A stretch of 32,021 bases of DNA from a virus (taxonomy: Duplodnaviria > Heunggongvirae > Uroviricota > Caudoviricetes). The DNA lies in the IMG/VR virus record IMGVR_UViG_2531839667_000012; one strand, written 5' to 3'. The translations under genes and the position numbers were made by a program. The notes beneath the pieces were generated by a model. That model saw only the letters and a program-made list of their open reading frames with translations, had not been told where the DNA came from and did not search any database. How positions within the stretch are numbered: the first letter of the stretch is position 1; each line of letters begins with the position of its first letter. This document shows, piece by piece, positions 1 to 32,021 of the stretch.

Positions 1-1200
1 ATGCTGACCGATACCAAGCTGAAAAACCTCAAAGCGCGGGAAAAACTTTATAAAGTTGCAGACCGTGATGGGCTGTATGTAACCGTATCTCCCAAGGGAT
101 TGGTGACGTTTCGCTATGACTATCGAATCAATGGTCGTCGTGAAACGTTAACGATTGGTCGCTATGGTGACGGTATTTCTCTGGCGCAGGCGCGCGAAAA
201 ATTAGTGGAAGCTAAAAAACGCGTAAATGCAGGAATATCGCCCGCTGGAGAGAAGCGTGACGGTAAAACAAAGCGAAAAGAAGAAAAGACACTCCACGAT
301 TTTACCGTCAGCTACATGAAACACACCCGGCTGGCGGACAGCACAAGGGCGATGAAGCAAAGCATTATCGACAGAGACATCACCCCAGTATGGGGGCGCA
401 AGCTGCTGTCAGAGATAACCCCCTCTCTTCTACGTGAGTATTGCGACAAGATAAAAGCGCGTGGTGCGCCAGCGACAGCGATTCAGGTTCGCAATATCGT
501 TAGCGCGGTGTTTAAGTTCGCCGCGCTTCACGGCAACTATTACCCCAATCCTGCCGAAGAGGTTTTACCGGCTTCAATTGCGACATTCGAAGCGCGCGAC
601 AGAGCGCTCAAACCAGAAGAGATAGGCTGGTTTTTCAATCAGCTTGAACAAACGGGTACATTACCCACCATCAAGCTGGCCATTAAATTGGTTTTATTAA
701 CGATGGTGCGTAAAAGCGAACTGCTGAACGCGCCGTGGGGCGAGGTTAATTTTAATGCCTGCCTTTGGACGATTGACGCTAGCCGTATGAAGGGATCACG
801 GGATCATAATGTTTACCTGTCCCGGCAGGCGCAGGACATTCTGATTGCTCTAAAAATGTGCGCAGGAAGCAGTGATTGGGTTTTACCTTCATGCAATCAG
901 TCATCGCATAAGACCATGTCGGCGGCGACCTTAAACCGGGTCATTAATCTTACGGTTAAGCAGGCGCAGGAACGGGGGATCAGGCTGGCGTCGTTTTCCG
1001 TTCACGATATGCGCCGAACAGCATCGACGTTATTACATGAGGCTGGGTTTAATTCCGACTGGATAGAAAAATGCCTCGCGCACGAGGAAAGAAGCGTCAG
1101 AGCCGTTTATAACAAAGCGGAATACGCAGAACAGCGCCGCGACATGTTGCAGCAATGGGCGGATATGATTGATGGATGGATCAAGCAATACCGCCCGTGA
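1..1200 (+). CDS. int: Tyrosine site-specific integrase, P4/CP4-57 type (N-terminal arm-binding domain, HxxR box, C-terminal catalytic Tyr region)
   Basis: 399 aa ORF; N-terminus LTDTKLKNLK...GLYVTVSPKG typical of P4-family integrases; HDMRRTAST and AVYNKAEY motifs near the C-terminus. ATG is at window position 1, so the true start could lie upstream. Confidence 0.9.
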   Translation: MLTDTKLKNLKAREKLYKVADRDGLYVTVSPKGLVTFRYDYRINGRRETLTIGRYGDGISLAQAREKLVEAKKRVNAGISPAGEKRDGKTKRKEEKTLHDFTVSYMKHTRLADSTRAMKQSIIDRDITPVWGRKLLSEITPSLLREYCDKIKARGAPATAIQVRNIVSAVFKFAALHGNYYPNPAEEVLPASIATFEARDRALKPEEIGWFFNQLEQTGTLPTIKLAIKLVLLTMVRKSELLNAPWGEVNFNACLWTIDASRMKGSRDHNVYLSRQAQDILIALKMCAGSSDWVLPSCNQSSHKTMSAATLNRVINLTVKQAQERGIRLASFSVHDMRRTASTLLHEAGFNSDWIEKCLAHEERSVRAVYNKAEYAEQRRDMLQQWADMIDGWIKQYRP

Positions 1201-1203
1201 GTG

Positions 1204-1470
1204 TTATGCCGGGATTTTGGTGCCAGAGCGCTTTGGGGCTTTGGCCAGATTCTTCTGTACCGCGTTATCAGTAGGGTGATAATTATTTTCCTGCCGTGCC
1301 TTGAGCCAGCGTTCCACTTCCTCTTTGTCCCACGCGACGGCGCGCTTTGTCAGCGCAAAACGCTTGGGAAACAGGCCTTTTTGTTCCAACGCATAAATCG
1401 TACTTTCAGAGAGTGGCACCATCTGTAAAAGCACGTTTTTTCTAATGGCAATTTTCATTGTTTTCCCCAT
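1204..1470 (-). CDS. alpA: AlpA/Vis-family small DNA-binding protein (excisionase-like regulator)
   Basis: 88 aa ORF with LSESTIYALEQKGLFPKRFALTKRAVAWDKEEVERWL, matching the AlpA/Vis pattern; convergent with int, stops 3 bp apart. Start may instead be the ATG at 1458 (GGGGA upstream). Confidence 0.8.
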   Translation of the reverse strand: MGKTMKIAIRKNVLLQMVPLSESTIYALEQKGLFPKRFALTKRAVAWDKEEVERWLKARQENNYHPTDNAVQKNLAKAPKRSGTKIPA

Positions 1471-1819
1471 GCCGTTCGGCGTTCAGGTGTTGCCACTGCG
1501 CTGCAATCCGCTTCATCACCGCATTCCCCTCCGGGATCACCTCCTGCGGCTCTTTCATCAACATTACCCGCCCCCGGATAACGATCAGAGCCTGTTCCAG
1601 CAGGTCATAGTCCAGATAACAGAGGTCGGGAATATCCAGTTGCCACACGTAGCCATTCCATGCTGAAAGCAGCACTTGCGCGGCGGCGCGTCCACCGCTG
1701 GTTTCTGTGAGCGCAACGTCGACAAGGGCATTGACAGCAAGGCGGTATTCCTCCGGTGTTACGCAAAGTCTTTGCCGTTGGGTTTCTTGTGTTGCCAGAG
1801 CCTTAAATATTTCGTTCAT
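1442..1819 (-). CDS. Hypothetical protein, downstream of primase in the same operon
   Basis: 125 aa ORF, backbone-like composition, tightly packed between primase stop (1829) and alpA; no motif recognised. Confidence 0.5.
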   Translation of the reverse strand: MNEIFKALATQETQRQRLCVTPEEYRLAVNALVDVALTETSGGRAAAQVLLSAWNGYVWQLDIPDLCYLDYDLLEQALIVIRGRVMLMKEPQEVIPEGNAVMKRIAAQWQHLNAERHGENNENCH

Positions 1820-1828
1820 AACATTTCC

Positions 1829-4483
1829 TTATCGTTGAAAAACCCAGCACTTCACCGTCGCCGGGCGGCGCGATGCGGCTGGGTAACGGCGGTTAAATTC
1901 GGCGTTAATGCCGCTGTTAACCGTTCTGACTTCAATAAACTTGTGGGTACGGCTGGTTTTTAGCACTCGCTTCAAATCGCTGACCGGCGGGATCTGCTGG
2001 CGGCGTTCGGTAGCCAGTTGAATAAAGTGGTTAAGGTTGACGGCGATAAGCTGTTCATCGCGCGAGTGGTTAAGCTGCGGTTCGTCGTCGCCATCGAGGA
2101 AGTCGAAAATATCCCAGAACTCCTGCACCAGAGGATGATCGGCGCTGATGGCCTGCTGGCGCTCCAGACTGAGGCGGATAAACATTTCTCTGGTTGCCTG
2201 TAGCTGCTCCTTCGTGACCGGAATAACCAGCGCCAGCGCGTCGAGCAGCGCCATAAGCTGGGCGTGGTTTTTAATGATGCGGATATGGCGAATATCGGGG
2301 TGGGCGTGAAGCTGCTGCTCGTATAGCGGGATCTGCCGGTTGACGCACTCCAGCACGGCCTGTTCCGCCAGCGCTGCCTTCAGCATAAAGCCGGAAAGCT
2401 GTTCCACCGGCAGGCGTTCGAGCTGCTCGGCAGCGACCTTGGTCTGAGTATTCTGGCCGCTGCGGTCGGTGTACAGGTGAATAATACGTTCCAGCACCGG
2501 GTTAGAGGCGCTGACGTCGGCGTTTTGCGCAATCACAATCGCGCCCCGGAACGGAGGTTCATAGGTCTCGTTACCGCTGTTACGCAGACCGCGAGACCGC
2601 ACTGACCGCCCGTTGTAGGCGGTTTTTAGCTCTTCCCAATCAAAGCCGCGTTGCTTTGCACCCTCCTGATTACGGTCACCCTCGATCAGCACCACCGGCA
2701 TGTTCGCCACCTGCGCAAAGTTGCGCGCGCGGGCGGCCAGCGTTGATTTAGACGGATCGAAACCTTCATAGTCGCGTCGGCCTAACAGCTTCCAGAGAAA
2801 CTCTATCAGCGTGGTTTTGCCGCTGCCGGGTTCGCCAACGATTTCCAGAAACGGAAAGCTCTTGTGCTTGTCGCGGATCTGTTCGGCAAACATCGTCCCA
2901 AACCAGAACGCCAGCGCCACAAAGCCCTTTGCGCCAAACGCCTGCCAGAGTAGCTGGGGCCACTGGCTGTCCATCTGTTTTAAATTGTTGTTCAGCGTCA
3001 GGCTGACCGACTGGTTCAGGCTTTTAAGGCTGAGTTTGCCCATGTCGAAGAAGTCTTCTTCGTTGAGTGTGTACAGCCGACCATCGCGAACGGCCAGATC
3101 GTTGAACACGTAAGCGCGGTATTCTTTGCTGTAGCCGATAAAATCAGTGGTCTGGACAGTTTTGATTTTGGGAAGCTGCTTGAGCAGCAACTTATCTAAC
3201 TGCTGACTGGTGCCGGTGAAGATGCCGCCCTGCGCGATATGCAGCAGGCGCTTTTTGAATTCTGAGCCGCTGGAAAGTTGGGAGCCGGTGAAGGTGTTTT
3301 TTATCGGCGGCGTGTCGTCCGGGAAGTTAATGCGAAAGTAATACCAGCTTTCGTCGGTAATGGTGTTGGCCTGATAGTAGAGGGCGGTCGGGTAGCAGTT
3401 GGCGATCTCCACCACGGCGGACGACTCTTTCAGCGCCTTCTGTTTCAGCTCTTCTTCGCTCAGGTCGTCATTGGAGAATGAGATGCTTTCATGCACCCGC
3501 ATATAGCGGTCAATATCCAGCTTGAACCAGAACAGGCGGCTGTCAAACTCGAAGTGGAACTCTTTACGCTCTGTCTGTTCGTGCATCAGCAGGGCTTTGG
3601 CGGCGGGAGAGGTGGCGATCAGCAGAGAGCCGTAGTAGCGGTATTTCTTCACCAGCTCCGGGTTAAGCCGGTCGCGCTGGTGCAAATCGTTCCAGTCCAG
3701 CTTGCTGCGGGAATGCGGCGTCTGTGCGGCGGCTGCGCTCCAGCCTTCGTCCCGGCTGCGCTTTACCCATCGCCGGGTATAGCTCATGCCCGCCTTGTCG
3801 TTATCCAGCGCCCAGACCAGTAAAGGGCGCTTTTTATCCACGAACAGCGCGGCCAGTTGACTTAACGCCTGCGCCGGATAGTTGTTGCAGGTCATCAGGG
3901 AAACGGCGGCGATGCCGTGGTGATGCAAGGCGATAGCGTCAAAAATGCCTTCAACCAGCCAGATCTCCTGTTGTTCCTCCAGTTTCAGCGTTGGCAATTG
4001 CCACCATAGCCCGCTGTAAGCGCCGTGAAAGTTGGCTTTGCGATCGCCGAAACGTTGTGGACGGTCAACGATCCGCTCCCACCACACGCCGTCAGCCAGC
4101 GGGAAACGTACCGTCGCTGAACCGATATCACGCCGTGGGTCGTAGTAGTTCTCTTGAGTGTAACAGTCACGGATCAGCGAAAGGTCAAAGCCGCGCATCT
4201 CGCGCAGGTAGGCATCGGCGGCGGCCTGTGGGTTTTCCGGGGTTGGGGGATATCTGTCTGACCAGCTTTCAAACAGATCCGGGTACATATCTTTGATGTG
4301 GATTTCGGCATTGCATTTATTCAGGCGACCGCAGCGCAATACCCACGGGCTGATGGCATTGGTGTACAGCTCTTTTTTCTGGCAGTCCGGGCAGATGCCC
4401 TGCCGCAGCCAGTCGCCCTGTTCTTTAAAGGAAAAGTCGGCCAGCAGTCGCCGCGTAATTTCCTGATGAAGTTGTGGTTGCAT
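1829..4483 (-). CDS. Primase-helicase (N-terminal zinc finger, DnaG-like toprim motifs, C-terminal P-loop NTPase), P4 alpha-like in function
   Basis: 884 aa ORF; CPDC...C cysteine cluster near N-terminus; LVEGIFDAIAL and WALDNDKAG toprim-like motifs; Walker A GEPGSGKTT; AAAGG SD about 8 nt upstream of the ATG at 4483. Confidence 0.85.
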   Translation of the reverse strand: MQPQLHQEITRRLLADFSFKEQGDWLRQGICPDCQKKELYTNAISPWVLRCGRLNKCNAEIHIKDMYPDLFESWSDRYPPTPENPQAAADAYLREMRGFDLSLIRDCYTQENYYDPRRDIGSATVRFPLADGVWWERIVDRPQRFGDRKANFHGAYSGLWWQLPTLKLEEQQEIWLVEGIFDAIALHHHGIAAVSLMTCNNYPAQALSQLAALFVDKKRPLLVWALDNDKAGMSYTRRWVKRSRDEGWSAAAAQTPHSRSKLDWNDLHQRDRLNPELVKKYRYYGSLLIATSPAAKALLMHEQTERKEFHFEFDSRLFWFKLDIDRYMRVHESISFSNDDLSEEELKQKALKESSAVVEIANCYPTALYYQANTITDESWYYFRINFPDDTPPIKNTFTGSQLSSGSEFKKRLLHIAQGGIFTGTSQQLDKLLLKQLPKIKTVQTTDFIGYSKEYRAYVFNDLAVRDGRLYTLNEEDFFDMGKLSLKSLNQSVSLTLNNNLKQMDSQWPQLLWQAFGAKGFVALAFWFGTMFAEQIRDKHKSFPFLEIVGEPGSGKTTLIEFLWKLLGRRDYEGFDPSKSTLAARARNFAQVANMPVVLIEGDRNQEGAKQRGFDWEELKTAYNGRSVRSRGLRNSGNETYEPPFRGAIVIAQNADVSASNPVLERIIHLYTDRSGQNTQTKVAAEQLERLPVEQLSGFMLKAALAEQAVLECVNRQIPLYEQQLHAHPDIRHIRIIKNHAQLMALLDALALVIPVTKEQLQATREMFIRLSLERQQAISADHPLVQEFWDIFDFLDGDDEPQLNHSRDEQLIAVNLNHFIQLATERRQQIPPVSDLKRVLKTSRTHKFIEVRTVNSGINAEFNRRYPAASRRPATVKCWVFQR

Positions 4484-4571
4484 TGCCAGTACCTTTATTC
4501 AGGTAATACTTACCCGTCGCATAGACACGTTGTTTATGCGTTGTGGTTGTGAGTCTTTTATTTACTGAGCG

Positions 4572-4802
4572 TTACGCGATTTTCTGTTTTTGCAGAAATT
4601 GCCCGCGTGTGGATAGTGGTATGTGTATCTTAGGATTCGGGCAACCGCTCGGTACCACCGTTCCCATCACGGTTTCCATTGCGATAAATGAAAACGAACA
4701 GTTAACGTTTTTGCACTGGTAATAGAGCTTACGTACCAGCGGTGACATATATTCGCTGCTGCGAATTATCGCCTTACCGTCGCAGTGTGGGCATTTCATC
4801 AT
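4572..4802 (-). CDS. ogr: Ogr/Delta-family zinc-finger late transcription activator
   Basis: CPHCDGKA...YYQCKNVNCSFSF matches the Ogr C-x2-C...C-x4-C pattern; ORF track begins at a GTG (4820), but an ATG at 4802 with AAGGAG upstream is the more likely start. Confidence 0.85.
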   Translation of the reverse strand: MMKCPHCDGKAIIRSSEYMSPLVRKLYYQCKNVNCSFSFIAMETVMGTVVPSGCPNPKIHIPLSTRGQFLQKQKIA

Positions 4803-4838
4803 GTCCGATCTCCTTACCACTTTTAACTAACTGAAACA

Positions 4839-5045
4839 CTAACGCTTTTCGTTAACGGACTGACGAAATAGTGTGATGCCGTTCAAAAAAATGATTCTTG
4901 CCATGCTGGACATCGAACGGTTCTGATCCAGCGCTAATGCTTCCAGTTCCGCGATTTCAGCGGGGAGCAGGCGCATTGCCACCGGTTTGTTCGACATCAC
5001 CCCGCGAGGTGCTCGTGAGCGTAAGACGTTCTCATTTGTTTTCAT
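4839..5045 (-). CDS. Small ribbon-helix-helix (CopG/Arc-like) regulator, first gene of the leftward operon (Cox/Apl-position analogue)
   Basis: 68 aa ORF; KPVAMRLLPAEIAELEALALDQNRSMSSMARIIF fits an RHH beta-strand plus two helices; divergent from the XRE gene; start may be the internal ATG at 4997. Confidence 0.55.
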   Translation of the reverse strand: MKTNENVLRSRAPRGVMSNKPVAMRLLPAEIAELEALALDQNRSMSSMARIIFLNGITLFRQSVNEKR

Positions 5046-5054
5046 GGTGGTATA

Positions 5055-5077
5055 TTGTGGTTATTAACATTACACAA
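5055..5077. promoter_or_regulatory. Inverted repeat TTGTG-N13-CACAA in the 55-bp divergent intergenic region; candidate operator of the switch
   Basis: Sequence ttgtggttattaacattacacaa lies between the divergent RHH (minus) and XRE (plus) genes. Confidence 0.35.
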
Positions 5078-5100
5078 AGCGTATAGGAAAAATATTCCCT

Positions 5101-5466
5101 ATGTCAACCGAGAAACAGGAAATATTTTACATTATTGGGGCTAGGTTGCGAGAAGAACGTGAGCGACTTGAGAAGAGCCAGAAATTTATGGCTGAGGCAC
5201 TTGGGGCGGATATCAAAACATGGAACAACTATGAGCGGGGGGCATCGGTGCCTGATGCTCATAAATTAACCATTATAGCGGCAGTGGGTGTAGACGTTCT
5301 GTATGTTCTGACTGGCAACCGCACGCCTGTAGTTACGTTGTCCAGTAAAGAGAGTGTGTTGGTCGAAAATTACCGTTCTGCTACGCCAGAACACCAGTCC
5401 ACCCTTGACACGGTTAGCGCTGCGCTTGCGCAACCGGGTGTAGGGAAGAAAGCTGGAGGGGCGTAA
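5101..5466 (+). CDS. XRE-family helix-turn-helix regulator (candidate immunity repressor / operon regulator)
   Basis: 121 aa; N-terminal IGARLREERERLEKSQKFMAEALGADIKTWNNYERG is an HTH_XRE/Cro-C1 pattern; AGGAAA upstream; stops 5 bp before the next gene. Confidence 0.8.
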   Translation: MSTEKQEIFYIIGARLREERERLEKSQKFMAEALGADIKTWNNYERGASVPDAHKLTIIAAVGVDVLYVLTGNRTPVVTLSSKESVLVENYRSATPEHQSTLDTVSAALAQPGVGKKAGGA

Positions 5467-5470
5467 TTTT

Positions 5471-5905
5471 ATGTTTAATACAGTATCTCTTATTATTGTT
5501 GTGATTTTGCTATGTGCTGTCGTTTCAGCTCTTATTACTCAGAAGAGAGAAAAGAAAAAAGGGAGCGTAGATAAAGTTAGTGATGAAATTTTACGTATCA
5601 GGTCTCTTGGGAAAAAACAACCGCTTTATTATTCTAACGCAACCACAAGATATGAAGAAATACCGCCGTCTGTTCAAAAAAATAGAAAAATTAATATACT
5701 GAAAATAGGAAAAGTAAAATATATCGCTTTCAGTTACATAGATAGTAAAGGTGATTTTACTCACCGTGAGGTGGATGTTTCATCTATAGATAATGAATAT
5801 TTACAAGGGTATTGCCACTTAGCTAAAGAGTATAGAACATTTCGCCTTGATAGGATTCAGGGGGATGTTATTTGTAGAGATACAGGGGAAGTTATTTTAA
5901 ATTAA
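5471..5905 (+). CDS. Membrane-anchored WYL-domain protein (N-terminal TM helix, C-terminal WYL-like ligand-binding domain)
   Basis: 144 aa; hydrophobic N-terminus VSLIIVVILLCAVVSALI followed by KREKKK; C-terminal YIAFSYIDSKGDFTHREVDVSSIDNEYLQGYCHLAKEYRTFRLDRIQ resembles the WYL signature; strongly AT-rich. Confidence 0.6.
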   Translation: MFNTVSLIIVVILLCAVVSALITQKREKKKGSVDKVSDEILRIRSLGKKQPLYYSNATTRYEEIPPSVQKNRKINILKIGKVKYIAFSYIDSKGDFTHREVDVSSIDNEYLQGYCHLAKEYRTFRLDRIQGDVICRDTGEVILN

Positions 5906-5929
5906 CGATAAATATTAAGTGAGGATGTT

Positions 5930-6331
5930 TTGAATACATATAATTTATTTATTAGTCATTCATGGAAATATAATGATACATATGAATCATTGGTACGTCT
6001 TTTAAAAGGAAGAGGATATTTTGATTTTAAAAATTACTCAGTACCAAGAATAGATCCTATCATTGGTGCTAATAGCCATTCAGCTTTATATTCAGCAATT
6101 CAAAATCAGATGCGACCGTCTCAGGTAGTTTTGATTTTAGCCGGTGTATATGCATCATATAGTACTTGGATTGATGCAGAAATAAGGATAGCCAAGGATT
6201 GGAAAAAGCCAATTATCGCTATTGAACCTTGGGGATCTGAGAGGACATCCAAGGTAGTAAAAGATGCAGCGAACAGAATTGTAAAATGGAACTCAGATAG
6301 TATTGTTAAAGCAATTAGAGAGTTGGCATAA
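5930..6331 (+). CDS. Minimal TIR-like domain protein (predicted NAD+-processing signal generator)
   Basis: 133 aa; begins LFISHSWKY (TIR betaA-like) and contains YASYSTWIDAEI, resembling the TIR SxWxxxE catalytic-glutamate motif; TTG start with GAGGA upstream; AT-rich. Confidence 0.6.
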   Translation: MNTYNLFISHSWKYNDTYESLVRLLKGRGYFDFKNYSVPRIDPIIGANSHSALYSAIQNQMRPSQVVLILAGVYASYSTWIDAEIRIAKDWKKPIIAIEPWGSERTSKVVKDAANRIVKWNSDSIVKAIRELA

Positions 6332-6341
6332 GGATTAACTG

Positions 6342-7307
6342 ATGAGAAAGGCTCTGTTTGTTGGGATTAATGAATATGCGGAAATTTCTCATCTTGCGGG
6401 ATGTGAAAATGATGCTATGAAGATGTCTGCGGCATTGTCCAGACATGCGGATGGGCGTCCTAATTTTGAAGGGAAAGATTTGATTCACCGTGAGCAGATG
6501 CCTGTAACTAAGGTATTGCTTGAGCAAGAAATTCAGACTTTATTCAGTGGTTCAGCAGATATAGCTTTATTATTCTTTGCTGGGCATGGGTATTTTGATG
6601 AAAATATAGATGAAGGGGTTATCATTCCTCATGATTACTCTTCTCATCAAAGCAATGGTGTGAGAATCAGTGATATCATGCTATGGGCATCGAGAGCAAC
6701 CAATATTAAAAATAAAATAATAATACTAGATTGCTGTCAGGCGGGCGCTGCCGGACAAGTCAGGAACTTAAGAGGTGGAGACTCCATTCTTGCTGATGGC
6801 ACAACAATATTAACCGCATGTCAGCGTGATGAATATGCGCAAGAGCAGGATGGTCAGGGTATTTTTACAGCCTTAATGTTGGAGGCTTTATATGGCGCAG
6901 GTGCTAATATATTGGGGCATGTAACACCCGGTAGTTTGTATAGCTTTGTTGACCAAGCATTAGGTGCATGGGAGCAGCGACCGGTATTTAAAACAAATGT
7001 ATCCAGATTCGTAGTGCTAAGAGAAGTCGGGCCAAGAATCCCGTTAGAAACATTAAGGCAATTACCTGATTGGTTTGCTAGTGGTAGTGCTGAATATCCT
7101 CTTGATCCTAGTTACGAGCCTGATTCAGGAGCACCAAATGAGGATAATGTAAGGATATTTCGGCAATTACAAGCCTGTAATCGTCATGGCCTTGTTGAAC
7201 CTGTTAACGCAGAACATATGTATTATGCAGCGATGAATTCAACTGCATGTAGATTGACCGCTTTGGGAGCCTATTATAGAAAACTGGCAGAGAAAAGGCG
7301 TTTTTGA
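6342..7307 (+). CDS. Caspase-like protease (peptidase C14 / metacaspase-like His-Cys dyad) with C-terminal domain of unknown function
   Basis: 321 aa; KALFVGINEY start, FFAGHGYF (His-Gly) and IILDCCQAGAAG (catalytic Cys) in caspase order and spacing; AAGGA SD 7 nt upstream; AT-rich. Confidence 0.8.
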   Translation: MRKALFVGINEYAEISHLAGCENDAMKMSAALSRHADGRPNFEGKDLIHREQMPVTKVLLEQEIQTLFSGSADIALLFFAGHGYFDENIDEGVIIPHDYSSHQSNGVRISDIMLWASRATNIKNKIIILDCCQAGAAGQVRNLRGGDSILADGTTILTACQRDEYAQEQDGQGIFTALMLEALYGAGANILGHVTPGSLYSFVDQALGAWEQRPVFKTNVSRFVVLREVGPRIPLETLRQLPDWFASGSAEYPLDPSYEPDSGAPNEDNVRIFRQLQACNRHGLVEPVNAEHMYYAAMNSTACRLTALGAYYRKLAEKRRF

Positions 7308-7332
7308 TTAATCGGGTGTACGGGGGTTGGTT

Positions 7333-8436
7333 TCAATCCAGCCCTAGCTCACACTCCACCGCCGTCCCATACCCACTGCTGTTATCCAACGTATGCACGC
7401 ACCGCGTAATCACCCACGCGGTGCCGTCAATCTCCGCCTTAAACCCCTTCACCTGCACCGACAGTTCCGGGAACAAATCGGGCCGTCCGCGCGCAAGATT
7501 CAGGCTGAACGTTGCCGCGCCGCGCTGTAGCTGCTCCCACGCGCTTTTTGCCGCTCTGTAGGCGTTATTTTTGTTGGCATAGGTGTGGCGCAGCACCTTG
7601 ATATTTCCCTCTTCGCCAACCATCACGTTATCAGCATTGAATGAGGCGTCTGACGGCGGTGATTCTGTTGGTTGCGTTTGTGGACGGTTTTTCCGTGTCT
7701 TGCGCTTCATGTCAGTGGACTGCTTTTTTGCCTGCCGTGTATCCAGCCAGTAGGCCGTCACACCGGTATACGCCTCCCTGTCCGCGATGCTGAACCGGTG
7801 GCTGTCGCCGTCCTCGCGGGTAATGGTTGCGACCGGCAGCGGTTTGCCGCTGGCACTTTTACCGGAACCTGTCGGCATTAGCAGCAGAGCATCATTTTTC
7901 ACGCAGGCGATAGCGCCGTGCAGTTGCGCCAGCCGGGTCAGGAAGGAGGCATCGGATTCGTTAGTCTGGTCAACGTGCTCAATGGCGATCCCAGCCAGCT
8001 CGCCGCTGACGGTTGATTCCAGCTTATGACGCGCCGCCACGGTTTGCACAATCGCGCCCAGCGTCACATCATGGTAGCTCTGTTCCCGTTTAACGTTCAG
8101 CGAATCGCGGAAATCGGCGCTGCGGGCGCGGAGGCTGAGTACGTCCGGTGCGCCGCTGTGCTCCAGTTCGTCCACTGTGAAGACATTCTGGTGCATCACG
8201 CCGTCACCCTTCCAGCCCAGAGAAACCGTTAGCTTTTCGCCCTTTGCCGGAAACGCCAGCAGGCCGTCGCTGTCGTCCAGTTCGAGCTGCAGTTCGTCGG
8301 CCTCAAAGCCCCGGTTGTCGGTGATACGCAGGCTGATTAAGCGGTTGTCCAGATTCCGCGTAATGTCCTTACCGTTCAGCACCACGCTGTACTCCGGCTG
8401 CGGCTGGGCGTTTAAGAGTGCGTTTAACATCGTCAT
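7333..8436 (-). CDS. D: P2 gpD-like tail protein (late control gene D)
   Basis: 367 aa, sequence and position (after U, before ogr) match P2 gene D. Confidence 0.85.
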   Translation of the reverse strand: MTMLNALLNAQPQPEYSVVLNGKDITRNLDNRLISLRITDNRGFEADELQLELDDSDGLLAFPAKGEKLTVSLGWKGDGVMHQNVFTVDELEHSGAPDVLSLRARSADFRDSLNVKREQSYHDVTLGAIVQTVAARHKLESTVSGELAGIAIEHVDQTNESDASFLTRLAQLHGAIACVKNDALLLMPTGSGKSASGKPLPVATITREDGDSHRFSIADREAYTGVTAYWLDTRQAKKQSTDMKRKTRKNRPQTQPTESPPSDASFNADNVMVGEEGNIKVLRHTYANKNNAYRAAKSAWEQLQRGAATFSLNLARGRPDLFPELSVQVKGFKAEIDGTAWVITRCVHTLDNSSGYGTAVECELGLD

Positions 8437-8861
8437 AGTCCGTCTACCATCGTGATGATGTCGCCCAGCAAGCCACCCAGCTTCGGCGGATCGACACGTT
8501 TTAACGCCAGCGTAAACTCAATGCGCCGGGCCGCACCGTCGCGAAAAAAGACGCTCCGGGTGACGTTCAGACTCTCAATCACAAACCAGCCATGCAGCGA
8601 TCCGGTGCCTTCAATCAGCGGCCAAGCCATCCCCTGATCGGCCATCTTTCGCAGGAAAAACAGGGTAAATCGCCCGCCGGTCAGTTCCGGCAACAGCACG
8701 CCGTTTAGCGTAATGGTTTCGTCACCCACGCCGATAAACTGGCTGGCCGGACGTAGCCCCACGCGGGAACTGGCAGGATGCCGCCACGCTACGGCGTGCT
8801 GCATATCCTGATAGGGCAGGGTTTTCAGGCTGAAGACGAACAGCCCCAGTACCATCATCAT
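8433..8861 (-). CDS. U: P2 gpU-like tail protein
   Basis: Start taken at ATG ATG ATG (8861) preceded by AAGGAGG that overlaps the T stop; the longer ORF in the track overlaps T and is unlikely. Confidence 0.85.
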   Translation of the reverse strand: MMMVLGLFVFSLKTLPYQDMQHAVAWRHPASSRVGLRPASQFIGVGDETITLNGVLLPELTGGRFTLFFLRKMADQGMAWPLIEGTGSLHGWFVIESLNVTRSVFFRDGAARRIEFTLALKRVDPPKLGGLLGDIITMVDGL

Positions 8862-8871
8862 AAGAGCCTCC

Positions 8872-11721
8872 TTAATCAATATCGCGCAGGCTGCTGCGGG
8901 TTCTGGCGGCATTCTGCCGTTCGCGCTTGTCCAGTTCCTGCGCCACCAGTTTCGCCAGTTGTTGTTCATTCATGCCGGGAGCAGCGTGGATGTGAATAGT
9001 GACAGGCCCGCCGCTGGCTGCCGGTGCAGAAAGGGATGCTGGCGCGAGCGGGGCGCGATTATCCGGCAGGGCGGCGATAGGGGGCATGGCGACAGCGGCG
9101 GCGCTGAGCGTCAGCCCGGCACCGGCGGCGATTAACTGCTTCGAAAGTTGCCCTACGCTGGCCAGCGCCGTTTGCGTGTTGCCCTCAATCCCGACCGCCA
9201 GCCCGTCCACGGTATAGCGGCCCATTTCGGCGAATACCCGCGACGGTGAGTGAATACCGAGCTTGTCCTTGAACCAGTTGGAAATATTGCTGCCCAGATC
9301 CAGCACGCCCTGCTTAATCGCTTCCCATTTGTCGAAGATCCCCTGTTTCAGCCCTTCCATGATATTGCCGCCGATCTCGGTAAAGCGGGTGGACAGGTTA
9401 CTGAAACTGTTCAGAACGTTATCCCAGACTGTGGTAAACACCGTGGACAGGTTCCAGTTGGTGAAAAAAGCAATGATGGAGTTCAGGGCGGTGCTGACGG
9501 TGGTTTTAATTCCCTCCCAGACGCCAGTGGCGGTAGTGGTAATGCCGCTCCAGATTTGCCCCAGAAATGCCACCACGCTGTTCCACGCCTCAACGGTCGT
9601 CGCTTTGATAGTATCCCAGTGCTGGTAAATCAGACCGGGCAGCGTCCAGTTCAGCAGGATATTCACCAGCCCGTCCCAGCAGCCGAAGAGAAACGTTTTA
9701 ATCCCTTCCCAGACGGCGCTGGTTGTGGCTTTTACGCTGTTCCACGCATCGCTGCATACCTGCTTAAAACTATTCCAGAGCGCGGCGAACTTCGGCCCCA
9801 GCCAGTCCCAGTTACTCCAGATCCAGATGGCGGCACCGGCGATCAGCGCAATCACCGCCAGAATCGGGTTAGCCATCATTGCGCGACCCAGCCAAATTAC
9901 CGCTTTTCCCGTGCCTTTAAAGGCATTCGCCAGCAGCCCCAGCGCGCTGCCGCCCTTAATACCGAGCACCGACAGGCTGAGTTTTAGCGCCGCCATCGGG
10001 GCGAGGATACCGGCCAGCGTCAGGGATATGCCACCGAGCGCTACGGCGAACGCGCCGATCGCCATGCCGATTTTCACCAGCGTGGCGGTTAGCTGCGGGT
10101 TGGCCTTCATCCATGCGCCGATGGACTGTAAAACGCCGGTCATACGTTGGGTAATGCTGCGCAACGGGCTGTCTACCGATTCGAACATCTCAATACCGAG
10201 ATCTTCCCACGCTGAGTCAAGATTCTGGAGATCCCCCTTCATATTATCGGCCATCGTTTTGGCAACTTTGCCAGCGGTACCGAGGGAGGCTTTCACCTGT
10301 TCGGCATAGGCTTCAATGCGCTGCGACGGATCGAGTGACGCCTGTTTGTCGAGCAGTTCCATCATAGCGGAGGAGGCTTCCACGCCGAAAATATCCTTGA
10401 TGTAGGACATTTTCTTCACGTTGCCGACACCGCCGATCCCTTGCTTCTCAAATGCGGCGGAGATTTCTGCCAGTAGCTGCGGCATCTCTTTCATTTTCCC
10501 GGTGCTGTCTGCCACCGAGACTTTCAGATCTTCCAGCGCGGCGGCGGCTTTTTTCGGCTGTGATGCCAGCCGCAACAGCGCCATACGTAAGGATGTACCT
10601 GCCTGCGATCCCTGAATCCCTACGTTGCCCAGCATCCCGACCATTGCTGACATGGTTTCAAAATCCTGCCCTGCCGCCTGCGCAGCCGGGCCAACGTATT
10701 TCATGGTTTCACCCAGCATCTGCAGGTCGGTATTAGACGTAGTGAACGTGAAAGTCAGCGCGTCAGCCATGCGTTGCATCTGGTCTGCCGGGATTTTATA
10801 GGCGCTCTGGATGTTGGAGGCGATATCGGAAACCTGTGCCAATTGCGTATCCATCCCCGCCGCTTTCGCTAGATCCAGCATGTGCGGCATCGCCTTTTCG
10901 ATTTTGTCAGGCGAATAACCTGCCATTGCCAGAAAGCCTTGCCCCTGCGCTACGTCGTTAGCGGTGAAGCTGGTTGATGCGCCCAGCTCGCGTGATTGCA
11001 CCCGCAACCGCTTCAGTTCGTCAGAATTTTTATCGGTACGGGTTAGCGCCTGTACGCGCGACATGCCCACGTCGAAATCGTAGCCGGGCATCATTACCCG
11101 CGCGCTGCCGTAAAGCATACCCACGCCGGTGGCCGTCGTGGTTGCGCCGAATCCGGCCAGTTTGTTGCGGGCGTCCATTGCTCCTGCGTAGCTATTTTTT
11201 GCAGAGTTCATCCGCTGCTGCTGCCGGTTTAGCCGTTCCAGTCGCCTGCGCTGTTCCTCCATGCTACGGTTAGCACTCTCCAGTCGTTGCCGTAGTTCAC
11301 TCTGGCGCTGGCTGAGATTACGGGTATCGATACCAGCGTTGCGCAGTACGGTGCGGCTACGCTGCTGGGCTTGAGTAAGCTGACCATGCCGTTCTTTAAG
11401 TCGCCGCGCCTCCTGCTGAGCACGTTCAAACTCCCGACGCATCGCTGCCGTGGGCGCAGTGCTGCTTTGCATTGCCGTGGCCAGCGCCCGGACGCGATCC
11501 TGCGCGCTATTAAGCTGGTTGCCGGTGACGGCGACATCGCGCGCCAGCTTGCGGTAGCCATCGATTTGTCCGGCCTGTTTGTTCAGGTCTTTGACCTGCT
11601 GCTGCGCCGCTTTCAGCGCTCTGGCGGTGTCGCTACTGCTTTGCGTGACGGCTTTTAGCGGGCGGGTGATTTTATCTACGGCGCTGAGTAGTACCTGTAA
11701 ACGAAGGTTTTGTGTGCTCAT
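8872..11721 (-). CDS. T: Tail tape measure protein (P2 gpT-like)
   Basis: 949 aa; coiled-coil-rich N-terminus, Gly/Ala-rich hydrophobic central segment; start ATG overlaps E' stop (ATGA). Confidence 0.9.
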   Translation of the reverse strand: MSTQNLRLQVLLSAVDKITRPLKAVTQSSSDTARALKAAQQQVKDLNKQAGQIDGYRKLARDVAVTGNQLNSAQDRVRALATAMQSSTAPTAAMRREFERAQQEARRLKERHGQLTQAQQRSRTVLRNAGIDTRNLSQRQSELRQRLESANRSMEEQRRRLERLNRQQQRMNSAKNSYAGAMDARNKLAGFGATTTATGVGMLYGSARVMMPGYDFDVGMSRVQALTRTDKNSDELKRLRVQSRELGASTSFTANDVAQGQGFLAMAGYSPDKIEKAMPHMLDLAKAAGMDTQLAQVSDIASNIQSAYKIPADQMQRMADALTFTFTTSNTDLQMLGETMKYVGPAAQAAGQDFETMSAMVGMLGNVGIQGSQAGTSLRMALLRLASQPKKAAAALEDLKVSVADSTGKMKEMPQLLAEISAAFEKQGIGGVGNVKKMSYIKDIFGVEASSAMMELLDKQASLDPSQRIEAYAEQVKASLGTAGKVAKTMADNMKGDLQNLDSAWEDLGIEMFESVDSPLRSITQRMTGVLQSIGAWMKANPQLTATLVKIGMAIGAFAVALGGISLTLAGILAPMAALKLSLSVLGIKGGSALGLLANAFKGTGKAVIWLGRAMMANPILAVIALIAGAAIWIWSNWDWLGPKFAALWNSFKQVCSDAWNSVKATTSAVWEGIKTFLFGCWDGLVNILLNWTLPGLIYQHWDTIKATTVEAWNSVVAFLGQIWSGITTTATGVWEGIKTTVSTALNSIIAFFTNWNLSTVFTTVWDNVLNSFSNLSTRFTEIGGNIMEGLKQGIFDKWEAIKQGVLDLGSNISNWFKDKLGIHSPSRVFAEMGRYTVDGLAVGIEGNTQTALASVGQLSKQLIAAGAGLTLSAAAVAMPPIAALPDNRAPLAPASLSAPAASGGPVTIHIHAAPGMNEQQLAKLVAQELDKRERQNAARTRSSLRDID

Positions 11722-12139
11722 GATTCAACACCGCTGCGCTGGCGGGCCTGCTCCCGCCAGTAAAGGGTTTCGCCAAGGGTTAATGCGTCCATCGCGGATA
11801 GCGGCCAATGGAAGATGACGGCTATGTCGCCTTGAGCATCCTCTATGCGTCCGGGGTATCCGCTGCTTCCGGCGAGGTCTGAGGCAAAAAACCGACAAGC
11901 GCCGTACCGAAGGCTGTCAGGTCGATAAAATCCAGTTGCGCCACCTCATGCTTATTCAGCGGCGGTGCGGTGATGCGCGGCAGAACGTTGGTGAGTGCAT
12001 CTACGTTAAGGCTTAACAGCTCCACCAGACTGACACCGCGCAGGTCGCCGCCCAGCGGTTTACGGATCTGGAACTCGACAAATTCGGTTTCACCGCGTTT
12101 CAGGGGAGTATTCAGGGTAACGGTTTTACGTTCGCTCAT
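11718..12139 (-). CDS. E': E+E' fusion produced by programmed -1 ribosomal frameshift at T_TTT_TTG (minus-strand heptamer at 11885-11891)
   Basis: In-frame codons GGT TTT TTG give the slippery heptamer; hand translation of the -1 frame continues about 57 codons to a TGA at 11718-11720 overlapping the T start codon, giving a fusion of about 141 aa as in P2. Confidence 0.75.
11843..12139 (-). CDS. E: Tail assembly chaperone E (P2 gpE-like)
   Basis: 98 aa ORF directly upstream of T, downstream of FII. Confidence 0.85.
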   Translation of the reverse strand: MSERKTVTLNTPLKRGETEFVEFQIRKPLGGDLRGVSLVELLSLNVDALTNVLPRITAPPLNKHEVAQLDFIDLTAFGTALVGFLPQTSPEAADTPDA

Positions 12140-12148
12140 GGTTCATCC

Positions 12149-12664
12149 TTACAGGCCAATGGCGCGACGTGCGCCAGCCAGACGGTCTTTGCCGTCGATA
12201 TTTTCAATAAAGTTCACGGTGTCGATTTCGACGATGGTTTCACCGTTGACGCTCTCTTTGTAATAGGTACAAAGGGTGCTGATTTTGGTGGCGGAGTTCT
12301 CGCCCTGCTTGTATTCGCCGCGATCCAGCTCTTTGTGGCGACCACGCACCACGATTTCCACTGCGTCGTACTCTTCGCTGTCTTCACGCTGGATAGCGCC
12401 GGAGAATCGCAGCATCACGCCGCTGATCTTCGTCCAGCCGATCTGCCGCAGCACCAGCAGCTCATAGCCGCCGATTGACCATTCCACGCTGAGCGCCTCG
12501 TCATCCAGCCCCAGATCGACATGCGCTGCGCCGTTCATGCCGCCGCCACGATAGGCTTCCAGCTTGCGCGTCAGCTTTGCCGGAGTGAAGGACTCCACCT
12601 GCGCCAGATAGATATCGCCCTCGTTAAACAGGTTGAGGTATTTCAGTTTGCTGGGTAGTGCCAT
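12149..12664 (-). CDS. FII: Tail tube protein (P2 gpFII-like)
   Basis: 171 aa; position and sequence consistent with P2 FII. Confidence 0.85.
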   Translation of the reverse strand: MALPSKLKYLNLFNEGDIYLAQVESFTPAKLTRKLEAYRGGGMNGAAHVDLGLDDEALSVEWSIGGYELLVLRQIGWTKISGVMLRFSGAIQREDSEEYDAVEIVVRGRHKELDRGEYKQGENSATKISTLCTYYKESVNGETIVEIDTVNFIENIDGKDRLAGARRAIGL

Positions 12665-12678
12665 GGTGCGTTCTCCTG

Positions 12679-13857
12679 TTACACGGTGGTGGCGATGGAT
12701 TCAGCCAGATTGACCAGATAGCGGTCAGTGATACGCTGGCGGAACATCAGGTTTTCCAGCGGCGGCACCGGGGTGTAGTCGTAGTCGATATACGCTTTAC
12801 CCGCTTTCAGGATGTCCGGCGTGTTGGCGGCGGGATCGAACCATGCGGAACCATCGACGATGTAGCCGTTGCCTTTCAGTTCGCGGAATTTGGCGTTCAC
12901 GCCTTCGATAATGTCGCGGAACAGAGAAGCGTGTTGCGGTTTATCTACCGCCCAGAAGTGGGCGTCGGCGATGGTATCCGCCAGCACCTGCGCGGTGCGG
13001 GTGTAGTTCTCAAAGGCAAACAGCGGATCGGTGCTGCAGGTGCGCGATCCCCAGAAGCGATAGCCGCCGTTGCAAATCAGCGTGGTGACGTCGTGGCTGT
13101 TGAGGTAATCGGAGTCGGTGGCGGTGGACTGGAGATCCCAGAATACGCTGCGGGAAATGCCGGTCACGCCGTTGACGTCAACGTTGGACAGCGTTTTATG
13201 CCAGCCGATTTCTTCATCAATTTTTGCACGCAGGCCCACGGCGCGGGCGGTGGCGTATAGGGTGCGTTCGGCAGCAGCCTGCGTATCAAAGCCGACAAAA
13301 TCCGGCCAGATAATCATCGCCTCCCGCGCACCGAGCTGATCGCGATACAGCACTGCCTCTTCTTTGGTCTGCGCGCCGAACGCCGACAGATAGCTGAAGG
13401 CGCGAAGCTGTTGTGAAATGCTGACCAGTTCGGTGGCGACGGGCAGAGAATCCAGCCCCGGTACCGCCAGAATGCGCGGTTTTATTTTCAGTTTGGTTTG
13501 CGAGTCCAGCAGTGCCTTCATGCCGGTGTATTTCCCGGCTGGCGTGCTGCCGCCGATGATATTGGCGGTGGTTTCGGCAGCGGAGTCACCTTCGGCTACG
13601 CGCACGGCGACCACCACCGGCTGCGTCTGGTCGGCGATGGCATCCAGAGAGTGCGCCAGCGTACCGCTATCACCGGCTTTACCCAGCGCAGATCGCACGT
13701 CGGTTAACAGTACCGGGGTATCAAGGGGAAAGGTTTTTTCATCGGCGTCTGATCCGGTGCAGACGATGCCGATCACGGCGGTGGAGATGGTACGGATCGG
13801 GCGTACGCCTTCATTGATTTCAATAACGCGCGCGCCGTGGTGGTAGTCGGTTGCCAT
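12679..13857 (-). CDS. FI: Contractile tail sheath protein (P2 gpFI-like)
   Basis: Start chosen at ATG 13857 (MATDYHHG...) with GGAGG 9 nt upstream; 393 aa. Confidence 0.9.
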   Translation of the reverse strand: MATDYHHGARVIEINEGVRPIRTISTAVIGIVCTGSDADEKTFPLDTPVLLTDVRSALGKAGDSGTLAHSLDAIADQTQPVVVAVRVAEGDSAAETTANIIGGSTPAGKYTGMKALLDSQTKLKIKPRILAVPGLDSLPVATELVSISQQLRAFSYLSAFGAQTKEEAVLYRDQLGAREAMIIWPDFVGFDTQAAAERTLYATARAVGLRAKIDEEIGWHKTLSNVDVNGVTGISRSVFWDLQSTATDSDYLNSHDVTTLICNGGYRFWGSRTCSTDPLFAFENYTRTAQVLADTIADAHFWAVDKPQHASLFRDIIEGVNAKFRELKGNGYIVDGSAWFDPAANTPDILKAGKAYIDYDYTPVPPLENLMFRQRITDRYLVNLAESIATTV

Positions 13858-13927
13858 AGGGCTGGCCTCCATCAGGTCAATAAATGACGATGGTGGCACA
13901 GAGCGAAAAGGGCGGTGACGGCTTCCA

Positions 13928-13950
13928 CTTGTAACCACTGGCACTACAAG
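13928..13950 (-). promoter_or_regulatory. Ogr-box dyad (CTTGTA-N11-TACAAG) of the late promoter for the FI operon
   Basis: cttgtaaccactggcactacaag about 80 bp upstream of the FI start; same 23-bp pattern occurs at three other late-operon heads. Confidence 0.6.
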
Positions 13951-13962
13951 CAGAAGCGGTTT

Positions 13963-14721
13963 TTAATTCAGGATAATCAATTCTGATGTGGCGCTGGCTG
14001 GCTTTCCACCTACGGTATAGCGAATCCCTACCGTTGAGAATGTCAGGCCGTGGAAGATATCGCGCATTTCCGGGATGTCGTTAACCGAGATAATCATCCG
14101 GCCCTGCATGGTGCGCGCCAGCTCTGCCATACGCTGGTACTGCTCAAGGCCAAATGGTACGCCGTAGCCTTCGGTTTTCCAGTATGGAGGGTCGCAGTAG
14201 AACAGGGTATGCGGGCGGTCATAGCGGCGAATACAGTCGGCCCAGTCCAGATTTTCAATGCAGACGCGCGCCAGCCGCAGATGGGCGGCGGATAAATCCT
14301 CTTCCATACGCAGCAGGTTCAGGCGCGGCGGTGAGGTGGTAGCGGTACCGAACGTGCGGCTTTCCACTTTGCCGCCGAATGCCAGCTTTTGCAGATAGTA
14401 GAAGCGCGCCGCGCGCTGGATATCGGTCAGCGTTTCTTCCGGGGTGATCTGGAGCCAGCGGTACATTTCGCGGCTGACCAGCGACCATTTAAACTGGCGG
14501 ACAAACTCTTCTAAATGGTGCTGAAGTACGCGGTAGAGGTTGGTAACGTCACCGTTGATATCATTCAGCACCTCGGCCTGTGCGGGCTGTTTCATAAAGA
14601 ACAACGCCGCCGCCCCGCAGAACGGTTCAACGTAGCAGCGGTGTTTGGGAAACAGTGGCAGAATGTGTTTTGCCAGCCTGCGCTTACCGCCGATCCACGG
14701 AATAACGGGTAACGTATTCAT
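13963..14721 (-). CDS. dam: DNA adenine N6-methyltransferase, Dam/D12 class
   Basis: 252 aa; motif I EPFCGAAALFF and motif IV FYCDPPYW; located between tail-fibre assembly gene G and FI. Confidence 0.85.
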   Translation of the reverse strand: MNTLPVIPWIGGKRRLAKHILPLFPKHRCYVEPFCGAAALFFMKQPAQAEVLNDINGDVTNLYRVLQHHLEEFVRQFKWSLVSREMYRWLQITPEETLTDIQRAARFYYLQKLAFGGKVESRTFGTATTSPPRLNLLRMEEDLSAAHLRLARVCIENLDWADCIRRYDRPHTLFYCDPPYWKTEGYGVPFGLEQYQRMAELARTMQGRMIISVNDIPEMRDIFHGLTFSTVGIRYTVGGKPASATSELIILN

Positions 14722-15185
14722 ATTGTCAATTTTCCAGACCGACTGCTGACCAACGCATACAGCAGATTAGGAGACCAGCGCCAACTATCGCGCAGGTGCA
14801 GAAATTCGGCGCAGAACTCGCTGCAAAACAGGCGTTCCTGTTTACCCTGACTGAGTAACACAAAACCCATGGCGCCCAGCCAGTCGTAACCTTTATCGTC
14901 GTGCTGACGAAAAAAGGTTTCCAGTGCCAGCGGATCGGCGTTGATCGGGAGTAAATCCCATTTCTCAATCGGCAGCGGCATTCTCTTGCTGCGCACGCCT
15001 TTATCCCGTACCGATGATGAGTAACAGATAAACAGGCCATCCGGCAGGCGTTCGACCAGTTCGCAGTGAGAGTAAGGGCCGCGCGTGACCTGTCGCGTCA
15101 ACCAGTCGGAGAGCCGGGCAAGGCTGAAAAAGCGTTCAGCCCGGCCACGGTAGAACGCCATGTAAACCTGACTCATGGTTGCCAT
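14718..15185 (-). CDS. Hypothetical protein (moron), translationally coupled between G and dam
   Basis: 155 aa ORF overlapping the G stop by 13 nt and the dam start by 4 nt; no motif recognised. Confidence 0.5.
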   Translation of the reverse strand: MATMSQVYMAFYRGRAERFFSLARLSDWLTRQVTRGPYSHCELVERLPDGLFICYSSSVRDKGVRSKRMPLPIEKWDLLPINADPLALETFFRQHDDKGYDWLGAMGFVLLSQGKQERLFCSEFCAEFLHLRDSWRWSPNLLYALVSSRSGKLTI

Positions 15186-15880
15186 CCTGACGAGTAGTCG
15201 TAACCCATAACCGCCTGCACCTCCGTCAATGCTTCAACGGCGGCAATATGCTGCTGGGCAGCGGCGAACAGGCGCATATCGTGCGCCATTGTTTCGGTTT
15301 CAAACCGGGCGGCGATTTCGTTGGTCAGTTCAATCAGGTTGTGATTTTTGGTCTGCCACATTAAGCCTGCCGGTATTTGTTTAGCCACGCCCATTTTGGT
15401 GAGCGAGAGCTGCTGGATGCGGCTGTTAGCGTCGCTGTGGAAATGGTGATTATCGATGATGATGTAGTCGGCGGTGATTCGATCGCGATACTGCTTTATT
15501 TCCGCCACCTTTGCCTGTCGGGCTTTTTCGATATCAGGCCGCCAGCGTTTGCCGTCCCAACGGACAAAGGCGTTATCGGGCTTCAGCAGAGTGACGTTAT
15601 CCGGCAATGGCCCCAGATGATGAAGCTGTACCTCACTGCCCGCATCGGTATCAAACGCGGTTTTACCGCGATGATCTTCTACCGCAAGCCATGTTTCTCC
15701 GTTGAATGTCAGGGCAAAGCCGCTCTGGCATTCGGGCGGTTCGATAGTGGTACAGCATTCCGGTAAGCCGGTGTTGGGGGCGATATAGGCGTCGCTGACG
15801 CCGATAAATTCCTGAGTATCTGCCGCGTAGTTAAAGATGCGCAGGGTTTGCGGTTCGTCGGAAAATGCGAATGTGCTCAT
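15173..15880 (-). CDS. G: Tail fibre assembly chaperone (P2 gpG-like)
   Basis: 235 aa directly downstream of the tail fibre gene, overlapping its stop; conserved N-terminal region of Tfa proteins. Confidence 0.8.
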
Positions 15881-17760
15881 GCCAGCCTCACGATATAGTT
15901 GAAAGCGATATTTTTAACGGTGTTTTCGGCGTTCCCGGCGGCGTTCACCGTAATAGTGTGGCTGTGGGAACCCAAGGCGATAGTGTGGTTATGCGCGCCG
16001 ATAGTCAGCGAATGAGTATGAGCGCCGATGGCTACTGTGTGAGTATGGACACCGTCTGTACTGGTTCTGAATTTGTAGTTATCCCAGTCTGTGTCTGCAG
16101 ACCCCTGATTATTACGGGTACTGTCGAAGTAACCGTGACGCCCACCGCTGGCTTCACCCCATCCGCTGTCGTGGTTGTGAGCACCGGCTGACGCTGTTGA
16201 TTTTGTCCCGTAGTCAAACGCGCTGGTATTTTTAGTACCCAAATCAGTGGAACTGGCGGTTTTAGTGCCTAAATCCGTGTTAGCGGCGCTGGCGGTGTGA
16301 CCATGAGATTTAACGCCATCCTGTTCCTGAGACAGTATCGTGCGTCCGCTGGCGGGCTTCCCCTTGATTGTCCAGCCTCGCATATCCGGGATTACACCGG
16401 AGGGGTAAGCGATTGCCAGTTTAGGGTAGGCGGTTTTATTGAAGGACTGACCGACCATCAGTGCATAGCCGCTAGGGATGGCATCGGATGGCCATGGAAT
16501 GGGAGCGCCTGCTGGGTAGAGTTCTTCTGGTAAGTTTCTGCTATTAAAATCTCGCCGCCAGCCGGGAGAGTATTGTGCTCCGTGATCGATATAGATAAAT
16601 TGCGCGTTGGCTATGCCTTTGGTCGATGTAGAGGGGGTAGTAATGCGGATTGTTTTTGCCGACTCAATACCCATGACCTCAATGACAGCGCCAGCCAGTT
16701 GAATATCGCCACAGCCTGTATCAGAAATGACTTTATTCGAGGCATAACTCCATGAACCTTTACACATCCAATAGGGGGTACTGAAAGCTCCCTGAACACT
16801 CAGCCAGCTTAGAAATTCAGTCGTAGTCCATGAGGCATCATTTCCACCAATAGACAGACTGCCGCTGAAGGCACGGCAGCGGCTATTGGCATTATCCATT
16901 ACTATTTTGACAGCCTTCGGTGTTGCGGCCATCGCCTCACTAACGTTATTGGTTTCGCTGTTAAGCTGGATTATCCCTTTGCGCATGGTGGTCGCATCCA
17001 GTGCGGTATATTTTCCATTAGCCAGATCGTAGGCCGCTTTCACGGCTTTAGGCGTGGCGGCCAGCGTTTCGCTGATACTGTCGATGGAGCTACTAAGCTG
17101 GACAATCCCTTTACGTGAGGTGGTGGCATCCAGTGCGGTATATTTTCCATTAGCCAGATCGTAGGCTGCTTTCACGGCTTTGGGCGTGGCGGCCAGTGTT
17201 TCGCTGATGCTGTTGGTCGCACTGCTTAATTGAGTAAAACCTTTGGCAGTTAACGTGGCGTCAGGATGGTTACGGGACTGCGCGTGGCGAGTCAGGCTTT
17301 CATCCACATACTGCCTCGTTGCCAACACTACGGCAGGGTCGATTTTCAGTTCCACGTTTTCCGTATGGGAGACAATCAACACCATGCGGATAATCTGCGT
17401 GCGACCCGAACCTTCGATTAGCTGCGGCTTGTAGGTTGGCGGGCAGTTGCCGACGGCAATCAGCCGGTCGTGCTCGTCGTACAGGCCAATTTCTCTGATC
17501 CACCATCCGCCTACGTCCTCCGGCAGCACCTGTTCGGCAATAATCTGGTTGGAGTTGTTAGGGTCAATACTGAGCGTATTCAGCGGTGCACGTCGACGTT
17601 CGTTGACTAGCCGGGTTTGACCGGTCTCCGGCGTTGGCAGGTTACCGTTTCCGTCGCCCACGGCCATTTGCGTCAGATGAAGAGGTGAACCCTGTGTGGT
17701 GGCGGTCGCCAGCGCGGATTCGCCAGTAGTGGTTAATAGCGTGAAATAGGTAGCGCTCAT
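15877..17760 (-). CDS. H: Tail fibre protein (P2 gpH-like N-terminus, divergent receptor-binding C-terminus with His-x-His repeats)
   Basis: 627 aa; N-terminal region and [37 protein letters not shown] repeats as I recall them in P2 H; C-terminus [33 protein letters not shown]. Confidence 0.9.
16862..17257. repeat. About three tandem copies of a 132-bp coding repeat inside the tail fibre gene
   Basis: Near-identical DNA blocks starting at about 16994 and 17126 (two full copies), with a diverged third copy at about 16862-16993; they encode the 44-aa protein repeat. Confidence 0.7.
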
Positions 17761-18371
17761 GGGGCGATCCTTAGCGTATCAATCAGATGCAGCGCAGCCC
17801 CGCGGTAGTCACGGCCCACGCTGTATACATGTTCGGGAATAAAGGGATAAACGGTGAGCGTATCGCCGGTATAGTTCGTCGCGCTGAACCAGACGTATCC
17901 GTTGCTTTGCAGGCTGATCGCCAGTCCGATTAAGTGGCGTGAACAGGGTTTTGCATCATCGATCAGGCGCTCCAGCTCTACATACATCTGCTCGGTGATG
18001 CCCTGTTCGCGCACGCCGACTTCCAGCGCGAAGGTGCCGGGAATACCTTCCGGGCGCAGTTGCCACCATTCGGTTACCCGGATAAGGAAACCGAGCGGTT
18101 CCACCGCACGCTGCAGTGCGCCGATGGTGCCTTTGTGCTGATGGATGTAGAAAGAAGCAGCAATCACCTGCCGCTTGGTATCGGCTGGCCAGTTTTCATC
18201 CCAGCGGTCAACGGAAAACGCCCATGCCAGATAAGGCAACAGCGCGGCGGGGCAGCTATCCGGTTGCCACAAGCTACGCAGCGGGACTGGCATTTGTTCA
18301 GTCAGACTGCCGGTTTGCGCCAGATTCTGCTCCAGCGAGCTGGCATTGTTGGGGAGCAGGGAGCTATTCAT
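17757..18371 (-). CDS. I: Baseplate protein (P2 gpI-like)
   Basis: Start chosen at ATG 18371 (MNSSLLP...) adjacent to the J stop; the longer ORF overlaps J by 77 nt. Confidence 0.8.
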
Positions 18372-19275
18372 CGCTTCCCCCGATGGCAATTTGCCATCCG
18401 GTGCAGTAGCTGGCCTGCGTTTTGTTGATAATGACATCAACGGCAGGGGAGAGCAGTTCTACGCGCTGAACGCCGGTGACATGCAGTGCGGCGTAAATCG
18501 CGCTGCGGCGAATATCGCGCCCGATTCGATGCTGGTCATTGACGTAGCTTTGTAGCCGCTGCTCGGCGGCCTGCCGAATGGGTTCCTGCTCCGGGCCGGG
18601 ATAGCAATAAAGTACGGCATCAATCTGATACGGGATCACTTCGGCGGACTGAATGGTTGGGCGATCGCCTACCGGACGAATATCAATATCGTTCAGGGCG
18701 GAATCGACTATCGCCAGCAGTTCTGCGCTGGCCAGCCCGTTGCCTTCGCGGGAGAGTACCGACACGGTGACGTAACAAGGATAGGGGCTGATAGCGGAGA
18801 CGTCGGCGATACGCCCGTCTGCGCTGCGGGCGTGATATTCGTAGGCGGCGGTCGGGCCAGCGACGGACAGACCTTCAAACGCCTGCTGTGCGCGCATTCG
18901 TAAATCGCTGTCGGATTCATAAACCGGATCAACGGGCGGTATCGCCGTACTGTCTCCGGGCGAGATTTGCAGGCGAAAAACCTTAAAGTTAGCGACCAGA
19001 TTATCCAGATCGCGCCCGGCGGCATGGGCCAGCATATTAGCAACGGCGGCTTCATTAATGCGTACCCGCAGCGCCATCTCTAAGTAAGTATTTTCCTGCA
19101 ACAGCTTGACGAAGGGTTCTGATTCATAGCCCAGCGTGCGGGTAACTTCTGCTTGCTGTTCGGCAGGATACAGGCTGATAAAGCGCTGCTTGCGGGCGGT
19201 GAACAGGGTTTCAAAATCGACTGTTTCCACTACATCGGGGATCGGTAACTGGCTTAAATCGGCCAGCGCGCTCAT
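18364..19275 (-). CDS. J: Baseplate wedge protein (P2 gpJ-like)
   Basis: Start chosen at ATG 19275 (MSALADLSQLPIPDVV...), overlapping the W stop as ATGA. Confidence 0.85.
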   Translation of the reverse strand: MSALADLSQLPIPDVVETVDFETLFTARKQRFISLYPAEQQAEVTRTLGYESEPFVKLLQENTYLEMALRVRINEAAVANMLAHAAGRDLDNLVANFKVFRLQISPGDSTAIPPVDPVYESDSDLRMRAQQAFEGLSVAGPTAAYEYHARSADGRIADVSAISPYPCYVTVSVLSREGNGLASAELLAIVDSALNDIDIRPVGDRPTIQSAEVIPYQIDAVLYCYPGPEQEPIRQAAEQRLQSYVNDQHRIGRDIRRSAIYAALHVTGVQRVELLSPAVDVIINKTQASYCTGWQIAIGGSDE

Positions 19276-19622
19276 GAACGTCTCCTGTCGATCGGAATGG
19301 AGAATGCCCACGGCTGGCCGGGGATATCGGTACGTTCGGCTTCAATAGTGACGCTGAGATCGGCATTTTCCGCAGCAAAGTCCACGCCGATAATCTCGAG
19401 GCGGGGTTCCCAGCGCGTCAGCGCCATAACCACCGCCGACATCACCCGCAGTCGGGTACTGCCATCGTTGGGCTGGTCGATCAGGTTACCGATCAGTGAG
19501 CCATAATCGCGGCGCATCACGCGCGTACCTACCGGCGTGGTCAGAATATCTTTTACGGATTGCTTAATGTGCAGCTCGTCGCTTAACGCTCTGCCGGTTT
19601 CGGCGTTCATACCGAGGTACAT
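19272..19622 (-). CDS. W: Baseplate protein W (gp25-like)
   Basis: 116 aa; position between V and J; gp25/GPW-like sequence. Confidence 0.85.
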   Translation of the reverse strand: MYLGMNAETGRALSDELHIKQSVKDILTTPVGTRVMRRDYGSLIGNLIDQPNDGSTRLRVMSAVVMALTRWEPRLEIIGVDFAAENADLSVTIEAERTDIPGQPWAFSIPIDRRRS

Positions 19623-20221
19623 TACTGTGGCCCTCCGGTATTGCTACCCCCGCGCTCCACGCCTGTGTGCGTGTGGGTATGGACGGTGACGCCGTTGGAG
19701 GTAAAACTGCCGCCGCTGTGAGTGTAAGCGCCTTTAAGCGTGCCGCCTTTTTTAACCGACAGCGTGGTGGTTTCCAGATGCTGGGTGCAGACGACGAGCG
19801 GTGTATCCAGCGTGACGAGGGTACTGGCTTCGACCAGTGCGGTCTTGATGCCGGTGGCTTTTAACGCGCTGGAGCGCGGATCATATTCAATCACCGCACC
19901 ATCGGGGTAAATGGTGTGGTGAACCTGTTCATCCAGCATCGGGGCGGGGTTGGCGTCAGAGTAAATGGCCGGAAGCGCCACGGCGGTGGTTAACTCTCCG
20001 CTTAAACAGAGCAGTAACACCTGTTCGCCTGTTGATGGCCGCCACCACGTCCGGGCATCACCGGCGCGTAGCGTCAGCCACGGTATCCAGTTGGTGGTCA
20101 GTTCACCAGTGTGAATGCGTACTCGATCGCCCTTCACCTCTTCAACGGTGCCGGTACGGATCAGGTTTTCAATGCGCCGGTGCAGCTCGGCGATGTTGGC
20201 TGGGTGGTTTGCGTCGCTCAT
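19622..20221 (-). CDS. V: Baseplate spike/hub protein (P2 gpV-like)
   Basis: 199 aa; first gene after an Ogr-box promoter; C-terminal Gly/His/Thr-rich tip. Confidence 0.85.
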   Translation of the reverse strand: MSDANHPANIAELHRRIENLIRTGTVEEVKGDRVRIHTGELTTNWIPWLTLRAGDARTWWRPSTGEQVLLLCLSGELTTAVALPAIYSDANPAPMLDEQVHHTIYPDGAVIEYDPRSSALKATGIKTALVEASTLVTLDTPLVVCTQHLETTTLSVKKGGTLKGAYTHSGGSFTSNGVTVHTHTHTGVERGGSNTGGPQ

Positions 20222-20265
20222 GCCGGAATCATTGGGATTCGCGGGCGAAGAGGGAAGGGCTAAGG

Positions 20266-20288
20266 CTTGTAGGATAATGGGCTACAAG
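20266..20288 (-). promoter_or_regulatory. Ogr-box dyad (CTTGTA-N11-TACAAG) of the late promoter for V-W-J-I-H-G
   Basis: cttgtaggataatgggctacaag located 45-67 bp upstream of the V start. Confidence 0.6.
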
Positions 20289-20312
20289 TAAAACGCCCCT
20301 GAGTAGGGGCGT
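20284..20312 (-). terminator. Rho-independent terminator downstream of hicB
   Basis: Hairpin ACGCCCCT-gagt-AGGGGCGT (8-9 bp stem, 4-nt loop) followed on the minus strand by TTTACTT. Confidence 0.6.
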
Positions 20313-20327
20313 TGAACGAAAAAGAGC

Positions 20328-20663
20328 TTAACCGTGCGCAGCCTTCATCAGTGTATCGTTAATCCACTGGTTAACGCTTTTACCGGAGACTTCTGCCGCA
20401 ACGTTAATGGCAGAGTGAATTTCAGGTGGAATACGCAGGCTGATTTTTCCGCTGGCCGGACGCAACGGCTCCCGGCCCCGTTCCTCGCAGTAAGCCAGAT
20501 AGTCGTCTACCGCCTCTTCAAACGCTTTACGCAGATCGGCAACATTATCGGCATGAAAGCCAATGACATCCCGAATGCCTGCAACGTGACCAACAATGCA
20601 TTGATCTTCATCGCTGTATTCAATTTTTGCGGCATAGCCTCTATATGTCATGGTATTCATCAT
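20328..20663 (-). CDS. hicB: HicB-family antitoxin (RNase H-like fold N-domain plus C-terminal RHH DNA-binding domain)
   Basis: 111 aa; YRGYAAKIEYSDEDQCIVGHVAGIRDVIGFHADNVADLRKAFEEAVDDYL and C-terminal KISLRIPPEIHSAINVAA RHH-like segment; overlaps hicA by 4 nt. Confidence 0.85.
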   Translation of the reverse strand: MMNTMTYRGYAAKIEYSDEDQCIVGHVAGIRDVIGFHADNVADLRKAFEEAVDDYLAYCEERGREPLRPASGKISLRIPPEIHSAINVAAEVSGKSVNQWINDTLMKAAHG

Positions 20664-20923
20664 GGTGTTACCCCTACAGCTTCAAGGAATGTTCTGGCAT
20701 CGCGAACCTGATAGGCTTTCGCTTCTTTTTCCGGGTGTGGACGATGAAATGAAGCCACAACCTGATTAATTTCAAACCTGACGCGGGAACCGTTTCCTTC
20801 CGTAGCAATAGCCCCCAAAGCAATAAATAAGGCTTCTATTTTTCGCCATTCCAGCGTGACAGGTGTTGGCGTAGAAAAAACAGCTTGTAAGGTTTTTTTA
20901 TGTTTGGCGCTTAACGTATTCAT
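20660..20923 (-). CDS. hicA: HicA-family mRNA interferase toxin
   Basis: 87 aa; GNGSRVRFEINQVVASFHRPHP resembles E. coli HicA ANGSNHLKLRFHGRRSVMPRHP. Confidence 0.8.
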   Translation of the reverse strand: MNTLSAKHKKTLQAVFSTPTPVTLEWRKIEALFIALGAIATEGNGSRVRFEINQVVASFHRPHPEKEAKAYQVRDARTFLEAVGVTP

Positions 20924-20972
20924 ACAGGGTATTTTCCATAAGTTATTTTATTCTTCCGCCAAGATATAATGA

Positions 20973-20996
20973 TGATATCATTTTTTGATATCATTT
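20973..20996. promoter_or_regulatory. Two copies of palindrome TGATATCA(T) upstream of hicA; candidate HicB operator / hicAB promoter
   Basis: atgatatcat at 20973-20982 and tgatatcat at 20988-20996 in an AT-rich stretch between the S start and hicA start. Confidence 0.5.
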
Positions 20997-21442
20997 CAAG
21001 TCAGGAAGTGAACGATTAGCGCCTCTATCTTTCGCACATCCTCCGCCGAAACCCCCAGCAACTGCCTTTGTGCGTAATCCACCTCCAACCCGTAGCGATT
21101 TACCCGATCGCGCAGGCCATACTGATGAACGGCGGCCATATGTCGAACGCTGCTGAGAAACGAAATGGTTGCTCCCTGCCCATCTCCTTTTCCTTTCATA
21201 TAGCGTGCGGTACGCAGCTTACGGAACATCTGGCGGCGGATCTTTCCTTTTTTACTGCGTAGCTGGGGCTTACGGGGGGCGAACGATGAGCCGTCCGGGT
21301 TTTTCTGCGCGGCTATCCGCTGGCTTTGTGACTGGCGCAGGCTGCGGGCGATTTCCCGCGCCAGTTGGGTTCGGCTTGCCGGGGAGAGCTTTACGAGCAG
21401 GCCATCGGCCCAGCGGTGGAGTTGTTGCAGGTCTTCGCTCAT
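20996..21442 (-). CDS. S: Tail completion protein (P2 gpS-like)
   Basis: 148 aa; position after R; basic central region. Confidence 0.85.
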   Translation of the reverse strand: MSEDLQQLHRWADGLLVKLSPASRTQLAREIARSLRQSQSQRIAAQKNPDGSSFAPRKPQLRSKKGKIRRQMFRKLRTARYMKGKGDGQGATISFLSSVRHMAAVHQYGLRDRVNRYGLEVDYAQRQLLGVSAEDVRKIEALIVHFLT

Positions 21443-21900
21443 CAGGTGCTCACAATCGTTTCACCGCGACAGGCGATTTCCCAGCCGTTGTAACCGCTTT
21501 CTGGCTGCTGGTCGTTACAGTGCTTTGCTTCCAGACCACCGTCGCGCTGGCGAACAATGACGCGCTCGGTCAGCGCCAGTTTGATGCTGATATCGTAGCT
21601 CTGATGGTCGATGGCTTCGGCCTCAAACTGAAACGCCTGCTCGCGCAGGTCGCTATTGGCGAAGGCTTCCTGCTGGTGAAGCGACATCCAGCCGACCAGC
21701 GGCACCATCAGCGTATCGGGATCGGCGGCGTAGTCGGTGATCAACAGTTCCAGCGTGTACTGGTATTCAAAACTGGTGCTGCGCCCTGCGGTGGCGACGA
21801 TCCGGCCCTTATTGATAAAGATCCGCAGCGCGTCCGGGTTCTGCTGTAGATGCGGGACGCTGGCGGCCAGCAGTTCACGGATGAGCTGCGCTTTGTGCAT
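21442..21900 (-). CDS. R: Tail completion protein (P2 gpR-like)
   Basis: 152 aa; position between lysis genes and S. Confidence 0.85.
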   Translation of the reverse strand: MHKAQLIRELLAASVPHLQQNPDALRIFINKGRIVATAGRSTSFEYQYTLELLITDYAADPDTLMVPLVGWMSLHQQEAFANSDLREQAFQFEAEAIDHQSYDISIKLALTERVIVRQRDGGLEAKHCNDQQPESGYNGWEIACRGETIVST

Positions 21901-22150
21901 CGATACGCTCCTGACAGCTAATCGTCATATCCACCTGCGCAGCGCACTGGTGCCACGCGTTTTCAGTGTCCAGCAGTGCGCGGCTTAAATCTTCATTACT
22001 CTGCGGTTGCAGCGCCGGAAGCTGGCAGGGCCTCAGTTTCGGGCAATTGACGGTAAGCCGCACTGCCGGTAATGGTGGTGTGCTGGTGCAGGCGGATAAT
22101 ATCAGCGGGCAAAGCAGTATCAGCCCATTCACGAAGCTGTTGATTTTCAC
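21875..22150 (-). CDS. lysC: o-spanin (Rz1/LysC-like outer-membrane lipoprotein)
   Basis: 91 aa; signal peptide with lipobox LILSAC, Pro-rich mature part; starts inside the i-spanin gene in another frame and extends past it. Confidence 0.75.
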   Translation of the reverse strand: MKINSFVNGLILLCPLILSACTSTPPLPAVRLTVNCPKLRPCQLPALQPQSNEDLSRALLDTENAWHQCAAQVDMTISCQERIDAQSAAHP

Positions 22151-22445
22151 GTTTCAGTTTCTCCAGTTGTTGATTGTGCTGCCGTAGCTGGTCATGGGCG
22201 TCGGCGGTTTGCTGTTGCAGCGTCAGGTATGCCTGCTGGTCGGCGTCGGCCTGTTGCTGGAGTTCGTCCAGTTCCTGCACTTTTGTCATCAGGGATTCGG
22301 TCAGGCTGGCAATCTGAGTGTCGGCCAGCCTGATGTGCTGCTGCTGTTCAATAAGCTGTTCCTGCTGCGTCATACGCTGCCAGTTCGTCCAGAGCAGCAT
22401 CACGCCGAGCAACAGCAGCGGCGCGGCTTTTATCCAGCCCATCAT
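21996..22445 (-). CDS. lysB: i-spanin (Rz/LysB-like)
   Basis: 149 aa; N-terminal TM helix, Gln/Leu-rich coiled-coil periplasmic domain. Confidence 0.8.
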   Translation of the reverse strand: MMGWIKAAPLLLLGVMLLWTNWQRMTQQEQLIEQQQHIRLADTQIASLTESLMTKVQELDELQQQADADQQAYLTLQQQTADAHDQLRQHNQQLEKLKRENQQLREWADTALPADIIRLHQHTTITGSAAYRQLPETEALPASGAATAE

Positions 22446-23032
22446 GCTGCCGCCTTACTGAATTTTTCGAAGGCGATCGCCAGCTTCGTATCGTACTGGT
22501 TGCGTTTGTACTGTGGCCCGTTGTAGCGGCGGGCGAACTCTGGCCAGTTCTGTACCTTCATCGCGTCGTGGATCTTCGAATTGGCCTCAACGAAGCGCAC
22601 GAAGGCGTCAAGCTGCATCTGCTCGCTGTCGTTCATCTGCTTTTCAAAGTCGGCGGCAGAGGCGTAGCCCAGCGCTTTCCAGTGAAAGCCCATAATCTGG
22701 AACAGTCCCCAGCTTGCGCTCTCAATGGCGGCGGTGCTGTGGATCTGTTTCGCCAGATTCAGACGGTAGTGCTCACGGCTTCCGCCCTGATAGCCGCCTG
22801 TGCTCTTGTTCACCAGATCCGGGTAATTCTGCGCCAGCCGGTCGGCGTCCAGTCCGTGGCTTTTTAACTGGCGGTACATGATGTGGCGTTCAAACAAAAG
22901 AGCCGGGTGGCCATCGGGCAGGAAGCCGTGAGATCGGGCTTCAACCTCCTGCACCGCCTGTAATGCCGCCAGCGGGATACCCAGATACAACGCGGCGGCC
23001 TGCTGCTGATCATGGGTGAGTGTACGAGTCAT
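22442..23032 (-). CDS. Endolysin, N-acetylmuramidase-like
   Basis: 196 aa, lies between the membrane proteins and the spanins; family assignment from overall resemblance to phage muramidases, not from a single catalytic motif. Confidence 0.7.
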   Translation of the reverse strand: MTRTLTHDQQQAAALYLGIPLAALQAVQEVEARSHGFLPDGHPALLFERHIMYRQLKSHGLDADRLAQNYPDLVNKSTGGYQGGSREHYRLNLAKQIHSTAAIESASWGLFQIMGFHWKALGYASAADFEKQMNDSEQMQLDAFVRFVEANSKIHDAMKVQNWPEFARRYNGPQYKRNQYDTKLAIAFEKFSKAAA

Positions 23033-23324
23033 GGCGTGGCTCCTTCGGGTGATGACGTAAGGGGTTAATCAGACTGGCGACGTTGCCGCGTGCAGCGCTC
23101 AGGCAAATCAGCAGCACGATGTTGATGGCGGTTTCGGCGATAAACACGTAGCGGTACAGGCTGAAACAAATCAGTACCGCCACCGATGCGGTGCAGCACA
23201 TCAGCAGCCACGCCAGCCAGCTATACAGCGGGCGATAGGTAGTACCGTGAATGCGGCGATAGAGGAACAGGCGGACGGTAATCAGCAGGCAAATAATGGC
23301 GTTAAGGCTCAGGATTAGTTTCAT
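23010..23324 (-). CDS. Small membrane protein of the lysis cassette (antiholin/LysA-like candidate)
   Basis: 104 aa with at least two hydrophobic helices; ATG at 23324 with AAGGGGA upstream, overlapping the holin stop as ATGA. Confidence 0.6.
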   Translation of the reverse strand: MKLILSLNAIICLLITVRLFLYRRIHGTTYRPLYSWLAWLLMCCTASVAVLICFSLYRYVFIAETAINIVLLICLSAARGNVASLINPLRHHPKEPRHDSYTHP

Positions 23325-23698
23325 TTGCGTCCCCTTAAAAAGTCGAGCAGTTGACCGGGGTTATCCAGTTGTCGGATGGCCCATAGCAGCGCCTTGACGG
23401 TAAGCGCCGATGAGAGCAGCGCCCCGATACCGGGGGAGACTTTTTCCATCAGATGCTGCGGCAGATATCCGGCGACCAGCGCGGTAAACAGGTCGGCGGT
23501 CAGCAGGCCGATCACAAACGCCACGCAGAAGAAAATGATGCGCAGGAACAGGCCGATCTCTTTTTGCGAAATCACCAGCAGCAGCGCGCCACACAATGCG
23601 CCGAGCACTACCGGAGCCTGTAGCGTCGGGAACAGCGTGGCAATGGAGAATGCGCTTACGGAAGCGGCGACGACGGTGCCGGTTACGGGTTCGTTCAT
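23321..23698 (-). CDS. Putative holin
   Basis: About 125 aa from the ATG at 23698 (MNEPVTG...), three or more predicted TM segments, position directly after X and before the endolysin. Confidence 0.65.
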   Translation of the reverse strand: MNEPVTGTVVAASVSAFSIATLFPTLQAPVVLGALCGALLLVISQKEIGLFLRIIFFCVAFVIGLLTADLFTALVAGYLPQHLMEKVSPGIGALLSSALTVKALLWAIRQLDNPGQLLDFLRGRK

Positions 23699-23700
23699 AG

Positions 23701-23904
23701 TCAGTCCCACAGGTTGATTCGTTGACGTGCGGTGGCGGGAGCCTGTTCCGGTACGTTAACCGCCGTACCGTGTGGCAGGCGCAGCGGCAGTTCGCACAGG
23801 CGCGGGTTGTTCTGGTAAAGCTGTTCGACAATCCCGGCAGTGCGCCCGAAGATGCGCCAGCAGAGCTGATCGAGCGTTTCGTTTTGCAGGCTATAGACAA
23901 TCAT
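23701..23904 (-). CDS. X: Tail protein X (LysM-like)
   Basis: 67 aa; DQLCWRIFGRTAGIVEQLYQNNPRLCELPLRLPHGTAVNVP...LWD matches the P2 gpX pattern as I recall it. Confidence 0.85.
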   Translation of the reverse strand: MIVYSLQNETLDQLCWRIFGRTAGIVEQLYQNNPRLCELPLRLPHGTAVNVPEQAPATARQRINLWD

Positions 23905-23976
23905 GGTGTTTCCCGCGCGGCGTCAGGTGATGCGGGGATGGTGGCACAGGGGCGGGAAGTGAAGGGAAGGCTTCCG

Positions 23977-23999
23977 CTTGTAACTGAGGGCAGTACAAG
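23977..23999 (-). promoter_or_regulatory. Ogr-box dyad (CTTGTA-N11-TACAAG) for a late promoter heading the X-lysis-R-S segment
   Basis: cttgtaactgagggcagtacaag about 75-95 bp upstream of the X start. Confidence 0.6.
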
Positions 24000-24018
24000 C
24001 GGAAGCGATTGGCGAGGG

Positions 24019-24339
24019 CTATGCCTCGTCGCTGTCGGTATTGATGATTTTCAGTTCAGCGGACTTCTGGAGCTGGATCAGCGCCGGAAGCAGAAGCGCG
24101 GTAGCCGACAGGCCATGCCCTAGCTGGCACAGGCTTTCAGCGGAGAATTCCAGCACGTTGCTGTCGGCAAAGGAGACGAAGGTTTTACCCAGAAAATGCA
24201 GGCCGTGACATAGTCCGGCGTAGCACTCTTCGCTGCTGTTGGCCAGTAGCAGAGTATCGTCGGCGTTCAGGTGTGAAATATCCATCTTGCGGATCGCGTC
24301 CGCCAGTTCAGAGGACAGAATATTGGTTTCAGGCACCAT
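24019..24339 (-). CDS. Hypothetical protein
   Basis: 106 aa ORF, backbone-like GC, overlaps the upstream 68-aa ORF by 11 nt; no motif recognised. Confidence 0.4.
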   Translation of the reverse strand: MVPETNILSSELADAIRKMDISHLNADDTLLLANSSEECYAGLCHGLHFLGKTFVSFADSNVLEFSAESLCQLGHGLSATALLLPALIQLQKSAELKIINTDSDEA

Positions 24340-24535
24340 GGCGCACCTCCAGCGGTTTGCAGGAGACGAACACCAGCGGGAAACCCGCCAGCAGGTCGCG
24401 AGCCTCGATTTCAGTTGTTGCCAGTACAGACACCAGACGCAGGGGCTGGATCTCGCGCAGCAGGCGGTTGGAACGGGCGTTCAGGAAGGTGTAGAGCTTT
24501 GAATGTGCGCGTATGTTACTATTAGCGGTAGCCAT
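24329..24535 (-). CDS. Hypothetical small protein
   Basis: 68 aa ORF, divergent from the Arc-like gene. Confidence 0.35.
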   Translation of the reverse strand: MATANSNIRAHSKLYTFLNARSNRLLREIQPLRLVSVLATTEIEARDLLAGFPLVFVSCKPLEVRHGA

Positions 24536-24635
24536 AGCATTAGCCTCTTTAATGTTGTGGTCAGAGGCCCGTTGGTGTTGGTAGCACCTGCGGGCTTCGT
24601 TCGTTTAAGGGTTGCAAAACATCACGTAATTGCGA

Positions 24636-24676
24636 TGTAATTACAACTACATCATTCTAAGGATTTTGTAATTACA
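24636..24676. promoter_or_regulatory. Two copies of the perfect 10-bp palindrome TGTAATTACA (24636-24645 and 24667-24676); candidate operators in a divergent promoter region
   Basis: Second copy ends immediately before the ATG of the Arc-like gene; an additional half-site-like GTAATTG at 24626-24632. Confidence 0.55.
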
Positions 24677-24847
24677 ATGTCAAGTGAAAAGGCTAAAACA
24701 GATCAGTACCAACTTCGTCTTGCTCATGAATTTAGAAAGCAGCTTGAAGAACAGGCTCGTAAAGATGGAGATACCTCTCTCGCAACATGGATAAAACGCG
24801 TTTTGCGTAAGGAACTTCAGTCACGAGGTATTGAACCCAAAGGATAA
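24677..24847 (+). CDS. Arc/MetJ-type ribbon-helix-helix repressor (56 aa; below the ORF-track size cutoff)
   Basis: Hand translation MSSEKAKTDQYQLRLAHEFRKQLEEQARKDGDTSLATWIKRVLRKELQSRGIEPKG; QYQLRLAHEF...SLATWIKRVL resembles Arc beta-strand and helices. Confidence 0.6.
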   Translation: MSSEKAKTDQYQLRLAHEFRKQLEEQARKDGDTSLATWIKRVLRKELQSRGIEPKG

Positions 24848-24948
24848 TTACGGAGATATCAAGCAGCGCTAAGAAGTTAGGATTATTTGTTCAGCCCAGA
24901 TTAGTCGATATGCACTGATTAACTTAAACATTGTGTGTAGGAGGTGTT

Positions 24949-25602
24949 GTGGATATTGAATTTTTTCTTAAAGAGCGCACAAGATTCGTTACTTATTTCT
25001 ATGAAACGGCTGCTGCACCATTTGTTAACATCATGAATGATATTGAGAATGAAGTGGAACCTTATATTCAGCCGTATGGTGAGAGTGATGAACCAGCTTT
25101 TTTAGATGAATGGTTAGATGCAAAGTCGGGATTAGAAACCTGTGGGCACCATGCATTATCGATGCTTTCGTCTTCTCTTCAGTTGTACCTGAAGGCGTGG
25201 GTAGATCGCTTAGGATATCATAGCGTGAAATCTGATATAAATTTCAAGAAGGGTTGGTTTAATGGCTATCGTGAAATTTTCAACAAAATTGAGTTGGAAA
25301 TGGCAAAATGTCCTGCAAATTTGGAAATAATTGAACAAATTCCCTTGGTGAGAAATCGTGTCCAGCATCCTGAGGAACTTACCTCAATTAATATTTCTCA
25401 CTCAAAAAATGACTTGGAAAAATATCCTCGCCCATACTTTATTCAGGAGTGTGAGCTACTTTTGGCTTCCGAACAGGAAGAAAAATCGTGGTTATTCCCA
25501 CCTACAATATCCCCGACTAAAGAGAAAATATTCGAAGCTATCAGAAATGTTGAAATGCTGTGCTCTTGGTTAGAGTCTGAGTATTGGTCGGCTCTTGACT
25601 AA
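24949..25602 (+). CDS. Hypothetical protein, AT-rich cargo gene under the Arc-like regulator
   Basis: ORF in the track starts at TTG 24931; GTG 24949 follows a GGAGG SD (short spacing). About 217-223 aa; no motif recognised. Confidence 0.5.
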   Translation: MDIEFFLKERTRFVTYFYETAAAPFVNIMNDIENEVEPYIQPYGESDEPAFLDEWLDAKSGLETCGHHALSMLSSSLQLYLKAWVDRLGYHSVKSDINFKKGWFNGYREIFNKIELEMAKCPANLEIIEQIPLVRNRVQHPEELTSINISHSKNDLEKYPRPYFIQECELLLASEQEEKSWLFPPTISPTKEKIFEAIRNVEMLCSWLESEYWSALD

Positions 25603-25637
25603 ATGTAGAATAGAGTAAGTCAGCGTCAAATGAAAAC

Positions 25638-25655
25638 AGCCCGACGAATCGGGCT
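25638..25655. terminator. Hairpin between convergent genes (candidate bidirectional terminator)
   Basis: AGCCCGA-cgaa-TCGGGCT stem-loop; T-run follows on the minus strand (GTTTTCA), weaker on the plus strand. Confidence 0.5.
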
Positions 25656-25691
25656 ATTATGGCTATCAGGCAAACACTACCTTCAAACTCA

Positions 25692-25928
25692 TTATGCCGC
25701 CTCAATACCCGCTCTGGTTAACATATAGTGGCCCCAGTGGGTTTTCTTCAGATAACCGGCCAGTTCCATCTGTGTCACAATAAATTCAGCGTTAACTATT
25801 TCTATATCTGCGTAGTCGGCCAGATCGCGCAGCGGCCATGTGCTGCGAACTCCGACGCTAACTATGGTATCTCTGATGCGGCGAGCGGTATCGGTCATTG
25901 GGCGGGTTCTGGCTGCCTGAATAGTCAT
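25692..25928 (-). CDS. Hypothetical small protein downstream of L
   Basis: Start chosen at ATG 25928 (MTIQAART...) with GGGGA upstream; ORF track begins at a GTG (25967). Confidence 0.4.
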   Translation of the reverse strand: MTIQAARTRPMTDTARRIRDTIVSVGVRSTWPLRDLADYADIEIVNAEFIVTQMELAGYLKKTHWGHYMLTRAGIEAA

Positions 25929-26043
25929 GGTATTTTCCCCTGTAAGTTCTTTCGTTGGGTCAGACACTAACTCTGGTGGGGAAGGGGCATCCAGCGTTCA
26001 GATGAGGCGATACGGTGATGCGCATCGCATATCCGTACTCTTT

Positions 26044-26511
26044 TTATACCAGAACAAACGTGCTACGCGGCTTGCCCAGAATATCCCGCACTGCGAAGCG
26101 GGCATCGCGCGCCAGATCGTCGGCGGTGCTTTCCTTTTGTTCCACCAGTTTGCTGCCGTGGGCGGTGGCATCAAAGTTACGGTAGCGTTCCAGCAGGTTT
26201 GCGTGCGTCAGGCTGTACACCGCGTGGCGGTAGCGGTGCAGGTTAACGCTTGCGCCGTCCAGTCGTTCGGTCGTGGTTTCCGCAATGCAAGTTGTGCCAC
26301 GGTTTTCCTGTTCCAGCCGCCATTCCCGCAGGTCGTCGTTTACGCTGGCCAGCGCAATCAGCAGCGCCTCGCGCAGCCGTTCGTTGGTGACGGTGCTGTC
26401 CAGCCGTTGGGTCGCACGCAGATGTTGCGTATCAATATCGGGAAAGAAAGGGTGGTTGCTGATAACCAGCCCCGGCAGACTGGCGGCGGGGGCAACCTGA
26501 ATAAAGCTCAT
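26044..26511 (-). CDS. L: Head completion/stabilisation protein (P2 gpL-like)
   Basis: Start chosen at ATG 26511 (MSFIQVAPAAS...) with AGGGAG upstream; about 155 aa. Confidence 0.75.
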   Translation of the reverse strand: MSFIQVAPAASLPGLVISNHPFFPDIDTQHLRATQRLDSTVTNERLREALLIALASVNDDLREWRLEQENRGTTCIAETTTERLDGASVNLHRYRHAVYSLTHANLLERYRNFDATAHGSKLVEQKESTADDLARDARFAVRDILGKPRSTFVLV

Positions 26512-26596
26512 TATATTCTCCCTGTTCGGCGGTGGACGGCGGGCGTTGCAGTGGTATAACCACGCGCGGCCAGCCGTGCCGCCGGTCGTGAGGGTC

Positions 26597-27250
26597 TCAC
26601 TCGGTAGGCTGACTGTTGCGAATTTGTCGCTCCAGTTGCTCAATCAGTTTTTTCACGCCGACGTTCTCATCCAGTTGTAGCGCGCGCTGGAACTGCGCCA
26701 GCGCCTCCTGCGGCTGGCTTTCGCTGTGTGCCAGCCCCAATGCCTTGTGCAGGCGGGCGCGAACCTGATCCGGCATGTCTTGGGAGGCTAACAGTCCGGC
26801 AAAGGCCAGCAGGCTGTCCAGCGCCACAAAGGTACCGGCGGCAAGCTGTTTCAGAGCGGTATCGGCAACCTCTTCAGCCACCATGCAGGCGGTCTGCCGT
26901 TGGTACTGATCCGGCGTTACCCAGCTGTGTTTCAGGGCGTGTTCCGCCATGGGGTAGGCAGCGGGAAAGTCGCCGGTATCCAGCGTCCAGAGCAGCACCG
27001 TCATAAACACATCGTCCTGATGCTTGCTGTCAGCGGCCAGAACGCCGCTTACCCACGGCTGGTAATCGGGCAGCAGTTCACCCTTAACCTCGATTTTACG
27101 TTCAATGGACTGGATCGCTTTCAGGCGGCGTTTATCGGTTGCCAGCTTTGCCAGCATCAGTTCATAGCCGCTGGCGTAGGTCTGGTTTTCCTGTTGATTT
27201 GCGGCCTGCGCCTGATGGCGCAACAGGTGGCGGCGGGCAGGCGTCATCAT
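26597..27250 (-). CDS. M: Terminase small subunit (P2 gpM-like)
   Basis: 217 aa; sequence resembles P2 M as I recall it; position after N. Confidence 0.85.
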   Translation of the reverse strand: MMTPARRHLLRHQAQAANQQENQTYASGYELMLAKLATDKRRLKAIQSIERKIEVKGELLPDYQPWVSGVLAADSKHQDDVFMTVLLWTLDTGDFPAAYPMAEHALKHSWVTPDQYQRQTACMVAEEVADTALKQLAAGTFVALDSLLAFAGLLASQDMPDQVRARLHKALGLAHSESQPQEALAQFQRALQLDENVGVKKLIEQLERQIRNSQPTE

Positions 27251-28266
27251 GCGTCTTTATCCTCAAACTTAATGTTTTCAAACAGGCAGCCGCAGCCGAA
27301 GTCTTCCACCACAAATGCATCGTTGGAGGACTCGAAGTTCTCTACCCGGTCACGTTTGGGGTTATCAATAATGGCGCGGCGGCGGGTGCCTTTCTGGACA
27401 TAGATAGACAGGTTGCTGAAGGCGGTGACCAGAATGGTGTTGCGCGGGAAACCCGGCACGCGCACGGCAGGGCGTCCGCCGATGGTTTTCTGGCTGACCA
27501 GAATCTGCCCCGCCAGTTTTTCGCTGTTTTCATTGTGCTGGTTGAGGATCGGGAAGTATTTGTCGTGCAGGACGCCACGGCCACAAATGGCGACCAGATC
27601 TGCGCCGTCGACGTGCCATTCGTCAATCAGGTTTTCTTCGCCGTCATTGACCATGGCGTCCAGATTCTCATAGTCGCCGCCTTTGCCAATGATGATTTTG
27701 CCGGAACCTTCCACACCTTCGTTCATGACGCGTTCCGGGGCGTGGTCGCGGTACTGTTGCAGCCAGCCCTTGTTAACGTCCTGTAGAAGGGGGTAACGCT
27801 GGAAGTCGGTCTGGGCGGCAACGAGGATACCGTTGAAGCCAATCAGGATGCGGTCTAATCCCTGTCGCCGGGTGATGCTGTCGCGCACGCGGATCTGAAA
27901 ATCCGGGTGCACGGCCCATGCGTCCAGTTTGGCGTATTTCAGCGCGGTGTCGTAGTTGGTTTTTTCGCAGCGGTAACGATTAGTCGTCATCGACGTGGGG
28001 TCGATGGGTTCACGCTCACGCTGGCTGGTATCGGTGCGACTGGCCGTGGGGCGATCAATGCCGATACCGACTTTTTCACCTTCCTGATCCACCACTTCAT
28101 GGACGTTGATTTTGGTCAGGAACTCCACGGACGCCTGAATTTTAGTTTCCAGCGTCTGCTGTACGGAAGGTTCTACCGTGAATTCGACGGCGGCGCTCTG
28201 GACACCGGACAGCCCGGCGACGGTTTCAACGTAAGCGTTGTATTTTAAGCGGGTTTCGTTACGCAT
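27247..28266 (-). CDS. N: Major capsid protein (P2 gpN-like)
   Basis: 339 aa; position between O and M. Confidence 0.9.
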   Translation of the reverse strand: MRNETRLKYNAYVETVAGLSGVQSAAVEFTVEPSVQQTLETKIQASVEFLTKINVHEVVDQEGEKVGIGIDRPTASRTDTSQREREPIDPTSMTTNRYRCEKTNYDTALKYAKLDAWAVHPDFQIRVRDSITRRQGLDRILIGFNGILVAAQTDFQRYPLLQDVNKGWLQQYRDHAPERVMNEGVEGSGKIIIGKGGDYENLDAMVNDGEENLIDEWHVDGADLVAICGRGVLHDKYFPILNQHNENSEKLAGQILVSQKTIGGRPAVRVPGFPRNTILVTAFSNLSIYVQKGTRRRAIIDNPKRDRVENFESSNDAFVVEDFGCGCLFENIKFEDKDA

Positions 28267-28276
28267 CGGGGGTTCC

Positions 28277-29104
28277 TTAACAGTCGGTTTTCAGGTCGGT
28301 GTTGCCACCGGTGGCAGGCTGGCGCGATGGTGTGGCCGGTTGCTTTGCAAGCTGAGTTTTCAGCGTGGAATAATCGGCCTGTAGCTGCTGATGCTGCGTT
28401 TGCAGTTCAGACAGCTCAGCGCGAATTTGGTCGACCTGTTCGCTACAGAACGTCGCTACTTCCTCCACCGCCAGATGCACGTCGTCCCGTTGCTGGTCGT
28501 CGTGGTTCTGCTTTTTACTTAACAGCGCCTTGATGCGGGTAAACAGCGATTCGCCGCTGCTTTCCTCCACTTCTTCAAACTCCAGTTCAATCTCTTCTGC
28601 CACGCTGAAAATGTTCTTCGGCGAGCGCTTACGCGCCGCCAGCGGGTTGCTCTGCGCGCTGGCGCAGAAGGAGAGCATTTCGGTGCCGAGACTGGCCGGA
28701 TCGTCGGTGACTGCCAGCCCGACCAGATAGGCTTTGCCTGTATCGGCAAATTTCGGATCGACTTCCACCGAGGTATAAACCTTCTGCCCTTTGCGGTTCA
28801 TTTCGACCAATGAATCCGTTGGGGCCAGACGTGCCAGCAGCGCCAGTTTGCCTTTCAGGGGGCCGTCTTCGGCGATCTCTTCTTTCTTCACCATCGCCAC
28901 GTCGCCGTAGCGCTGGAACGGGCCGTCCGGCAGGATGCCTTTCAGGTGCTCCAGATTAATGCGCGCGCCGTACACTTTTGGGCTGTATGTATCGGCCATT
29001 TGCTCGATCCACTGGCGTTCAATAGTGCGCTTGTCGCAGGTTGCGCCTTCTACGGCGATACGCACCCATTTAGAGAGCAGTTTTTTCTTTGGCTTTTTGT
29101 CCAT
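28277..29104 (-). CDS. O: Capsid scaffolding protein (P2 gpO-like)
   Basis: 275 aa; first gene of the leftward capsid operon, divergent from P. Confidence 0.85.
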   Translation of the reverse strand: MDKKPKKKLLSKWVRIAVEGATCDKRTIERQWIEQMADTYSPKVYGARINLEHLKGILPDGPFQRYGDVAMVKKEEIAEDGPLKGKLALLARLAPTDSLVEMNRKGQKVYTSVEVDPKFADTGKAYLVGLAVTDDPASLGTEMLSFCASAQSNPLAARKRSPKNIFSVAEEIELEFEEVEESSGESLFTRIKALLSKKQNHDDQQRDDVHLAVEEVATFCSEQVDQIRAELSELQTQHQQLQADYSTLKTQLAKQPATPSRQPATGGNTDLKTDC

Positions 29105-29176
29105 AACGTTCAGTCCCGGCGTTGGCTAAATAAGCGAATGGTCGGGTAGTCCTCCGCTATCAGGCAACGGGCTTCG

Positions 29177-29199
29177 CTTGTAATCATCCGGGTTACAAG
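29177..29199. promoter_or_regulatory. Ogr-box dyad (CTTGTA-N11-TACAAG) in the divergent O/P promoter region
   Basis: cttgtaatcatccgggttacaag, 73 bp from the O start and 61 bp from the P start. Confidence 0.55.
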
Positions 29200-29259
29200 C
29201 GGCATTGCTACGCGCAGGCAGCGGCTTGTTTACGCTGACGGCAGAAACGAGAGGACGTT

Positions 29260-31044
29260 ATGCCGCCAGACATCGAAAAACATCTGCTTGCCCTTCAGGA
29301 TGAAGATCCACGCCGCAAAGCCCGCTATCTGTACTGGCAGGGTTTTCGCATCGCGCGGATCGCCGAACTGTTGGGGGTGAAAGTTACCACGCTGCATAGC
29401 TGGAAGCGGCGCGACGGCTGGGATGAATCCGCCCCGCTGGAGCGGGTGACGGCGGTGACCGAGGCGCGTCTGATCCAGCTCACGGTGAAGGAAAATAAAG
29501 AGGGGAAGGATTTTAAGGAGATCGATTTGCTCTGGCGGCAGATGGAGCGCGGGGCAAGGGTTGAACGCTATCAGCAGGGAGGCAATGAGGTCGACCTGAA
29601 TCCTGCTCTTGCGAAGCGTAACGCCGGGCCGCGCAGACAGCCGGAAACCAACCATATCAGCGAGGAGCAGGCGGAGAAGCTGAAACAGCTATTTCTGGAC
29701 GGGCTGTATCCGCACCAGAAACACTGGTACCGCGCCGGACTGGAACACCGTATCCGCGATATCAACAAGTCGCGCCAGATTGGGGCGACGATGTTCTTTG
29801 GGCGGGAAGGGTTTATGGATGCGGTGGAAAGTGGGCGCAACCAGATCTTTCTCTCTGCTTCCAAAGCGCAGGCGCACCAGTTCCGCCAGTACATTGTCGA
29901 TTTTGCTCGTGAGGCGGATGTTGAGCTGAAAGGCGAAGTCATTCACCTGCCGCATAATGATAGCCGGATGTATTTTCTCGGCACTAATGCCCGCACCGCC
30001 CAGACCTATCATGGCAACCTGTATCTGGATGAATACTTCTGGATACACCGCTTTCTGGAACTGCGCCGTAACGCGGCGGGGATGGCCAGCCAGAAGCGCT
30101 GGCGGCAAACCTACTTCTCCACGCCGTCCAGCATCACCCATGAAGCCTATAAGTTCTGGACAGGGCAACTGTTCAACAAGGGCAGGCCGAAGAGCGAACA
30201 GATTCGACTGGATATCAGCCATCGGGCGCTGTCGGCAGGGCGGTTGTGTGAAGACGGCCAGTGGCGGCAAATCGTCACCGTTGAGGATGCCATCAATCAG
30301 GGTTATGACCTGTTCGACCTTGAGCAACTCAGGCTGGAGAACTCGCCGGAAGAGTTCGCCAACCTGTTTATGTGCCAGTTTATTGACGATACCGCATCGG
30401 TATTCCCGCTCAGCATGTTGCAGGGTTGCATGGTCGATAGCTGGGAAGTCTGGGACGACTACAAGCCGTTTGCCCTGCGTCCGCTCGGCGAACGCTCGGT
30501 ATGGGTGGGCTACGATCCGGCGTTAAGCGGCGACAGCGCCGGATGCGTGGTGGTCGCGCCGCCGGTCATTGAGGGCGGCAAGTTTCGGGTAATTGAAAAG
30601 CACCAGTGGCACGGGATGGACTTCGCGGCGCAGGCGGAGAATATCCGCAAAATTACCGAGCGCTATAACGTGACGTACATCGGCATTGACGTGACCGGTA
30701 TCGGCCACGGCGTGCATCAACTGGTGAAACAGTTCTTCCCGGCAGTGCAGGCATTCTCTTATTCCCCGGAAGTGAAACAGCGTCTGGTGCTGAAAACGCT
30801 GGACGTTGTCCGTAAACACCGACTGGAGTTTGACGCTGGATGGACGGATCTGGCGCAGGCATTTATGGCGATCCGCAAAACCCTGACCCCGTCCGGGCGT
30901 CAGGTGACCTTCGAGGCCAGCCGTTCGGAAGAAGTCTCCCACGCGGATCTGGCATGGGCGTGCATGCACGCCATTATCAATGAACCACTGGAAAGCTCTG
31001 GCGGCGCGAACAGCGGGCGGGGCTTAATTAAGGTGTATGGATGA
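29260..31044 (+). CDS. P: Terminase large (ATPase) subunit (P2 gpP-like)
   Basis: 594 aa, close to the P2 gpP size; stop overlaps the Q start (ATGA). Confidence 0.85.
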   Translation: MPPDIEKHLLALQDEDPRRKARYLYWQGFRIARIAELLGVKVTTLHSWKRRDGWDESAPLERVTAVTEARLIQLTVKENKEGKDFKEIDLLWRQMERGARVERYQQGGNEVDLNPALAKRNAGPRRQPETNHISEEQAEKLKQLFLDGLYPHQKHWYRAGLEHRIRDINKSRQIGATMFFGREGFMDAVESGRNQIFLSASKAQAHQFRQYIVDFAREADVELKGEVIHLPHNDSRMYFLGTNARTAQTYHGNLYLDEYFWIHRFLELRRNAAGMASQKRWRQTYFSTPSSITHEAYKFWTGQLFNKGRPKSEQIRLDISHRALSAGRLCEDGQWRQIVTVEDAINQGYDLFDLEQLRLENSPEEFANLFMCQFIDDTASVFPLSMLQGCMVDSWEVWDDYKPFALRPLGERSVWVGYDPALSGDSAGCVVVAPPVIEGGKFRVIEKHQWHGMDFAAQAENIRKITERYNVTYIGIDVTGIGHGVHQLVKQFFPAVQAFSYSPEVKQRLVLKTLDVVRKHRLEFDAGWTDLAQAFMAIRKTLTPSGRQVTFEASRSEEVSHADLAWACMHAIINEPLESSGGANSGRGLIKVYG

Positions 31045-32021
31045 ATAACGCAATGGCTTTCACCTTCGGTGAACCCGAAGCCCTGCTGGACAGGCGGGAA
31101 ATACTGAACTATCTGGAGTGCGTAGACTTTGGCAAATGGTATGCGCCGCCGGTGGATTTTAATTCGCTGGCGCTGTCGTTCCGCGCTTCGGCGCATCATA
31201 CCAGCCCGATCTGCGTGAAGCGCAATGTGCTGGTTGGTACCTTCATACCTCATCCGTTGTTGACCCGGCAGGCGTTCAGCCGCCTTGCGCTGGACTATCT
31301 GGTGTTCGGTAATGCCTATCTGGAGCGGCAGGATAACCGGCTGGGCCAGCCGTTAACGCTGGTGCCTGCGCTGGCGAAGTATGTCCGGCGCGGCAAGGCG
31401 CTGGACAGCTATTTCTTTGTTCAGCCCGGTAAAGTGGATCATGAGTTTGCGTCGGGCAGTATCGGCCACCTGCTGGAGCCGGATATCAATCAGGAAATCT
31501 ACGGCCTGCCTGAATACCTCTCTGCGCTGAACGCGGCATGGCTGGATAACTCCGCCACGCTGTTTCGCCGTCGCTACTACAAGAACGGCAGTCATGCCGG
31601 TTTCATCCTCTACCTGAGCGACCCTGCCCATAACGAGGCGGATATTGGGGCGTTACAGGAGGCGCTGGCGAACAGCCGTGGCCCCGGCAACTTCCGCAAT
31701 CTGCTGATGTATCTGCCGAACGGCAAACCGGACAGCGTAAAGGTGATCCCGATTGGCGAGGTGGCGGCGAAAGATAACTTCTCCGATATCAAGAGCGTCA
31801 GCCGTGACGACCAGTTAGCCGCGCACCGGGTACCGCCCGCGCTCATGGGCGTGGTACCGAGTAACGCCGGTGGCTTCGGCGACGCTATCAAAGCGGCGAA
31901 GGTATTCAACTGCAATGAGATCGAGCCGCTGCAGGAACGCTTTAAAGAACTGAACGACTGGCTGGGGCTGGAGGTTATTCGCTTCAAAAAGTACCGCCTT
32001 GCCGACGACGATTCAGAGTAA
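31041..32021 (+). CDS. Q: Portal protein (P2 gpQ-like)
   Basis: 326 aa; follows P; stop codon is the last three bases of the window. Confidence 0.8.
   Translation: MNNAMAFTFGEPEALLDRREILNYLECVDFGKWYAPPVDFNSLALSFRASAHHTSPICVKRNVLVGTFIPHPLLTRQAFSRLALDYLVFGNAYLERQDNRLGQPLTLVPALAKYVRRGKALDSYFFVQPGKVDHEFASGSIGHLLEPDINQEIYGLPEYLSALNAAWLDNSATLFRRRYYKNGSHAGFILYLSDPAHNEADIGALQEALANSRGPGNFRNLLMYLPNGKPDSVKVIPIGEVAAKDNFSDIKSVSRDDQLAAHRVPPALMGVVPSNAGGFGDAIKAAKVFNCNEIEPLQERFKELNDWLGLEVIRFKKYRLADDDSE

Follow-up and report, generated by a model that had tools for sequence, protein, structure and literature searches.

Ralstonia phage RSY1 (Peduoviridae, Arsyunavirus; NC_025115; PMC5694545) is an isolated phage with P2-type late genes, whose early genes run from an Ogr homolog to a primase and an AlpA-type gene, and whose opposite-strand Arm-DNA-bind_3 integrase gene points its 5' end towards an attP near cos. 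In Pseudomonas phage phiCTX (Citexvirus; NC_003278), the order is D, reversed genes, an ogr-like gene, the primase gene (orf37), a DUF7673 gene (orf38), int, attP, cos and Q; TTGTA-N11-TACAA palindromes lie at the late promoters, and the cargo is the ctx toxin. Enterobacteria phage P2 (Peduovirus) has ogr after D, attP between ogr and int, and the rolling-circle initiator A. The satellite P4 has attP 5' of int, arm repeats on both arms and inside int, and a replication protein, alpha, which consists of a Zn-ribbon, a toprim primase and a P-loop helicase of D5/Cch-like fold. Among the epsilon15-like podophages (Uetakevirus: epsilon15, SPN1S, phiV10-like phages and vB_EcoP_ZX5), vB_EcoP_ZX5 uses the core attgagtgggaatgatt in the 3' end of guaA for integration, and the same 17-nt core was demonstrated by PCR and sequencing (PMC9782041).

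We analysed a stretch of 32,021 nt (the window), which spans exactly from the ATG of an integrase gene to the stop codon of a portal gene. The element is very probably a P2-like (Peduoviridae) prophage with a phiCTX/RSY1-type early region, located in E. coli at the guaA 3' end. We are likewise confident that positions 1-4483 belong to a single complete genome of a temperate phage, ~33 kb long, of which they form the integration and replication end. The element has a collinear late gene set, Ogr together with palindromes that are its putative sites, an orf37-type primase, and cos and attP beside Q. It shares the RSY1 arrangement described above. However, RSY1 comes from another host class, has more small early ORFs and no DUF7673 gene between its primase and AlpA, and its late genes show limited nucleotide similarity to the window; its integrase is 26% identical to that of the window and targets tRNA-Ser, not guaA. 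As in phiCTX, the early operon has an Ogr-like gene ahead of the primase gene, and int, attP and cos adjoin Q. On the other hand, phiCTX Int has an Arm-DNA-bind_2 domain, shows no detectable similarity to the window integrase and is encoded on the early-gene strand, with attP on the 3' side of the gene; tblastn detected no AlpA homolog in phiCTX, and the cargo there, the ctx toxin, is different. The int, alpA and primase genes make up the usual early module of one P2-like phage of the phiCTX/RSY1 type, and their combination is ordinary. The type is already known, and this lineage is without a sequenced isolate.

Attachment sites and extent of the element

With its ends set by the int ATG and the portal stop codon, the window just misses both att sites; att, cos and arm repeats beyond its ends were read from identical or 97% identical copies in E. 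coli genomes. In these genomes, the 14-nt core GAGTGGGAATGATT (guaA stop codon region) stands on either side of the element. [quoted passage not shown] In E. coli L725, whose RefSeq-annotated copy is 96-97% identical to the window, the att core stands on both sides of the entire int-to-Q element, between guaA and yfgI. In contigs 99.9-100% identical to the window ends, 224 nt separate guaA from int on the left and ~940 nt separate Q from yfgI on the right. K-12 has an empty, uninterrupted guaA-yfgI site. The host genes immediately past both ends leave no room for P2-type A/B genes beyond the window; according to the first-pass annotation, the presence of such genes there would have opposed a mosaic phage. 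Host-side features near the element differ among strains at two points; for example, an IS lies beside attR in L010.

No copy of the att core exists within the 32-kb window. The 88-nt spacer between the ogr and primase genes (4484-4571), where the first-pass annotation had proposed to look for a second att site, contains no core-like sequence (up to two mismatches to the 14-mer or three to the 17-mer). It has a hairpin at 4518-4540, which is terminator-like on the plus strand only. Exact copies of the arm-type repeat GACGGTAAA in the window are limited to an inverted pair inside the 5' part of int (259-309; 259-267 on the plus strand and 301-309 on the minus strand). Five further copies surround the att core just off the window, at -82 and -70 on the Q/cos side and at +141, +177 and +205 on the int side, and none were found elsewhere. 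As in P4, attP is 5' of int, and each arm as well as the int gene itself contains arm repeats. A cos-like sequence ~115-135 nt right of Q matches the phiCTX cohesive end at 13 of 13 positions, and cos and attP are close together beside Q, off the window, in contigs 99.9% identical to its right end. Between cos and attP there are AAAGGTAACC repeats, which are at most a candidate replication origin.

The first-pass annotation had offered two readings, a mosaic P2-like phage with an exchanged early/replication module or a degenerate P4-like satellite beside a helper prophage, and had named flanking att repeats as the test. Since these repeats flank the entire 33-kb element, with none inside the window, we chose a single mosaic phage and not the satellite. 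Positions 1200-32021 hold neither an att core nor an arm repeat, and the arm repeats of this integrase adjoin cos and Q at the far end. If int, alpA and the primase gene were a separate satellite, the rest of the element would be without an integrase and a replication gene, given that ORF, Pfam, PHROG and tblastn searches found a single integrase, a single replication gene and a single repressor in the window.

Integrase, AlpA and the primase-helicase

The integrase, AlpA and primase genes claimed for positions 1-4483 were recovered as ORFs at 1-1200 (plus strand), 1204-1470 and 1829-4483 (both minus strand), with another minus-strand ORF at 1442-1819. The first encodes a tyrosine integrase of the P4 (Arm-DNA-bind_3) family, as had been stated. 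It has the Pfam domain set of P4 Int (Arm-DNA-bind_3, Phage_int_M and Phage_integrase), to which it is 30% identical over the full length (E 8e-39), and differs in domain set from P2 Int, which has an Int_N domain. Its closest relatives are the integrases of epsilon15, SPN1S and vB_EcoP_ZX5 (60-62% identity; 60% for vB_EcoP_ZX5), and it falls in a guaA-specific subgroup, the core ATTGAGTGGGAATGATT being located in the 3' end of guaA at a distance of ~200 nt on the 5' side of int. The epsilon15-like podophages have the same guaA 3'-end core and an attP ~190-220 nt 5' of int. However, they are otherwise different phages of podovirus morphology, and no nucleotide similarity to them was found in window positions 1-8500. 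Because its closest relatives are these podophage integrases, an Arm-DNA-bind_3 integrase is not satellite-specific. The remark in the first-pass annotation that some P2-like phages use P4-type integrases is borne out by RSY1.

The 88-aa protein encoded at 1204-1470 is a small HTH protein of the AlpA/Vis type, again as proposed (Pfam Phage_AlpA, E 8e-13; 39% identity to P4 orf88/Vis and 41% to RSY1 ORF48). PHROG 66/2790, to which it belongs, is annotated as 'excisionase and transcriptional regulator', and alpA is the last gene in the early operon. This protein is likely an excisionase/directionality factor. Both it and the integrase are family-level homologs of P4 proteins (Vis and Int), which would suit a satellite; nevertheless, a P4-family integrase with AlpA/Vis does not define satellites, because many true phages share both genes.

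The sole replication gene, downstream of ogr, encodes an 884-aa protein of the phiCTX orf37 family (PHROG 1139, 1270 bits, full length). Residues 31-57 carry a CxxC...C-x5-C motif, residues 175-267 form a toprim domain and residues 550-557 are the Walker A motif GEPGSGKT. Full-length homologs are found in phiCTX (orf37, 48.7% identity), ESSI2_ev239 (gp29, 52%), Smp131 and RSY1 (ORF47), the last being the closest among the phage records searched (58%). An AlphaFold2 (AF2) model of the protein (pLDDT 85) matched the Cch helicase (5dgk, E 7e-15), SaPIbov1 Rep (8tch, E 2e-11) and DnaG primases (E 1e-5 to 6e-7) in Foldseek searches. By its motifs and predicted fold, the protein joins a Zn-ribbon and a DnaG-type toprim primase to a P-loop helicase of the Cch/SaPI-Rep/D5-like kind. 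It had been called P4-alpha-like, and the zinc-finger/toprim/P-loop architecture and the fold agree with this description, whereas family membership does not. BLASTP aligns the protein with P4 alpha at two motifs only, Walker A (E 0.011) and toprim (E 0.12). The Pfam domains of alpha (Zn_Ribbon_Prim, Toprim_3, D5_N, DUF5906 and Pox_D5) were not found in the window primase, whose sole Pfam domain is Toprim_2. The primase resembles P4 alpha in architecture and predicted fold only, and the modelled likeness to D5, Cch and SaPI Rep helicases reflects analogy or a remote relationship at superfamily level rather than membership of the family.

Directly downstream of the primase gene, the ORF at 1442-1819 encodes a DUF7673 protein to which no role is assigned (Pfam DUF7673, E 1.5e-17; PHROG 6694, E 3e-41). 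The gene is conserved in this position; the phiCTX orf38 homolog is also there (E 2e-8), and the related prophage in L018 has one as well. This primase-DUF7673 pair is ancestral to the phiCTX-type lineage across Proteobacteria.

Regulators, cargo and the late region

An Ogr/Delta-type zinc-finger late-gene activator is encoded at 4572-4820 on the minus strand (Pfam Ogr_Delta, E 1e-19; CX2CX22CX4C), with 41.5% identity to P2 Ogr, 31% to phiCTX orf34 and 32% to P4 Delta. The ogr gene sits in the leftward early operon, as in phiCTX, RSY1 and Smp131, whereas in P2 it follows D. The first gene of this operon (4839-5045, minus strand) encodes an Arc-like ribbon-helix-helix protein (PHROG 3431 'Arc-like repressor', E 4e-24; weak Pfam RHH_5), which from its homology and position probably plays the Cox/Apl/Cro role. 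Divergent to the operon is a gene for a cI/RstR-like HTH immunity repressor (5101-5466, plus strand; Pfam HTH_31 and HTH_19, NCBIfam phage_RstR and PHROG repressor families). [quoted passage not shown] The slot holds different genes in L725 and L018, and the cargo is a candidate defence island. The Arc-like gene, the repressor gene and the cargo (4839-7307) therefore lie between ogr and D (7333-8436). The P2-type late region does adjoin the early genes, as the first-pass annotation had it, but D and ogr are not neighbours. The relatives L018 and L019 keep the D-cargo-repressor-ogr-primase order at the prophage end.

The P2/phiCTX-type late region occupies 7333-32021, as identified by tblastn and the RefSeq annotation of the L725 copy. 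D, U, T, E, FII, FI, the tail fibre gene, I, J, W, V, S, R, the lysis genes, X, L, M, N and O are on the minus strand, P and Q are on the plus strand, and three small variable islands are included. In tblastn searches, 20 late ORFs match P2 in P2 order (32-62% identity) and 21 match phiCTX collinearly (34-65%). The element thus resembles P2 in its late-gene set and order from Q to D, its lysis and tail genes, its Ogr and the position of cos beside Q. In contrast, no window ORF matches P2 A, B, C, cox or int (tblastn, E <1e-3), consistent with the suggestion that the P2 integrase and A/B genes had been replaced, and attP is beside cos, not between ogr and int. Lacking A, B, the C/Cox switch and a P2-type Int, the element is not P2 sensu stricto (Peduovirus).

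Four exact copies of the palindrome CTTGTA-N11-TACAAG, each a putative Ogr site, were found in the window, against 0.03 expected. They lie upstream of FI (13928-13950), upstream of V (20266-20288), upstream of X and the lysis genes (23977-23999) and between the divergent O and P operons (29177-29199). phiCTX carries the same palindrome ahead of FI and in the P-O interval. There is none in P2, whose activator palindrome has N12 spacing, compared with TGT-N13-ACA here.

Alternative readings and proposed life cycle

A defective, fixed prophage remnant or tailocin-like element, with excision, replication and packaging lost, is very unlikely. The two strain-variable host-side features, including the IS next to attR in L010, could speak for such a remnant. 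However, intact ORFs are present for every expected function (capsid, terminase, portal, lysis, tail, int, xis-like, replication, repressor and ogr), and the two att cores are intact, as are the arm sites and cos. The exact integrase is found in 88 blocks of the genome collection and the exact portal in 379. Copies 96-100% identical are present in many assemblies, yet the element is carried by 4 of 5426 complete genomes, and this patchy spread fits a mobile element.

Alternatively, a resident P4-like satellite might recently have supplied a P2-like phage with int and alpA, or with int, alpA and the primase gene, as one block, since such satellites are common in E. coli and have the same integrase and AlpA families. 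This is highly improbable: the integrase is far closer to those of epsilon15-like phages with the same guaA core than to P4 Int, the primase-DUF7673 pair is ancestral to the lineage, and the primase-AlpA-integrase order already exists in Ralstonia phage RSY1.

A degenerate P4-like satellite (int, alpA and primase, with sid, psu and epsilon lost) in tandem beside a P2-type helper prophage is scarcely credible, although tandem satellite-helper arrangements are known and the replication protein is built like P4 alpha, with a related fold. The bona fide phages phiCTX, RSY1, Smp131 and ESSI2_ev239 encode orthologs of the primase, which has no significant similarity to alpha; the same gene order occurs in RSY1, an isolated phage; and window ORFs have no tblastn match to P4 sid and psu, as had been claimed, nor to epsilon, cI or alpha, with only ogr matching delta. 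We rejected a P4-like satellite, as the att cores bound 33 kb with a complete structural gene set, not a ~10-12-kb element without structural genes.

For a single P2-like phage, we propose the following life cycle. As the sequence context shows, the P4-family integrase recombines attP, located between the 5' end of int and the cos/portal side of the genome, with (ATT)GAGTGGGAATGATT, the core that overlaps the guaA stop codon, and it uses the GACGGTAAA sites on both arms. In the lysogen, the cI-like repressor and the defence cargo would be expressed rightward. Induction would switch on the leftward early operon, producing the Arc-like protein, Ogr, the primase-helicase, the DUF7673 protein and AlpA. 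The 884-aa protein would act as a self-contained initiator, primase and helicase, like P4 alpha and SaPI Rep; its homology and position suggest origin-dependent theta-type replication, which would replace the P2 A-protein rolling circle. On similar grounds, AlpA would serve as the excision directionality factor, and Ogr would bind and activate four late promoters through CTTGTA-N11-TACAAG. The mosaic very probably arose by module exchange among temperate phages and not from a P4 satellite, with a replication module common to phiCTX, RSY1 and Smp131 and an int/att module common to epsilon15-like podophages.

Gene organization of the window and its phage relatives

The window begins precisely with the integrase ATG at position 1 and ends with the last base of the portal gene's stop codon at 32021. 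The integrase gene (1-1200) lies on the plus strand and is followed on the minus strand by the genes for AlpA (1204-1470), a DUF7673 protein (1442-1819), an 884-aa toprim/P-loop protein (1829-4483), Ogr (4572-4820) and an Arc-like ribbon-helix-helix protein (4839-5045). [quoted passage not shown] Beyond D (7333-8436, minus strand) lies a full P2-type late region. The first-pass annotation called the left-end genes correctly, but 2.5 kb with the immunity switch and the cargo lie between ogr and D. The DUF7673 gene, whose end overlaps the AlpA start, always follows the primase gene: in L018 (a relative with an 82% identical primase), in L725 (an E. coli strain with a 96-97% identical prophage copy) and in phiCTX, where the homolog orf38 (E 2e-8) comes directly after the primase. 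No homology was found between the DUF7673 protein and gp28 of Escherichia phage ESSI2_ev239. The DUF7673 protein may be a replication accessory.

We compared all window ORFs with P2, phiCTX, P4 and ESSI2_ev239 by tblastn. In the late region, 20 ORFs have matches in P2 (32-62% identity) and 21 in phiCTX (34-65%), with conserved order in both cases. No window ORF matched P2 A, B, C, cox or int, or P4 sid, psu, epsilon, cI or alpha, and the absence of sid and psu noted earlier is thereby borne out. When 50,697 phage records were searched by megablast, positions 1-8500 had no match, and coverage of the late region did not exceed 5%, at about 73% identity. Nucleotide comparison with isolates being uninformative, we turned to protein searches. 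A Dam-like type II/orphan adenine methyltransferase gene (13963-14721; PADLOC MTase_II, E 2e-114) occupies the P2 Z/fun position between FI and the tail-fibre genes.

The guaA attachment site and the unit of recombination

An element 96-97% identical to the window prophage, with other cargo, is present in four complete E. coli genomes. In L725, it sits between guaA and yfgI, which are adjacent in K-12. When both L725 junctions are aligned to the K-12 empty site, host homology breaks off and picks up again at GAGTGGGAATGATT, which overlaps the guaA stop codon and exists once in K-12 and twice in L725. A repeat search on the L725 locus reported a weaker terminator-like repeat and not this 14-nt core. 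Contigs that match the window ends at 99.9-100% identity have one copy of the core 222 nt to the left of int and one about 837 nt to the right of the portal stop codon. The window itself holds no copy of the core with up to two mismatches. Its 17-nt form with up to three mismatches is found nowhere in the window, including 4484-4571, where a second att had been considered. ARAGORN found no tRNA or tmRNA within the window, and a tRNA gene as the att site was rejected in favour of the guaA 3' end. The complete genome CP148541.1 has an IS transposase gene immediately beyond the prophage, inserted between attR and yfgI (6883-8256 of locus L010).

The GACGGTAAA repeat has two copies on the side of cos and Q (the portal gene), at -82 and -70 from the core, three beside int, at +141, +177 and +205, and two within int (window 259 and 301); the 32 kb contain no others. 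This distribution is a classic arm-site layout, of the same kind as that annotated at the P4 attP. Because arm sites of the left-end integrase are also located at the far right end, the recombination unit is the entire 33-kb element. A cos-like sequence about 115-135 nt right of Q shows a 13/13 match to the phiCTX cohesive end, and the order is therefore like the int-attP-cos-Q order of phiCTX (PMC2771037). Every gene and site is intact and the near-identical copies have a patchy distribution, so it is unlikely that the element is a defective prophage remnant. Six AAAGGTAACC repeats, in both orientations, sit in AT-rich sequence that separates the cos-like site from attP (6300-6590 of the off-window locus L009, between cos and attR); the 32-kb window has none. 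These repeats may serve the primase-helicase as origin iterons or form an array bound by some other protein.

The integrase is 30% identical to P4 Int over its full length and shares its three Pfam domains, in contrast to phiCTX Int (Arm-DNA-bind_2) and P2 Int (Int_N). AlpA is 39% identical to P4 orf88. The nearest integrases in the phage records are those of epsilon15-like podophages (SPN1S, epsilon15, vB_EcoP_ZX5 and others), with 60-62% identity. For vB_EcoP_ZX5, PCR and sequencing placed integration at the guaA 3' end, with attgagtgggaatgatt as the core, 190 bp 5' of int (PMC9782041); this core is the same as that of the window prophage. Capture of the int module from a P4 satellite is thus unlikely, because the integrase is much closer to the podophage integrases than to P4 Int. 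As the shared core and the close integrases in epsilon15-like podophages show, this int/att module is common to unrelated temperate phages and does not mark a satellite. With the same guaA core in use by both, the element shows that integration modules are swapped between myophages and podophages.

The replication protein as part of the phage backbone

The replication protein matches PHROG 1139 over its entire length (1270 bits). It is 58% identical to ORF47 of Ralstonia phage RSY1, 52% to ESSI2_ev239 gp29, 48.7% to phiCTX orf37 and 46% to the primase-like protein of Smp131, all from P2-like phages. The family comprises at least 1934 proteins (E <= 1e-10) of a constant length of about 880-910 aa across Proteobacteria. 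In BLASTP, P4 alpha matches only the Walker A (E 0.011) and toprim (E 0.12) motifs, and the replication protein has none of alpha's Pfam domains (Zn_Ribbon_Prim, Toprim_3, D5_N, DUF5906 and Pox_D5). A sequence search against the PDB gave nothing meaningful, so a fold search was made with an AlphaFold2 model built from 30 homologs (mean pLDDT 85). Foldseek matched the SCCmec Cch helicase (E 7e-15), the SaPIbov1 Rep initiator-helicase (E 2e-11), PriRep1 (the SaPI5 primase-helicase) and D5/E5-type helicases, as well as the zinc-binding and RNA-polymerase domains of DnaG (E 6e-7 to 1e-5). By these matches to both helicases and DnaG, the protein is bifunctional, with a DnaG-type primase fused to an initiator-type helicase. 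Thus, the label 'P4-alpha-like' holds for the architecture but not for the sequence family.

The proposal that a degenerate P4-like satellite sits beside a P2-type helper prophage fails: it is contradicted by the att positions, the arm-site location and the orthology of the primase to phage genes, and it would leave the late region with no other integrase or replication gene. A single phage also agrees with known gene orders. In RSY1, an isolated and characterised P2-like phage with attP near cos (PMC5694545), the Ogr homolog is followed by the primase (ORF47), an AlpA-type gene (ORF48) and an opposite-strand Arm-DNA-bind_3 integrase. L018 keeps the order D-cargo (CBASS-like)-repressor-ogr-primase-DUF7673, whereas its terminal module and chromosomal site differ. 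L019, a Pseudoalteromonas relative, keeps D, ogr and the primase in this order at the prophage end. Together with phiCTX, these gene orders place the primase in the conserved phage backbone, with the integrase module and cargo as exchangeable parts. This organization is already known from phiCTX, RSY1 and Smp131 (PMC3931495), and the window prophage leaves current understanding unchanged. The integrase-AlpA-primase set is the standard early end of phiCTX/RSY1-type P2-like phages and a false-positive trap for programs that search for prophages and satellites. The label of P4-like satellite should not be given to an Arm-DNA-bind_3 integrase, AlpA and toprim/P-loop primase that lie beside P2 late genes.

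Late-gene control, cargo and lineage

By reading the intergenic sequences, we found an N13-spaced palindrome (TGT-N13-ACA). Its form CTTGTA-N11-TACAAG has four exact copies (0.03 expected by chance), upstream of FI (13928-13950), V (20266-20288) and X (23977-23999) and between the divergent O and P operons (29177-29199). The same palindrome exists in phiCTX upstream of FI and between P and O, but it is absent from P2, where the sites are spaced one base closer. The P2 consensus TGT-N12-ACA has three matches in the window, fewer than in shuffled sequences, and none in late intergenic regions. The four palindromes are likely Ogr sites, which points to phiCTX-type rather than P2-type regulation. 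The phiCTX-like palindromes and the missing P2 spacing also tie Ogr to its own late region. A promoter and terminator scan of 1-7400 gave promoter-like matches at chance level and was left out of the definition of the switch promoters.

From the observed gene content, homologies, att/arm/cos layout and empty site, we infer the following lifecycle. The cI-like repressor would maintain lysogeny and be co-transcribed with the cargo. A leftward early operon would express the Arc-like protein, Ogr, the primase-helicase, the DUF7673 protein and AlpA. The primase-helicase would start theta-type replication, with the six AAAGGTAACC repeats as a candidate origin; AlpA together with Int would direct excision, and Ogr would switch on the late operons.

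The three cargo genes (GC 35-40%) have the same orientation as the repressor gene. The genes for the short ThsB-like TIR protein (133 aa) and the caspase-like protease (321 aa) form a pair organized like the published type IV Thoeris system (bioRxiv 10.1101/2024.10.24.620036), and the WYL gene comes in addition. Between the repressor and D lies a slot that is a hotspot for cargo (window 5078-7336; 7344-9430 of L002, the L725 locus; L018 6902-8838). It holds a nucleoid-associated protein and a RelA/SpoT-like GTP pyrophosphokinase in L725, and SMODS and S_4TM (CBASS-like) in L018. The repressor operon carries exchangeable defence cargo.

The E. coli lineage of the window prophage is without a sequenced isolate. 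With a large terminase at most 64% identical to any of the 50,697 phage records, and with negligible nucleotide matches, the prophage is a new member of a known phage type and possibly a new genus. It may represent an undescribed enterobacterial Peduoviridae genus, which may combine P4-alpha-like primase-helicase (theta-type) replication, an Arc/cI switch and a guaA module borrowed from podophages. P4 targets the P2 repressor through its protein epsilon and is itself activated by Cox. As P2 C, Cox, A and B are missing, the prophage might be blind to P4-type satellite control, or exploited differently. The repressor-linked slot beside D would be a defence-gene hotspot apart from the known P2 hotspots. 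The joint reading, in which a new genus, an altered relation to P4 satellites and a new hotspot all hold, seems to us evenly balanced between right and wrong.

Three further segments do not align with the L725 prophage. The island ORFs at 20328-20663, 24019-24339, 24931-25602 and 25692-25967 have no PADLOC match. The first segment (16042-16955) is the tail-fibre tip. The second (20259-21034) is the V/S gap at the P2 orf30 position, where L725 has an abortive-infection gene, and the third (24571-25688) is a low-GC island between X and L, where L725 has a RelE/ParE toxin-antitoxin pair.

Follow-up and report, generated by a model that had tools for sequence, protein, structure and literature searches.

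The window analyzed here is a whole stretch of 32,021 nucleotides of viral DNA (Caudoviricetes; IMG/VR record IMGVR_UViG_2531839667_000012). At positions 4839–5466 it carries two divergently oriented regulator genes, an RHH (Arc-like) gene on the minus strand and an XRE-family gene on the plus strand, each heading its own operon as in phages P2 and 186. The spacer between the two starts (5046–5100) is exactly 55 bp by ORF coordinates, in agreement with an earlier sequence-only reading of this DNA. Gene identities were taken from Pfam, PHROGs and PADLOC, which in addition to the genes below identified a Toprim primase, DUF7673, AlpA and an integrase.

4572–4802, minus strand: ogr/delta-type late activator, second gene of the leftward operon (Ogr_Delta, E 1e-19)
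4839–5045, minus strand: RHH (Arc-like) gene, 68 aa, leading the leftward early operon (PHROG 3431 'Arc-like repressor', E 4e-24)
5101–5466, plus strand: XRE-family gene, 121 aa, with N-terminal HTH and conserved C-terminal domain (HTH_31, E 1.6e-7)
5471–5905, plus strand: cargo gene 1, TM-WYL, 144 aa, with an N-terminal transmembrane helix (WYL, E 1e-7; PADLOC WYL models)
5930–6331, plus strand: cargo gene 2, short ThsB-type TIR, 133 aa (ThsB_TIR, E 2.4e-16; PADLOC ThsB, E 5e-12)
6342–7307, plus strand: cargo gene 3, caspase-like protease, 321 aa (Peptidase_C14, E 1.1e-14; PADLOC caspase, E 6e-18)
7333–8436, minus strand: P2 gpD-like tail gene, convergent with the cargo (Phage_GPD in relatives)

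After RHH, the leftward operon continues with ogr, primase, DUF7673 and alpA, the order read previously, in which DUF7673 was the unknown member; the AlpA-type gene adjoins int. From the sequence, the likely start of ogr is the ATG at 4802, with the ribosome-binding site AAGGAGA, and the gene is annotated as 76 aa in relatives.

The start of the RHH gene fixes the length of the spacer. The PHROG 3431 match covers RHH residues 1–66 of the 67-position profile, accompanied by a weak Pfam RHH_5 match. All 12 full-length RHH homologues found are 68 aa long, and the N-terminal motif SRAPRGV(M/L)S is kept as far as the phages of Burkholderia and Ralstonia, in which residue 17 is Leu and not Met. RefSeq relatives carry a 52-aa annotation with a start corresponding to 4997, probably a wrong call; the long start at 5045 is the correct one. 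The short start, which would leave a spacer of ∼128 bp with room for back-to-back promoters, was ruled out because the N-terminus is conserved.

The same layout, in which XRE and then cargo lead away from RHH and ogr toward gpD, was found in all 27 related loci compared (gpD itself lay inside the fetched DNA in 21 of the 27). These span E. coli, Edwardsiella, Erwinia, Burkholderia, Paraburkholderia, Trinickia, Salinicola and Modicisalibacter, as well as phages phiE202 and RsoM1USA. The XRE–RHH spacer is mostly ∼80–90 bp in the relatives; the 55 bp of the window is the shortest with a secure start call, because its XRE protein bears an 8-aa N-terminal extension. Taken together, the evidence supports assignment of the region as the lysis–lysogeny switch of a P2-like (Peduoviridae, phiE202-type early region) E. 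coli prophage. In E. coli relatives, the prophage is located beside guaA, and the E. coli assembly GCA_000194665.2 has exactly the same locus. An Rfam search of the window and a megablast search against a phage collection gave no match.

Predicted promoters, palindrome and immunity-type swap

Three features are kept across the 27 loci: TATAnT beside the RHH start, a minus-strand TTGACA beside the XRE start and an intervening palindrome of 16–20 bp. The corresponding elements of the window, together with others considered below, are as follows.

5029–5056, plus strand: predicted XRE-directed (maintenance, Pc/pL-like) promoter, TTCTCA, 16-nt spacer, TGgTATATT
5055–5077, no strand: TTGTG-N13-CACAA inverted repeat, arms 5055–5059 and 5073–5077
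5064–5077, no strand: conserved block TTAACATTACACAA, between both predicted transcription starts
5078–5275, no strand: immunity-type swap segment, comprising operator, −35 (right part of the spacer) and XRE HTH domain
5080–5107, minus strand: predicted RHH-directed (early/lytic, Pe/pR-like) promoter, TTGACA 5107–5102, 16-nt spacer, TATACG 5085–5080
5084–5101, no strand: palindrome TAGGAAAAATATTCCCTA, proposed XRE operator, occupying the spacer of the RHH-directed promoter

The XRE-directed promoter is predicted from pattern-level evidence. Its extended −10 (5048–5056) would lie 5 nt from the RHH start, and GTGGTATAnT is unchanged in five enteric switch types though nearby RHH codons vary. TATAnT is equally placed in the Burkholderiaceae/betaproteobacterial relatives, while the Halomonadaceae have TAAGCT. 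The predicted −35 lies within RHH codons, so its conservation is confounded by the overlapping coding sequence; in the promoter comparison it was absent from the Burkholderia relatives.

On the other strand, the TTGACA of the predicted RHH-directed promoter overlaps the XRE ATG. The pattern TTGACA or TTGnnn, a 17-nt spacer consisting mostly of the palindrome, and xAxxxT was the best-scoring promoter in 13 of the 15 switch types, and it keeps a constant distance from the RHH ATG across them. The initial promoter scan missed it because the −10 of the window (TATACG) is without the conserved final T. Consensus promoter matches in the scanned region numbered 11, against 8.2 expected. Transcription is predicted to start at ∼5063 (rightward) and ∼5073 (leftward) from consensus matches whose positions are conserved among relatives, and the two promoters would thus face each other, as in P2 and 186.

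The block at 5064–5077, for which the Burkholderia version is TTAACCTTGCACAA, is kept between E. coli and the phages of Burkholderia, although their GC contents are far apart, and is a candidate RHH operator or shared leader element. The inverted repeat to which the sequence-only reading had drawn attention, TTGTG/CACAA, is present in the spacer, but at chance level: 68% of the dinucleotide shuffles made from the spacer, and 43% of the window's 55-bp tiles, contain an exact 5-bp inverted repeat with a loop of 3–20 nt. Moreover, its arms are not kept together in relatives. The left arm reads GTATG or GTATC in two of the loci (L014 and L016), the right arm is absent in Edwardsiella, and a repeat of this type was absent from the Burkholderia relatives in the locus comparison. 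It was therefore rejected as an operator.

Other candidates in this region were also set aside. A leaderless XRE mRNA from TTAACA, an 18-nt spacer and AAAAAT (5064–5093) is confined to the window type and is not conserved, and is regarded as a minor possibility. The inverted repeat 5089–5105/5112–5128, considered as an RNA hairpin that might mask the start of XRE, was not significant (z −1.4), and the TTGACA at 5404–5409 within XRE was dismissed as an internal promoter since it has no −10 partner.

The palindrome TAGGAAAAATATTCCCTA, with half-sites TAGG/CCTA, occurs once in the window, and a whole-window search allowing up to 3 mismatches found no second operator copy. Taken alone it is not significant (46 of 300 shuffles equal it). 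Across relatives, the best palindrome sits in the slot beside TGTCAA in 12 of the 15 switch types, and its sequence varies together with that of the XRE HTH (Mantel r 0.56, p 2e-4; r 0.42, p 0.008 with near-duplicates removed), whereas the control comparison of the palindrome with the XRE C-terminal domain gave r 0.19 (p 0.12). The L014/L016 and L025/L027 HTH types form a counterexample, as they have similar recognition helices but different palindromes.

The same association is apparent among near-identical E. coli prophages, which are distinguished only by a swap of HTH plus operator. Compared with E. coli L725 and GMF054, the window is ∼100% identical over 4821–5077 (90–100% per 20-column bin) and 90–100% identical over 5290–5429, but only 25–55% identical over 5078–5275, apart from one 20-column bin at 75%. 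Within this segment, the HTH is 27% and the operator 35% identical to that of L725, while RHH is 100% identical between both E. coli immunity types. The L725-type XRE would be expected to target TTCCCTCAATTGAGTGAA instead of the window palindrome.

Putative defense cargo downstream of the XRE gene

The plus-strand genes from XRE through TM-WYL and TIR to the caspase-like protease are separated by 4, 24 and 10 nt, respectively. The adjacent TIR and protease genes have the architecture of type IV Thoeris, which comprises a short TIR and a caspase-like protease and in which the TIR product N7-cADPR activates the protease (bioRxiv 10.1101/2024.10.24.620036). PDB sequence searches with XRE, RHH, TIR and caspase returned generic matches or none, and found no solved relative of the caspase-like protease. 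In Edwardsiella ictaluri, a homologue of TM-WYL also comes after XRE and has DUF3644 as its partner; having been found behind XRE with two different partner genes, TM-WYL might be an independent module of one gene, or a sensor.

Behind near-identical switches, in which RHH is 75–100% identical, at least seven cargo sets occur; these include CBASS-like SMODS+S_4TM, TIR+caspase, NA37+RelA_SpoT and DUF2971/Abi_alpha. The GC content of the cargo is 30–43%, versus ∼55–60% in the flanking phage genes. The site 3' of XRE is a swappable defense hotspot, in which cassettes would be exchanged by recombination. Its far boundary is gpD, and the 25-nt gap between cargo and gpD contains no convincing terminator. 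Deeper in the slot, L016 and some of the Burkholderia relatives have a gene on the opposite strand.

In the 12 loci for which the junction was analyzed, the first cargo gene lies immediately downstream of XRE and on its strand in every case, and none of the junctions contains a terminator-like hairpin. The gap is −16 to 61 nt in 11 of them; in the other (L014), in which the cargo gene is SMODS, it measures 184 nt by the called start and 13 nt by the longest ORF. The sequence-only reading had the XRE operon running on into the three cargo genes. Co-orientation, small gaps and the lack of a hairpin all agree with this arrangement, and from these features the cargo genes most likely share the XRE transcript in the lysogen. 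Their constitutive expression there, which the same reading had put forward on condition that XRE is the immunity repressor, is an inference.

A different view of the same switch, which we consider unlikely, would have the cargo rely chiefly on one or more internal promoters, or stay silent (through H-NS on AT-rich DNA, for example), the position behind XRE being a convenient recombination site that entails no shared transcription. The low GC content of the cargo relative to its neighbors fits such a scheme, as do the 184 nt before the SMODS gene of L014, which by the called start would be enough for a promoter of its own, and silencing of AT-rich immunity loci by H-NS is reported in a 2026 preprint. 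Promoter-like sites are also present in the WYL gene ahead of the TIR gene (5673–5700 and 5691–5720), but internal sites of this kind occur at chance frequency. Furthermore, the gap in the window is only 4 nt, XRE and cargo genes overlap in two Edwardsiella loci, terminator-like hairpins are absent from all 12 junctions, and in the enteric loci the first gene past XRE is on the same strand in every cargo set. In lambdoid phages, genes arranged in this way are presumed to be transcribed from the promoter of the repressor (PMC8585504). Transcription of the cargo together with XRE is thus the preferred reading.

The XRE protein and the proposed switch

XRE homologues hold the same slot in all 27 loci, and those of phages are labeled repressor or immunity repressor (by annotation only). 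In the Halomonadaceae relatives, the slot is occupied by HTH+Peptidase_S24 (LexA/CI-like) repressors: S24 was detected in the scanned Salinicola proteins L019 and L025 (E 3e-18 and 4e-19), and the Modicisalibacter L027 protein aligns with both over its full length. The 121-aa XRE of the window has the HTH only, with no S24 peptidase domain in Pfam; among the ORFs scanned, a set leaving out several late-region ORFs, it is the sole XRE-type HTH regulator. The palindrome that tracks the HTH, the joint swap of HTH and operator and the S24 forms in the same slot support XRE as the immunity repressor, a role that the sequence-only reading had advanced conditionally.

We consider it very improbable that XRE is instead a regulator or antitoxin-like partner of the cargo, with immunity coming from another gene, such as RHH, or from outside the window: although XRE weakly matches PADLOC RmrA models (E 5e-5), although its HTH type, rare when sought in other contexts, was everywhere examined found in this prophage with the WYL-TIR-caspase cargo, and although Arc/Mnt-type RHH proteins serve as repressors in other phages (the PHROG name is 'Arc-like repressor'), XRE homologues fill the slot in 27 of 27 loci regardless of cargo, the C-terminal half of XRE is 90–100% identical in prophages with unrelated cargo, the HTH+S24 forms of relatives are typical of inducible phage repressors, RHH leads the ogr/primase operon as an early lytic product would, and the operator within the RHH-directed promoter follows the XRE HTH and not the invariant RHH of the two E. 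coli types.

With XRE as immunity repressor, the locus as a whole can be read, with fair confidence, as a switch with facing promoters, RHH as lytic regulator, cargo on the repressor transcript and a defense hotspot downstream. An XRE dimer would bind the single palindrome at 5084–5101, which separates the −35 from the −10 in the predicted leftward early promoter. This promoter would drive RHH, ogr, primase, DUF7673 and alpA, and XRE binding would keep the prophage silent. XRE itself would be transcribed from the rightward promoter, with its extended −10 5 nt from the RHH start codon. With predicted starts ∼10 nt apart, the facing promoters would therefore not both be occupied at once. Because RHH leads an operon with ogr and primase, it is taken as an early lytic product, and is proposed as a Cox/Apl/Cro-like lytic regulator; as the first early product, it may shut the XRE promoter like Cox, Apl or Cro, possibly via the 5064–5077 block. 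In the lysogen, TM-WYL, TIR and caspase would be made from the repressor transcript, across a 4-nt gap with no terminator-like hairpin.

More tentatively, the 3' end of XRE may act as a promoter-less 'expression slot' that makes abortive-infection cargo depend on which state the switch is in. Promoter-less cassettes would enter by recombination 3' of the conserved segment encoding the XRE C-terminus, and their expression would be limited to times at which the maintenance promoter is active. Once the prophage is induced, RHH and the early promoter opposite would turn the maintenance promoter off, so that the TIR-caspase suicide system would stop as the prophage's own lytic cycle begins. If true, the slot would be a transcriptional answer to self-targeting, for which BstA uses an aba element instead.

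The analysis provides a testable map of the phiE202-type P2-like switch, with operator, two facing promoters and immunity-type swap, in phages that are common in Burkholderia and Ralstonia and are also found in E. coli and Edwardsiella. Through it, a P2-like lineage joins the prophages with defense cassettes in the repressor operon. The layout helps to forecast which prophage cargo is 'on' in lysogens, suggests that native-promoter constructs of the cargo ought to include the XRE promoter, and flags heteroimmune variants through the immunity-type swap. Defense cargo in the repressor operon has precedents in lambda cI-rexAB, BTP1 cI-bstA and the K139-like hotspot; the gain is incremental, since the general principle is established.

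Comparison with known systems

The sequence-only reading had seen in this region a mirror of the P2/186 switch geometry. The divergent genes bear out the likeness and the predicted placement of the promoters is in keeping with it, but the promoters are predicted to be convergent and not simply back-to-back, and the regulators are of other families. XRE matches P2 C with a BLASTP E of 0.004 over only 36 aa of generic HTH and 186 CI with an E of 0.11, values that do not establish homology, and RHH gave no alignment with P2 Cox or 186 Apl, which places it outside the Cox/Apl excisionase family. RHH and XRE thus correspond to Cox/Apl and C/CI by analogy and not by homology. Lacking S24, the window XRE also falls outside the LexA/CI-type autocleaving repressors.

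The facing pair would amount to a more tightly packed version of P2 Pe/Pc and 186 pR/pL. As in P2, the predicted −35 of the early promoter is at the repressor start codon (Pe) and the proposed operator lies between −35 and −10 (O1); as at 186 pL, the predicted −10 of the maintenance promoter is a few nt from the start of the lytic regulator (apl in 186), with the −35 inside that gene. The predicted starts are ∼10 nt apart here, versus ∼35 in P2 (from annotation); in 186 the transcription starts are 62 nt apart. A single palindromic operator is proposed here, versus multiple CI sites in 186. The virion module is of the P2 type, while replication involves a Toprim primase here and gpA in P2. Unlike in P2 and 186, int lies outside the repressor operon and cargo takes its place. 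The pairing of a divergent repressor and lytic regulator with predicted facing promoters resembles both P2 C–Cox and 186 CI–Apl (PMC1904263). P2 C binds non-palindromic direct repeats (PMC2995052), in contrast to the single palindrome at 5084–5101 found here.

The type IV Thoeris likeness, including that to the validated systems of E. coli 328 and Pseudomonas, is one of gene architecture: neighboring ThsB-type TIR and Peptidase_C14 genes on a mobile element, to which the extra TM-WYL gene upstream is added here.

With lambda cI-rexAB and BTP1 cI-bstA, the locus shares co-oriented defense genes directly after the repressor at a mosaic site. Such lambdoid abortive-infection and defense genes are presumably on the repressor promoter and expressed in lysogens (PMC8585504, PMC2147009). 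The lambdoid phages belong to another family and have divergent PRM/PR with three operators, versus the compact facing pair here, and the cargo differs as well, being TM-WYL plus a TIR-caspase pair. A parallel in position is found in the K139-like P2-related Vibrio prophages, for which Rousset et al. 2022 (PMC9122126) describe a defense hotspot between cI and int. Both sites form a variable anti-phage slot directly past the repressor of a P2-related phage, although the slot described here is bounded by gpD and not by int, and lies in a different lineage (phiE202-type, with an RHH partner) and in different hosts.

Gene organization and the divergent spacer

The window comprises most of a P2-like prophage, and guaA lies directly upstream of the same element in E. 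coli L725 (a strain with a near-identical prophage), GMF054 and 24A16. Its genes are organized as follows.

1-1200, plus strand: integrase
Leftward block: alpA, DUF7673, Toprim primase, ogr and the RHH gene
4839-5045, minus strand: RHH (Arc-like ribbon-helix-helix gene), 68 aa
Rightward block: XRE and three low-GC cargo genes
5101-5466, plus strand: XRE (HTH gene)
5471-5905, rightward: TM-WYL gene, 4 nt after XRE
5930-6331, rightward: ThsB-type TIR gene, 24 nt after TM-WYL
6342-7307, rightward: Peptidase_C14 caspase-like gene, 10 nt after TIR
Beyond the cargo: P2-type tail genes (D, U, tape measure, tube, sheath), then lysis genes and head genes

The map proposed in the sequence-only reading is thereby borne out, including the 55-bp start-to-start spacer between RHH and XRE. 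Accessory genes occur in the late region at 13963-14721 and 20328-20663, namely a D12-class adenine methyltransferase adjoining the sheath gene and a HicB antitoxin. The segment at ~24540-25690 (~1.1 kb) lacks a recognisable minus-strand gene; its sole ORF (223 aa, plus strand, 24931-25602) has no Pfam match, and the segment could represent a further cargo gene or non-coding DNA.

In RefSeq relatives RHH is called at 52 aa, which lengthens the spacer to ~128 bp. This form appears in the RefSeq/PGAP annotation of several E. coli genomes (L001 7839-7997, L002 10839-10997, L033 4739-4897), and that of 24A16 has an opposite-strand ORF in place of RHH. The short call was rejected: all 12 full-length homologues found have 68 aa, the PHROG 3431 alignment spans residues 1-66 of 67, and the SRAPRGV(M/L)S segment upstream of the short start is kept as far as Burkholderia phiE202 and Ralstonia RsoM1USA, in both of which the "short start" residue is Leu. 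These observations indicate that the 68-aa protein is the correct form. For XRE, no other start codon exists near 5101; the protein carries an 8-aa N-terminal extension relative to its homologues, and this accounts for a 55-bp spacer where 80-90 bp is usual.

Spacers from 27 related loci were aligned side by side in the window orientation. The set included E. coli prophages, two Edwardsiella species, an Erwinia MAG, a metagenome contig, Burkholderia, Paraburkholderia, Trinickia, an uncultured betaproteobacterium, Salinicola, Modicisalibacter and the phages phiE202 and RsoM1USA. Divergent XRE and RHH genes, with ogr after RHH, were present in all 27, and gpD (the P2-like tail gene) lay beyond the cargo in all 21 loci whose fetched DNA extends that far. 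Four spacer features recur: (i) a TATAnT box that lies 5 nt away from the start codon of RHH, takes the extended -10 form TGgTATA(T/G)T in enterics and is replaced by TAAGCT in the three Halomonadaceae loci; (ii) a conserved block reading TTAACATTACACAA in E. coli and TTAACCTTGCACAA in Burkholderia; (iii) a palindrome of 16-20 bp, whose sequence varies by lineage; and (iv) TGTCAA (minus-strand TTGACA) abutting the palindrome, of which TTG is kept in all. The window palindrome, TAGGAAAAATATTCCCTA, occupies 5084-5101 and is the single copy in 32 kb; TGTCAA follows at 5102-5107, overlapping the XRE ATG. In RsoM1USA, a Ralstonia phage isolated from soil, an IS2-like element with two transposase genes lies within the switch region, between an XRE remnant and the Arc-like gene (L006 4161-5870).

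The inverted repeat to which attention had originally been drawn, TTGTG (5055-5059) and CACAA (5073-5077), is present in the spacer and is treated as coincidental. Exact inverted repeats of this arm length (5 bp), with loops of 3-20 nt, occur in 68% of spacer dinucleotide shuffles and 43% of 55-bp window tiles, and the two arms are kept together in none of the more distant relatives compared.

Predicted promoters and the putative operator

The leftward promoter was found by a blind best-promoter search across 15 switch types (spacer/XRE variants). The best-scoring pattern towards RHH consists of TTGACA (or TTGnnn), a 17-nt spacer that is mostly palindrome, and xAxxxT; it ranks top in 13 of the 15 types, at constant distance from the RHH ATG. 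The window version has a 16-nt spacer and, because its -10 box TATACG lacks the final T, is unlisted by a standard scan. Towards XRE, a match comprising TT(C/T)TCA, a 16-nt spacer and TGgTATA(T/G)T recurs at a constant position in each of the five enteric types. Positional conservation supports these consensus matches as predicted promoters. Their predicted starts lie near 5063 (rightward) and 5073 (leftward), so that the two face each other and overlap, an arrangement that would exclude RNA polymerase from occupying both at once.

Two terminator-like structures were observed in the leftward block. One, CGTTAACG..CGTTAGTG followed by TTTCAGTT (4837-4857, minus strand), lies in the RHH-ogr spacer directly after the RHH stop; the fold of the 70-nt segment is more stable than those of its shuffles (z -2.5), and the hairpin could attenuate read-through from RHH to ogr and primase. 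The other, a 10-bp stem with a T-rich tail (4518-4540, plus strand), is located between ogr and primase, opposed to the leftward operon, and would stop rightward (antisense) transcription ahead of ogr and the switch.

The best spacer palindrome occupies a common slot in 12 of the 15 switch types, and its sequences include at least seven that are unrelated. XRE HTH and palindrome are correlated in pairwise identity (Mantel r 0.56, p 2e-4; without near-duplicates r 0.42, p 0.008); for the XRE C-terminal domain, the relatedness control, r is 0.19 (p 0.12). TEKTQVLYE and TKKTQMLYE helices pair with ACCG-nn-CGGT palindrome cores and DAQ-NYE helices with GGTC-nnnT-GGCC, the exception being KKNAQSNYE and KKVAQSNYE, which have different palindromes. 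Comparison with L725 provides the cleanest evidence for a putative XRE-operator pair: identity is ~100% over 4821-5077 and 90-100% over 5290-5429, but mostly 25-55% over 5078-5275, a segment that coincides exactly with putative operator, -35 and HTH domain. Natural swaps of this kind typically mark heteroimmune phage variants. Phage homologues (e.g., in Burkholderia phages KS5 and Mana) are labelled repressor or immunity repressor, by annotation only, and no further XRE-type HTH regulator was found among the window ORFs scanned. Collectively, the comparisons support XRE as the immunity repressor and the palindrome as its putative operator.

In the Salinicola and Modicisalibacter relatives (L019, L025, L027), the slot protein (~217 aa) combines an HTH with Peptidase_S24, as do inducible immunity repressors of the LexA/lambda-CI architecture, and these prophages are therefore probably SOS-inducible. 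The 121-aa enteric XRE forms lack S24 and would need another induction route. The DNA of the XRE C-terminal half (5276-5447) is near-identical among E. coli prophages differing in HTH type and cargo, and may serve as a common homology arm for swaps of both.

Cargo behind the proposed repressor

The first cargo gene lies on the XRE strand in all 12 loci examined, with a gap of -16 nt (overlap) to 61 nt in 11 of them; in the remaining locus, L014, the gap is 184 nt by the called start and 13 nt by the longest ORF. Scanning the 12 loci for a hairpin with a T-run detected no such terminator at the XRE-cargo junction, and in the window the GGAGG ribosome-binding site of the WYL gene falls within the final XRE codons. 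Given strand, gaps, lack of a junction hairpin and this site, co-transcription of XRE and cargo is the simplest reading. Cargo GC is 30-43%, versus ~55-60% in flanking genes, and promoter-like sites inside the AT-rich cargo occur at chance level; such DNA could also be an H-NS target. No convincing terminator follows the window cargo, and a co-transcript of XRE and cargo may run antisense into gpD. Comparative evidence supports, with corrections, the original interpretation of a putative switch whose repressor transcript would carry the cargo.

Behind switches whose RHH proteins are 75-100% identical, the cargo sets are as follows.

TM-WYL, TIR, caspase (window)
NA37, RelA_SpoT
DUF6037, NA37, one or two unknown genes
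SMODS, S_4TM (CBASS-like)
BRCT, DUF6037, TIR, caspase, unknown, ASCH (Edwardsiella)
Unknown, DUF2971, plus Abi_alpha on the opposite strand
TM-WYL, DUF3644

By gene content, the site behind XRE appears to be a defence hotspot. A TM-WYL homologue in Edwardsiella ictaluri (L018 3895-4569, RHH-plus orientation) also directly follows XRE and precedes a DUF3644 protein, not TIR-caspase, and Edwardsiella anguillarum has TIR-caspase without TM-WYL, which suggests that TM-WYL is either an independent module or an exchangeable partner. In two otherwise identical loci (L030, L036; ~5830-6231) the TIR ORF between WYL and caspase is uncalled, and the gene may be disrupted in some carriers. In Burkholderia-type relatives (L004 5670-6413, phiE202 gp22; L020-L023), a conserved ~245-aa protein, annotated as a membrane protein and without a Pfam hit, always follows the repressor and precedes a variable gene; it may have a fixed exclusion function or act as a repressor partner.

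Comparison with known switches and hotspots

The proposed resemblance to the P2 and 186 switches holds for layout and predicted promoter placement, the window being more compact, but not for the proteins. The annotated P2 record places the Pe -35 across the C start codon, with O1 between -35 and -10 and Pc facing Pe (PMC1904263); in 186, 4 nt separate the pL -10 from the apl ATG, and the -35 is inside apl. XRE aligns with P2 C across just 36 aa of generic HTH (E 0.004), its match to 186 CI has E 0.11, and RHH aligns with neither Cox nor Apl. P2 C targets direct repeats (PMC2995052), whereas the window has one palindrome, and int lies outside the repressor operon. By inference, the region would work like a C-Cox switch, but outside that family.

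At the level of gene architecture, the TIR-caspase pair resembles type IV Thoeris (bioRxiv 10.1101/2024.10.24.620036). An experimental study of the phiE202-type switch was not found in a non-exhaustive literature search. The principle of defence cargo behind a prophage repressor is already known, and the gain here is modest. In lambda (rexAB) and BTP1 (bstA), defence genes lie downstream of the repressor, presumably sharing its promoter, and the site behind the lambdoid repressor is a noted mosaic hotspot (PMC8585504); rexAB is expressed in lysogens (PMC2147009). K139-like P2-related Vibrio prophages have a hotspot between cI and int (PMC9122126), and P2 and P4 elements undergo rapid cassette swapping (PMC13586616). 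The present locus brings the repressor-linked defence hotspot to the phiE202-type lineage, in which its far boundary is gpD.

Follow-up and report, generated by a model that had tools for sequence, protein, structure and literature searches.

Type IV Thoeris systems consist of a short TIR protein adjoining a caspase-like protein (Rousset et al., bioRxiv 10.1101/2024.10.24.620036; published 2024-2025). The TIR protein makes N7-cADPR, which activates the arginine-specific caspase-like protease; defence is lost when the TIR Glu is changed to Gln or the caspase Cys to Ala, and the two genes alone sufficed for defence (Rousset et al.). The published systems restrict phage T6, and activation of PsCaspase was assayed on an Arg-P1 peptide reporter. 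The C-terminal domain of the caspase-like protein is the proposed N7-cADPR sensor of the published system. According to the published MacSyFinder rule, a TIR matching ThsB (PF08937) or TIR_2 is located no more than one gene away from a caspase-like protein. WYL domains, which are ligand sensors often found beside defence systems, bind single-stranded DNA in CapW and DriD. In phage lambda, the passenger genes rexA and rexB lie behind the repressor gene cI, so that the lysogen expresses them, and they counteract other phages. Gene glo of phage K139, a P2-family Vibrio phage, is described as an immunity or exclusion gene.

Here we describe a locus in which a TIR and a caspase-like gene follow a putative phage repressor gene and a gene for a membrane-anchored WYL protein (TM-WYL). 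It was identified in a 32,021-nt stretch of DNA (IMG/VR record IMGVR_UViG_2531839667_000012, Caudoviricetes; the window) that derives from a P2-like prophage of the Toprim-primase lineage.

Layout and composition of the locus

Four plus-strand genes lie between ogr and gpD, where the original prediction had placed them, and its domain calls (XRE, transmembrane segment plus WYL, TIR, and caspase) agree with the Pfam, PADLOC and AF2/Foldseek results. The features are listed below, with positions referring to the window.

4572-4820, minus strand: ogr, on one side of the four-gene block
4839-5045, minus strand: gene for a 68-aa Arc-like (ribbon-helix-helix) protein, on the same side as ogr
5064-5128, strand not assigned: candidate genetic switch
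5101-5466, plus strand: XRE-family HTH gene (121 aa), promoter-proximal gene of the lysogenic operon
5448-7367: variable cargo slot, bounded by the 3' ends of the XRE gene and gpD (blastn against sister prophage L001)
5471-5905, plus strand: TM-WYL gene (144 aa)
5927-7308, plus strand: predicted mobile type IV Thoeris module, TIR plus caspase (extent of blastn homology with a Salmonella locus)
5930-6331, plus strand: ThsB-type TIR gene (133 aa), TTG start with a GAGGA Shine-Dalgarno sequence ahead
6342-7307, plus strand: caspase-like protease gene (321 aa)
7333-8436, minus strand: gpD, on the other side of the four-gene block

The XRE, WYL, TIR and caspase genes are separated by gaps of 4, 24 and 10 nt, and no convincing terminator was seen between them. 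This tight spacing favours co-transcription, and the four genes are probably transcribed together. Promoter-like sites within the WYL gene (5673-5720) could drive the TIR and caspase genes separately. The G+C content is 0.50 for the XRE gene, 0.324 for the WYL gene, 0.333 for the TIR gene and 0.418 for the caspase gene. The latter three are compositional outliers because these values are far below that of the prophage backbone (0.565, sd 0.034, minimum 0.403 in 400-nt windows), which bears out the earlier view of them as AT-rich, horizontally acquired cargo. Repeats within the cargo are short two-copy chance matches. The INPHARED phage collection held no near match to positions 4500-7700, and no Rfam family was found anywhere in the window.

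The TIR and caspase-like proteins

The TIR protein matches Pfam ThsB_TIR (PF08937, 2.4e-16) and PADLOC ThsB (4.9e-12). It is 77% identical and 89% similar to the validated EcTIR of E. coli 328, to which it aligns without gaps and at equal length. E84, in the motif WIDAE, is invariant among the homologues, and EcTIR has WIDAE at the identical position. A PDB sequence search matched nothing but a small, uncharacterised protein from an archaeon, MTH538 (1eiw). As judged from its sequence, the TIR protein is the signal synthase of a type IV Thoeris system, with E84 as predicted catalytic Glu.

The 321-aa protein matches Pfam Peptidase_C14 (PF00656, 1.1e-14) and the PADLOC caspase profile (5.8e-18), while a PDB sequence search gave no match. 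Foldseek comparison of its AF2 model recovered MALT1, caspases 1/3/4/6/11 and metacaspases (E 2e-8 to 1e-5). H82 (AGHG) and C131/C132 (DCC) are invariant in 35 homologues; together with TIR E84, these are residues that the original prediction had singled out. In 319-aa homologues, the first Cys of DCC is at position 129, which corresponds, in residue number only, to the C129A mutant published for PsCaspase. The caspase core spans residues 1 to ~215 and is followed by a conserved C-terminal domain (~231-321, pLDDT ~72-90), which is present at full length in all homologues and presumed to bind the signal by analogy with the published system. Assignment to the EACC1-associated caspase family (NCBIfam NF047832) was rejected (80.6 bits versus a cut-off of 140). 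Over its entire length, the protein shares 58-85% identity with homologues from Salmonella, Pantoea, Pseudomonas and Vibrio that always adjoin a ThsB_TIR gene, and it is the predicted effector protease of the type IV Thoeris system.

Both proteins together have the hallmarks of this system, namely a PF08937 match of 2.4e-16 encoded 10 nt from the caspase gene, a His/Cys dyad, the TIR catalytic Glu, and a C-terminal domain past the caspase core. By these features the pair is classified as type IV Thoeris, an already known and ordinary system. It had been foreseen as a TIR signal generator with a caspase-like effector, and the Thoeris variant only half remembered at that stage is the one described by Rousset et al. 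No SIR2-SLOG (ThsA) or Macro-TM effector, as in type I and II Thoeris, was found in the four proteins or their neighbours, as had also been stated before.

The pair occurs with different partners in other bacteria. The closest homologous pair is that of Salmonella, with a caspase 85% identical to the one here. It stands alone without XRE and WYL genes and shares 78% DNA identity over 5927-7308 only; this homology begins at the TIR ribosome-binding site and stops at the caspase stop codon. Homologues from Pantoea are 71% identical, and there two additional genes accompany the pair, following the five-gene pattern known from the published Pycsar-Thoeris operon. Pseudomonas and Vibrio loci carry a second TIR_2 gene. 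Pseudomonas operons encoding the 319-aa caspase were considered as relatives of the Pseudomonas sp. 1-7 system via their downstream TIR_2, and this connection was dismissed as the TIRs are unrelated. The link to a validated system is therefore through EcTIR only.

By homology to the validated systems of E. coli 328 and Pseudomonas, the TIR protein would convert NAD+ into N7-cADPR upon infection through E84. N7-cADPR would then be bound by the caspase-like protein, with the C-terminal domain as the probable site, and the activated Arg-specific protease (H82/C131) would degrade cellular proteins, e.g., EF-Tu, and thereby abort the infection.

The XRE gene and the membrane-anchored WYL protein

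The XRE protein matches Pfam HTH_31 (1.6e-7) and further RstR/DicA-like and PHROG transcriptional repressor families. Its gene is divergent to a leftward early operon with the order Arc-like, ogr, Toprim primase, DUF7673 and AlpA-like. The 68-aa Arc-like protein belongs to phrog_3431 ('Arc-like repressor', 4.2e-24), has a weak RHH_5 match, and is likely the Cox/Apl-type counterpart of the repressor. A candidate early promoter on the minus strand consists of TTGACA (5108-5103), a 16-nt spacer and TATACG. Its consensus TTGACA is at the centre of an inverted repeat with 17-nt arms (5089-5105 and 5112-5128, 82% complementary), the only one in the switch region, where no second operator or operator array was found. 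A candidate plus-strand promoter for the XRE gene is formed by TTAACA (5064), an 18-nt spacer and AAAAAT (5093), and ends 7 nt upstream of the XRE ATG. The XRE protein probably binds the inverted repeat over the -35 element of the early promoter, and its gene would be transcribed divergently from the early operon.

Sister E. coli prophages retain the XRE gene within ~97% identical flanks and carry unrelated cargo (DUF6037, a nucleoid-associated protein and a hypothetical protein). Upstream of this cargo, 5078-5274 is the sole segment that diverges from the sister prophage (blastn; flanks 93-97% identical), and it spans the promoter/operator region and the HTH half of the XRE gene. The annotated sister prophage has no repressor candidate other than XRE. 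Position and mosaicism indicate that the XRE gene belongs to the prophage and most likely encodes its immunity repressor.

The 144-aa TM-WYL protein matches Pfam WYL (PF13280, 1.1e-7); PADLOC WYL matches were at the domain level only, and no complete PADLOC system model was matched. From the N-terminus, it comprises a transmembrane helix (~residues 5-23), a basic segment (QKREKKK), a linker (46-82) that is disordered, and the WYL beta-barrel (84-135). The AF2 model shows the N-terminal helix, the disordered linker and a five-stranded barrel, the latter having its best Foldseek matches in the WYL domains of PafBC, BrxR and DriD. The arginines of its signature YL-x-GYC...RTFRLDRI are conserved. 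TM-WYL is predicted to be a small inner-membrane-tethered protein with a cytoplasmic barrel. The union of a membrane anchor with a ligand-binding WYL domain would also suit a second, signal-activated effector.

While a word-index search returned only the protein itself, an exhaustive HMMER search revealed a family of 538 relatives (E<=1e-3), with a predicted transmembrane segment in 130 of the 150 best. The family is AT-rich relative to its host prophages and patchily distributed. At least 12 independent P2/186-like prophage loci carry a TM-WYL relative without TIR or caspase genes, always next to a repressor and/or integrase gene. The order CI, TM-WYL, integrase was found in eight IMG/VR loci, CI followed by TM-WYL in Rahnella and in locus L039, and the order HTH, TM-WYL, variable cargo, gpD in Stutzerimonas, P. 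aeruginosa and two more Toprim-type prophages. Synteny thus shows that the usual position of TM-WYL in P2/186-like prophages is directly downstream of the repressor gene. TM-WYL is missing from the sister E. coli prophages and its AT content matches that of the TIR gene, so it could have arrived with the Thoeris pair. The literature searched contained no description of the family. Our best guess is that TM-WYL is made in lysogens, resides in the membrane and binds single-stranded nucleic acid or nucleotides for the benefit of the prophage, independently of Thoeris, with superinfection exclusion or sensing of incoming or damaged DNA as possible roles.

The original prediction treated the four genes as one cargo operon. 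They could accordingly form a single Thoeris-like system in which TM-WYL responds to the TIR signal, whether as sensor, regulator or second membrane effector, and XRE is a dedicated regulator. Their tight packing and common orientation are consistent with this, as are the low G+C content common to the WYL, TIR and caspase genes, the frequent association of WYL domains with defence systems (PADLOC WYL matches; CapW/BrxR), the transmembrane proteins common among Thoeris effectors, and the presence of E. coli WYL and caspase genes on nearly the same contigs (43 versus 47). However, this unity did not withstand comparison with related loci, and we regard it as very unlikely, because the sister prophages keep XRE beside unrelated cargo, the Salmonella homology covers the pair only, and TM-WYL relatives follow repressor genes in prophages without TIR or caspase. 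In addition, none of the other TIR-caspase loci examined has a WYL gene, and the published pair gave defence alone. XRE and TM-WYL are best kept apart from Thoeris. A role of TM-WYL as CapW/BrxR-type regulator of the Thoeris genes was rejected, as it has neither HTH nor WCX. XRE itself might be a cargo-side regulator that, like CapH/CapP, silences toxic passengers until stress, with immunity provided by another gene. HTH regulators often precede defence operons, and the protein is small and lacks a recognisable domain for oligomerisation or peptidase activity. This role is nevertheless unlikely given that the annotated sister offers no other repressor, that the inverted repeat lies over the -35 element of the candidate early promoter and not over a cargo promoter, and that related prophages have CI-family repressors at the equivalent site upstream of TM-WYL. 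The exchange of promoter and HTH half between 97% identical flanks is, moreover, the pattern of heteroimmune phages.

For TM-WYL, a function as stand-alone anti-phage or superinfection-exclusion protein, i.e., a second defence stacked with Thoeris and not part of lysogeny housekeeping, is conceivable but doubtful. It would be expressed from the repressor operon, a classic site of exclusion genes, and its modelled combination of a membrane anchor with a cytoplasmic, putatively nucleic-acid-binding fold, the conserved signature arginines in a domain type that binds single-stranded DNA in CapW and DriD, and the AT-rich, patchy family would suit such a function. On the other hand, PADLOC recognised a WYL domain and no complete system, the architecture had no experimental precedent in the literature searched, and conservation at one site between cI and int would fit a function in controlling lysogeny just as well. 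We tentatively propose, as one speculative option, that membrane-anchored WYL proteins are a widespread, undescribed lysogeny-operon module of P2/186-like prophages, in which a membrane-tethered sensor or binder of single-stranded nucleic acid or nucleotides would exclude superinfecting phages or gate the cargo behind it, possibly with cross-talk to type IV Thoeris.

For the locus as a whole, the likely reading is a lysogenic operon of three modules, the XRE repressor, TM-WYL and type IV Thoeris, probably served by one promoter. Placement of the cassette behind the repressor suggests that Thoeris would be expressed in lysogens and protect the host against competing phages.

Comparison with known systems

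The locus unites an already known defence system, located at a hotspot within the lysogenic operon, with the passenger gene TM-WYL. As in the type IV Thoeris of E. coli 328, a short ThsB-type TIR gene is directly upstream of a gene for a ~320-aa caspase with an extra C-terminal domain. The pair described here is a different allele or lineage and is located behind a repressor and TM-WYL gene, whereas in E. coli 328 the two genes form an operon of their own. The second TIR_2 gene of the Pseudomonas and Vibrio loci is absent here, and the TIR of Pseudomonas sp. 1-7 is of a different type and unrelated to the TIR here. Because a close relative has already been dissected biochemically, the TIR-caspase pair offers nothing new in mechanism. 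A joining of the TIR-caspase cassette with other genes is also seen in the Liu-DS6 composite operon (clade F Pycsar, type IV Thoeris and a fifth gene; NAR 2026, PMC13069673). The upstream partners are a cyclase and its transmembrane effector in Liu-DS6, but a phage repressor and TM-WYL here, and the evidence does not imply synergy or functional coupling between the Thoeris pair and these partners.

TM-WYL shares the WYL barrel and the YL...RxFRxDRI signature with CapW, BrxR, DriD and PafBC, which have a wHTH-WYL-WCX architecture. Unlike these proteins, it has a hydrophobic transmembrane helix and no HTH match at the N-terminus, and it ends nine residues past the barrel, without WCX. With a membrane anchor in place of the wHTH and no WCX, TM-WYL cannot act as a DNA-bound transcription factor as they do. 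This family of small proteins, with its strikingly conserved position by the repressor, could have a new function in exclusion or sensing.

In its repressor-side placement, the cargo resembles lambda rex and K139 glo, but it is unrelated to them in sequence and comprises a WYL protein and a signalling defence system. The locus cleanly exemplifies a defence cassette housed in the repressor-side operon of a P2-like prophage, an arrangement that would explain constitutive expression of an abortive-infection protease in lysogens, and it marks the interval from the repressor to gpD as a hotspot for cargo genes in P2-like phages of the Toprim-primase lineage.

Layout of the block and of its prophage

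The window holds a complete P2-like prophage bounded by the integrase start and the portal gene. The four closely spaced plus-strand ORFs of the original prediction were recovered at their predicted positions, with intergenic gaps of 4, 24, and 10 nt:

4572-4820, minus strand, ogr, on one flank of the block
4839-5045, minus strand, Arc-like gene (68 aa), on the same flank as ogr
5101-5466, plus strand, XRE ORF (121 aa)
5471-5905, plus strand, WYL ORF (144 aa; TM-WYL)
5930-6331, plus strand, TIR ORF (133 aa), TTG start 5 nt past GAGGA
6342-7307, plus strand, caspase ORF (321 aa)
7333-8436, minus strand, gpD, on the opposite flank

The last three genes are indeed AT-rich, with G+C contents of 0.324 (WYL), 0.333 (TIR), and 0.418 (caspase) against a backbone of 0.565 (sd 0.034, 400-nt windows); that of XRE is 0.50. 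Because of the tight spacing and the lack of a convincing terminator, all four genes would be co-transcribed in the lysogen from the XRE promoter.

The proposed protein identities withstood profile searches, with Pfam matches to HTH_31 (1.6e-7), WYL (1.1e-7), ThsB_TIR (2.4e-16), and Peptidase_C14 (1.1e-14), and PADLOC matches to ThsB (4.9e-12) and caspase (5.8e-18). Among NCBIfam models, XRE gave RstR/DicA-like matches and the caspase matched 'caspase, EACC1-associated type' at 80.6 bits, below the cut-off of 140. Structure prediction agreed for both proteins modeled. The AF2 model of the caspase (mean pLDDT 70.5; confident at residues 1-133 and 231-321) resembles MALT1, caspases 1/3/4/6/11, and metacaspases (Foldseek E 2e-8 to 1e-5), while that of TM-WYL has a helix (4-45), a disordered stretch (46-82), and a five-stranded barrel (84-135, pLDDT >90) resembling the WYL domains of PafBC, BrxR, and DriD and Hfq-like barrels. 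The residues predicted to be catalytic, TIR E84 in the WIDAE motif and caspase H82 and C131/C132, do not vary among homologues.

A sister prophage in four complete E. coli genomes (L001) is ~97% identical over 1-5077 and from 7368 on, and carries unrelated cargo between XRE and gpD (DUF6037, a nucleoid-associated protein, and a hypothetical protein). The left end of the window (1-1819) encodes int, an AlpA-like gene, and DUF7673. In contrast to P2, the gpA-type replication gene is replaced by an 884-aa Toprim primase (phrog_1139, 1829-4483), and ogr lies within the early operon rather than beside gpD. G+C content dips to 0.42 at 20501-21000, within a late-gene region of 0.56–0.59. A second AT-rich island (24550-25700, G+C 0.39–0.40) contains two ORFs without Pfam or PADLOC match, and is a second variable cargo hotspot, since the sister has a phd/doc-type toxin-antitoxin pair at this position. 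A further ORF is flanked by the tail-sheath and the tail-fibre genes; at the equivalent position the sister has an ORF of the same length annotated as DNA adenine methylase, and the window ORF is a candidate orphan methylase that could guard the phage against restriction.

13963-14721, minus strand, ORF (252 aa)
24677-24847, plus strand, ORF (56 aa), second AT-rich island
24931-25602, plus strand, ORF (223 aa), second AT-rich island

XRE and the probable immunity region

That XRE belongs to the phage and not to the cargo is strongly supported. The sister keeps the gene next to its own cargo, yet the sequence just upstream and the HTH half (5078-5274) have diverged, as would be expected for the immunity region of heteroimmune relatives, while the 3' half (5275-5447) is 93% identical. 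The early operon (Arc-like gene, ogr, Toprim primase, DUF7673, AlpA-like gene) runs divergently to XRE, and the sister, which is fully annotated, offers no other repressor candidate; XRE is thus probably the immunity repressor. Promoter and operator elements around XRE were predicted from sequence:

5089-5105 / 5112-5128, arms of an inverted repeat centred on a minus-strand consensus TTGACA (5108-5103)
ending at 5093, plus strand, candidate XRE promoter (TTAACA, 18 nt, AAAAAT), just before the XRE ATG

With TATACG at a spacing of 16 nt, the minus-strand TTGACA is a candidate early promoter, which would plausibly be occluded by a dimer bound to the inverted repeat. In the sister, a different palindrome adjoins its own TTGACA. 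The candidate XRE -10 (AAAAAT, 5088-5093) ends only 7 nt short of the ATG at 5101 (stretch 5088-5103), so the repressor mRNA may have little or no leader, a feature known from certain phage repressors; such an mRNA is at odds with AGGAAAAA, a possible Shine-Dalgarno sequence.

TM-WYL, a gene family beside prophage repressors

A word-index search matched nothing beyond TM-WYL itself, and 538 relatives at E<=1e-3 emerged from an exhaustive HMMER search across 1.84 billion representatives. These are mostly 140–240 aa long and have 1–3 hydrophobic segments at the N terminus, then a low-complexity linker, and at the C terminus a WYL barrel (FxYxDSxGxxTxRxVDV...YLxGYCH...RTFRLDRI...TGE); at least one TM segment was predicted in 130 of the best 150. 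In the window protein, QKREKKK directly follows the TM helix, which by the positive-inside rule would place the WYL domain in the cytoplasm.

Eight IMG/VR prophage loci have the order CI repressor (Phage_CI_repr + Phage_CI_C), TM-WYL, integrase; CI is followed by TM-WYL in Rahnella 186-like prophages and at prophage locus L039, and at two loci an OB-fold/zinc-ribbon gene precedes TM-WYL and integrase. The architecture of the window itself recurs in Toprim-primase P2-like prophages of Stutzerimonas, of P. aeruginosa, and of two further sources, in which ogr and the early genes are followed divergently by a small gene in the repressor position (HTH/XRE match in Stutzerimonas and L046), TM-WYL, cargo that differs in each, and gpD. 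TM-WYL genes consistently have a lower G+C content than their prophages. From these contexts, TM-WYL is strongly supported as an independent family kept beside the prophage repressor, and the slot behind the repressor in this lineage therefore holds TM-WYL first and then a variable cassette, which in the window is type IV Thoeris.

The WYL domains of CapW, DriD, and PafBC bind ssDNA via conserved arginines flanking the WYL strand, and R99, R122, and R128 are invariant or near-invariant in the TM-WYL family, which makes a nucleic-acid or nucleotide ligand plausible. Unlike those proteins, TM-WYL lacks wHTH and WCX domains and must therefore work in another mode. We infer a membrane-tethered, cytoplasmic ligand binder, and our best guess is an exclusion or sensing function serving the prophage. 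A role as a second Thoeris effector or sensor is improbable: a WYL gene is absent from all other TIR-caspase loci examined, and none of the TM-WYL prophage loci listed here has a TIR or caspase gene.

A non-membrane 165-aa WYL protein recurs behind zinc-ribbon genes in viral contigs (L042-L044, IMG/VR), its C-terminal half BRCT-like by eye; in a P. aeruginosa prophage, a separate 212-aa protein with a weak BRCT match (L025:4246-4884) is encoded immediately ahead of TM-WYL, and the WYL domain of the window matches phrog_2561, which carries the annotation 'DNA ligase'. Taken together, these observations hint at a link of phage WYL domains to DNA-end or damage biology.

The TIR-caspase pair and type IV Thoeris

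Assignment of the pair to type IV Thoeris is strongly supported by sequence comparison, in line with the Thoeris-like variant named in the original prediction. In this system, infection leads the TIR to produce N7-cADPR, which activates a promiscuous, arginine-specific protease that cleaves many proteins including EF-Tu; TIR E79Q or caspase C129A abolishes defence, and loci are detected by a caspase-profile match with a ThsB or TIR_2 match at most one gene away (Rousset et al., 10.1101/2024.10.24.620036), an arrangement found in the window. Its TIR is 77% identical (89% similar, no gaps, WIDAE included) to EcTIR of the validated E. coli 328 system (133 aa, translated from the cloned sequence in Table S2 of Rousset et al.). 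EcTIR and the Pantoea-type TIR likewise share 77%, and the window allele represents a sister lineage of EcTIR rather than the same allele. By homology, the window locus would act through an N7-cADPR signal, Arg-specific proteolysis, and abortive infection.

An E. coli 'caspase family protein' with the same sequence as the window caspase is indexed in 99 blocks of the sequence collection, and every contig read places it in the same prophage. Over the full length the window caspase shares 85% identity with a Salmonella protein, 71% with Pantoea proteins, and 58–63% with a large set of 319-aa proteins (Pseudomonas, Vibrio, Actinobacillus). All the contexts inspected (Salmonella, Pantoea, Pseudomonas, Vibrio) have a ThsB_TIR gene directly upstream. 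An Edwardsiella anguillarum caspase falls in the 90%-identity cluster of the window caspase, which suggests movement of the cassette, or of the entire prophage, between genera.

The single four-gene operon system originally proposed was not supported. By blastn, the Salmonella locus aligns to the window only at 5927-7308, beginning 3 bases ahead of the TIR start codon and ending at the caspase stop, and has neither a WYL nor an XRE gene upstream; XRE is kept with other cargo, and TM-WYL occurs in prophages without TIR or caspase. The four-gene block is a composite, and a TIR-caspase cassette with modular mobility, with XRE and WYL outside it, is strongly supported.

Elsewhere the pair has other partners. 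In Pantoea it lies between two upstream genes (183–194 aa and 262 aa) and a 140-aa gene, a pattern matching the published Pycsar-Thoeris 'Liu-DS6' operon, while Pseudomonas and Vibrio loci (L014-L020) have two different TIR genes, ThsB_TIR and TIR_2, flanking the caspase; PsTIR, from the published Pseudomonas sp. 1-7 system, is not related to this downstream TIR_2. PHROGs includes essentially the same caspase (phrog_18397, 3.8e-204), and DefenseFinder already has a model for the TIR-caspase family. The TIR and caspase-like protease thus constitute a known, biochemically characterised system whose exact proteins can already be found in public databases. What remains of interest is the TM-WYL family and the repressor-side cargo hotspot, and the window locus is a further member of type IV Thoeris in a new genomic setting.

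Follow-up and report, generated by a model that had tools for sequence, protein, structure and literature searches.

In transcription factors that govern defence systems and the response to DNA damage, WYL domains have been recognised as switches that sense ssDNA. Among the genes that temperate phages place next to their repressors, lambda rexAB lies behind cI. The P2 genes tin, old and fun have exclusion or abortive-infection functions, and glo of phage K139 is reported to be an exclusion gene of the immunity-integration region (in work citing Nesper 1999). In the WYL regulators BrxR, CapW, PafBC and DriD, the WYL barrel is part of a wHTH-WYL-WCX architecture. CapW and DriD use this domain to bind short ssDNA, with S144, R164, R168 and R184 providing the contacts in CapW (PMC11662680).

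Type IV Thoeris is an abundant two-gene operon in which a TIR protein makes N7-cADPR, which activates a protease, and one operon from E. coli and one from Pseudomonas were each enough for defence against T6; no WYL, XRE or transmembrane component is mentioned for this system, and the two-gene operon of E. coli is slightly toxic when expressed alone (Rousset et al. 2025).

The stretch of DNA analysed here (the window, 32,021 nucleotides) is a P2-like prophage adjoining guaA, in which elements of these systems meet: a repressor-like gene is followed on the same strand by a gene for a small protein, hereafter TM-WYL, and by a TIR-caspase pair. What is new is that the familiar WYL sensor barrel appears on a predicted membrane anchor, without a DNA-binding domain and in a new genomic niche. 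The features of the locus are as follows.

4839..5045, minus strand: Arc-like ribbon-helix-helix gene in the cox/cro position (weak RHH_5 match; PHROGs phrog_3431, Arc-like repressor, 1.4e-23)
5064..5093, plus strand: promoter-like site 5' of XRE (consensus match only)
5101..5466, plus strand: XRE/HTH_31 protein of 121 aa, repressor-like backbone gene (Pfam, relatives)
5440..5470, no strand: left boundary between backbone and cargo (end of homology and GC drop)
5456..5462, plus strand: Shine-Dalgarno sequence GGAGGGG for TM-WYL, within the 3' end of XRE, its GGAGG 9 nt 5' of the ATG
5471..5905, plus strand: TM-WYL gene, 144 aa, lysogenic-operon accessory gene and first cargo gene past the repressor
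5480..5539, plus strand: codons of the single N-terminal TM helix, about residues 4-23 (hydropathy and AlphaFold2 helix)
5543..5560, plus strand: basic cluster K25-R-E-K-K-K30, immediately past the TM helix (sequence)
5717..5899, plus strand: WYL (Sm-like beta-barrel) domain, residues 83-143 (Pfam, AlphaFold2, Foldseek)
5930..6331, plus strand: ThsB-type TIR of 133 aa with a TTG start, the signal-producing half (PF08937, 2.4e-16)
6342..7307, plus strand: caspase-like protease of 321 aa, the effector (PF00656, 1.1e-14)
7308..7332, no strand: right cargo boundary (backbone homology restarts at the 3' end of gpD)

A WYL barrel behind a predicted membrane helix

The gene at 5471-5905 (+) is a real open reading frame of 144 codons with an ATG start, and the XRE stop lies 4 nt before this ATG. 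The Shine-Dalgarno sequence embedded in the 3' end of XRE implies that the two genes are co-transcribed and makes their translational coupling probable; no convincing terminator was found between them. The encoded protein, the N-terminus of which reads MFNTVSLIIVVILLCAVVSALITQKREKKK, begins with a TM helix, continues through the KREKKK cluster and a linker that is disordered, and ends in a WYL beta-barrel.

The sequence-only reading that preceded this analysis had proposed a single N-terminal TM helix with a poly-lysine stop-transfer, and this arrangement is borne out. Kyte-Doolittle hydropathy (19-residue windows) reaches its maximum of 3.05 at residues 4-22 and falls sharply at K25-K30, and the AlphaFold2 model (68 homologues in the alignment, mean pLDDT 84) shows an unbroken helix over residues 2-47 which comprises the membrane segment and a charged extension, and the two blocks that make up residues 1-20 have mean pLDDT values of 91 and 96. 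Residues 48-75, modelled with low confidence, form a presumably flexible linker, some 30 residues long, between helix and barrel. Since the N-terminus is uncharged and the basic cluster lies C-terminal to the helix, the positive-inside rule places the WYL domain in the cytoplasm; hydropathy and charge thus predict a cytoplasmic barrel and an anchor in the inner membrane. In the family as a whole, the mean net charge past the last TM helix is +1.5, and it is about 0 ahead of the helix in members with a single TM segment. A signal peptide or lipoprotein N-terminus was considered and ruled out by the uncharged n-region, the hydrophobic core of 19 residues, an 'LLC' that is not a lipobox and the C-terminal position of the basic cluster.

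The assignment of the WYL domain, for which a match to PF13280 had been proposed as the check, holds as well. Residues 83-130 match PF13280 with E=1.1e-7 and 32.2 bits (gathering threshold 21.8), two WYL-containing models of PADLOC match the protein at about 1e-9, and a profile of the domain built from sequence only finds PafBC at 1.4e-7. In the AlphaFold2 model residues 84-143 form a six-stranded beta-barrel (pLDDT >95), in agreement with the five-stranded barrel of the Sm-like/SH3 type that is expected of a WYL domain. When compared with the PDB by Foldseek, ranks 1-15 are all PafBC or BrxR with a probability of 1.0 (one at 0.99), the rmsd to BrxR being 2.5 A over 63-65 columns, and past rank 15 Hfq (Sm fold) is followed by DriD at rank 17. 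The canonical WYL triplet reads E-Y-L in this protein.

While the barrel is thus homologous to that of the wHTH-WYL-WCX regulators, the remainder of the architecture differs. TM-WYL has no winged HTH (no HTH match), no linker helices and no WCX domain, the chain ending at residue 144 right past the barrel, and a predicted TM helix takes the place of the DNA-binding domain. The earlier statement that this is not a classical WYL repressor therefore stands, and, lacking a DNA-binding domain, TM-WYL alone cannot serve as a DNA-bound repressor.

The conservation of the barrel gives a mixed picture of a possible nucleic-acid ligand. Residues conserved at 90% or more in the family are F87, Y89, R99, V101, C115, R122, T123, F124, R128, G139 and E140, of which only R99 and F124 are strictly invariant. 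Profile alignment combined with the published residue spacing identifies R128 as the equivalent of CapW R184 (R200 of E. coli CapW), so that this arginine is kept, and S88 as the equivalent of CapW S144. On the other hand, the arginines R164 and R168 of the RWHVR motif of CapW are absent, N108 and Q112 occupying their positions, while the conserved R99 and R122 are specific to the family. As the RWHVR arginines are replaced and the WCX domain is missing, the ligand may not be ssDNA. A BRCT domain is added past the barrel in some members, and these variants suggest DNA as a ligand; one further member is prolonged at its C-terminus by a long segment that includes a zinc ribbon.

The combination of membrane helix and WYL barrel is not restricted to the window. 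An exhaustive phmmer/HMMER search over 1.84 billion representative proteins retrieved 538 representatives at E<=1e-3 (46 at E<=1e-10), and among the 150 best of these 538 homologues 131 possess 1-3 N-terminal hydrophobic helices ahead of the C-terminal domain. IMG/VR viral contigs scanned with one back-translated motif yielded 32 loci, mostly on contigs of 30-36 kb, and all of the 30 ORFs recoverable from them encode TM-WYL proteins. Because the pairing recurs in both collections, 5471-5905 is, on comparative grounds, no chance ORF, and the sequence clusters, which number in the hundreds, indicate that TM-WYL is a large and widespread family. The domain follows the motif F-x-Y-x-D-x-x-G-x(3)-R-x-V-x-V ... 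Y-x-x-G-Y-C-H-x(5)-R-T-F-R-x-D-R-I ... T-G-E. In PHROGs the family corresponds to phrog_6785 (unknown function), and the forms with BRCT to phrog_2561, which is labelled 'DNA ligase'.

Retrieval depended on the search. A word-indexed homologue search with the full-length protein matched only the protein itself, and with a trimmed domain profile it returned 5 short proteins. A scan of genome contigs with RTFRLDRI[QED] found nearly exclusively canonical HTH-WYL regulators of about 320 aa and the TM type at a single locus (L012). The pattern GYCH-x5-RTFR[LIV]DRI was rejected as specific for the subfamily, as it also fits canonical regulators with W-Y-x-x-G-Y-C-H; applied as a DNA pattern to metagenomes it hit the TM type in only about 6 of 80 loci, and in the viral contigs in 30 of 30 ORFs. 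The TM-WYL type of 179 aa, common elsewhere, was not found in E. coli. Among the open-access papers searched none was found on membrane or prophage WYL proteins, or on a function or phenotype of the TM-WYL family.

Prophage backbone, exchangeable cargo and the type IV Thoeris pair

The sequence-only reading had regarded the WYL domain as split from an HTH encoded by the separate upstream gene. The gene is present at 5101-5466, but several observations assign it to the phage rather than to its neighbour. One flank of the cargo comprises genes for a P4-type integrase, an AlpA-like protein, DUF7673, a Toprim primase of 884 aa and Ogr, as well as the Arc-like RHH gene, and the other flank gpD, gpU, the tape measure and the remainder of the P2-type virion module. 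The Arc-like gene is divergent from XRE, and ogr and the primase gene come after it. Two complete E. coli genomes (relatives L001 and L002) possess the same backbone with XRE at the same spot, and the cargo between XRE and gpD is in one of them DUF6037 with a nucleoid-associated protein and a hypothetical protein, and in the other a nucleoid-associated protein with a GTP pyrophosphokinase. The DNA homology between the window and these cargo-swapped relatives covers the 3' half of XRE and ends about 25 nt short of its stop codon. XRE has a GC content of 50%, against 32% for TM-WYL, 33% for TIR, 42% for the caspase and 59% for gpD; the step from 50% to 32% coincides exactly with the XRE/WYL junction.

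As relatives with other cargo retain XRE and the GC content breaks at the junction, XRE is by these comparisons part of the prophage backbone and not the detached half of a WYL protein. The HTH of XRE is moreover of the Cro/C1 type and not the winged HTH of BrxR and CapW. The C-terminal halves of the XRE proteins of window and relatives are about 100% identical, while the HTH halves share only about 40% identity; XRE is thus half-swapped, the mosaic pattern expected of an immunity repressor. Position and homology, together with a divergent layout like that of P2 C versus cox, suggest that XRE is the prophage repressor, and the promoter-like site at 5064-5093 is a candidate lysogenic promoter for XRE, TM-WYL, TIR and caspase. 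When 5,426 complete E. coli genomes were searched for the locus, the match was confined to the conserved 3' half of XRE.

By homology the TIR-caspase pair at 5930-7307 is a member of type IV Thoeris, its caspase having 5,814 homologues at E<=1e-10. The adjacent position of TM-WYL, on the same strand, with short gaps and apparently in the same operon, raises the question whether it contributes to this system. Its WYL domain might bind N7-cADPR, or else respond to a cue from the phage, and the protein might act as a second, membrane-damaging effector or might regulate or restrain the TIR-caspase pair. In favour of such a contribution are the slight toxicity of the E. coli two-gene operon expressed alone (Rousset et al. 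2025), the frequent occurrence of effectors composed of a TM segment and a sensor domain in Thoeris, CBASS and CRISPR signalling, and the AT-rich composition of TM-WYL, which resembles that of the TIR gene. The comparison of loci, however, makes a Thoeris accessory very improbable.

The closest relative of the caspase, 85% identical and from Salmonella, lies in an island with TIR and caspase but no WYL gene, and the DNA homology with the window extends from the TIR start codon to just past the caspase stop, so that TM-WYL lies outside the boundaries of the shared module. Neither the Pantoea locus (caspase 72% identical) nor the Vibrio and Pseudomonas loci (caspases about 60-63% identical) possess a WYL gene besides TIR and caspase; together with Salmonella this amounts to 0/4 for the gene in the other type IV Thoeris loci that were compared. 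In the Vibrio and Pseudomonas loci a second TIR gene is located 3' of the caspase gene. Conversely, the closest homologue of TM-WYL (P0122), which is 55% identical over the full length and the contig of which shares both the prophage backbone and the XRE/WYL junction of the window, is followed by a DUF3644 gene and not by a TIR gene. TIR and caspase alone, furthermore, give defence (Rousset et al. 2025).

As Thoeris loci occur without the WYL gene and P0122 is paired with DUF3644, the cargo is a stack of two independent modules, and by these comparisons TM-WYL does not belong to the conserved components of type IV Thoeris. A four-gene system of XRE, WYL, TIR and caspase is likewise not supported. 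The annotation is corrected accordingly: the defence system is an ordinary type IV Thoeris of two genes, and the accessory gene next to it in the hotspot between repressor and gpD is unrelated. With at least four alternative cargo sets, this hotspot is a useful place to seek further systems. A 143-aa gene located 3' of the Pantoea caspase gene was considered as the 143-aa homologue P0122 and rejected, its translation being unrelated. A caspase with at least 90% identity exists in Edwardsiella.

TM-WYL genes behind phage repressors

While no fixed connection with Thoeris was apparent, the position of TM-WYL genes on phage genomes is stereotyped: next to a small cox/apl-like gene on the opposite strand come the repressor gene, TM-WYL and a third gene, which encodes about 335-360 aa, all three on one strand. 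In P2/186-like phages TM-WYL typically stands between cI and int. The figures for the neighbours come from a sample of mostly viral contigs collected with a single motif, in which settings of the wider family outside phages are under-represented. Among 28 distinct upstream proteins, 21 are 186-type CI repressors (Phage_CI_repr with Phage_CI_C) and 5 are S24-peptidase repressors, the rest being other HTH proteins, and a TIR protein is not among them (0/28). Integrases account for 14 of the 18 distinct proteins encoded downstream, and the only TIR (1/18) is that of the window itself, so that neither side shows a conserved linkage of TM-WYL to a signal-producing enzyme.

The order repressor, TM-WYL, integrase is also found in an Entomohabitans genome and in the Yersinia phage vB_YenM_201.16, where TM-WYL is annotated as 'hypothetical protein'. 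Metagenomic prophages with an S24 repressor, a TM-WYL-BRCT gene, a 129-aa gene and gpD occupy the same slot as the window. In two further phage fragments the gene for an HTH repressor overlaps the start of TM-WYL by 4 bp. The layout of repressor and TM-WYL is seen, among others, at the loci L126, L127, L165 and L173.

According to the annotation of phage 186, the pair cI-int constitutes the lysogenic (pL) operon. A gene placed between cI and int is therefore expected to be made in the lysogen, and TM-WYL genes are located on the repressor strand, directly 3' of the repressor gene and within this lysogenic transcription unit. Their presence is at the same time variable among phages of a shared backbone or immunity type. 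The cI protein of Yersinia phage 201.16 is 98% identical to that of Yersinia phage 56.17, yet TM-WYL lies between cI and int only in 201.16, while cI adjoins int directly in 56.17. Likewise, cI of the Klebsiella phage Kp4882-2, which is 92% identical to cI of the viral locus L093, adjoins int without TM-WYL, as does cI of phage 186, and the same polymorphism distinguishes the window from L001 and L002. Gene order and distribution thus characterize TM-WYL as an accessory gene of the lysogenic operon of prophages.

The constant neighbourhood could alternatively reflect a functional partnership, in which TM-WYL, as a membrane-tethered sensor of DNA damage or ssDNA, sequesters or releases the repressor and tunes induction or immunity. 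It would fit that TM-WYL is nearly always located directly 3' of the repressor gene and often coupled to it, including the 4-bp overlaps, and that the WYL domains of PafBC, DriD and CapW are sensors of ssDNA or DNA damage that control an HTH. It would likewise fit that CI of the 186 type, which possesses no self-cleaving S24 domain, needs an external inducer.

The repressors behind which TM-WYL is found, however, show no fewer than three architectures without mutual relationship (186-type CI, S24/LexA-like and short XRE), which makes a specific protein contact less likely. Phages with cI proteins of 98% and 92% identity do without the gene, 186 runs its switch without TM-WYL, and in the window XRE is backbone while WYL is cargo of another composition. 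The adjacency is moreover explained by the operon position alone. As the repressors are diverse, the gene may be present or missing among phages that share a repressor, and XRE and WYL belong to backbone and cargo, respectively, the neighbourhood is better read as co-expression than as a specific complex, and we regard a repressor partner as unlikely. Of the two suggestions of the sequence-only reading, a membrane-tethered sensor or a sequestration partner of the XRE protein, the former is retained, TM-WYL being probably a membrane-tethered sensor, while the diversity of repressors and the phages that have the same cI but not the gene count against a specific partnership with XRE. Cumulatively, the local story is more ordinary than was initially proposed, yet it exposes a widespread uncharacterised phage family.

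A candidate guard of the lysogen

Phage genes that are co-transcribed with the repressor and variably present are classically exclusion or abortive-infection functions, and on this ground the most likely role of TM-WYL would be that of an exclusion or abortive-infection protein expressed by the lysogen. The fuller proposition, namely that TM-WYL is an accessory gene standing on its own in the lysogenic operon and that the membrane-anchored WYL protein it encodes guards the lysogen by nucleic-acid sensing at the membrane, we hold with about even confidence.

TM-WYL would be transcribed together with the XRE repressor and hence be produced in the lysogen, where the N-terminal helix would anchor the protein in the inner membrane and expose the small barrel on its linker to the cytoplasm. 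At the inner membrane face the WYL barrel might bind nucleic acid, for example ssDNA of an entering or replicating phage; nucleic-acid sensing is proposed because CapW and DriD bind ssDNA, R128 and R99/R122 are conserved and BRCT variants occur. Binding could either block the establishment of the incoming genome, which would amount to superinfection exclusion, or lead to oligomerisation of the membrane helices and killing of the infected cell as in abortive infection. TM-WYL would then in effect be a one-protein analogue of lambda RexA/RexB.

A bolder version of this proposal, which we consider possible but doubtful, sees in TM-WYL a 'one-protein Rex', a widespread single-gene immunity of temperate phages, in which the barrel recognises ssDNA of a rival phage and then traps the genome or collapses the membrane potential. 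Such a one-protein Rex might take as its ligand the cohesive ends, single-stranded as they are, of P2-like or lambdoid genomes, and the genome might be trapped at the site of entry, or the membrane potential collapse instead.

The lysogenic operon does not, on the other hand, exclusively host defence genes. Not all accessory genes expressed in the lysogen are defensive, and TM-WYL could serve lysogenic conversion or host physiology, or the exit and entry, integration or excision of the DNA of the prophage itself. The placement between cI and int speaks for roles of this kind, and the BRCT variants hint at an interaction with DNA ends or repair proteins. Presence and absence of the gene, and a hotspot with otherwise defence-like cargo, nevertheless fit a competition among phages better, and WYL domains are, as the PADLOC matches reflect, strongly tied to defence, so that a role without anti-phage action is rather unlikely.

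With the exclusion role as the preferred reading, TM-WYL can be compared with established genes of this type. It shares with lambda rexA/rexB, K139 glo and P2 tin/old/fun the operon logic, including the variation between similar phages, and with lambda RexB the association with the membrane, which for TM-WYL is a prediction. In contrast to these genes, with which there is no kinship in sequence or fold, TM-WYL combines the anchor and the putative sensor in one protein. If the reading as a one-protein Rex is true, this would be the first WYL domain to act as a direct membrane-bound effector, the characterised ones being allosteric switches of transcription factors. The slot behind the immunity repressor and within the lysogen transcript makes TM-WYL a testable candidate family for exclusion or abortive infection.

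The general design has counterparts elsewhere in bacterial defence. The CARF-TM protein Cam1, Cap15 and the Macro-TM effector of type II Thoeris are, like TM-WYL, composed of a small cytoplasmic ligand-binding domain on membrane helices. These effectors are, however, genetically tied to a signal-producing enzyme, whereas TM-WYL is tied to repressors and integrases, and in TM-WYL the TM segment is N-terminal and may be a single helix. WYL barrels without an HTH, as in TM-WYL, are also found in stand-alone WYL proteins, such as the accessory WYL1 of Cas13d and phage proteins of 69 aa that consist of the WYL domain only. In contrast to TM-WYL, these are soluble, without a membrane anchor and encoded in another genomic setting; in a viral library, the structure that matches the TM-WYL barrel best (E=1.4e-5, rmsd 1.2 A) is that of such WYL-only proteins, which come from lytic phages of Xanthomonas and Stenotrophomonas.

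A cargo hotspot between the XRE gene and gpD

The stretch from the XRE gene to gpD, delimited here in the window and in two cargo-swapped backbone relatives from complete E. coli genomes (L001 and L002), is a hotspot at which at least four different sets of cargo occur.

Extent of the hotspot and its alternative contents
Window 5440-7332, L001 6190-9230, L002 6190-8300: XRE-to-gpD stretch
Content 1: TM-WYL, TIR and caspase genes
Content 2: TM-WYL and DUF3644 genes
Content 3: genes for DUF6037, a nucleoid-associated protein and a hypothetical protein
Content 4: genes for a nucleoid-associated protein and a GTP pyrophosphokinase

The hotspots of P2 described in Rousset 2022 are reportedly Z/fun and tin/old, and between these and the XRE-gpD hotspot there is no apparent correspondence.

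The prophage itself (window 1-32021), whose insertion site adjoins guaA, carries a virion module of the P2 type together with an integrase of the P4 type and a Toprim primase of 884 aa. Adjoining a large tail-region ORF (12679-13944), a 252-aa ORF on the minus strand (window 13963-14721) contains FYCDPPYW, a motif of the DPPY type that is characteristic of N6-adenine DNA methyltransferases; it may be an accessory gene with an anti-restriction or epigenetic role. On contig L092, which carries the closest TM-WYL homologue, P0122, XRE is interrupted at about 1480-1500 by a TGG-to-TGA stop and the primase gene is broken (primase region 26-756); the prophage is decaying, or else the contig is poorly assembled. 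The TM-WYL ORF of this contig is intact.

Variants of the type IV Thoeris module

The type IV Thoeris loci of Vibrio and Pseudomonas contain a third gene after the pair. It encodes a second TIR protein (TIR_2, 159-161 aa) and begins on the final base of the caspase stop; TIR_2 is absent from the E. coli, Salmonella and Pantoea type IV Thoeris loci.

Positions of the TIR_2 gene in the Vibrio and Pseudomonas loci
L252 3960-4439
L253 and L254 3960-4445
L255 2628-3113

Three genes, none with a Pfam match, surround the TIR-caspase pair of Pantoea (L009 3251-4593 and 5984-6415) and may be accessories of type IV Thoeris specific to that lineage; two are located upstream of the TIR gene (183 and 262 aa), the 262-aa gene sharing 4 bp with the start of the TIR gene, and the third downstream of the caspase gene (143 aa). 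With respect to translation initiation, the start codon of the TIR gene is TTG in the E. coli prophage (window 5930-5932) and ATG in the Salmonella module (L006 4590-4592), which is 85% related; the TTG codon may reduce expression of the TIR gene from the prophage.

Architectures around the WYL barrel

Within the TM-WYL family, a sub-group of 230-377 aa, TM-WYL-BRCT, possesses a BRCT domain behind the WYL barrel (L098 7563-8264; L112, L115, L122, L124, L165 and L173; P0140). It corresponds to phrog_2561 in PHROGs, where the label 'DNA ligase' is apparently due solely to the BRCT domain. The layout is reversed in a metagenomic relative (L159 3512-3937), with the WYL barrel first and a single C-terminal hydrophobic helix as a tail anchor.

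WYL-only proteins that stand alone, are about 69-79 aa long and lack a membrane anchor occur in lytic Xanthomonas and Stenotrophomonas phages (BFVD A0A868BZ36 and A0A5P8PM79; Stenotrophomonas phage records H8-H11; P0274). These proteins, which match the WYL domain of the window with 37% identity and an rmsd of 1.2 A, could be decoys for the ligands of WYL domains. The TM-WYL family motif G-F-C-x(5)-R-x-F-R-I-D-R-I is also matched at the C-terminus of PDB 8bnv_A and 8bns_A ('AAA ATPase', about 510 aa), and the WYL barrel is therefore also found fused to an AAA ATPase.

Follow-up and report, generated by a model that had tools for sequence, protein, structure and literature searches.

The window, by which we mean the whole 32,021-nt stretch of DNA analysed, is a P2-like prophage that carries on one side genes for an integrase, AlpA, a DUF7673 protein, an 884-aa Toprim primase, Ogr and an Arc-like protein. 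Along its length, the early genes are followed by an HTH repressor-like gene, a cargo segment, gpD, gpU, the tape measure gene and the remaining tail and head genes. The early region (positions 1–5050) looks P4-like, and the remainder of the window consists of P2-like tail and head genes. [quoted passage not shown] The features are listed in Table 1.

Table 1. Positions of the features described in the window, with the cargo slot of three related prophages
Feature	Position	Strand	Evidence
HTH repressor-like gene, 121 aa, heading the same-strand gene string	5101..5466	+	HTH_31, RstR-family and PHROG repressor families
Variable cargo slot, between repressor gene and tail gene D	5448..7336	.	Backbone homology break, GC
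TM-WYL gene, 144 aa	5471..5905	+	Pfam WYL, E 1.1e-7
Shine-Dalgarno-like GAGGA, 4 nt before the TIR TTG start	5921..5925	+	Read from the sequence
Two-gene TIR-caspase module	5927..7311	+	Stretch over which other TIR-caspase loci are homologous in DNA
TIR gene, ThsB-type, 133 aa + stop, TTG start	5930..6331	+	ORF, Pfam PF08937, EcTIR identity
Caspase-like protease gene, 321 aa, system effector	6342..7307	+	Pfam PF00656, E 1.1e-14; PHROG 18397
56-aa Arc-like ORF in second low-GC island	24677-24847	+	
223-aa ORF in second low-GC island	24931-25602	+	No Pfam or PADLOC family
Cargo slot in relatives	L016 6466-9503; L017 6463-8576; L010 3803-7836		

The cargo slot was distinguished from its surroundings by its GC content (30–45% as compared with 55–60% in the flanks, as read from the GC profile) and by a break in backbone homology. 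In blastn comparisons with two E. coli prophages (L016 and L017), homology ended at positions 5436/5447 and returned at 7337/7368. The related E. coli prophages are integrated beside guaA. The slot of one of them holds genes for a DUF6037 protein, a nucleoid-associated protein and a hypothetical protein, that of another holds genes for a nucleoid-associated protein and a GTP pyrophosphokinase, and that of an Edwardsiella relative (L010) holds genes for a BRCT protein, a DUF6037 protein, a TIR-caspase pair, a 351-aa protein and an ASCH protein. By these comparisons, this family of P2-like prophages has a hotspot for variable cargo in the segment that separates the repressor gene from gpD. Megablast searches of positions 5000–7400 and 7333–12000 against a collection of phage isolates returned no match, indicating that the prophage lineage is not among the sequenced isolates at an identity of at least about 85%. 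In the Edwardsiella relative, the final ~47 nt of the repressor-gene region were present twice (L010 3686–3798 and 4299–4345, both compared with window positions 5339–5451), once at the end of the repressor gene and once past the BRCT gene; this duplication may be a recombination scar of cargo insertion.

The protein encoded by the TIR gene carries LFISHSWKY at residues 6–14 and YASYSTWIDAEI at residues 74–85, the latter including W80 and E84. The earlier note, made from the letters of this DNA, had described a 133-aa frame with the first of these motifs and a Trp followed four residues later by a Glu in the second, and both descriptions were borne out. The start codon is ATG in the Citrobacter, Pantoea, Paraburkholderia and lambdoid-prophage orthologues and TTG in that of Edwardsiella, and the NCBI gene calls in E. 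coli give the same 133-aa product (P0001). A chance reading frame opened from the TTG was considered and ruled out, since orthologues begin with ATG at this position. That the gene starts with TTG and has no promoter of its own bears on its expression level and counts against the type IV Thoeris reading given below. When the protein was compared with family models, Pfam ThsB_TIR (PF08937) matched residues 7–104 with an E value of 2.4e-16 (60.4 bits; cut-off 21.2), the PADLOC ThsB models matched at 4.9e-12 and PHROG 6988 matched over the whole length at 4e-50, which is the outcome that the HMM comparison with ThsB and TIR models proposed in the earlier note would look for. Pfam TIR_2 gave a weak match (E 0.001) under its cut-off, and no NCBIfam model matched. 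A word-index search returned 2019 homologues at E<=1e-3. Taken together, the family matches and the number of homologues show that the gene at 5930–6331 is real, far beyond chance. The best 120 of the 2019 homologues were 60–100% identical and nearly all 131–137 aa long, so that a small size is the norm of the family; the protein is indeed below the usual size of bacterial TIR proteins and has no fused domain, as previously remarked, yet this does not set it apart from its relatives. A full-text literature search for the peptide LFISHSWKY returned no match.

An alignment of 39 TIR homologues showed that S9, H10, S11, W12, G72, V73, Y74, W80 and E84 were invariant. E84 is the predicted catalytic residue, with W80 four residues upstream. 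The AlphaFold model built on this alignment (pLDDT 83.8) consists of strands alternating with helices, and it superposes on solved TIR domains, its nearest solved structures being bacterial TIR and ThsB proteins; the structural comparison that had been proposed earlier thus returned a predicted TIR fold. In the fold searches, nucleoside 2-deoxyribosyltransferase, DNPH1 and MilB enzymes scored equal to TIR domains. This would be compatible with an N-glycosidase of that kind acting on nucleotides instead of a signalling TIR, but equal scores are expected for the superfamily, and we regard the glycosidase reading as having a negligible chance of being correct. The profile of the TIR family aligned W80 and E84 with the W and E of BcThsB and 8fz9. 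The description of the motif as plant-TIR-like did not hold, as the protein was not nearer to plant or TIR_2 proteins than to other TIR families. BcThsB (6lhy), EcThsB (8wcf) and MTH538 (1eiw) all belong to PF08937, as does the window TIR, with which they share 11–22% identity, and MTH538 was the only match when the single TIR sequence was searched against the PDB. The PDB copy that we searched apparently holds no solved component of type IV Thoeris. Type I ThsB proteins differ from the window TIR in that they are longer (160–194 aa), produce 1''-3' gcADPR and have the SIR2-SLOG protein ThsA as their partner instead of a caspase.

The product of the gene that follows comprises a Peptidase_C14 domain (residues 1–216) with His82 and Cys132, and a conserved C-terminal domain (residues ~217–321). 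It matched PHROG 18397 with an E value of 3.8e-204, while an NCBIfam model of the EACC1-associated type matched under its cut-off and a sequence search of the PDB gave weak metacaspase matches only. Compared with the caspases that follow homologous TIR genes in six other loci, the protein was 48–88% identical over its full length. In the resulting alignment of seven sequences, both H82 and C132 were invariant, and the C-terminal 100 residues were strongly conserved across all seven loci. In the gapped Paraburkholderia caspase, the counterpart of C132 is residue 129, in agreement with C129 of PsCaspase. The earlier reading of 5930–6331 as a TIR enzyme is supported; the caspase gene beside it had been overlooked.

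To delimit the conserved unit, we compared the window by blastn with five other TIR-caspase loci (L010, L011, L015, L008 and L013). DNA homology began at 5927–5939 and ended at 7289–7312, which defines the TIR and caspase genes alone as the mobile module. TIR proteins of 65–85% identity were found in Edwardsiella, Citrobacter, Pantoea, a plasmid-like metagenome contig, Paraburkholderia and a lambdoid prophage, and in each of these six contexts the TIR gene directly precedes a gene for a caspase of 319–321 aa, in constant order and with gaps of 1–10 nt. The identical TIR was present on about 40 E. coli contigs (39), where the genes are always arranged as in the window. Among complete E. coli genomes, a TIR-caspase pair of ~70% DNA identity, annotated as TIR and caspase, was found in 24 of 5426 by a search in distant mode, megablast having returned none of these pairs. 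The exact allele was absent from the complete E. coli genomes as searched by megablast, in which the repressor-gene flank alone was matched, in four genomes. In the Paraburkholderia locus (L004 6610–8341), the pair is followed by genes for a 328-aa uncharacterised protein and for a second, shorter Peptidase_C14 protein of 261 aa, and a HEPN gene lies near the pair.

A short TIR encoded directly ahead of a caspase-like protease is the composition of type IV Thoeris (Rousset et al., bioRxiv 10.1101/2024.10.24.620036; Science 2025). To detect the system, Rousset et al. require a short stand-alone TIR that matches Pfam ThsB (PF08937) or TIR_2 (PF13676), and the window TIR matches the former. Those authors showed that the two-gene operons of E. 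coli 328 (EcThoeris) and Pseudomonas sp. 1-7 (PsThoeris) suffice to protect against T6, that defence is lost with PsTIR E79Q or PsCaspase C129A, and that metabolites of infected cells carrying EcTIR switch on PsCaspase. The activator was isolated from cells expressing EcTIR and identified by NMR as N7-cADPR; EcTIR produces it on T6 infection, the C-terminal domain of the caspase is its proposed binding site, and the activated caspase cuts proteins after arginine (Rousset et al.). The caspase has been named ThsE in later literature, where a T4 sponge, TadIV-1, is a published phage counter-measure to the system and the sensing of T6 is reported to depend on the capsid vertex protein. A Thoeris_IV model exists in DefenseFinder, with 573 systems in about 46,000 genomes.

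We compared the window TIR with the EcTIR and PsTIR coding sequences given in Table S2 of Rousset et al. EcTIR and the window TIR are both 133 aa long and align without gaps, with 102 of 133 residues (77%) identical; they share the W-x3-E motif, including E84, and in both loci a gene for a 321-aa caspase-like protein comes next. The two proteins differ at 23% of residues, and DNA identity over the TIR gene is ~67%, while related E. coli loci are 68–71% identical to the window in DNA over the TIR-caspase pair. Unlike EcThoeris, the window copy has a TTG start and sits behind a WYL gene in the slot of a P2-like prophage. PsTIR is much more distant (~20% local identity, 21 of 76 aligned columns) and is likewise short (123 aa); its W stands directly before the E, whereas the window TIR has W-x3-E, and its catalytic E79 aligns with E84. 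The two-gene order is shared, and PsCaspase and the window caspase each begin with MRKAL.VG. The homology of the window effector to the tested EcCaspase and PsCaspase is indirect, running through the caspase that follows an EcTIR-like TIR (L015, 71% identity). In every property of type IV Thoeris that sequence can address, the window pair agrees with the known system. Since a short TIR gene is directly followed by one for a caspase-like protease, we conclude that positions 5930–7307 very probably hold a type IV Thoeris pair, carried as cargo of a P2-like prophage, of which the 133-aa TIR would be the half that makes the signal.

The product of the window TIR is inferred to be N7-cADPR, as the protein is 77% identical to EcTIR, whose expression in cells yielded the purified compound. 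With the 23% of residues that differ, the product could in principle be another one. Production by the window TIR of some other signal from NAD+, such as a further cADPR isomer, His-ADPR or 2'cADPR, would be in keeping with this divergence and with the fact that related TIR clusters can belong to different Thoeris types; however, its partner is a type IV caspase effector with a conserved C-terminal domain, and EcTIR and the very divergent PsTIR both activate PsCaspase, suggesting that the type of effector predicts the signal better than does the TIR sequence. We therefore consider a different signal very unlikely, and N7-cADPR is the product assumed below.

[quoted passage not shown] The same layout was present in Pantoea and metagenome loci (L007–L009 and L013, 3629–6826), with the order PycTM, PycC, TIR, caspase and a fifth gene of 140–143 aa, and the TIRs of these loci were 76–78% identical to the window TIR. 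The window differs from Liu-DS6 in having neither the Pycsar genes nor the fifth gene, and its upstream neighbour is the TM-WYL gene. The 143-aa gene downstream of the pair in Pantoea, which was considered as a WYL homologue, proved instead to be the fifth gene of the Liu-DS6 operon. In L007–L009 and L013, the operon adjoins relaxase and HxsD/radical SAM genes.

The TM-WYL protein has no HTH; a single transmembrane helix at its N terminus is joined by a basic linker to a WYL domain at the C terminus. A word-index search found only the protein itself, and an exhaustive phmmer search found 538 remote relatives, none of them characterised, which are mostly 140–240 aa long with one to three N-terminal TM helices and the WYL domain at the C terminus. 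The nearest relative (55% identity) likewise sits in the cargo slot of a prophage of this family. From its position on the same strand, 24 nt before the TIR gene and 4 nt after the repressor gene, the WYL gene is probably co-transcribed with the pair; it also shares the low GC content of the TIR gene, and the exact WYL protein was found on 43 contigs as compared with 39 for the exact TIR. WYL domains are, moreover, predicted ligand sensors tied to defence systems (PADLOC WYL matches). These observations would fit a three-gene variant, confined to one prophage lineage, in which the membrane-anchored protein is a functional third Thoeris component. It could sense what the TIR makes or a cue from the phage, and either regulate the pair or work as a further effector in the membrane; a tethered sensor of N7-cADPR or of a phage-derived ligand could tune or extend the response. 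In contrast, DNA homology to every other TIR-caspase locus starts at 5927, past the WYL gene; none of the six other TIR-caspase contexts (0/6) has a WYL gene; the nearest relative in the same slot precedes a DUF3644 gene and not a TIR gene; and the two-gene EcThoeris and PsThoeris operons suffice for defence. Both the three-gene variant and the sensor role are, in our judgement, unlikely. Since it is absent from the other TIR-caspase loci and its nearest relative precedes a DUF3644 gene, we treat the WYL gene, on this comparative evidence, as separate cargo outside the conserved two-gene module. The TM-WYL proteins could be a family of stand-alone prophage defence or exclusion proteins.

Promoter-like sites were found at 5029–5093, upstream of the repressor gene. 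The scan of 4500–7600 for promoters and terminators gave only consensus-level matches, with 10 promoter-like sites as compared with 7.9 expected from shuffled sequence; at a count so near to expectation, it says little apart from the candidate sites at 5029–5093. Considering the short gaps in the four-gene string and the sites before the repressor gene, it is likely that the cargo is expressed in the lysogen from the repressor operon. We propose that read-through from this operon would probably give the lysogen its supply of the TIR and the caspase, and that infection by a second phage would activate the 133-aa TIR. Using E84, the TIR would cleave nicotinamide from NAD+ and cyclise the ADP-ribose onto N7 of the adenine, yielding N7-cADPR, which would bind the C-terminal domain of the caspase and switch on its His82/Cys132 site. 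The active protease would then cut many cell proteins after arginine, stopping phage production by abortive infection. Anti-phage protection of this kind, proposed by analogy with the tested operons, is supported by the context, as the slot holds defence-like genes in relatives and Pycsar adjoins the pair in Pantoea.

Published work already describes type IV Thoeris, with N7-cADPR as its signal, a caspase as its effector and TadIV-1 as a phage counter-measure. The window adds a natural example, a module borne by a P2-like prophage in the cargo slot that comes straight after the repressor gene, in keeping with the established view that temperate phages protect their lysogens by means of the defence systems they bring. 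The window allele, at 77% identity to EcTIR, could aid comparative work on how a 133-aa TIR senses phage. The TM-WYL neighbour is the sole part with potential for discovery, the locus otherwise offering little that is new in that respect.

Two further observations concern the prophage outside the slot. The centre of the repressor-like gene (5078–5274) had no DNA match to the E. coli relatives, which are otherwise 93–99% identical, and this looks like a swap of immunity specificity. A second low-GC island (39% as compared with ~58%) lies at ~24600–25650 in the late region, on the strand opposite to that of the flanking phage genes; with its two open reading frames (Table 1), it may be a second cargo (moron) slot.

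Follow-up and report, generated by a model that had tools for sequence, protein, structure and literature searches.

A TIR–caspase gene pair in a P2-like Escherichia coli prophage is very probably a type IV Thoeris system

Prophage setting and cargo genes

The window, namely the whole stretch of 32,021 nucleotides analysed here, is a P2-like prophage, which begins on the left with an integrase gene (1..1200), after which comes an AlpA-like gene, and the same left block holds a Toprim primase-helicase gene on the minus strand (1829..4483) and an Ogr/Delta zinc-finger gene followed by a gene of 68 aa; to the right of the cargo lie the minus-strand genes for gpD, gpU, the tape measure, gpE, the tube and the sheath. 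Between these two blocks stand four tightly spaced genes on the plus strand, which are an HTH repressor-like gene (5101..5466, 121 aa), a gene encoding a transmembrane (TM) helix and a WYL domain (5471..5905, 144 aa; hereafter TM-WYL), a gene for a ThsB-type TIR protein with a TTG start (5930..6331, 133 aa), and the gene for a caspase-like effector protease (6342..7307, 321 aa), which has an ATG start and a stop codon within its coordinates.

The HTH gene belongs to the prophage backbone. It is matched by Pfam HTH_31 and by RstR/DicA-like NCBIfam models, has a GC content of 0.50, and shares 95% DNA identity with related E. coli prophages in which other cargo follows it. The three genes behind it have GC contents of 0.32 (TM-WYL), 0.33 (TIR) and 0.42 (caspase), compared with about 0.58 in the neighbouring tail genes, and are therefore regarded as foreign cargo. 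That the caspase is borne by a prophage, as had been predicted from the DNA, is confirmed. In a sister prophage of E. coli GMF054 (NZ_CM183924.1), which has the same backbone and is integrated beside guaA, the slot from repressor to gpD (6506..9509 of the extracted locus) is occupied by genes for a DUF6037 protein, a nucleoid-associated protein and a hypothetical protein of 418 aa, which may be another defence cargo. Since the two sister prophages hold different genes there, the slot between repressor and gpD is a variable cargo site directly downstream of the repressor.

Megablast of positions 5000-7400 against 5,426 complete RefSeq E. coli genomes matched the HTH gene alone, so the cargo island is absent from these genomes, and megablast of positions 1-12000 against a phage collection returned no match. 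The exact caspase sequence lay in the same prophage in each copy inspected, and the NCBI label of the exact protein match reads simply 'caspase family protein [Escherichia coli]'. In a promoter and terminator scan, promoter-like sites occurred at the level of shuffled sequence, and terminator-like sites were in excess without a convincing site among them. Because the TIR–caspase pair lies directly downstream of the repressor gene, its expression in the lysogen is probable, where the repressor promoter probably drives transcription of the cargo.

Two further features of the late region were observed. A second stretch of lower GC content (0.43-0.49) extends over about 24000..25700 and may be a second cargo slot; its ORFs 24019..24339 (minus strand, 106 aa) and 24931..25602 (plus strand, 223 aa) had no Pfam or PADLOC match. 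Adjoining the tail sheath gene, a minus-strand gene at 13963..14721 encodes a D12-class N6-adenine DNA methyltransferase (Pfam E=6e-29; PADLOC MTase_II, 1.8e-114), apparently an orphan phage methylase.

The caspase domain and its type IV Thoeris homologues

The caspase/metacaspase signatures that had been read in canonical order in the N-terminal part of the 321-aa protein are all found at the predicted places: KALFVGINEY at aa 3-12 (nt 6348-6377), AGHG at aa 80-83 (nt 6579-6590) and LDCCQAG at aa 129-135 (nt 6726-6746). They lie within a Pfam Peptidase_C14 domain (PF00656) that spans aa 1-216 (6342..6989, plus strand) and scores 55 bits (E=1.1e-14), well above its cut-off of 21.4. Additionally, the PADLOC 'caspase' model matches the protein at 5.8e-18, and the NCBIfam model caspase_w_EACC1 matches it at 1.1e-22 with 80.6 bits, under its curated cut-off of 140 bits; judged from these profiles, the kinship with EACC1-associated caspases is through the caspase domain only. 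On the opposite strand inside the gene, a single ORF of at least 50 aa is present (6315..6527, 70 aa).

In an AlphaFold2 model of the whole protein, built with 46 homologues, the caspase core is modelled with confidence, whereas aa 134-230 are not. Foldseek of this model against the PDB retrieved the MALT1 paracaspase, CED-3, caspase-11 and metacaspases with E values down to 2e-10, the closest fold being the arginine-specific paracaspase MALT1. A PDB sequence search with the full protein gave only weak metacaspase matches (E of at least 0.019), and no solved structure of the family was found in it. With a caspase fold and an ordered His...Cys dyad, the protein belongs to peptidase family C14.

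Type IV Thoeris has been described as a two-gene defence system of a TIR protein and a caspase-like protein (Rousset et al., bioRxiv 10.1101/2024.10.24.620036; Science 387:510, 2025), in which the TIR protein makes N7-cADPR upon infection and a promiscuous, arginine-specific caspase-like protease thereby becomes active (Rousset et al., 10.1101/2024.10.24.620036). The operons of E. coli 328 (EcTIR and its caspase) and Pseudomonas sp. 1-7 (PsTIR and PsCaspase) protected E. coli against phage T6, the defence was lost with PsTIR E79Q or PsCaspase C129A, and the activated protease cut EF-Tu, RplE and many other proteins after arginine (Rousset et al., 10.1101/2024.10.24.620036). The MacSyFinder rule of that work calls a system where a protein with a TIR_2 or ThsB Pfam match lies within one gene of the caspase (Rousset et al., 10.1101/2024.10.24.620036); in the window, the ThsB_TIR gene ends 10 nt upstream of the caspase gene.

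The caspases used for comparison were reached through the neighbours of identical or near-identical TIR genes, in E. coli UMNK88 and in a Pseudomonas metagenome-assembled genome (MAG). Fourteen complete E. coli genomes carry the EcTIR DNA at 100% identity. In UMNK88, a gap of about 10 nt separates the exact EcTIR gene from the gene for a caspase of 321 aa, which we assume to be the same as the cloned E. coli 328 caspase; it is identical to the window protein at 228 of 321 positions (71%) without gaps, and at 67% over aa 226-321. The window caspase thus differs at 29% of its positions from the nearest validated one. For PsCaspase, the comparison was made with a near-copy from the Pseudomonas MAG, not with the cloned sequence. 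This MAG was retrieved by an exact 25-mer of the PsTIR–PsCaspase junction, and its TIR is identical at 118 of 123 residues to PsTIR; its caspase has 328 aa, and the Cys of its DSCHSG motif stands at position 129, which is the published C129 site. The alignment of the window caspase with this near-copy extends over the full length, with 45% identity (E=2e-94).

On the TIR side, the 133-aa protein is matched by Pfam ThsB_TIR (E=2.4e-16) and by PADLOC ThsB (4.9e-12). It has the same length as EcTIR and shares 102 of 133 residues (77%) with it, as the latter is given in Table S2 of the preprint, and the two TIR genes agree in DNA at only 267 of 399 positions. The predicted catalytic glutamate is E84, within WIDAEIR (codon 6179-6181, plus strand), which aligns with PsTIR E79. 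By analogy with the tested proteins, this TIR would be both the sensor and the signal synthase of the system.

The catalytic residues of the protease were assigned on an alignment of 76 diverse family members that are 32-71% identical to the window protein. In it D130 is kept in 76/76, C132 in 71/76 and H82 in 71/76 members, compared with just 58/76 for C131, and in the alignment with the PsCaspase near-copy, C129 of DSCHSG stands opposite C132 and H83 opposite H82. Together, E84, C132 and H82 of the window pair lie opposite the published residues. On family conservation and this alignment, the nucleophile is assigned to C132 (6735-6737), the second Cys of the CC pair, and not to C131, with H82 (6585-6587) as the His of the caspase dyad. 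Because of the conservation among the 76 members and the D-x-C arrangement of metacaspases and MALT1, C132 is taken as the nucleophile and D130 (6729-6731) is predicted to be the acid of the S1 pocket; from what is known of clan CD proteases, D130 would be the likely S1 acid for arginine.

The highest conservation of the whole protein is found in W210-V220 (WEQRPVFKTNV; 6969..7001, plus strand), which joins the caspase core to the C-terminal domain and is directly upstream of the latter. W210 and Q212 to T218 do not vary among 46 homologues, Q212, R213 and P214 are kept in at least 90% of the 76 diverse members, and the segment differs by one residue in the Pseudomonas protein. In the AlphaFold2 model this region has low confidence, and the low confidence over aa 134-230 is compatible with a region that may gain order upon activation.

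The C-terminal domain

The remainder of the protein had been described as about 130 aa without a recognisable motif. No family match was indeed found, and the part is shorter than described, with about 96-105 aa (aa ~217/226-321, nt ~6990/7017-7304). We delimit the C-terminal domain to aa 226-321 (7017..7304, plus strand, ~96 aa); it is homologous to the C-termini of the Ec and Ps caspases, and scans of the C-terminal part alone with Pfam (E up to 10) and NCBIfam gave no match. Modelled alone with 23 homologues, it folds with a pLDDT of 88.7 and a pTM of 0.78 into the order helix-strand-helix-strand-helix-strand-helix, and the structural neighbours of this model are DNA-binding winged helices of the MarR type. 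The structure comparison proposed with the original prediction yields a confident winged-helix-like fold with MarR-type neighbours; judged by sequence family together with the full set of MarR dimerisation helices, the domain is not one of the MarR-type transcription regulators. The domain is thus predicted to be winged-helix-like and is a putative N7-cADPR receptor or dimerisation module.

A profile of the C-terminal domain searched against 1.84 billion representative proteins matched 559 of them at E up to 1e-3. Among the 150 matches listed of these 559, most are 300-350 aa long and carry the domain C-terminally; the others are mainly short and likely fragments. The atypically long carriers that were scanned still have Peptidase_C14, and for this reason a modular sensor common to other effector types was rejected. 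A few carriers are devoid of Peptidase_C14 and look like chimeric gene calls with fragments of transposases or integrases. Judged from these profile matches, the domain is specific to the type IV caspase effector family and occurs almost only behind a Peptidase_C14 domain.

Two natural proteins with unusual architecture were observed among the carriers. In one of 836 aa (P0262), a single polypeptide comprises TIR_2, TPR repeats, Peptidase_C14 and the C-terminal domain, as a one-protein fused version, and this fusion is independent support for the view that TIR and caspase are functionally linked. In the other, of 1,017 aa (P0174), Peptidase_C14 matches in two stretches that are followed by the C-terminal domain.

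On the basis of a dimer modelled with AlphaFold3, it has been hypothesised that paired C-terminal domains form a pocket for N7-cADPR (Rousset et al., bioRxiv 10.1101/2024.10.24.620036), and no later paper or PDB entry that settles ligand binding by the domain was found in the searchable literature and the PDB. The window protein could thus be a type IV effector whose winged-helix-like domain serves in dimerisation, as a scaffold or in nucleic-acid binding, with N7-cADPR being sensed instead by the caspase domain or by the WxQRPVFKTNV segment. This reading, which we consider unlikely, agrees with the DNA-binding MarR-type winged helices as structural neighbours, with aa 210-220 and not the C-terminal domain being the most conserved stretch, and with the model-derived nature of the pocket. 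However, other Thoeris effectors have a dedicated sensor domain (SLOG or Macro), and the C-terminal domain is the only non-catalytic domain of this protein; it is almost exclusive to this caspase, and its polar or aromatic residues E259, Q277, H292, T306 and Y312 are highly conserved. Moreover, MarR-type folds themselves commonly bind small ligands at their dimer interfaces. The C-terminal domain is thus kept as the putative receptor of N7-cADPR, in line with the published hypothesis. The role of sensing a phage protein, which had been offered as another possibility for this domain, found no support.

A type IV Thoeris pair and its relation to known systems

In the protein database, 5,814 proteins are homologous to the caspase (E up to 1e-5); the alignments of the best 120 of these 5,814 all span at least 98% of the query, with identities of 58% or more. 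Among the homologues are proteins from hosts listed for type IV Thoeris in Table S1, namely Pseudomonas sp. Root329, URMO17WK12:I11 and V. parahaemolyticus; a further homologue, from Salmonella enterica, agrees at the species level with the serovar Heidelberg strains of that table (Rousset et al., 10.1101/2024.10.24.620036). All other contexts that were examined likewise have a TIR gene beside the caspase gene: the lambdoid prophage of E. coli UMNK88 (locus L005, 7001..8378), in which the genes for the Q antiterminator and the holin flank the 328-type pair, an integrase-flanked island in Salmonella (L007), an island in Pantoea agglomerans (L010), the Pseudomonas MAG (L013) and a faecal phage scaffold (L014). 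With the 328-type pair in a lambdoid prophage and the window pair in a P2-like one, a single type of system is thus carried by two E. coli phage families that are unrelated, at a different cargo site in each. In the Pantoea island (1..4593 of that locus), which looks like a composite defence island, two unannotated genes directly precede the TIR–caspase pair, an HxsD-like gene and two radical-SAM genes are its neighbours, and the island contains a relaxase.

This recurrent pairing bears on whether the protease might act independently of the TIR gene, through direct activation by a phage protein or in a housekeeping role for the prophage or host. Many bacterial caspase-like proteins do belong to other systems (CHAT/EACC1-type), with caspase_w_EACC1 matching the window protein weakly and below its cut-off. 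Nevertheless, TIR adjacency is kept across six independent contexts and in one TIR–caspase fusion, and the homologous system depends on the active sites of both proteins, its protease showing no activity unless the TIR product is present (Rousset et al., 10.1101/2024.10.24.620036), so that a TIR-independent protease appears highly improbable. [quoted passage not shown] That prediction, including a C-terminal domain that might sense a TIR-derived ligand, comes very near to the published mechanism and is supported in almost all its points. The arginine specificity, the identity of the signal as N7-cADPR and the defence phenotype are assigned to the window pair by homology.

A further question is whether the TM-WYL gene is part of the system. 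The encoded protein has an N-terminal TM helix (aa ~4-23) and a WYL domain (Pfam E=1.1e-7), and its gene starts 4 nt past the repressor stop and ends 24 nt short of the TIR gene. In a three-gene variant, TM-WYL would act with the TIR–caspase pair as an accessory regulator, as a second sensor, or as a membrane effector. In line with such a role, the gene is on the same strand as the TIR gene at that 24-nt spacing and with nearly the same GC content (0.32 and 0.33), it accompanies the pair in all prophage copies examined, and WYL domains are ligand-sensing regulators tied to defence, with TM-WYL itself being matched by the PADLOC models of Cas-associated WYL and DRT WYL proteins. However, the gene is missing at every other TIR–caspase locus examined (L005, L007, L010, L013 and L014), the validated two-gene systems included, the protein lacks the HTH usual in WYL regulators, and a search of 5.8 billion clustered proteins recovered no relative but itself, so that a signal of co-evolution is lacking. 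As a core component TM-WYL was rejected, owing to its absence from all other loci examined, and a three-gene variant seems improbable; the gene belongs to the same low-GC cargo and is probably no core component of the system. Were the three-gene reading true, the prophage copy would be a previously undescribed type IV Thoeris variant, in which a membrane-anchored WYL protein might tune or extend the signalling, for example by sensing the nucleotide signal or a phage cue.

Based on homology to the tested type IV Thoeris systems, we propose how the TIR–caspase pair may work. First, the ThsB-type TIR protein of 133 aa would sense infection by another phage and convert NAD+ to N7-cADPR through its catalytic E84. 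The N7-cADPR would then bind the 321-aa caspase-like protein, the hypothesised pocket being formed by the C-terminal domains (aa 226-321) paired in a dimer, and this binding would activate the dyad H82/C132 in the N-terminal caspase domain. Upon activation, the protease could cut after arginine in many host proteins, including EF-Tu and ribosomal proteins, with D130 as the likely S1 acid. Translation and growth would halt, and the infecting phage would be left without progeny, as in abortive infection. Probably expressed in the lysogen, the pair may thereby guard it against competing phages.

Compared with the E. coli 328-type pair, the window has the same gene order, the same protein lengths (133 and 321 aa), the same spacing of about 10 nt and the same carriage by an E. 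coli prophage. However, the 328-type pair is inserted between Q and holin in a lambdoid prophage, whereas the window pair lies between the repressor and gpD in a P2-like one and has the additional TM-WYL gene upstream, and the window copy is found in 0/5,426 complete RefSeq E. coli genomes as opposed to 14 for the 328-type. The mechanistically characterised system of Pseudomonas sp. 1-7 has the same two-gene layout, and its caspase shares WxQRPVFKTNV, LDPSYEP and RLTALG with the window protein, although its active-site motif is DSCHSG instead of DCCQAG and its C-terminal domain has an insertion of 11 aa. The two TIR proteins are barely alignable (~20% identity, BLASTP E=0.06), and therefore belong to different ThsB clades. 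Nevertheless, PsCaspase was activated by the metabolites of EcTIR (Rousset et al., 10.1101/2024.10.24.620036), from which it follows that the signal of the Ec-type TIR clade is the same. Given 77% identity to EcTIR, we infer that the window TIR would likewise put out N7-cADPR on infection.

Types I and II Thoeris, with a SIR2-SLOG or a Macro-TM effector, follow the same logic, wherein an ADPR-derived signal made by a TIR protein triggers a cell-killing effector via a sensor domain. However, their effector is an NADase or a pore, and not a protease as in the window; their signal is 3'cADPR or His-ADPR, whereas that of the window type would be N7-cADPR; and their SLOG and Macro sensors are Pfam-annotated folds, whereas the putative sensor of the window protein is winged-helix-like. 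With MALT1 and the metacaspases (clan CD, C14), the window protein shares the caspase fold (Foldseek E ~1e-10) and the D-x-C arrangement, and by homology to PsCaspase it would also share their P1 specificity for arginine. In contrast, sequence identity to these proteins is 16-22%, their domain partners are Ig/death domains or p10 where the window protein has a winged helix, and their regulation is by scaffold-driven dimerisation or Ca2+, whereas a nucleotide second messenger would regulate the window type.

Type IV Thoeris is already described, validated and catalogued, and the window copy is another allele of it on a different prophage family; since the system was published in 2024-25, no new kind of biology follows from the window pair. 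It adds a divergent E. coli allele, with 71% (caspase) and 77% (TIR) identity to the tested one, that is carried by a P2-like phage in a repressor-adjacent slot. The model of the C-terminal domain, its restriction to this family and the conservation of WxQRPVFKTNV are useful for designing ligand-binding experiments, and the assignment of C132, not C131, as the nucleophile and an orphan TM-WYL gene that travels with the system are of further practical value.

Follow-up and report, generated by a model that had tools for sequence, protein, structure and literature searches.

It is known that in the FETUD tail operon of phage P2 (NC_001895, P2p25/P2p26), a −1 shift at the sequence TTTTTTG leads to two products, i.e., the 91-aa E and the 142-aa E+E′ (PMC3091744, citing Christie 2002 and Xu 2004), both of which are labelled "essential tail protein" in the P2 record. 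The P2-like Burkholderia phages keep TTTTTTG without a downstream hairpin; as an example, in KS5, KS14, and KL3, none is predicted up to 60 nt downstream of it, a prediction made from sequence only, as the one presented here (PMC3091744). These phages belong to another host group, and their identity to the fusion protein described below is about 45%, KS14 being matched in two frames in a tblastn search. A second described class is that of lambda G/GT (Levin 1993; Xu, Hendrix, and Duda 2004, 2013, 2014; in PMC5009743), in which two ORFs overlap in the interval separating the major tail/tube gene from the tape-measure gene and give a short product and a scarce −1 fusion, with a ratio of 30:1 in the model reported in PMC5009743. 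Lambda uses another slippery sequence and is a siphovirus, whereas the locus analysed here lies in a contractile-tail context, and no similarity to the lambda G/T sequences emerged from the searches made here.

The whole stretch of DNA under investigation (hereinafter, the window) consists of 32,021 nucleotides of a virus belonging to Caudoviricetes (IMG/VR record IMGVR_UViG_2531839667_000012). Its tail genes show the same order as those of P2 (FI-FII-E/E′-T-U-D), and both overlapping ORFs lie between the tail tube gene and the tape-measure gene, with FII, E, E′, and T on one strand (Table 1), which is the position they have in the lambda class; a short product accompanied by a scarce −1 fusion is predicted here by analogy. 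Judging from sequence comparison, the site is very probably the orthologue of the P2 E/E+E′ programmed −1 frameshift, in a P2-like (Peduoviridae-type) prophage. Each of the genes FI, FII, E/E′, T, U, and D is open and matches its family, and the RefSeq relatives of T are annotated as "phage tail tape measure protein". On the minus strand, no terminator-like or promoter-like site was found between the genes from FII to D, the sole match of this kind (13037..13020) being located within FI.

Table 1. Features of the E/E′ region and of its flanking genes (positions refer to the window).
Feature	Position	Strand	Evidence or remark
Gene FII homologue, tail tube protein, 171 aa, directly preceding E	12149..12664	minus	PF04985 Phage_tube, 184.9 bits
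Gene E homologue, tail assembly chaperone, 98 aa, standard-decoding product	12139..11843	minus	ORF list and translation
Slippery heptamer T_TTT_TTG	11891..11885	minus	E zero frame GG(T TTT TTG), codons 83-85
Dual-coding overlap, last 13 E sense codons (PQTSPEAADTPDA) and first 13 E′ codons	11846..11884	minus	
E stop TAG	11845..11843	minus	
E′, predicted −1 frame extension, 55 sense codons and TGA	11718..11885	minus	Translation
E′ stop TGA	11720..11718	minus	
ATGA, E′ stop TGA sharing bases with the T start ATG	11718..11721	minus	
Gene T homologue, tail tape measure protein, 949 aa	8872..11721	minus	PF10145 PhageMin_Tail, 161 bits

The sequence-only reading had placed a T_TTT_TTG heptamer in the zero frame of E as GGT TTT TTG, and had let the −1 frame run to a TGA overlapping the T start codon as ATGA; both assignments were confirmed from the sequence. 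Machine translation of the −1 frame from 11885 to 11718 disclosed no early stop after the heptamer, the frame consisting of 55 sense codons (ASDLAGSSGYPGRIEDAQGDIAVIFHWPLSAMDALTLGETLYWREQARQRSGVES) followed by the stop; the length of about 57 codons previously attributed to it is correct if the two codons of the heptamer are counted, and 55 otherwise. The heptamer lies 13 codons ahead of the E stop. In the E+E′ reading, base 11885 (G) is decoded two times, the residues at the junction are GTALVGFL followed by ASDLAGSSGYPGR, and the fusion is 140 aa long, against the 98 aa of E.

Both parts of the putative fusion belong to families that are common to P2 and the window. Protein E matches PF10109 Phage_TAC_7 (43.3 bits, cut-off 25) and PHROG 103, "tail protein" (113 bits), while the −1 extension matches PF06528 Phage_P2_GpE (54.7 bits, cut-off 23), with a match limited to its last 35 residues, as well as PHROGs 1756 and 6416. 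The BLASTP alignment of the fusion with P2 E+E′ shows 45% identity over 139 residues (E = 4e-41) and is unbroken through the junction. Moreover, the slip context GTC GGT TTT TTG is P2's own, where the −1 frameshift is annotated, and it is found at the same codon position (VGFL) and with the same direction of shift. No matches for E, E′, or the fusion were found in NCBIfam, and the PDB sequence search gave no relative with a solved structure. The two loci differ in some details: the −1 extension has 55 codons here and 57 in P2; E continues past the heptamer for 13 codons here and for 6 in P2, the dual-coding stretch being about twice as long; and the E′ stop, which overlaps the T start also in P2, does so by 8 nt in that phage (ATGAGTAA) and by the 4 nt of ATGA in the window. 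The ORF existing in the +1 frame (11898..11725, 57 aa) was also considered as a gene and was discarded; it has no family match, and stops appear in it in the relatives.

The conservation of the site was evaluated on 129 relatives, which represent an unbiased sample, as they were chosen through the neighbouring tube gene (FII). All the 128 relatives with an unfused E harbor NNT TTT TTN in register, including two loci that end before the E′ stop, and the last base of the heptamer is G in 105 of them, A in 22, and T in one; in the one remaining locus (L002), the run counts seven T's and the frames are fused. In each of the 126 loci readable to the −1 stop, the extension is 54–59 codons long, and the FHW...WR...RSG motif is present in E′ wherever tabulated. 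The same NNT TTT TTN pattern occurs in all 24 clusters obtained at up to 85% amino acid identity. The phenylalanine of the slip site is encoded by TTT in 24/24 clusters (background 57%), the leucine by TTR in 23/24 (background 18%), and the glycine always by GGT (n = 16, background 27%), although the clusters are mutually related, and the probabilities of these synonymous sites are therefore indicative only. Hence, both the slip site and the −1 ORF are kept in the relatives beyond what the protein sequence demands, with synonymous alternatives left unused.

The distribution of substitutions between the window and its relatives changes along the region: before the site they fall on E-frame third positions, and past the E stop on −1-frame third positions. 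In L004, the counts by codon position are 5/3/13 before the site and 3/20/4 after the E stop, with 20 of the latter 27 on −1 third positions, and the remaining two frames gain stops in the relatives. The dual-coding stretch is less substituted in close relatives (in L004, 3 changes in 39 nt, versus 27 in 122 nt of the E′-only part). The overlap between the E′ stop and the T start ranges from 1 to 11 nt in all of the 23 relative clusters, being of 8 nt in 17, 4 nt (ATGA) in three, 11 nt in two, and 1 nt in one; the earlier statement that the extension ends exactly at the T start holds for the ATGA of the window, one among several variants of a geometry common to the family. Overall, the P2-type tail-chaperone frameshift suggested by that reading is supported by the Pfam matches, the identity to P2, the switch of periodicity, and the invariance of the slip site.

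A stimulatory stem-loop downstream of the heptamer, for which a search had been suggested, was not found by single-sequence folds, RNAalifold, or Rfam. The single-sequence folds of the downstream region were no better than those of shuffled sequences (z = −0.54 for 95 nt and +0.96 for 55 nt); RNAalifold gave zero pairs on 16 diverse relatives and, on the six members of the close clade, a weak structure in which the heptamer itself is paired, no compensatory changes occur, and the covariation term is positive. The only Rfam match, GA-cis, lies within E and scores 17.5 bits (gathering score 34.7), i.e., it is a sub-threshold chance match. A long-range GCGGAUA/UAUCCGC stem of the window was rejected, being disrupted in L004 and L016. 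Similarly, there is no SD-like element just upstream of the slip site, where P2 has AAGGTGG adjoining the site and the window has GCGCTTGTCGG; such an upstream stimulator is not conserved. The elements that characterise stimulator-dependent −1 PRF of the dnaX or IS911 type (a hairpin or pseudoknot 5–9 nt on the 3′ side and/or an SD-like element 6–17 nt on the 5′ side) were not found in this search, which covered the folds, covariation, Rfam, and the sequence preceding the site. In P2 itself, a hairpin of 10 bp lies about 50 nt past the site (z = −3.1), which the clade of the window does not have, and neither P2 nor the window has a canonical 3′ stimulator near the site. As regards the heptamer, U_UUU_UUG is not among the motifs used for the gene-family search in the text of Sharma et al. 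that was available (PMC4066793), which were selected for frameshifting above 0.10% without a stimulator and for under-representation in genes; it is also missing from the most efficient E. coli motifs given there, and that text provides no figure for it. Since no stimulator was detected, the frequency of frameshifting at this site may be very low.

Taken alone, the raw features of the sequence would be weak evidence, since the number of heptamers and the open frame are both within chance and the +1 frame is open as well: the window contains 7 copies of the heptamer (6.8 expected, with no enrichment), and the probability that the −1 frame stays open for 55 codons or more from a given point is about 0.06 in its genes. 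These figures would suit a chance heptamer in GC-rich DNA, followed by an off-frame that happens to be open, without any recoding. However, such an accident is hardly conceivable and is already refuted by the family matches of the −1 frame, the periodicity switch, and the invariance of the site over 24 divergent clusters. In addition, ten in-frame X_XXY_YYZ heptamers exist in ten major genes of the window, and the E site is the only one followed by a long −1 ORF (55 codons versus 27 at most) and the only one located within 16 codons of the 3′ end of its own gene. Homology and comparative data place the arrangement far beyond chance.

The annotation of close E. coli relatives suggests a different organization, in which E′ is a separate small gene with a start of its own: RefSeq/PGAP reports two proteins, one named "phage tail assembly protein" and the other, of 42 aa, named "GpE family phage tail protein", the latter starting from ATA and overlapping the E stop (as an example, in L001 the two CDSs are E, 3562..3858, and E′, 3855..3983). 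The restriction of the PF06528 match to the last 35 residues is in agreement with this organization, but ATA is a non-canonical initiator, and the first ATG, GTG, or TTG that the −1 frame offers after its upstream stop is the ATG at 11792, which lies 3′ of the conserved DIAVIFHWP motif. Furthermore, the −1 frame of the relatives is open as far back as the heptamer, whose synonymous sites are fixed, two features that a free-standing gene would not need, and the homology with P2 E+E′ is continuous through the junction, which makes a separate E′ very improbable. Somewhat less remote, and still quite improbable, is transcriptional slippage, in which the RNA polymerase would lengthen the U6 run by one U, and the resulting U7 mRNA would yield E+E′ by standard translation. 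The site is indeed a homopolymer run and one extra U is equivalent to a −1 shift; in E. coli GMF054, seven T's recorded at the DNA level allow E+E′ to be read as a single 140-aa ORF, and it is annotated as such, and eight T's are present in another relative (L020). Nevertheless, according to PMC5009743, efficient slippage of the bacterial polymerase is known for runs of about nine A or T, and T5C5 gives none without a special context, whereas the run is of exactly six T's in 127 of the 129 relatives, without the lengthening that selection for slippage would favour; it is always bounded on its 3′ side by G or A at the Z position of a canonical X_XXY_YYZ, and the P2 site is annotated and reported as a translational frameshift (RefSeq record; PMC3091744).

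With a programmed −1 frameshift as in P2, most ribosomes on gene E would read GGT TTT TTG normally and stop 13 codons further on, releasing the 98-aa E. Some of them would slip back by one base at T_TTT_TTG, the tRNA-Phe (on UUU) and the tRNA-Leu (on UUG) each re-pairing with a UUU triplet, and the slipped ribosome would then re-read G11885 and translate 55 more codons in the −1 frame, producing the 140-aa E+E′. The frequency of slipping would be low, and the heptamer alone might set the rate, as suggested by the lack of an RNA structure or an SD-like stimulator. If the roles proposed for lambda gpG/gpGT, in which the common domain acts on the tape measure and the extension on the tube protein, can be carried over to E/E′, the N-terminal domain common to E and E+E′ would coat the tape measure protein T, and the E′ domain would recruit the tube protein FII. 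With domain roles as in lambda, both products would be needed for tail assembly, in a fixed low ratio. The production of E+E′, its ratio to E, and its need in tail assembly are what we infer from these comparisons.

It might also be imagined that in the clade of the window the translation of T is coupled to the frameshift, an idea that we consider unlikely. In its favour, the ATGA is common to the T ATG and the E′ stop, ribosomes in the zero frame terminate 122 nt before the T start, and T has no recognisable Shine-Dalgarno sequence, the ΔG of the upstream SD duplex being −9.3 for FI, −7.4 for FII, −5.9 for E (SD-like AAGGA), and −3.0, equal to the background mean, for T. An extension of this idea to the whole family was rejected; a T gene without SD, and possibly coupled to E′, occurs only in the window clade, L048/L037, P2, and L119, and most relatives have a moderate GGAG-type SD embedded in the conserved R-S-G codons. 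If frameshifted ribosomes did reinitiate at T, the amounts of tape measure protein and of E+E′ would be tied to each other.

These data add nothing new to the biology of recoding, and their main value concerns annotation, as the frameshift would give the right pair of products, i.e., E (98 aa) and E+E′ (140 aa). The intactness of the site had previously been taken as an argument for a functional tail module; the genes are open and uninterrupted, but the argument is weak, this being a necessary and not a sufficient condition. The intact site is compatible with a working tail module, without proving one, and is one among several things that the prophage needs in order to build a tail. As for the family, the unbiased sample of 129 relatives shows that, in a lineage without a detectable stimulator, T_TTT_TTR is rigidly kept.

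Machine translation of the minus strand confirmed that the heptamer T_TTT_TTG is read in the frame of the tail assembly chaperone gene E as GGT TTT TTG, and that the -1 frame, entered at G11885, runs without any early stop for 55 sense codons (ASDLAGSSGYPGRIEDAQGDIAVIFHWPLSAMDALTLGETLYWREQARQRSGVES) up to a TGA overlapping the start of the tape measure gene T. The sequence-only reading had counted about 57 codons, which holds if both codons of the heptamer are included and is otherwise 55. It was right in recognising a tail-chaperone frameshift of the P2 type, as witnessed by the family matches of E and of its extension E' (reported in the table), a slip site identical to that of P2 and its conservation in relatives. 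The entire window is a P2-like prophage, containing an integrase, a Toprim replication protein, tail, baseplate and fibre genes, a P2-family capsid protein and a terminase. Between FII and D, the minus strand has no promoter-like or terminator-like site, the sole match on this strand being inside FI. The intact FI-FII-E/E'-T-U-D genes are compatible with the functional tail module previously proposed, this function being a prediction. Downstream, the start of D overlaps the stop of U as ATGA (8433..8436, minus strand). The listed U ORF (178 aa, from 8969, minus strand) overlaps the end of T; since in RefSeq relatives U starts 10 nt past the T stop, corresponding to about 8861 in the window (region 8861..8874, minus strand; 142 aa), translation of U probably does not begin at the start of the longer ORF.

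Features of the window bearing on the frameshift site and on the prophage cargo
Feature	Coordinates	Strand	Remarks
FII, tail tube protein, upstream neighbour of E			184.9 bits
E ORF, ATG start	12139..11843	-	98 aa, MSERKTV...FLPQTSPEAADTPDA; Pfam Phage_TAC_7, 43.3 bits (cut-off 25)
Slip heptamer TTTTTTG	11891..11885	-	E codons 83-85 (GGT TTT TTG), register X_XXY_YYZ
-1 extension by itself	11885..11718	-	Pfam Phage_P2_GpE, 54.7 bits (cut-off 23); PHROGs 1756 and 6416
+1 ORF (third frame relative to E)	11725..11898	-	57 codons open, same stretch
PGAP E' CDS of E. coli 24A16CRGN010 (L001 3855..3983)	11846..11718		42 aa, ATA start overlapping E stop
E' stop TGA	11720..11718	-	ATGA overlap with ATG (11721) of 949-aa ORF
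Tape measure (T), ORF downstream of E'			PhageMin_Tail, 161 bits
Genes after T			gpU and gpD homologues
Cassette protein	within 5101..7307	+	121 aa, weak RmrA match
Cassette WYL-domain protein	5471..5905	+	
Cassette TIR-like ThsB-type protein	5930..6331	+	PADLOC 44 bits
Cassette caspase-like Peptidase_C14 protein	6342..7307	+	Pfam 55 bits; PADLOC 'caspase' 63 bits
D12-class DNA adenine methylase	14721..13963	-	Pfam 101.9 bits
Two small genes beside methylase	15185..14718 and 15880..15173	-	235-aa one is DUF4376 in relatives' annotation

The RefSeq record of phage P2 annotates E (91 aa), a joined CDS E+E' and a 'site of -1 translational frameshift'. Window and P2 share GTC GGT TTT TTG at this site, and the conceptual fusion of the window (140 aa) is 45% identical to the P2 E+E' (142 aa; E = 4e-41), the alignment being unbroken at the junction (VGFL/A in the window, VGFL/V in P2). 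They differ in the length of E past the heptamer (13 codons versus 6 in P2), in the overlap between E' stop and T start (4 nt versus 8 nt), and in two elements of P2 that the window clade lacks, an SD-like AAGGTGG immediately upstream of the site and, about 50 nt downstream, a strong hairpin (z = -3.1). This hairpin (10 bp, CUGAUGGCGG...CCGCCAUCAG, 735..778 of the P2 locus L003, across the codons for LMAD...PPSE) is too distant from the slip site for a canonical stimulator. It was not called by RNAalifold in a mixed set of relatives; P2-like complementary segments were also seen by eye in the relative loci L018, L019, L042, L040, L012, and L036, but not in the window clade.

The relatives are an unbiased sample, picked via the neighbouring tube gene rather than via E; three scans (9 genome loci, 38 and 80 viral contig loci) and four annotated loci yielded an E homologue reaching the C-terminus in 129/131 loci. 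All the 128 relatives with an unfused E harbor NNT TTT TTN in the E frame, ending in G (105), A (22), or T (1). The T_TTT_TTA variant occurs in 22 loci (L019, L076, L123, and L071 among them) belonging to 3 clusters, and T_TTT_TTT lies inside a run of eight T's in L020 (3355..3361). The extension is 54-59 codons long in the 126 loci readable to the E' stop, the slip site being present also in the two loci cut off before it, and every tabulated extension contains the motif ADIAxIFHW...L..W R...RSG. When the loci are grouped into 24 clusters at <=85% amino acid identity (identity to the window of 32-49%, the clade of the window itself excepted), the Phe codon is TTT in 24/24 (background 57%), the Leu codon is TTR in 23/24 (background 18%, CTG being usual), and the codon before them has T as its third base in 24/24, with Gly encoded by GGT in 16/16 (background 27%). 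The naive synonymous-site probabilities, from 1e-6 to 1e-17, are indicative only, since the clusters are phylogenetically related.

Substitutions relative to the window, counted by E-frame codon position (1/2/3), were 5/3/13 upstream of the heptamer and 3/20/4 downstream of the E stop in Edwardsiella ictaluri (L004), and 11/4/35 and 3/21/6 in a further relative (L005). Since position 2 of the E frame corresponds to position 3 in the -1 frame, the constraint shifts to the latter past the E stop. The -1 translation is also the least altered (9/55 residues, versus 22/54 and 21/54 in the other frames), and the other frames gain stops in relatives. The +1 ORF (11898..11725), without family match in Pfam and PHROG profile searches and broken by stops in relatives, was rejected as a gene and is to be regarded as a chance ORF.

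Taken singly, the raw features of the site are no more than what chance would give: the window has 7 copies of TTTTTTG versus 6.8 expected, the probability that the -1 frame of its genes remains open over 55 codons or more past any given position is about 0.06, and the +1 frame is open at this site too. Their combination gives a different picture, as among the 10 in-frame X_XXY_YYZ heptamers of ten major genes only that of E lies where its gene ends, and only that of E precedes a long -1 ORF (55 codons, versus at most 27 for the rest). Together with the comparative evidence, this makes a fortuitous arrangement hardly credible. It is very probable, instead, that ribosomal -1 tandem slippage at T_TTT_TTG yields both products, a slipping ribosome making E+E' and a non-slipping one E. 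By analogy with lambda G/GT, the domain common to the two proteins would bind the tape measure, and E' would recruit the tube protein.

Transcriptional slippage at the T run would yield the same fusion protein, as shown by the DNA variant of E. coli GMF054 (L002, NZ_CM183924.1), in which seven T's (2311..2318) replace the usual six and join E and E' into one 140-aa ORF. However, efficient RNA polymerase slippage has been described for runs of about nine (PMC5009743), whereas here the run is kept at exactly six and followed by a fixed purine (with the exception of seven in L002 and eight in L020), which makes this origin improbable. In GMF054 the fused ORF is annotated as 'GpE family phage tail protein'; as no pseudogenes are annotated in the surrounding 49 kb, the assembly is not obviously error-ridden, and the seventh T may be a real mutation, which would abolish free E, or else a sequencing error in the homopolymer. 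An independent initiation of E' is even less probable. RefSeq/PGAP does give E' a CDS of its own in close E. coli relatives (42 aa, from a non-canonical ATA), an annotation artefact due to slippage not being modelled; yet, past the upstream stop, the -1 frame offers its first ATG/GTG/TTG only at 11792, an ATG from which merely a 24-aa peptide devoid of DIAVIFHWP would be made.

As for stimulators of ribosomal slippage, no downstream stem-loop was found, the explicit search covering structures other than pseudoknots: the stretches of 55 and 95 nt that follow the heptamer are no more stably folded than shuffled sequences (z = +0.96 and -0.54), RNAalifold gave zero pairs in 16 diverse relatives and zero compensatory changes in the close clade, and an Rfam search returned nothing. 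A hairpin was likewise not found in P2 or P2-like Burkholderia phages, according to PMC3091744, citing Xu et al. 2004. In the work of Sharma et al. (PMC4066793), U_UUU_UUG is absent both from the motifs chosen for >0.10% stimulator-free frameshifting and under-representation in genes, and from the most efficient E. coli motifs; hence, a low slip frequency is expected, which would fit the low fusion:chaperone ratio of lambda, about 1:30 (PMC5009743).

In all the clusters examined, the stop of E' and the start of T share bases: 8 nt in 17 clusters, 4 nt in three, 11 nt in two, and a single nt in one. The ATGA junction of the window, previously read as E' ending exactly at T, is therefore one variant of a conserved geometry. 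The T gene of the window has no recognisable SD (duplex dG -3.0, equal to the background mean, versus -9.3, -7.4, and -5.9 upstream of FI, FII, and E), so that T might be partly fed by ribosomes terminating E+E'; since most relatives carry GGAG inside the conserved R-S-G codons (dG -5.6 to -6.6), this coupling is kept as a low-probability speculation only.

The prophage tail region is found at 94-98% identity in only 4 of the 5426 complete E. coli genomes, and in GMF054 it adjoins guaA. One IMG/VR contig (L013/L051), with the same slip site and -1 extension, matches the window at 100% identity throughout the FII protein and up to residue 85 of E. At the position of the variable cargo of P2-like phages, between the early region and gene D, the window bears a four-gene cassette (5101..7307, plus strand) that looks like a TIR and caspase anti-phage defence system; the related GMF054 prophage has there a DUF6037 protein, a nucleoid-associated protein, and a hypothetical protein. 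An insertion of three further genes, including the methylase, separates the tail-fibre genes from the sheath gene FI (13963..15880, minus strand); P2 is not known to have genes at this position.

On the whole, the observation is genuine, was correctly interpreted and is ordinary: the site adds one more member, mis-annotated at present, to the P2 E/E+E' family of programmed frameshifts.

Follow-up and report, generated by a model that had tools for sequence, protein, structure and literature searches.

The stretch of DNA analysed here (the window, 32,021 nucleotides in its entirety) is a P2-like but divergent prophage. The relative closest to it resides in Edwardsiella ictaluri, and when 20 kb were compared by megablast with a collection of 50,697 phage records, no close relative emerged, the best match being confined to the FI gene, with ~73% identity to Ralstonia phages. 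The late genes follow the P2 order, and assignment with PHROGs confirmed the labels FI, V, X, O and P that they had received in a preliminary description made from the sequence alone.

The second gene of the early operon encodes a zinc-finger activator of the Ogr/Delta family (Table 1). Its translation contains the motif CX2CX22CX4C, as counted by residue, and is 42% identical to P2 Ogr and 41% identical to ORF38 of phage RSA1. An XRE-type repressor gene and a gene for an Arc-like protein are also present.

Four dyads at the heads of the late operons

The preliminary description reported four copies of CTTGTA-N11-TACAAG, before FI, V and X and between the divergent genes O and P. There are exactly four in the window, all of them exact, and 100 dinucleotide-preserving shuffles yielded no match. 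In every copy TGT and ACA are separated by 13 nt (TGT-N13-ACA), as the preliminary description had counted. All four dyad centres are intergenic in a window of which intergenic DNA makes up 5.2% (chance ~7e-6), and the worry that the motif might be as frequent inside coding regions can be set aside. Degenerate variants do not change the picture: no further copy was found in the window at up to 2 mismatches, and at 3 mismatches the total of seven is at the chance rate (8.5 expected), the three extra matches all being intragenic. Two matches with 2 mismatches and N12 spacing, at 4716-4739 (inside ogr) and 427-450 (inside int), were judged to be chance. A census of dyads covering every 5-mer at spacings of 8-16 ranked the late-promoter dyad as the commonest in the window, and a general repeat search of the window added nothing beyond the dyads.

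Table 1. Features of the late regulatory circuit and neighbouring cargo (window coordinates).
Feature	Position	Strand	Details
Ogr/Delta-family zinc-finger activator gene	4572-4799	minus	Pfam Ogr_Delta, E = 1.1e-19
Arc-like protein gene	4839-5045		DNA-binding dimer
XRE-type repressor gene	5101-5466		DNA-binding dimer
pF -10-like hexamer	13890-13895	minus	CACCAT, preceded by TGc; 44 nt from centre; predicted start ~13883
pF dyad	13928-13950	minus	Core in 13-bp-arm palindrome 13921-13957; centre 13939; 82 nt to FI ATG (13857)
pV -10-like hexamer	20228-20233	minus	AATGAT; predicted start at or next to V ATG
pV dyad	20266-20288	minus	Centre 20277; 56 nt to A of V ATG (20221)
Intrinsic-terminator-like hairpin ending hicAB insert	20292-20313	minus	3 nt upstream of pV dyad
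pX -10-like hexamer	23938-23943	minus	CACCAT, preceded by TGc (extended -10-like); 45 nt from centre; predicted start ~23931
pX dyad	23977-23999	minus	Core in perfect 13-bp-arm palindrome 23970-24006; centre 23988; 84 nt to X ATG (23904)
L-X cargo	24019-26040	both	Absent from relatives L002, L009 and L010
Small cargo ORF	within 24019-26040	minus
Cargo sigma-70-like promoter	24654-24683	minus	Followed by two small ORFs without assigned function
Cargo antisense ORF	24931-25602	plus
Cargo terminator-like hairpin	25635-25658	minus
pO -10-like hexamer	29138-29143	minus	GACCAT; 45 nt from centre; predicted start ~29131
pO/pP shared dyad	29177-29199	both directions	Centre 29188; 84 nt to O ATG (29104), 72 nt to P ATG (29260)
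pP -10-like hexamer	29231-29236	plus	TACGCT; 43 nt from centre; predicted start ~29243

The preliminary description had pointed to the distance between each dyad and a downstream -10 element as a check. In all five directions, -10-like hexamers with A2 and T6 start 43-45 nt from the dyad centre; these were assigned post hoc, and A2/T6 within a 3-nt window has a chance of ~15% per promoter. Such spacings place the dyad centres at about -55 to -57 from the predicted starts. At none of the five late positions did a scan with the sigma-70 consensus find a canonical promoter, while it does detect promoters for the hicAB and c68/c106 inserts. The five putative late promoters therefore appear to have no consensus sigma-70 -35 element, a statement that concerns the consensus only.

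The gap between O and P is 155 bp long and contains one dyad. The preliminary description had left a choice here, with the single copy either serving both directions or being joined by a second, weaker site; the shared site stands, and the second one falls, since nothing was found in the gap at up to 3 mismatches or with spacers of 10-12 nt. Since the site is symmetric, with two divergent -10 elements at equal distances from it, we propose that it fires both pO and pP. The choice is settled in favour of a single shared site, and P2 and RSA1 are alike in this respect. L002, L009 and L010 retain the dyad but have another spacer in it, and the -10-like hexamers of pO (in four relatives) and of pP are invariant.

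At pV, the position of the -10-like hexamer puts the start at or beside the V ATG, so that the V mRNA is predicted to be leaderless; no Shine-Dalgarno sequence is visible for V. The block caatgat is invariant in 7/7 relatives and the full ccaatgattcc in 6/7, and the same seven carry six different spacers. Upstream of the dyad the DNA is unrelated between most relatives, with homology breaking off within a few nucleotides of it. In relative L008 the half-sites of pV are exact and the spacer is 10 nt long, which means either that spacing is not absolutely fixed or that this pV is impaired.

Conservation at the other sites follows similar lines. The pF dyad is conserved in L002, L010 and L039, and differs in L041 in its spacer and outer arms; the CACCAT of pF is kept in the relatives, the divergent L041 included. 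Three different spacers each were seen at pF and pX among the Edwardsiella-lineage relatives, in which the -10 blocks are invariant while spacers and upstream cargo change. Over the window and its relatives together, half-sites are exact in 20/22 site copies (the exceptions being one substitution each in pV of L011 and pX of L046), with 2 to 6 spacers per site. Constrained half-sites around free spacers are what one would expect of the footprint of a dimeric binding site.

The proposed late circuit and the promoter before X

Very probably the four dyads are the operators at which a late activator of the Ogr family, encoded by the prophage itself, acts, the product of the Ogr/Delta gene being the presumed dyad-binding protein. 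The preliminary description had identified them with the Ogr-dependent late dyads of P2, and this identification gains support from the presence of the ogr gene, the P2 geometry and the conservation of half-sites relative to spacers. Given the motif, its positions, its conservation, the Ogr gene and the geometric identity with P2 and RSA1, the reading almost certainly holds; from these we infer where transcription starts, that Ogr binds the dyads and that it touches the RNA polymerase alpha subunit. For P2 Ogr, contact with that subunit is established.

After induction, the early operon would supply Ogr, which would bind as a symmetric pair of zinc-finger subunits to two TTGTA half-sites centred ~55-57 bp upstream of each late start, and recruit RNA polymerase to promoters with a weak -10 and no -35 element. 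The four sites would drive five transcription units. The O/P site may fire pO (O-N-M-L) and pP (P-Q), pV may head V-W-J-I-H together with tail-fibre assembly and methyltransferase genes, and pF may head FI-FII-E-T-U-D. The fifth late promoter, pX, is predicted to head X, the lysis genes (holins and endolysin), R and S. Autoregulation of ogr was considered and rejected because the early/ogr region has no dyad in any of five genomes (the window and four relatives).

The promoter pX is paralogous to pF and specific to the lineage of the window, and it is the sole unusual feature of the circuit. The two share the box CTGTGCCACCATC, and outside the half-sites they align with a score of 18 versus a null of -20.9 +/- 4.6; at the hexamer of pX, relatives show CACTAT or CATCAT. 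The preliminary description took the copy before X to mean that a separate late promoter bridges the cargo between L and X. Such a promoter is functionally needed in the window, because the cargo includes an antisense gene as well as a terminator-like hairpin; its presence does not depend on the insertion, however, because pX occurs both in relatives with cargo (L008 and L046) and in those without it (L002, L009 and L010). In the latter three, dyad and promoter lie only 14 nt past the L stop codon with no insert. The idea that pX is a necessary consequence of the cargo was therefore rejected. L046, the most divergent relative, also has homologues of c68/c106, so gain of the cargo and its loss in the E. 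ictaluri branch are equally likely. The extra promoter explains how what is a single operon in P2 can here tolerate an insert of 2 kb with its antisense gene and terminator-like hairpin.

Other possible readings of the dyads

The Ogr-operator model alone does not account for the outer arms of the palindromes at pF and pX. One possibility, which we regard as unlikely, is that a single portable cassette, made up of a 13-bp-arm palindrome and a following TGcCACCAT, is present in two copies, as pF and as pX. In each arm the inner 6 bp would serve as the Ogr half-site, and the outer arms would pair in RNA made by read-through, thereby terminating or insulating the unit before them; duplication of the cassette to the boundary between L and X would have divided the long O operon and opened a new cargo slot without cutting off the genes for lysis and tail completion. 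Scans of viral and metagenome sequences for more pF/pX cassettes gave the same lineage plus chance matches only (9/14 viral stretches and 8/82 metagenome matches being true), so the hairpin idea rests on one diverged lineage.

That the dyads act mainly as nucleic-acid structures, with hairpins in read-through RNA ending, insulating or stabilising the upstream operon, is very improbable. Folding of the late-sense RNA does give -25.1 kcal/mol for the pX palindrome (z = -9.0) and -20.2 kcal/mol for that of pF (z = -4.3), but pV and pO/pP have the 6-bp core alone and form a weak hairpin (z = -1.6 to -3.5), and at the O/P site there is no upstream transcription to terminate. The palindromes of pF and pX directly follow the upstream stop codon without a canonical upstream terminator, which pV has; yet no stem is followed by a U-tract, a terminator scan calls none of the dyads, and Rfam at gathering thresholds found nothing. 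The outer arms of pF in L041 have changed in sequence and are still perfectly complementary (CGCTATTG / CAATAGCG), and those of the window pair through two G.U pairs, which work in the late sense only. Against this, the pX arm of L211 has one mismatch, and it is the sequence of the half-sites that is conserved rather than mere pairing, with spacers varying freely and the half-sites showing no covariation. A hairpin role is at most an added function of the outer arms of pF and pX.

Hardly any weight attaches to a third reading, in which the dyads are operators of the XRE-type repressor, the Arc-like protein or a host factor and repress the late genes in the lysogen. Both proteins are window-encoded DNA-binding dimers, for which symmetric operators are typical. 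The 55-bp repressor/early-promoter region of the window and four relatives, however, is as free of dyads as their early region, a site near -56 is clear of the core promoter and is the wrong place for a repressor, and P2 annotates activator sites of the same motif class at the same position. The XRE protein also diverges strongly between relatives (54-59% identity), whereas Ogr is 85-90% identical and the dyad is constant.

Least credible of all is the view that the dyads are scars or targets of cargo-inserting recombination, or a small mobile palindromic element whose place at operon heads is coincidental: cargo does lie directly upstream of 3/4 dyads (a methyltransferase at pF, hicAB at pV and unassigned genes at pX), homology ends close to the pV dyad and pF and pX are paralogous cassettes, but no cargo adjoins the O/P dyad, insert-free relatives have pX as well, the distances from the dyads to conserved -10 blocks and start codons are fixed, and in P2-like phages from distant hosts, whose cargo is different or absent, dyads of the same motif class occupy the same places. 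That cargo lies at operon ends is better accounted for if these positions tolerate insertions.

Comparison with known late-activation systems

Setting these readings beside the Ogr-operator model, the window is ordinary biology for the P2 family apart from the extra promoter before X, and the current understanding of Ogr-type activation is unchanged. What it offers is a map, ready for use in annotation, of the late circuit in a P2-like lineage from Edwardsiella that had not been described, with four predicted operators, five promoters, a leaderless V and the activator gene.

In P2 the same operons are headed (P/Q, O..., V... and FI...), the promoters have no -35 element, and the activator is a CX2CX22CX4C zinc-finger protein. 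In the P2 record (NC_001895), pO and pP share one annotated activator site, at 55.5 nt from either start, which matches the symmetric, equidistant site of the window; the P2 pF site is 57-59 nt from its start, and the sites of the window are predicted to be centred similarly, at about -55 to -57. Centre-to-ATG distances are 56 nt for V and 82 nt for FI in the window versus 56.5 and 82.5 nt in P2, where the annotated pV start coincides with the opening base of the V coding sequence, in keeping with a leaderless V mRNA. The differences are that the window has TGT-N13-ACA in place of N12, that its half-sites are perfect 6-mers in 4/4 sites whereas the three sites of P2 are imperfect (TGT-N12-cCA or cAA), that it has a fourth site and a fifth promoter before X where L and X of P2 overlap, and that its ogr is part of the early operon, whereas in P2 the gene follows D and has its own promoter. 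Given the one-bp difference in spacing and the 42% identity of Ogr, cross-recognition with P2 cannot be assumed. The delta protein of satellite P4, a tandem two-domain protein, and B of phage 186 belong to the same activator family, which acts at late promoters with a partial dyad near -55. Nothing in the window points to a satellite, and no dyad occurs outside its late operons.

Ralstonia phages RSA1 and RSY1 have the late-promoter motif TGTTGT-N13-ACAACA (PMC5694545), which in RSA1 (NC_009382) is found at O/P, V and FI. RSA1 resembles the window in its TGT-N13-ACA spacing and identical TTGT...ACAA core, in its single O/P site, in the 56 nt from the V centre to the ATG and in an Ogr homologue placed in the early operon beside a primase-type replication gene; its FI gene is also the window's best DNA match in the phage collection. 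It differs in having three sites, with no counterpart of pX (its L directly adjoins X), in a half-site of TGTTGT as opposed to CTTGTA, in spacers that are GC-rich palindromes and in its host, a betaproteobacterium as opposed to an Edwardsiella-type member of the Enterobacterales. In Stenotrophomonas phage Smp131, dyads upstream of the P/O, tail and baseplate operons led to the prediction of late promoters, a single site being credited with both PP' and PO', and an Ogr-like protein is encoded near primase and integrase (PMC3931495). Unlike the window, Smp131 has sites reported as similar to TGT-N12-ACA and rearranged operons, with no pX reported (PMC3931495).

The spacing of 13 nt, remarked on in the preliminary description, is neither odd nor new: besides RSA1 and RSY1 (PMC5694545), TGT-N13-ACA lies 78-97 nt before the ATG in 61/72 distinct FI-upstream regions of related viral contigs. 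This matters for late-promoter prediction and for inferring cross-activation between helpers and satellites. The textbook P2 consensus TGT-N12-ACA (quoted in PMC3931495) is not general, and a large P2-like clade uses the N13 form.

Dyads at the heads of the late operons

The late genes of the window, a P2-like prophage, lie on the minus strand; besides the genes in the table, PHROGs assigned two holins, S, the head completion gene L and the small terminase gene M. A preliminary description had placed four copies of the 23-bp dyad CTTGTA-N11-TACAAG at operon heads and read them as Ogr-dependent late-promoter dyads of the P2 type. Pattern searching recovered all four as exact matches (13928-13950, 20266-20288, 23977-23999 and 29177-29199), with none in any of 100 dinucleotide-preserving shuffles. 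As for the degenerate variants it had raised, scanning the window with up to two mismatches gave no further copies, and allowing three added three matches, all intragenic, which is the chance rate. The motif is not equally frequent inside genes: on our own gene map the centres are intergenic in 4/4 cases, in a window of which 5.2% is intergenic. In a census of the window the dyad was the commonest of all 5-mer dyads with spacings of 8-16. TGT-N13-ACA alone is weakly enriched (10 matches versus 5.3 expected), and therefore the signal resides in the complete 6-bp half-sites. An Rfam search of the window returned no known RNA family.

Genes, -10-like hexamers and other features of the window
Feature	Coordinates	Strand	Basis
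FI, tail sheath	12679-13857		PHROGs
V, baseplate	19622-20221		PHROGs
X	23701-23904		PHROGs
O, scaffold	28277-29104		PHROGs
P, large terminase	29260-31044	+	PHROGs
Ogr/Delta zinc finger, 82-aa ORF	4572-4820, probable start 4799	-	Pfam E = 1.1e-19
P4-type integrase with Arm-binding domain	1-1200	+	
-10-like hexamer GACCAT, pO	29143-29138	-	read from sequence
-10-like hexamer TACGCT, pP	29231-29236	+	read from sequence
-10-like hexamer AATGAT, pV	20233-20228	-	read from sequence
-10-like hexamer CACCAT, pF	13895-13890	-	read from sequence
-10-like hexamer CACCAT, pX	23943-23938	-	read from sequence
Terminator-like hairpin in the L-X insert	25658-25635	late strand	terminator scan

A candidate activator is encoded in the early operon, where the order is an Arc-like protein, Ogr, an 884-aa Toprim primase, a 125-aa protein and AlpA, with an XRE repressor gene divergent from it. 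This Ogr shares 42% identity with that of P2 and matches the CX2CX22CX4C motif exactly. The early region (1-5466) is not P2-like; its gene order resembles that of RSA1 and Smp131 rather than P2 and is identical in three relatives. Among genomes, that of Edwardsiella ictaluri ATCC 33202 comes closest, its V being 91% identical. The lineage has a few members in IMG/VR, one of which is identical to the window, and no close phage relative was found among the 50,697 records of the phage collection.

A 39%-GC island (5471-7307, plus strand), flanked by tail gene D and the XRE repressor, encodes a WYL-domain protein, a ThsB-like TIR protein (Pfam 2e-16, PADLOC ThsB 5e-12) and a caspase-family protease (Pfam Peptidase_C14 1e-14, PADLOC 'caspase' 6e-18). 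It looks like TIR-plus-caspase anti-phage defence cargo, and relatives carry other genes in its place.

Promoter geometry and conservation

The P2 reference record gives an activator site (3057-3087) common to pO and pP, the promoters of O and P, with starts at 3127 and 3016, that is, 55.5 nt to either side of the TGT-N12-cCA centre. The P2 pF site lies 82.5 nt upstream of the FI ATG, and transcription from pV starts on the first nucleotide of V, producing a leaderless mRNA. In the window, the centre-to-ATG distances are 84 (O), 72 (P), 56 (V), 82 (FI) and 84 nt (X). The distance to the -10 elements, also raised in the preliminary description, is 43-45 nt from the centre in all five directions, this being where a hexamer whose second base is A and whose sixth is T starts; the dyad centres would thus sit at about -55 to -57 of the inferred starts. 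For V the predicted start is the ATG itself, as in P2, and, again as in P2, no Shine-Dalgarno sequence precedes the gene. A consensus sigma-70 scan found no canonical promoter at any of the five late positions, although it does detect those of the inserted hicAB and c68/c106 genes.

In relatives of the Edwardsiella lineage the half-sites are unchanged at the same four places, with few exceptions (one half-site substitution each in pV of locus L011 and pX of locus L046), while the 11-nt spacers vary: there are six distinct spacers in seven loci at pV, three at pF and three at pX. Upstream of the pV dyad the DNA is unrelated between loci, because each has its own insert; downstream, two blocks do not vary, one CT-rich and the other the caatgat -10 block. 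A symmetric protein-binding site belonging to the downstream promoter would be expected to leave such a footprint. In locus L008 the pV dyad (9764-9785) has a 10-nt spacer, CTTGTA-gcgtcccttt-TACAAG (equivalent to TGT-N12-ACA), in an otherwise conserved promoter; this spacing may be tolerated or may weaken the promoter.

One might consider the dyads as operators for the XRE or Arc-like protein. The early control region, however, lacks the dyad, as does the whole early/ogr region in the window and four relatives; the dyads are centred near -56, and between relatives the dyad is constant whereas the XRE protein diverges. A purely structural role is at odds with the O/P and V sites, and with half-sites conserved in sequence although spacers change freely. 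An insertion scar or mobile palindrome does not fit either, as the O/P and pX sites occur cargo-free and the dyads keep a fixed register with the -10 blocks. The Ogr gene, the P2 geometry and the half-site conservation support the reading of the dyads as Ogr-type late-promoter operators.

Further cargo adjoins two of these promoters. A hicA/hicB toxin-antitoxin pair (20292-20999, minus strand) is inserted between S and V, where P2 has orf30 and relatives have unrelated inserts; it comes with a sigma-70-like promoter (20999-20972) and a terminator (20313-20292) of its own. At the place of P2 fun(Z), the gene immediately preceding pF encodes a D12/Dam-class adenine methyltransferase (13963-14721, minus strand); it is 95% conserved in the relative from E. 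ictaluri and ends 6 nt from the pF palindrome.

Spacing and the shared O/P site

For O and P, the preliminary description had left a choice between one copy serving both directions and a second, weaker site. Scanning at up to three mismatches gave no second site, and a single shared site is also found in P2 and RSA1 and is published for both promoters of Smp131 (PMC3931495).

Its count of 13 nt between TGT and ACA is correct, whereas the annotated P2 sites fit N12, not N13. TGT-N12-ACA also lies between O and P in two of the ~50%-identical relatives. Ralstonia phage RSA1 carries TGTTGT-N13-ACAACA at O/P (a single site), V and FI, its V centre being 56 nt from the ATG; the published N13 motif of RSA1 and RSY1 agrees with the RSA1 sites found here (PMC5694545). 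In a survey of viral contigs whose FI is 65-100% identical, covering 72 distinct regions upstream of that gene, TGT-N13-ACA (consensus YTGTA-N11-TACAR) was present in 61, centred 78-97 nt before the ATG, and N12 at the corresponding position in none of the 72. Several unrelated contigs have the identical CTTGTA-N11-TACAAG. N13 is the usual spacing in the clade, not a peculiarity of the window.

Three Providencia-type loci (L003, L012 and L017; V about 49% identical) have a different P-O dyad at ~3840-3870, GGTTCTCA-N8-TGAGAACC instead of TGT...ACA, which suggests that the late activator of that lineage has another specificity.

The promoter before X

At pF (13921-13957) and pX (23970-24006) the core dyad is nested in palindromes with 13-bp arms; pV and O/P have the core only. 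The late-sense RNA would fold at -20.2 kcal/mol for pF (z = -4.3) and -25.1 kcal/mol for pX (z = -9.0). In contig L041 (586-624) the pF outer arms differ in sequence yet are still perfectly complementary (CGCTATTG...CAATAGCG), with two double compensatory changes, and the usual arms are retained at pX; the window's pF arms include two G.U pairs, which pair in late-sense RNA only. This suggests that what is kept at pF, in one diverged lineage, is the pairing and not the flank sequence. Another relative has a mismatch in a palindrome arm, no U-tract follows the pF or pX stem, the terminator scan calls neither, and scans of viral and metagenome contigs yielded no more diverged examples. An RNA-level role of the outer arms should be regarded as a minor possibility, not a finding.

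The L-X cargo (24019-26040) comprises four ORFs (phrog_19484, phrog_20855, phrog_28203 and a weak phrog_331 match), none with a Pfam domain and, for the three tested, none with a PADLOC match. A near-consensus promoter of their own, TTGACA-18-TAGAAT, precedes its small ORFs c68 and c106.

The preliminary description took pX to be a separate late promoter bridging this cargo. The need for it holds in the window, where pX is predicted to be functionally required because the insert has a late-strand terminator-like hairpin and a gene antisense to late transcription. The tie to the cargo does not hold: inserts of 2-3 kb separate L and X in the window, L008 and L046, but the lineage has a full promoter at this junction with or without cargo, and in the cargo-free L002, L009 and L010 the dyad begins 14 nt past the L stop codon. 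pX therefore did not arise as a by-product of the insertion seen here. Homologues of c68/c106 (58% and 36% identical, versus about 80% for flanking structural genes) are also present in L046, the most divergent member, so either pX or the cargo may have come first. Outside the half-sites, pX and pF align with a score of 18, whereas shuffles give -20.9 +/- 4.6, and none of the other promoter pairs compared stands out; one of the two promoters therefore probably arose as a duplicate of the other.

Only pX truly sets this arrangement apart from P2. L and X overlap or lie no more than 21 nt apart in P2, RSA1 and the other sampled lineages, with no dyad between them. The operators belong to an Edwardsiella-type P2-like prophage not described before and are of an already well-known kind; a fifth late promoter restricted to this lineage, and its relatedness to pF, add modestly to what is known of that kind.
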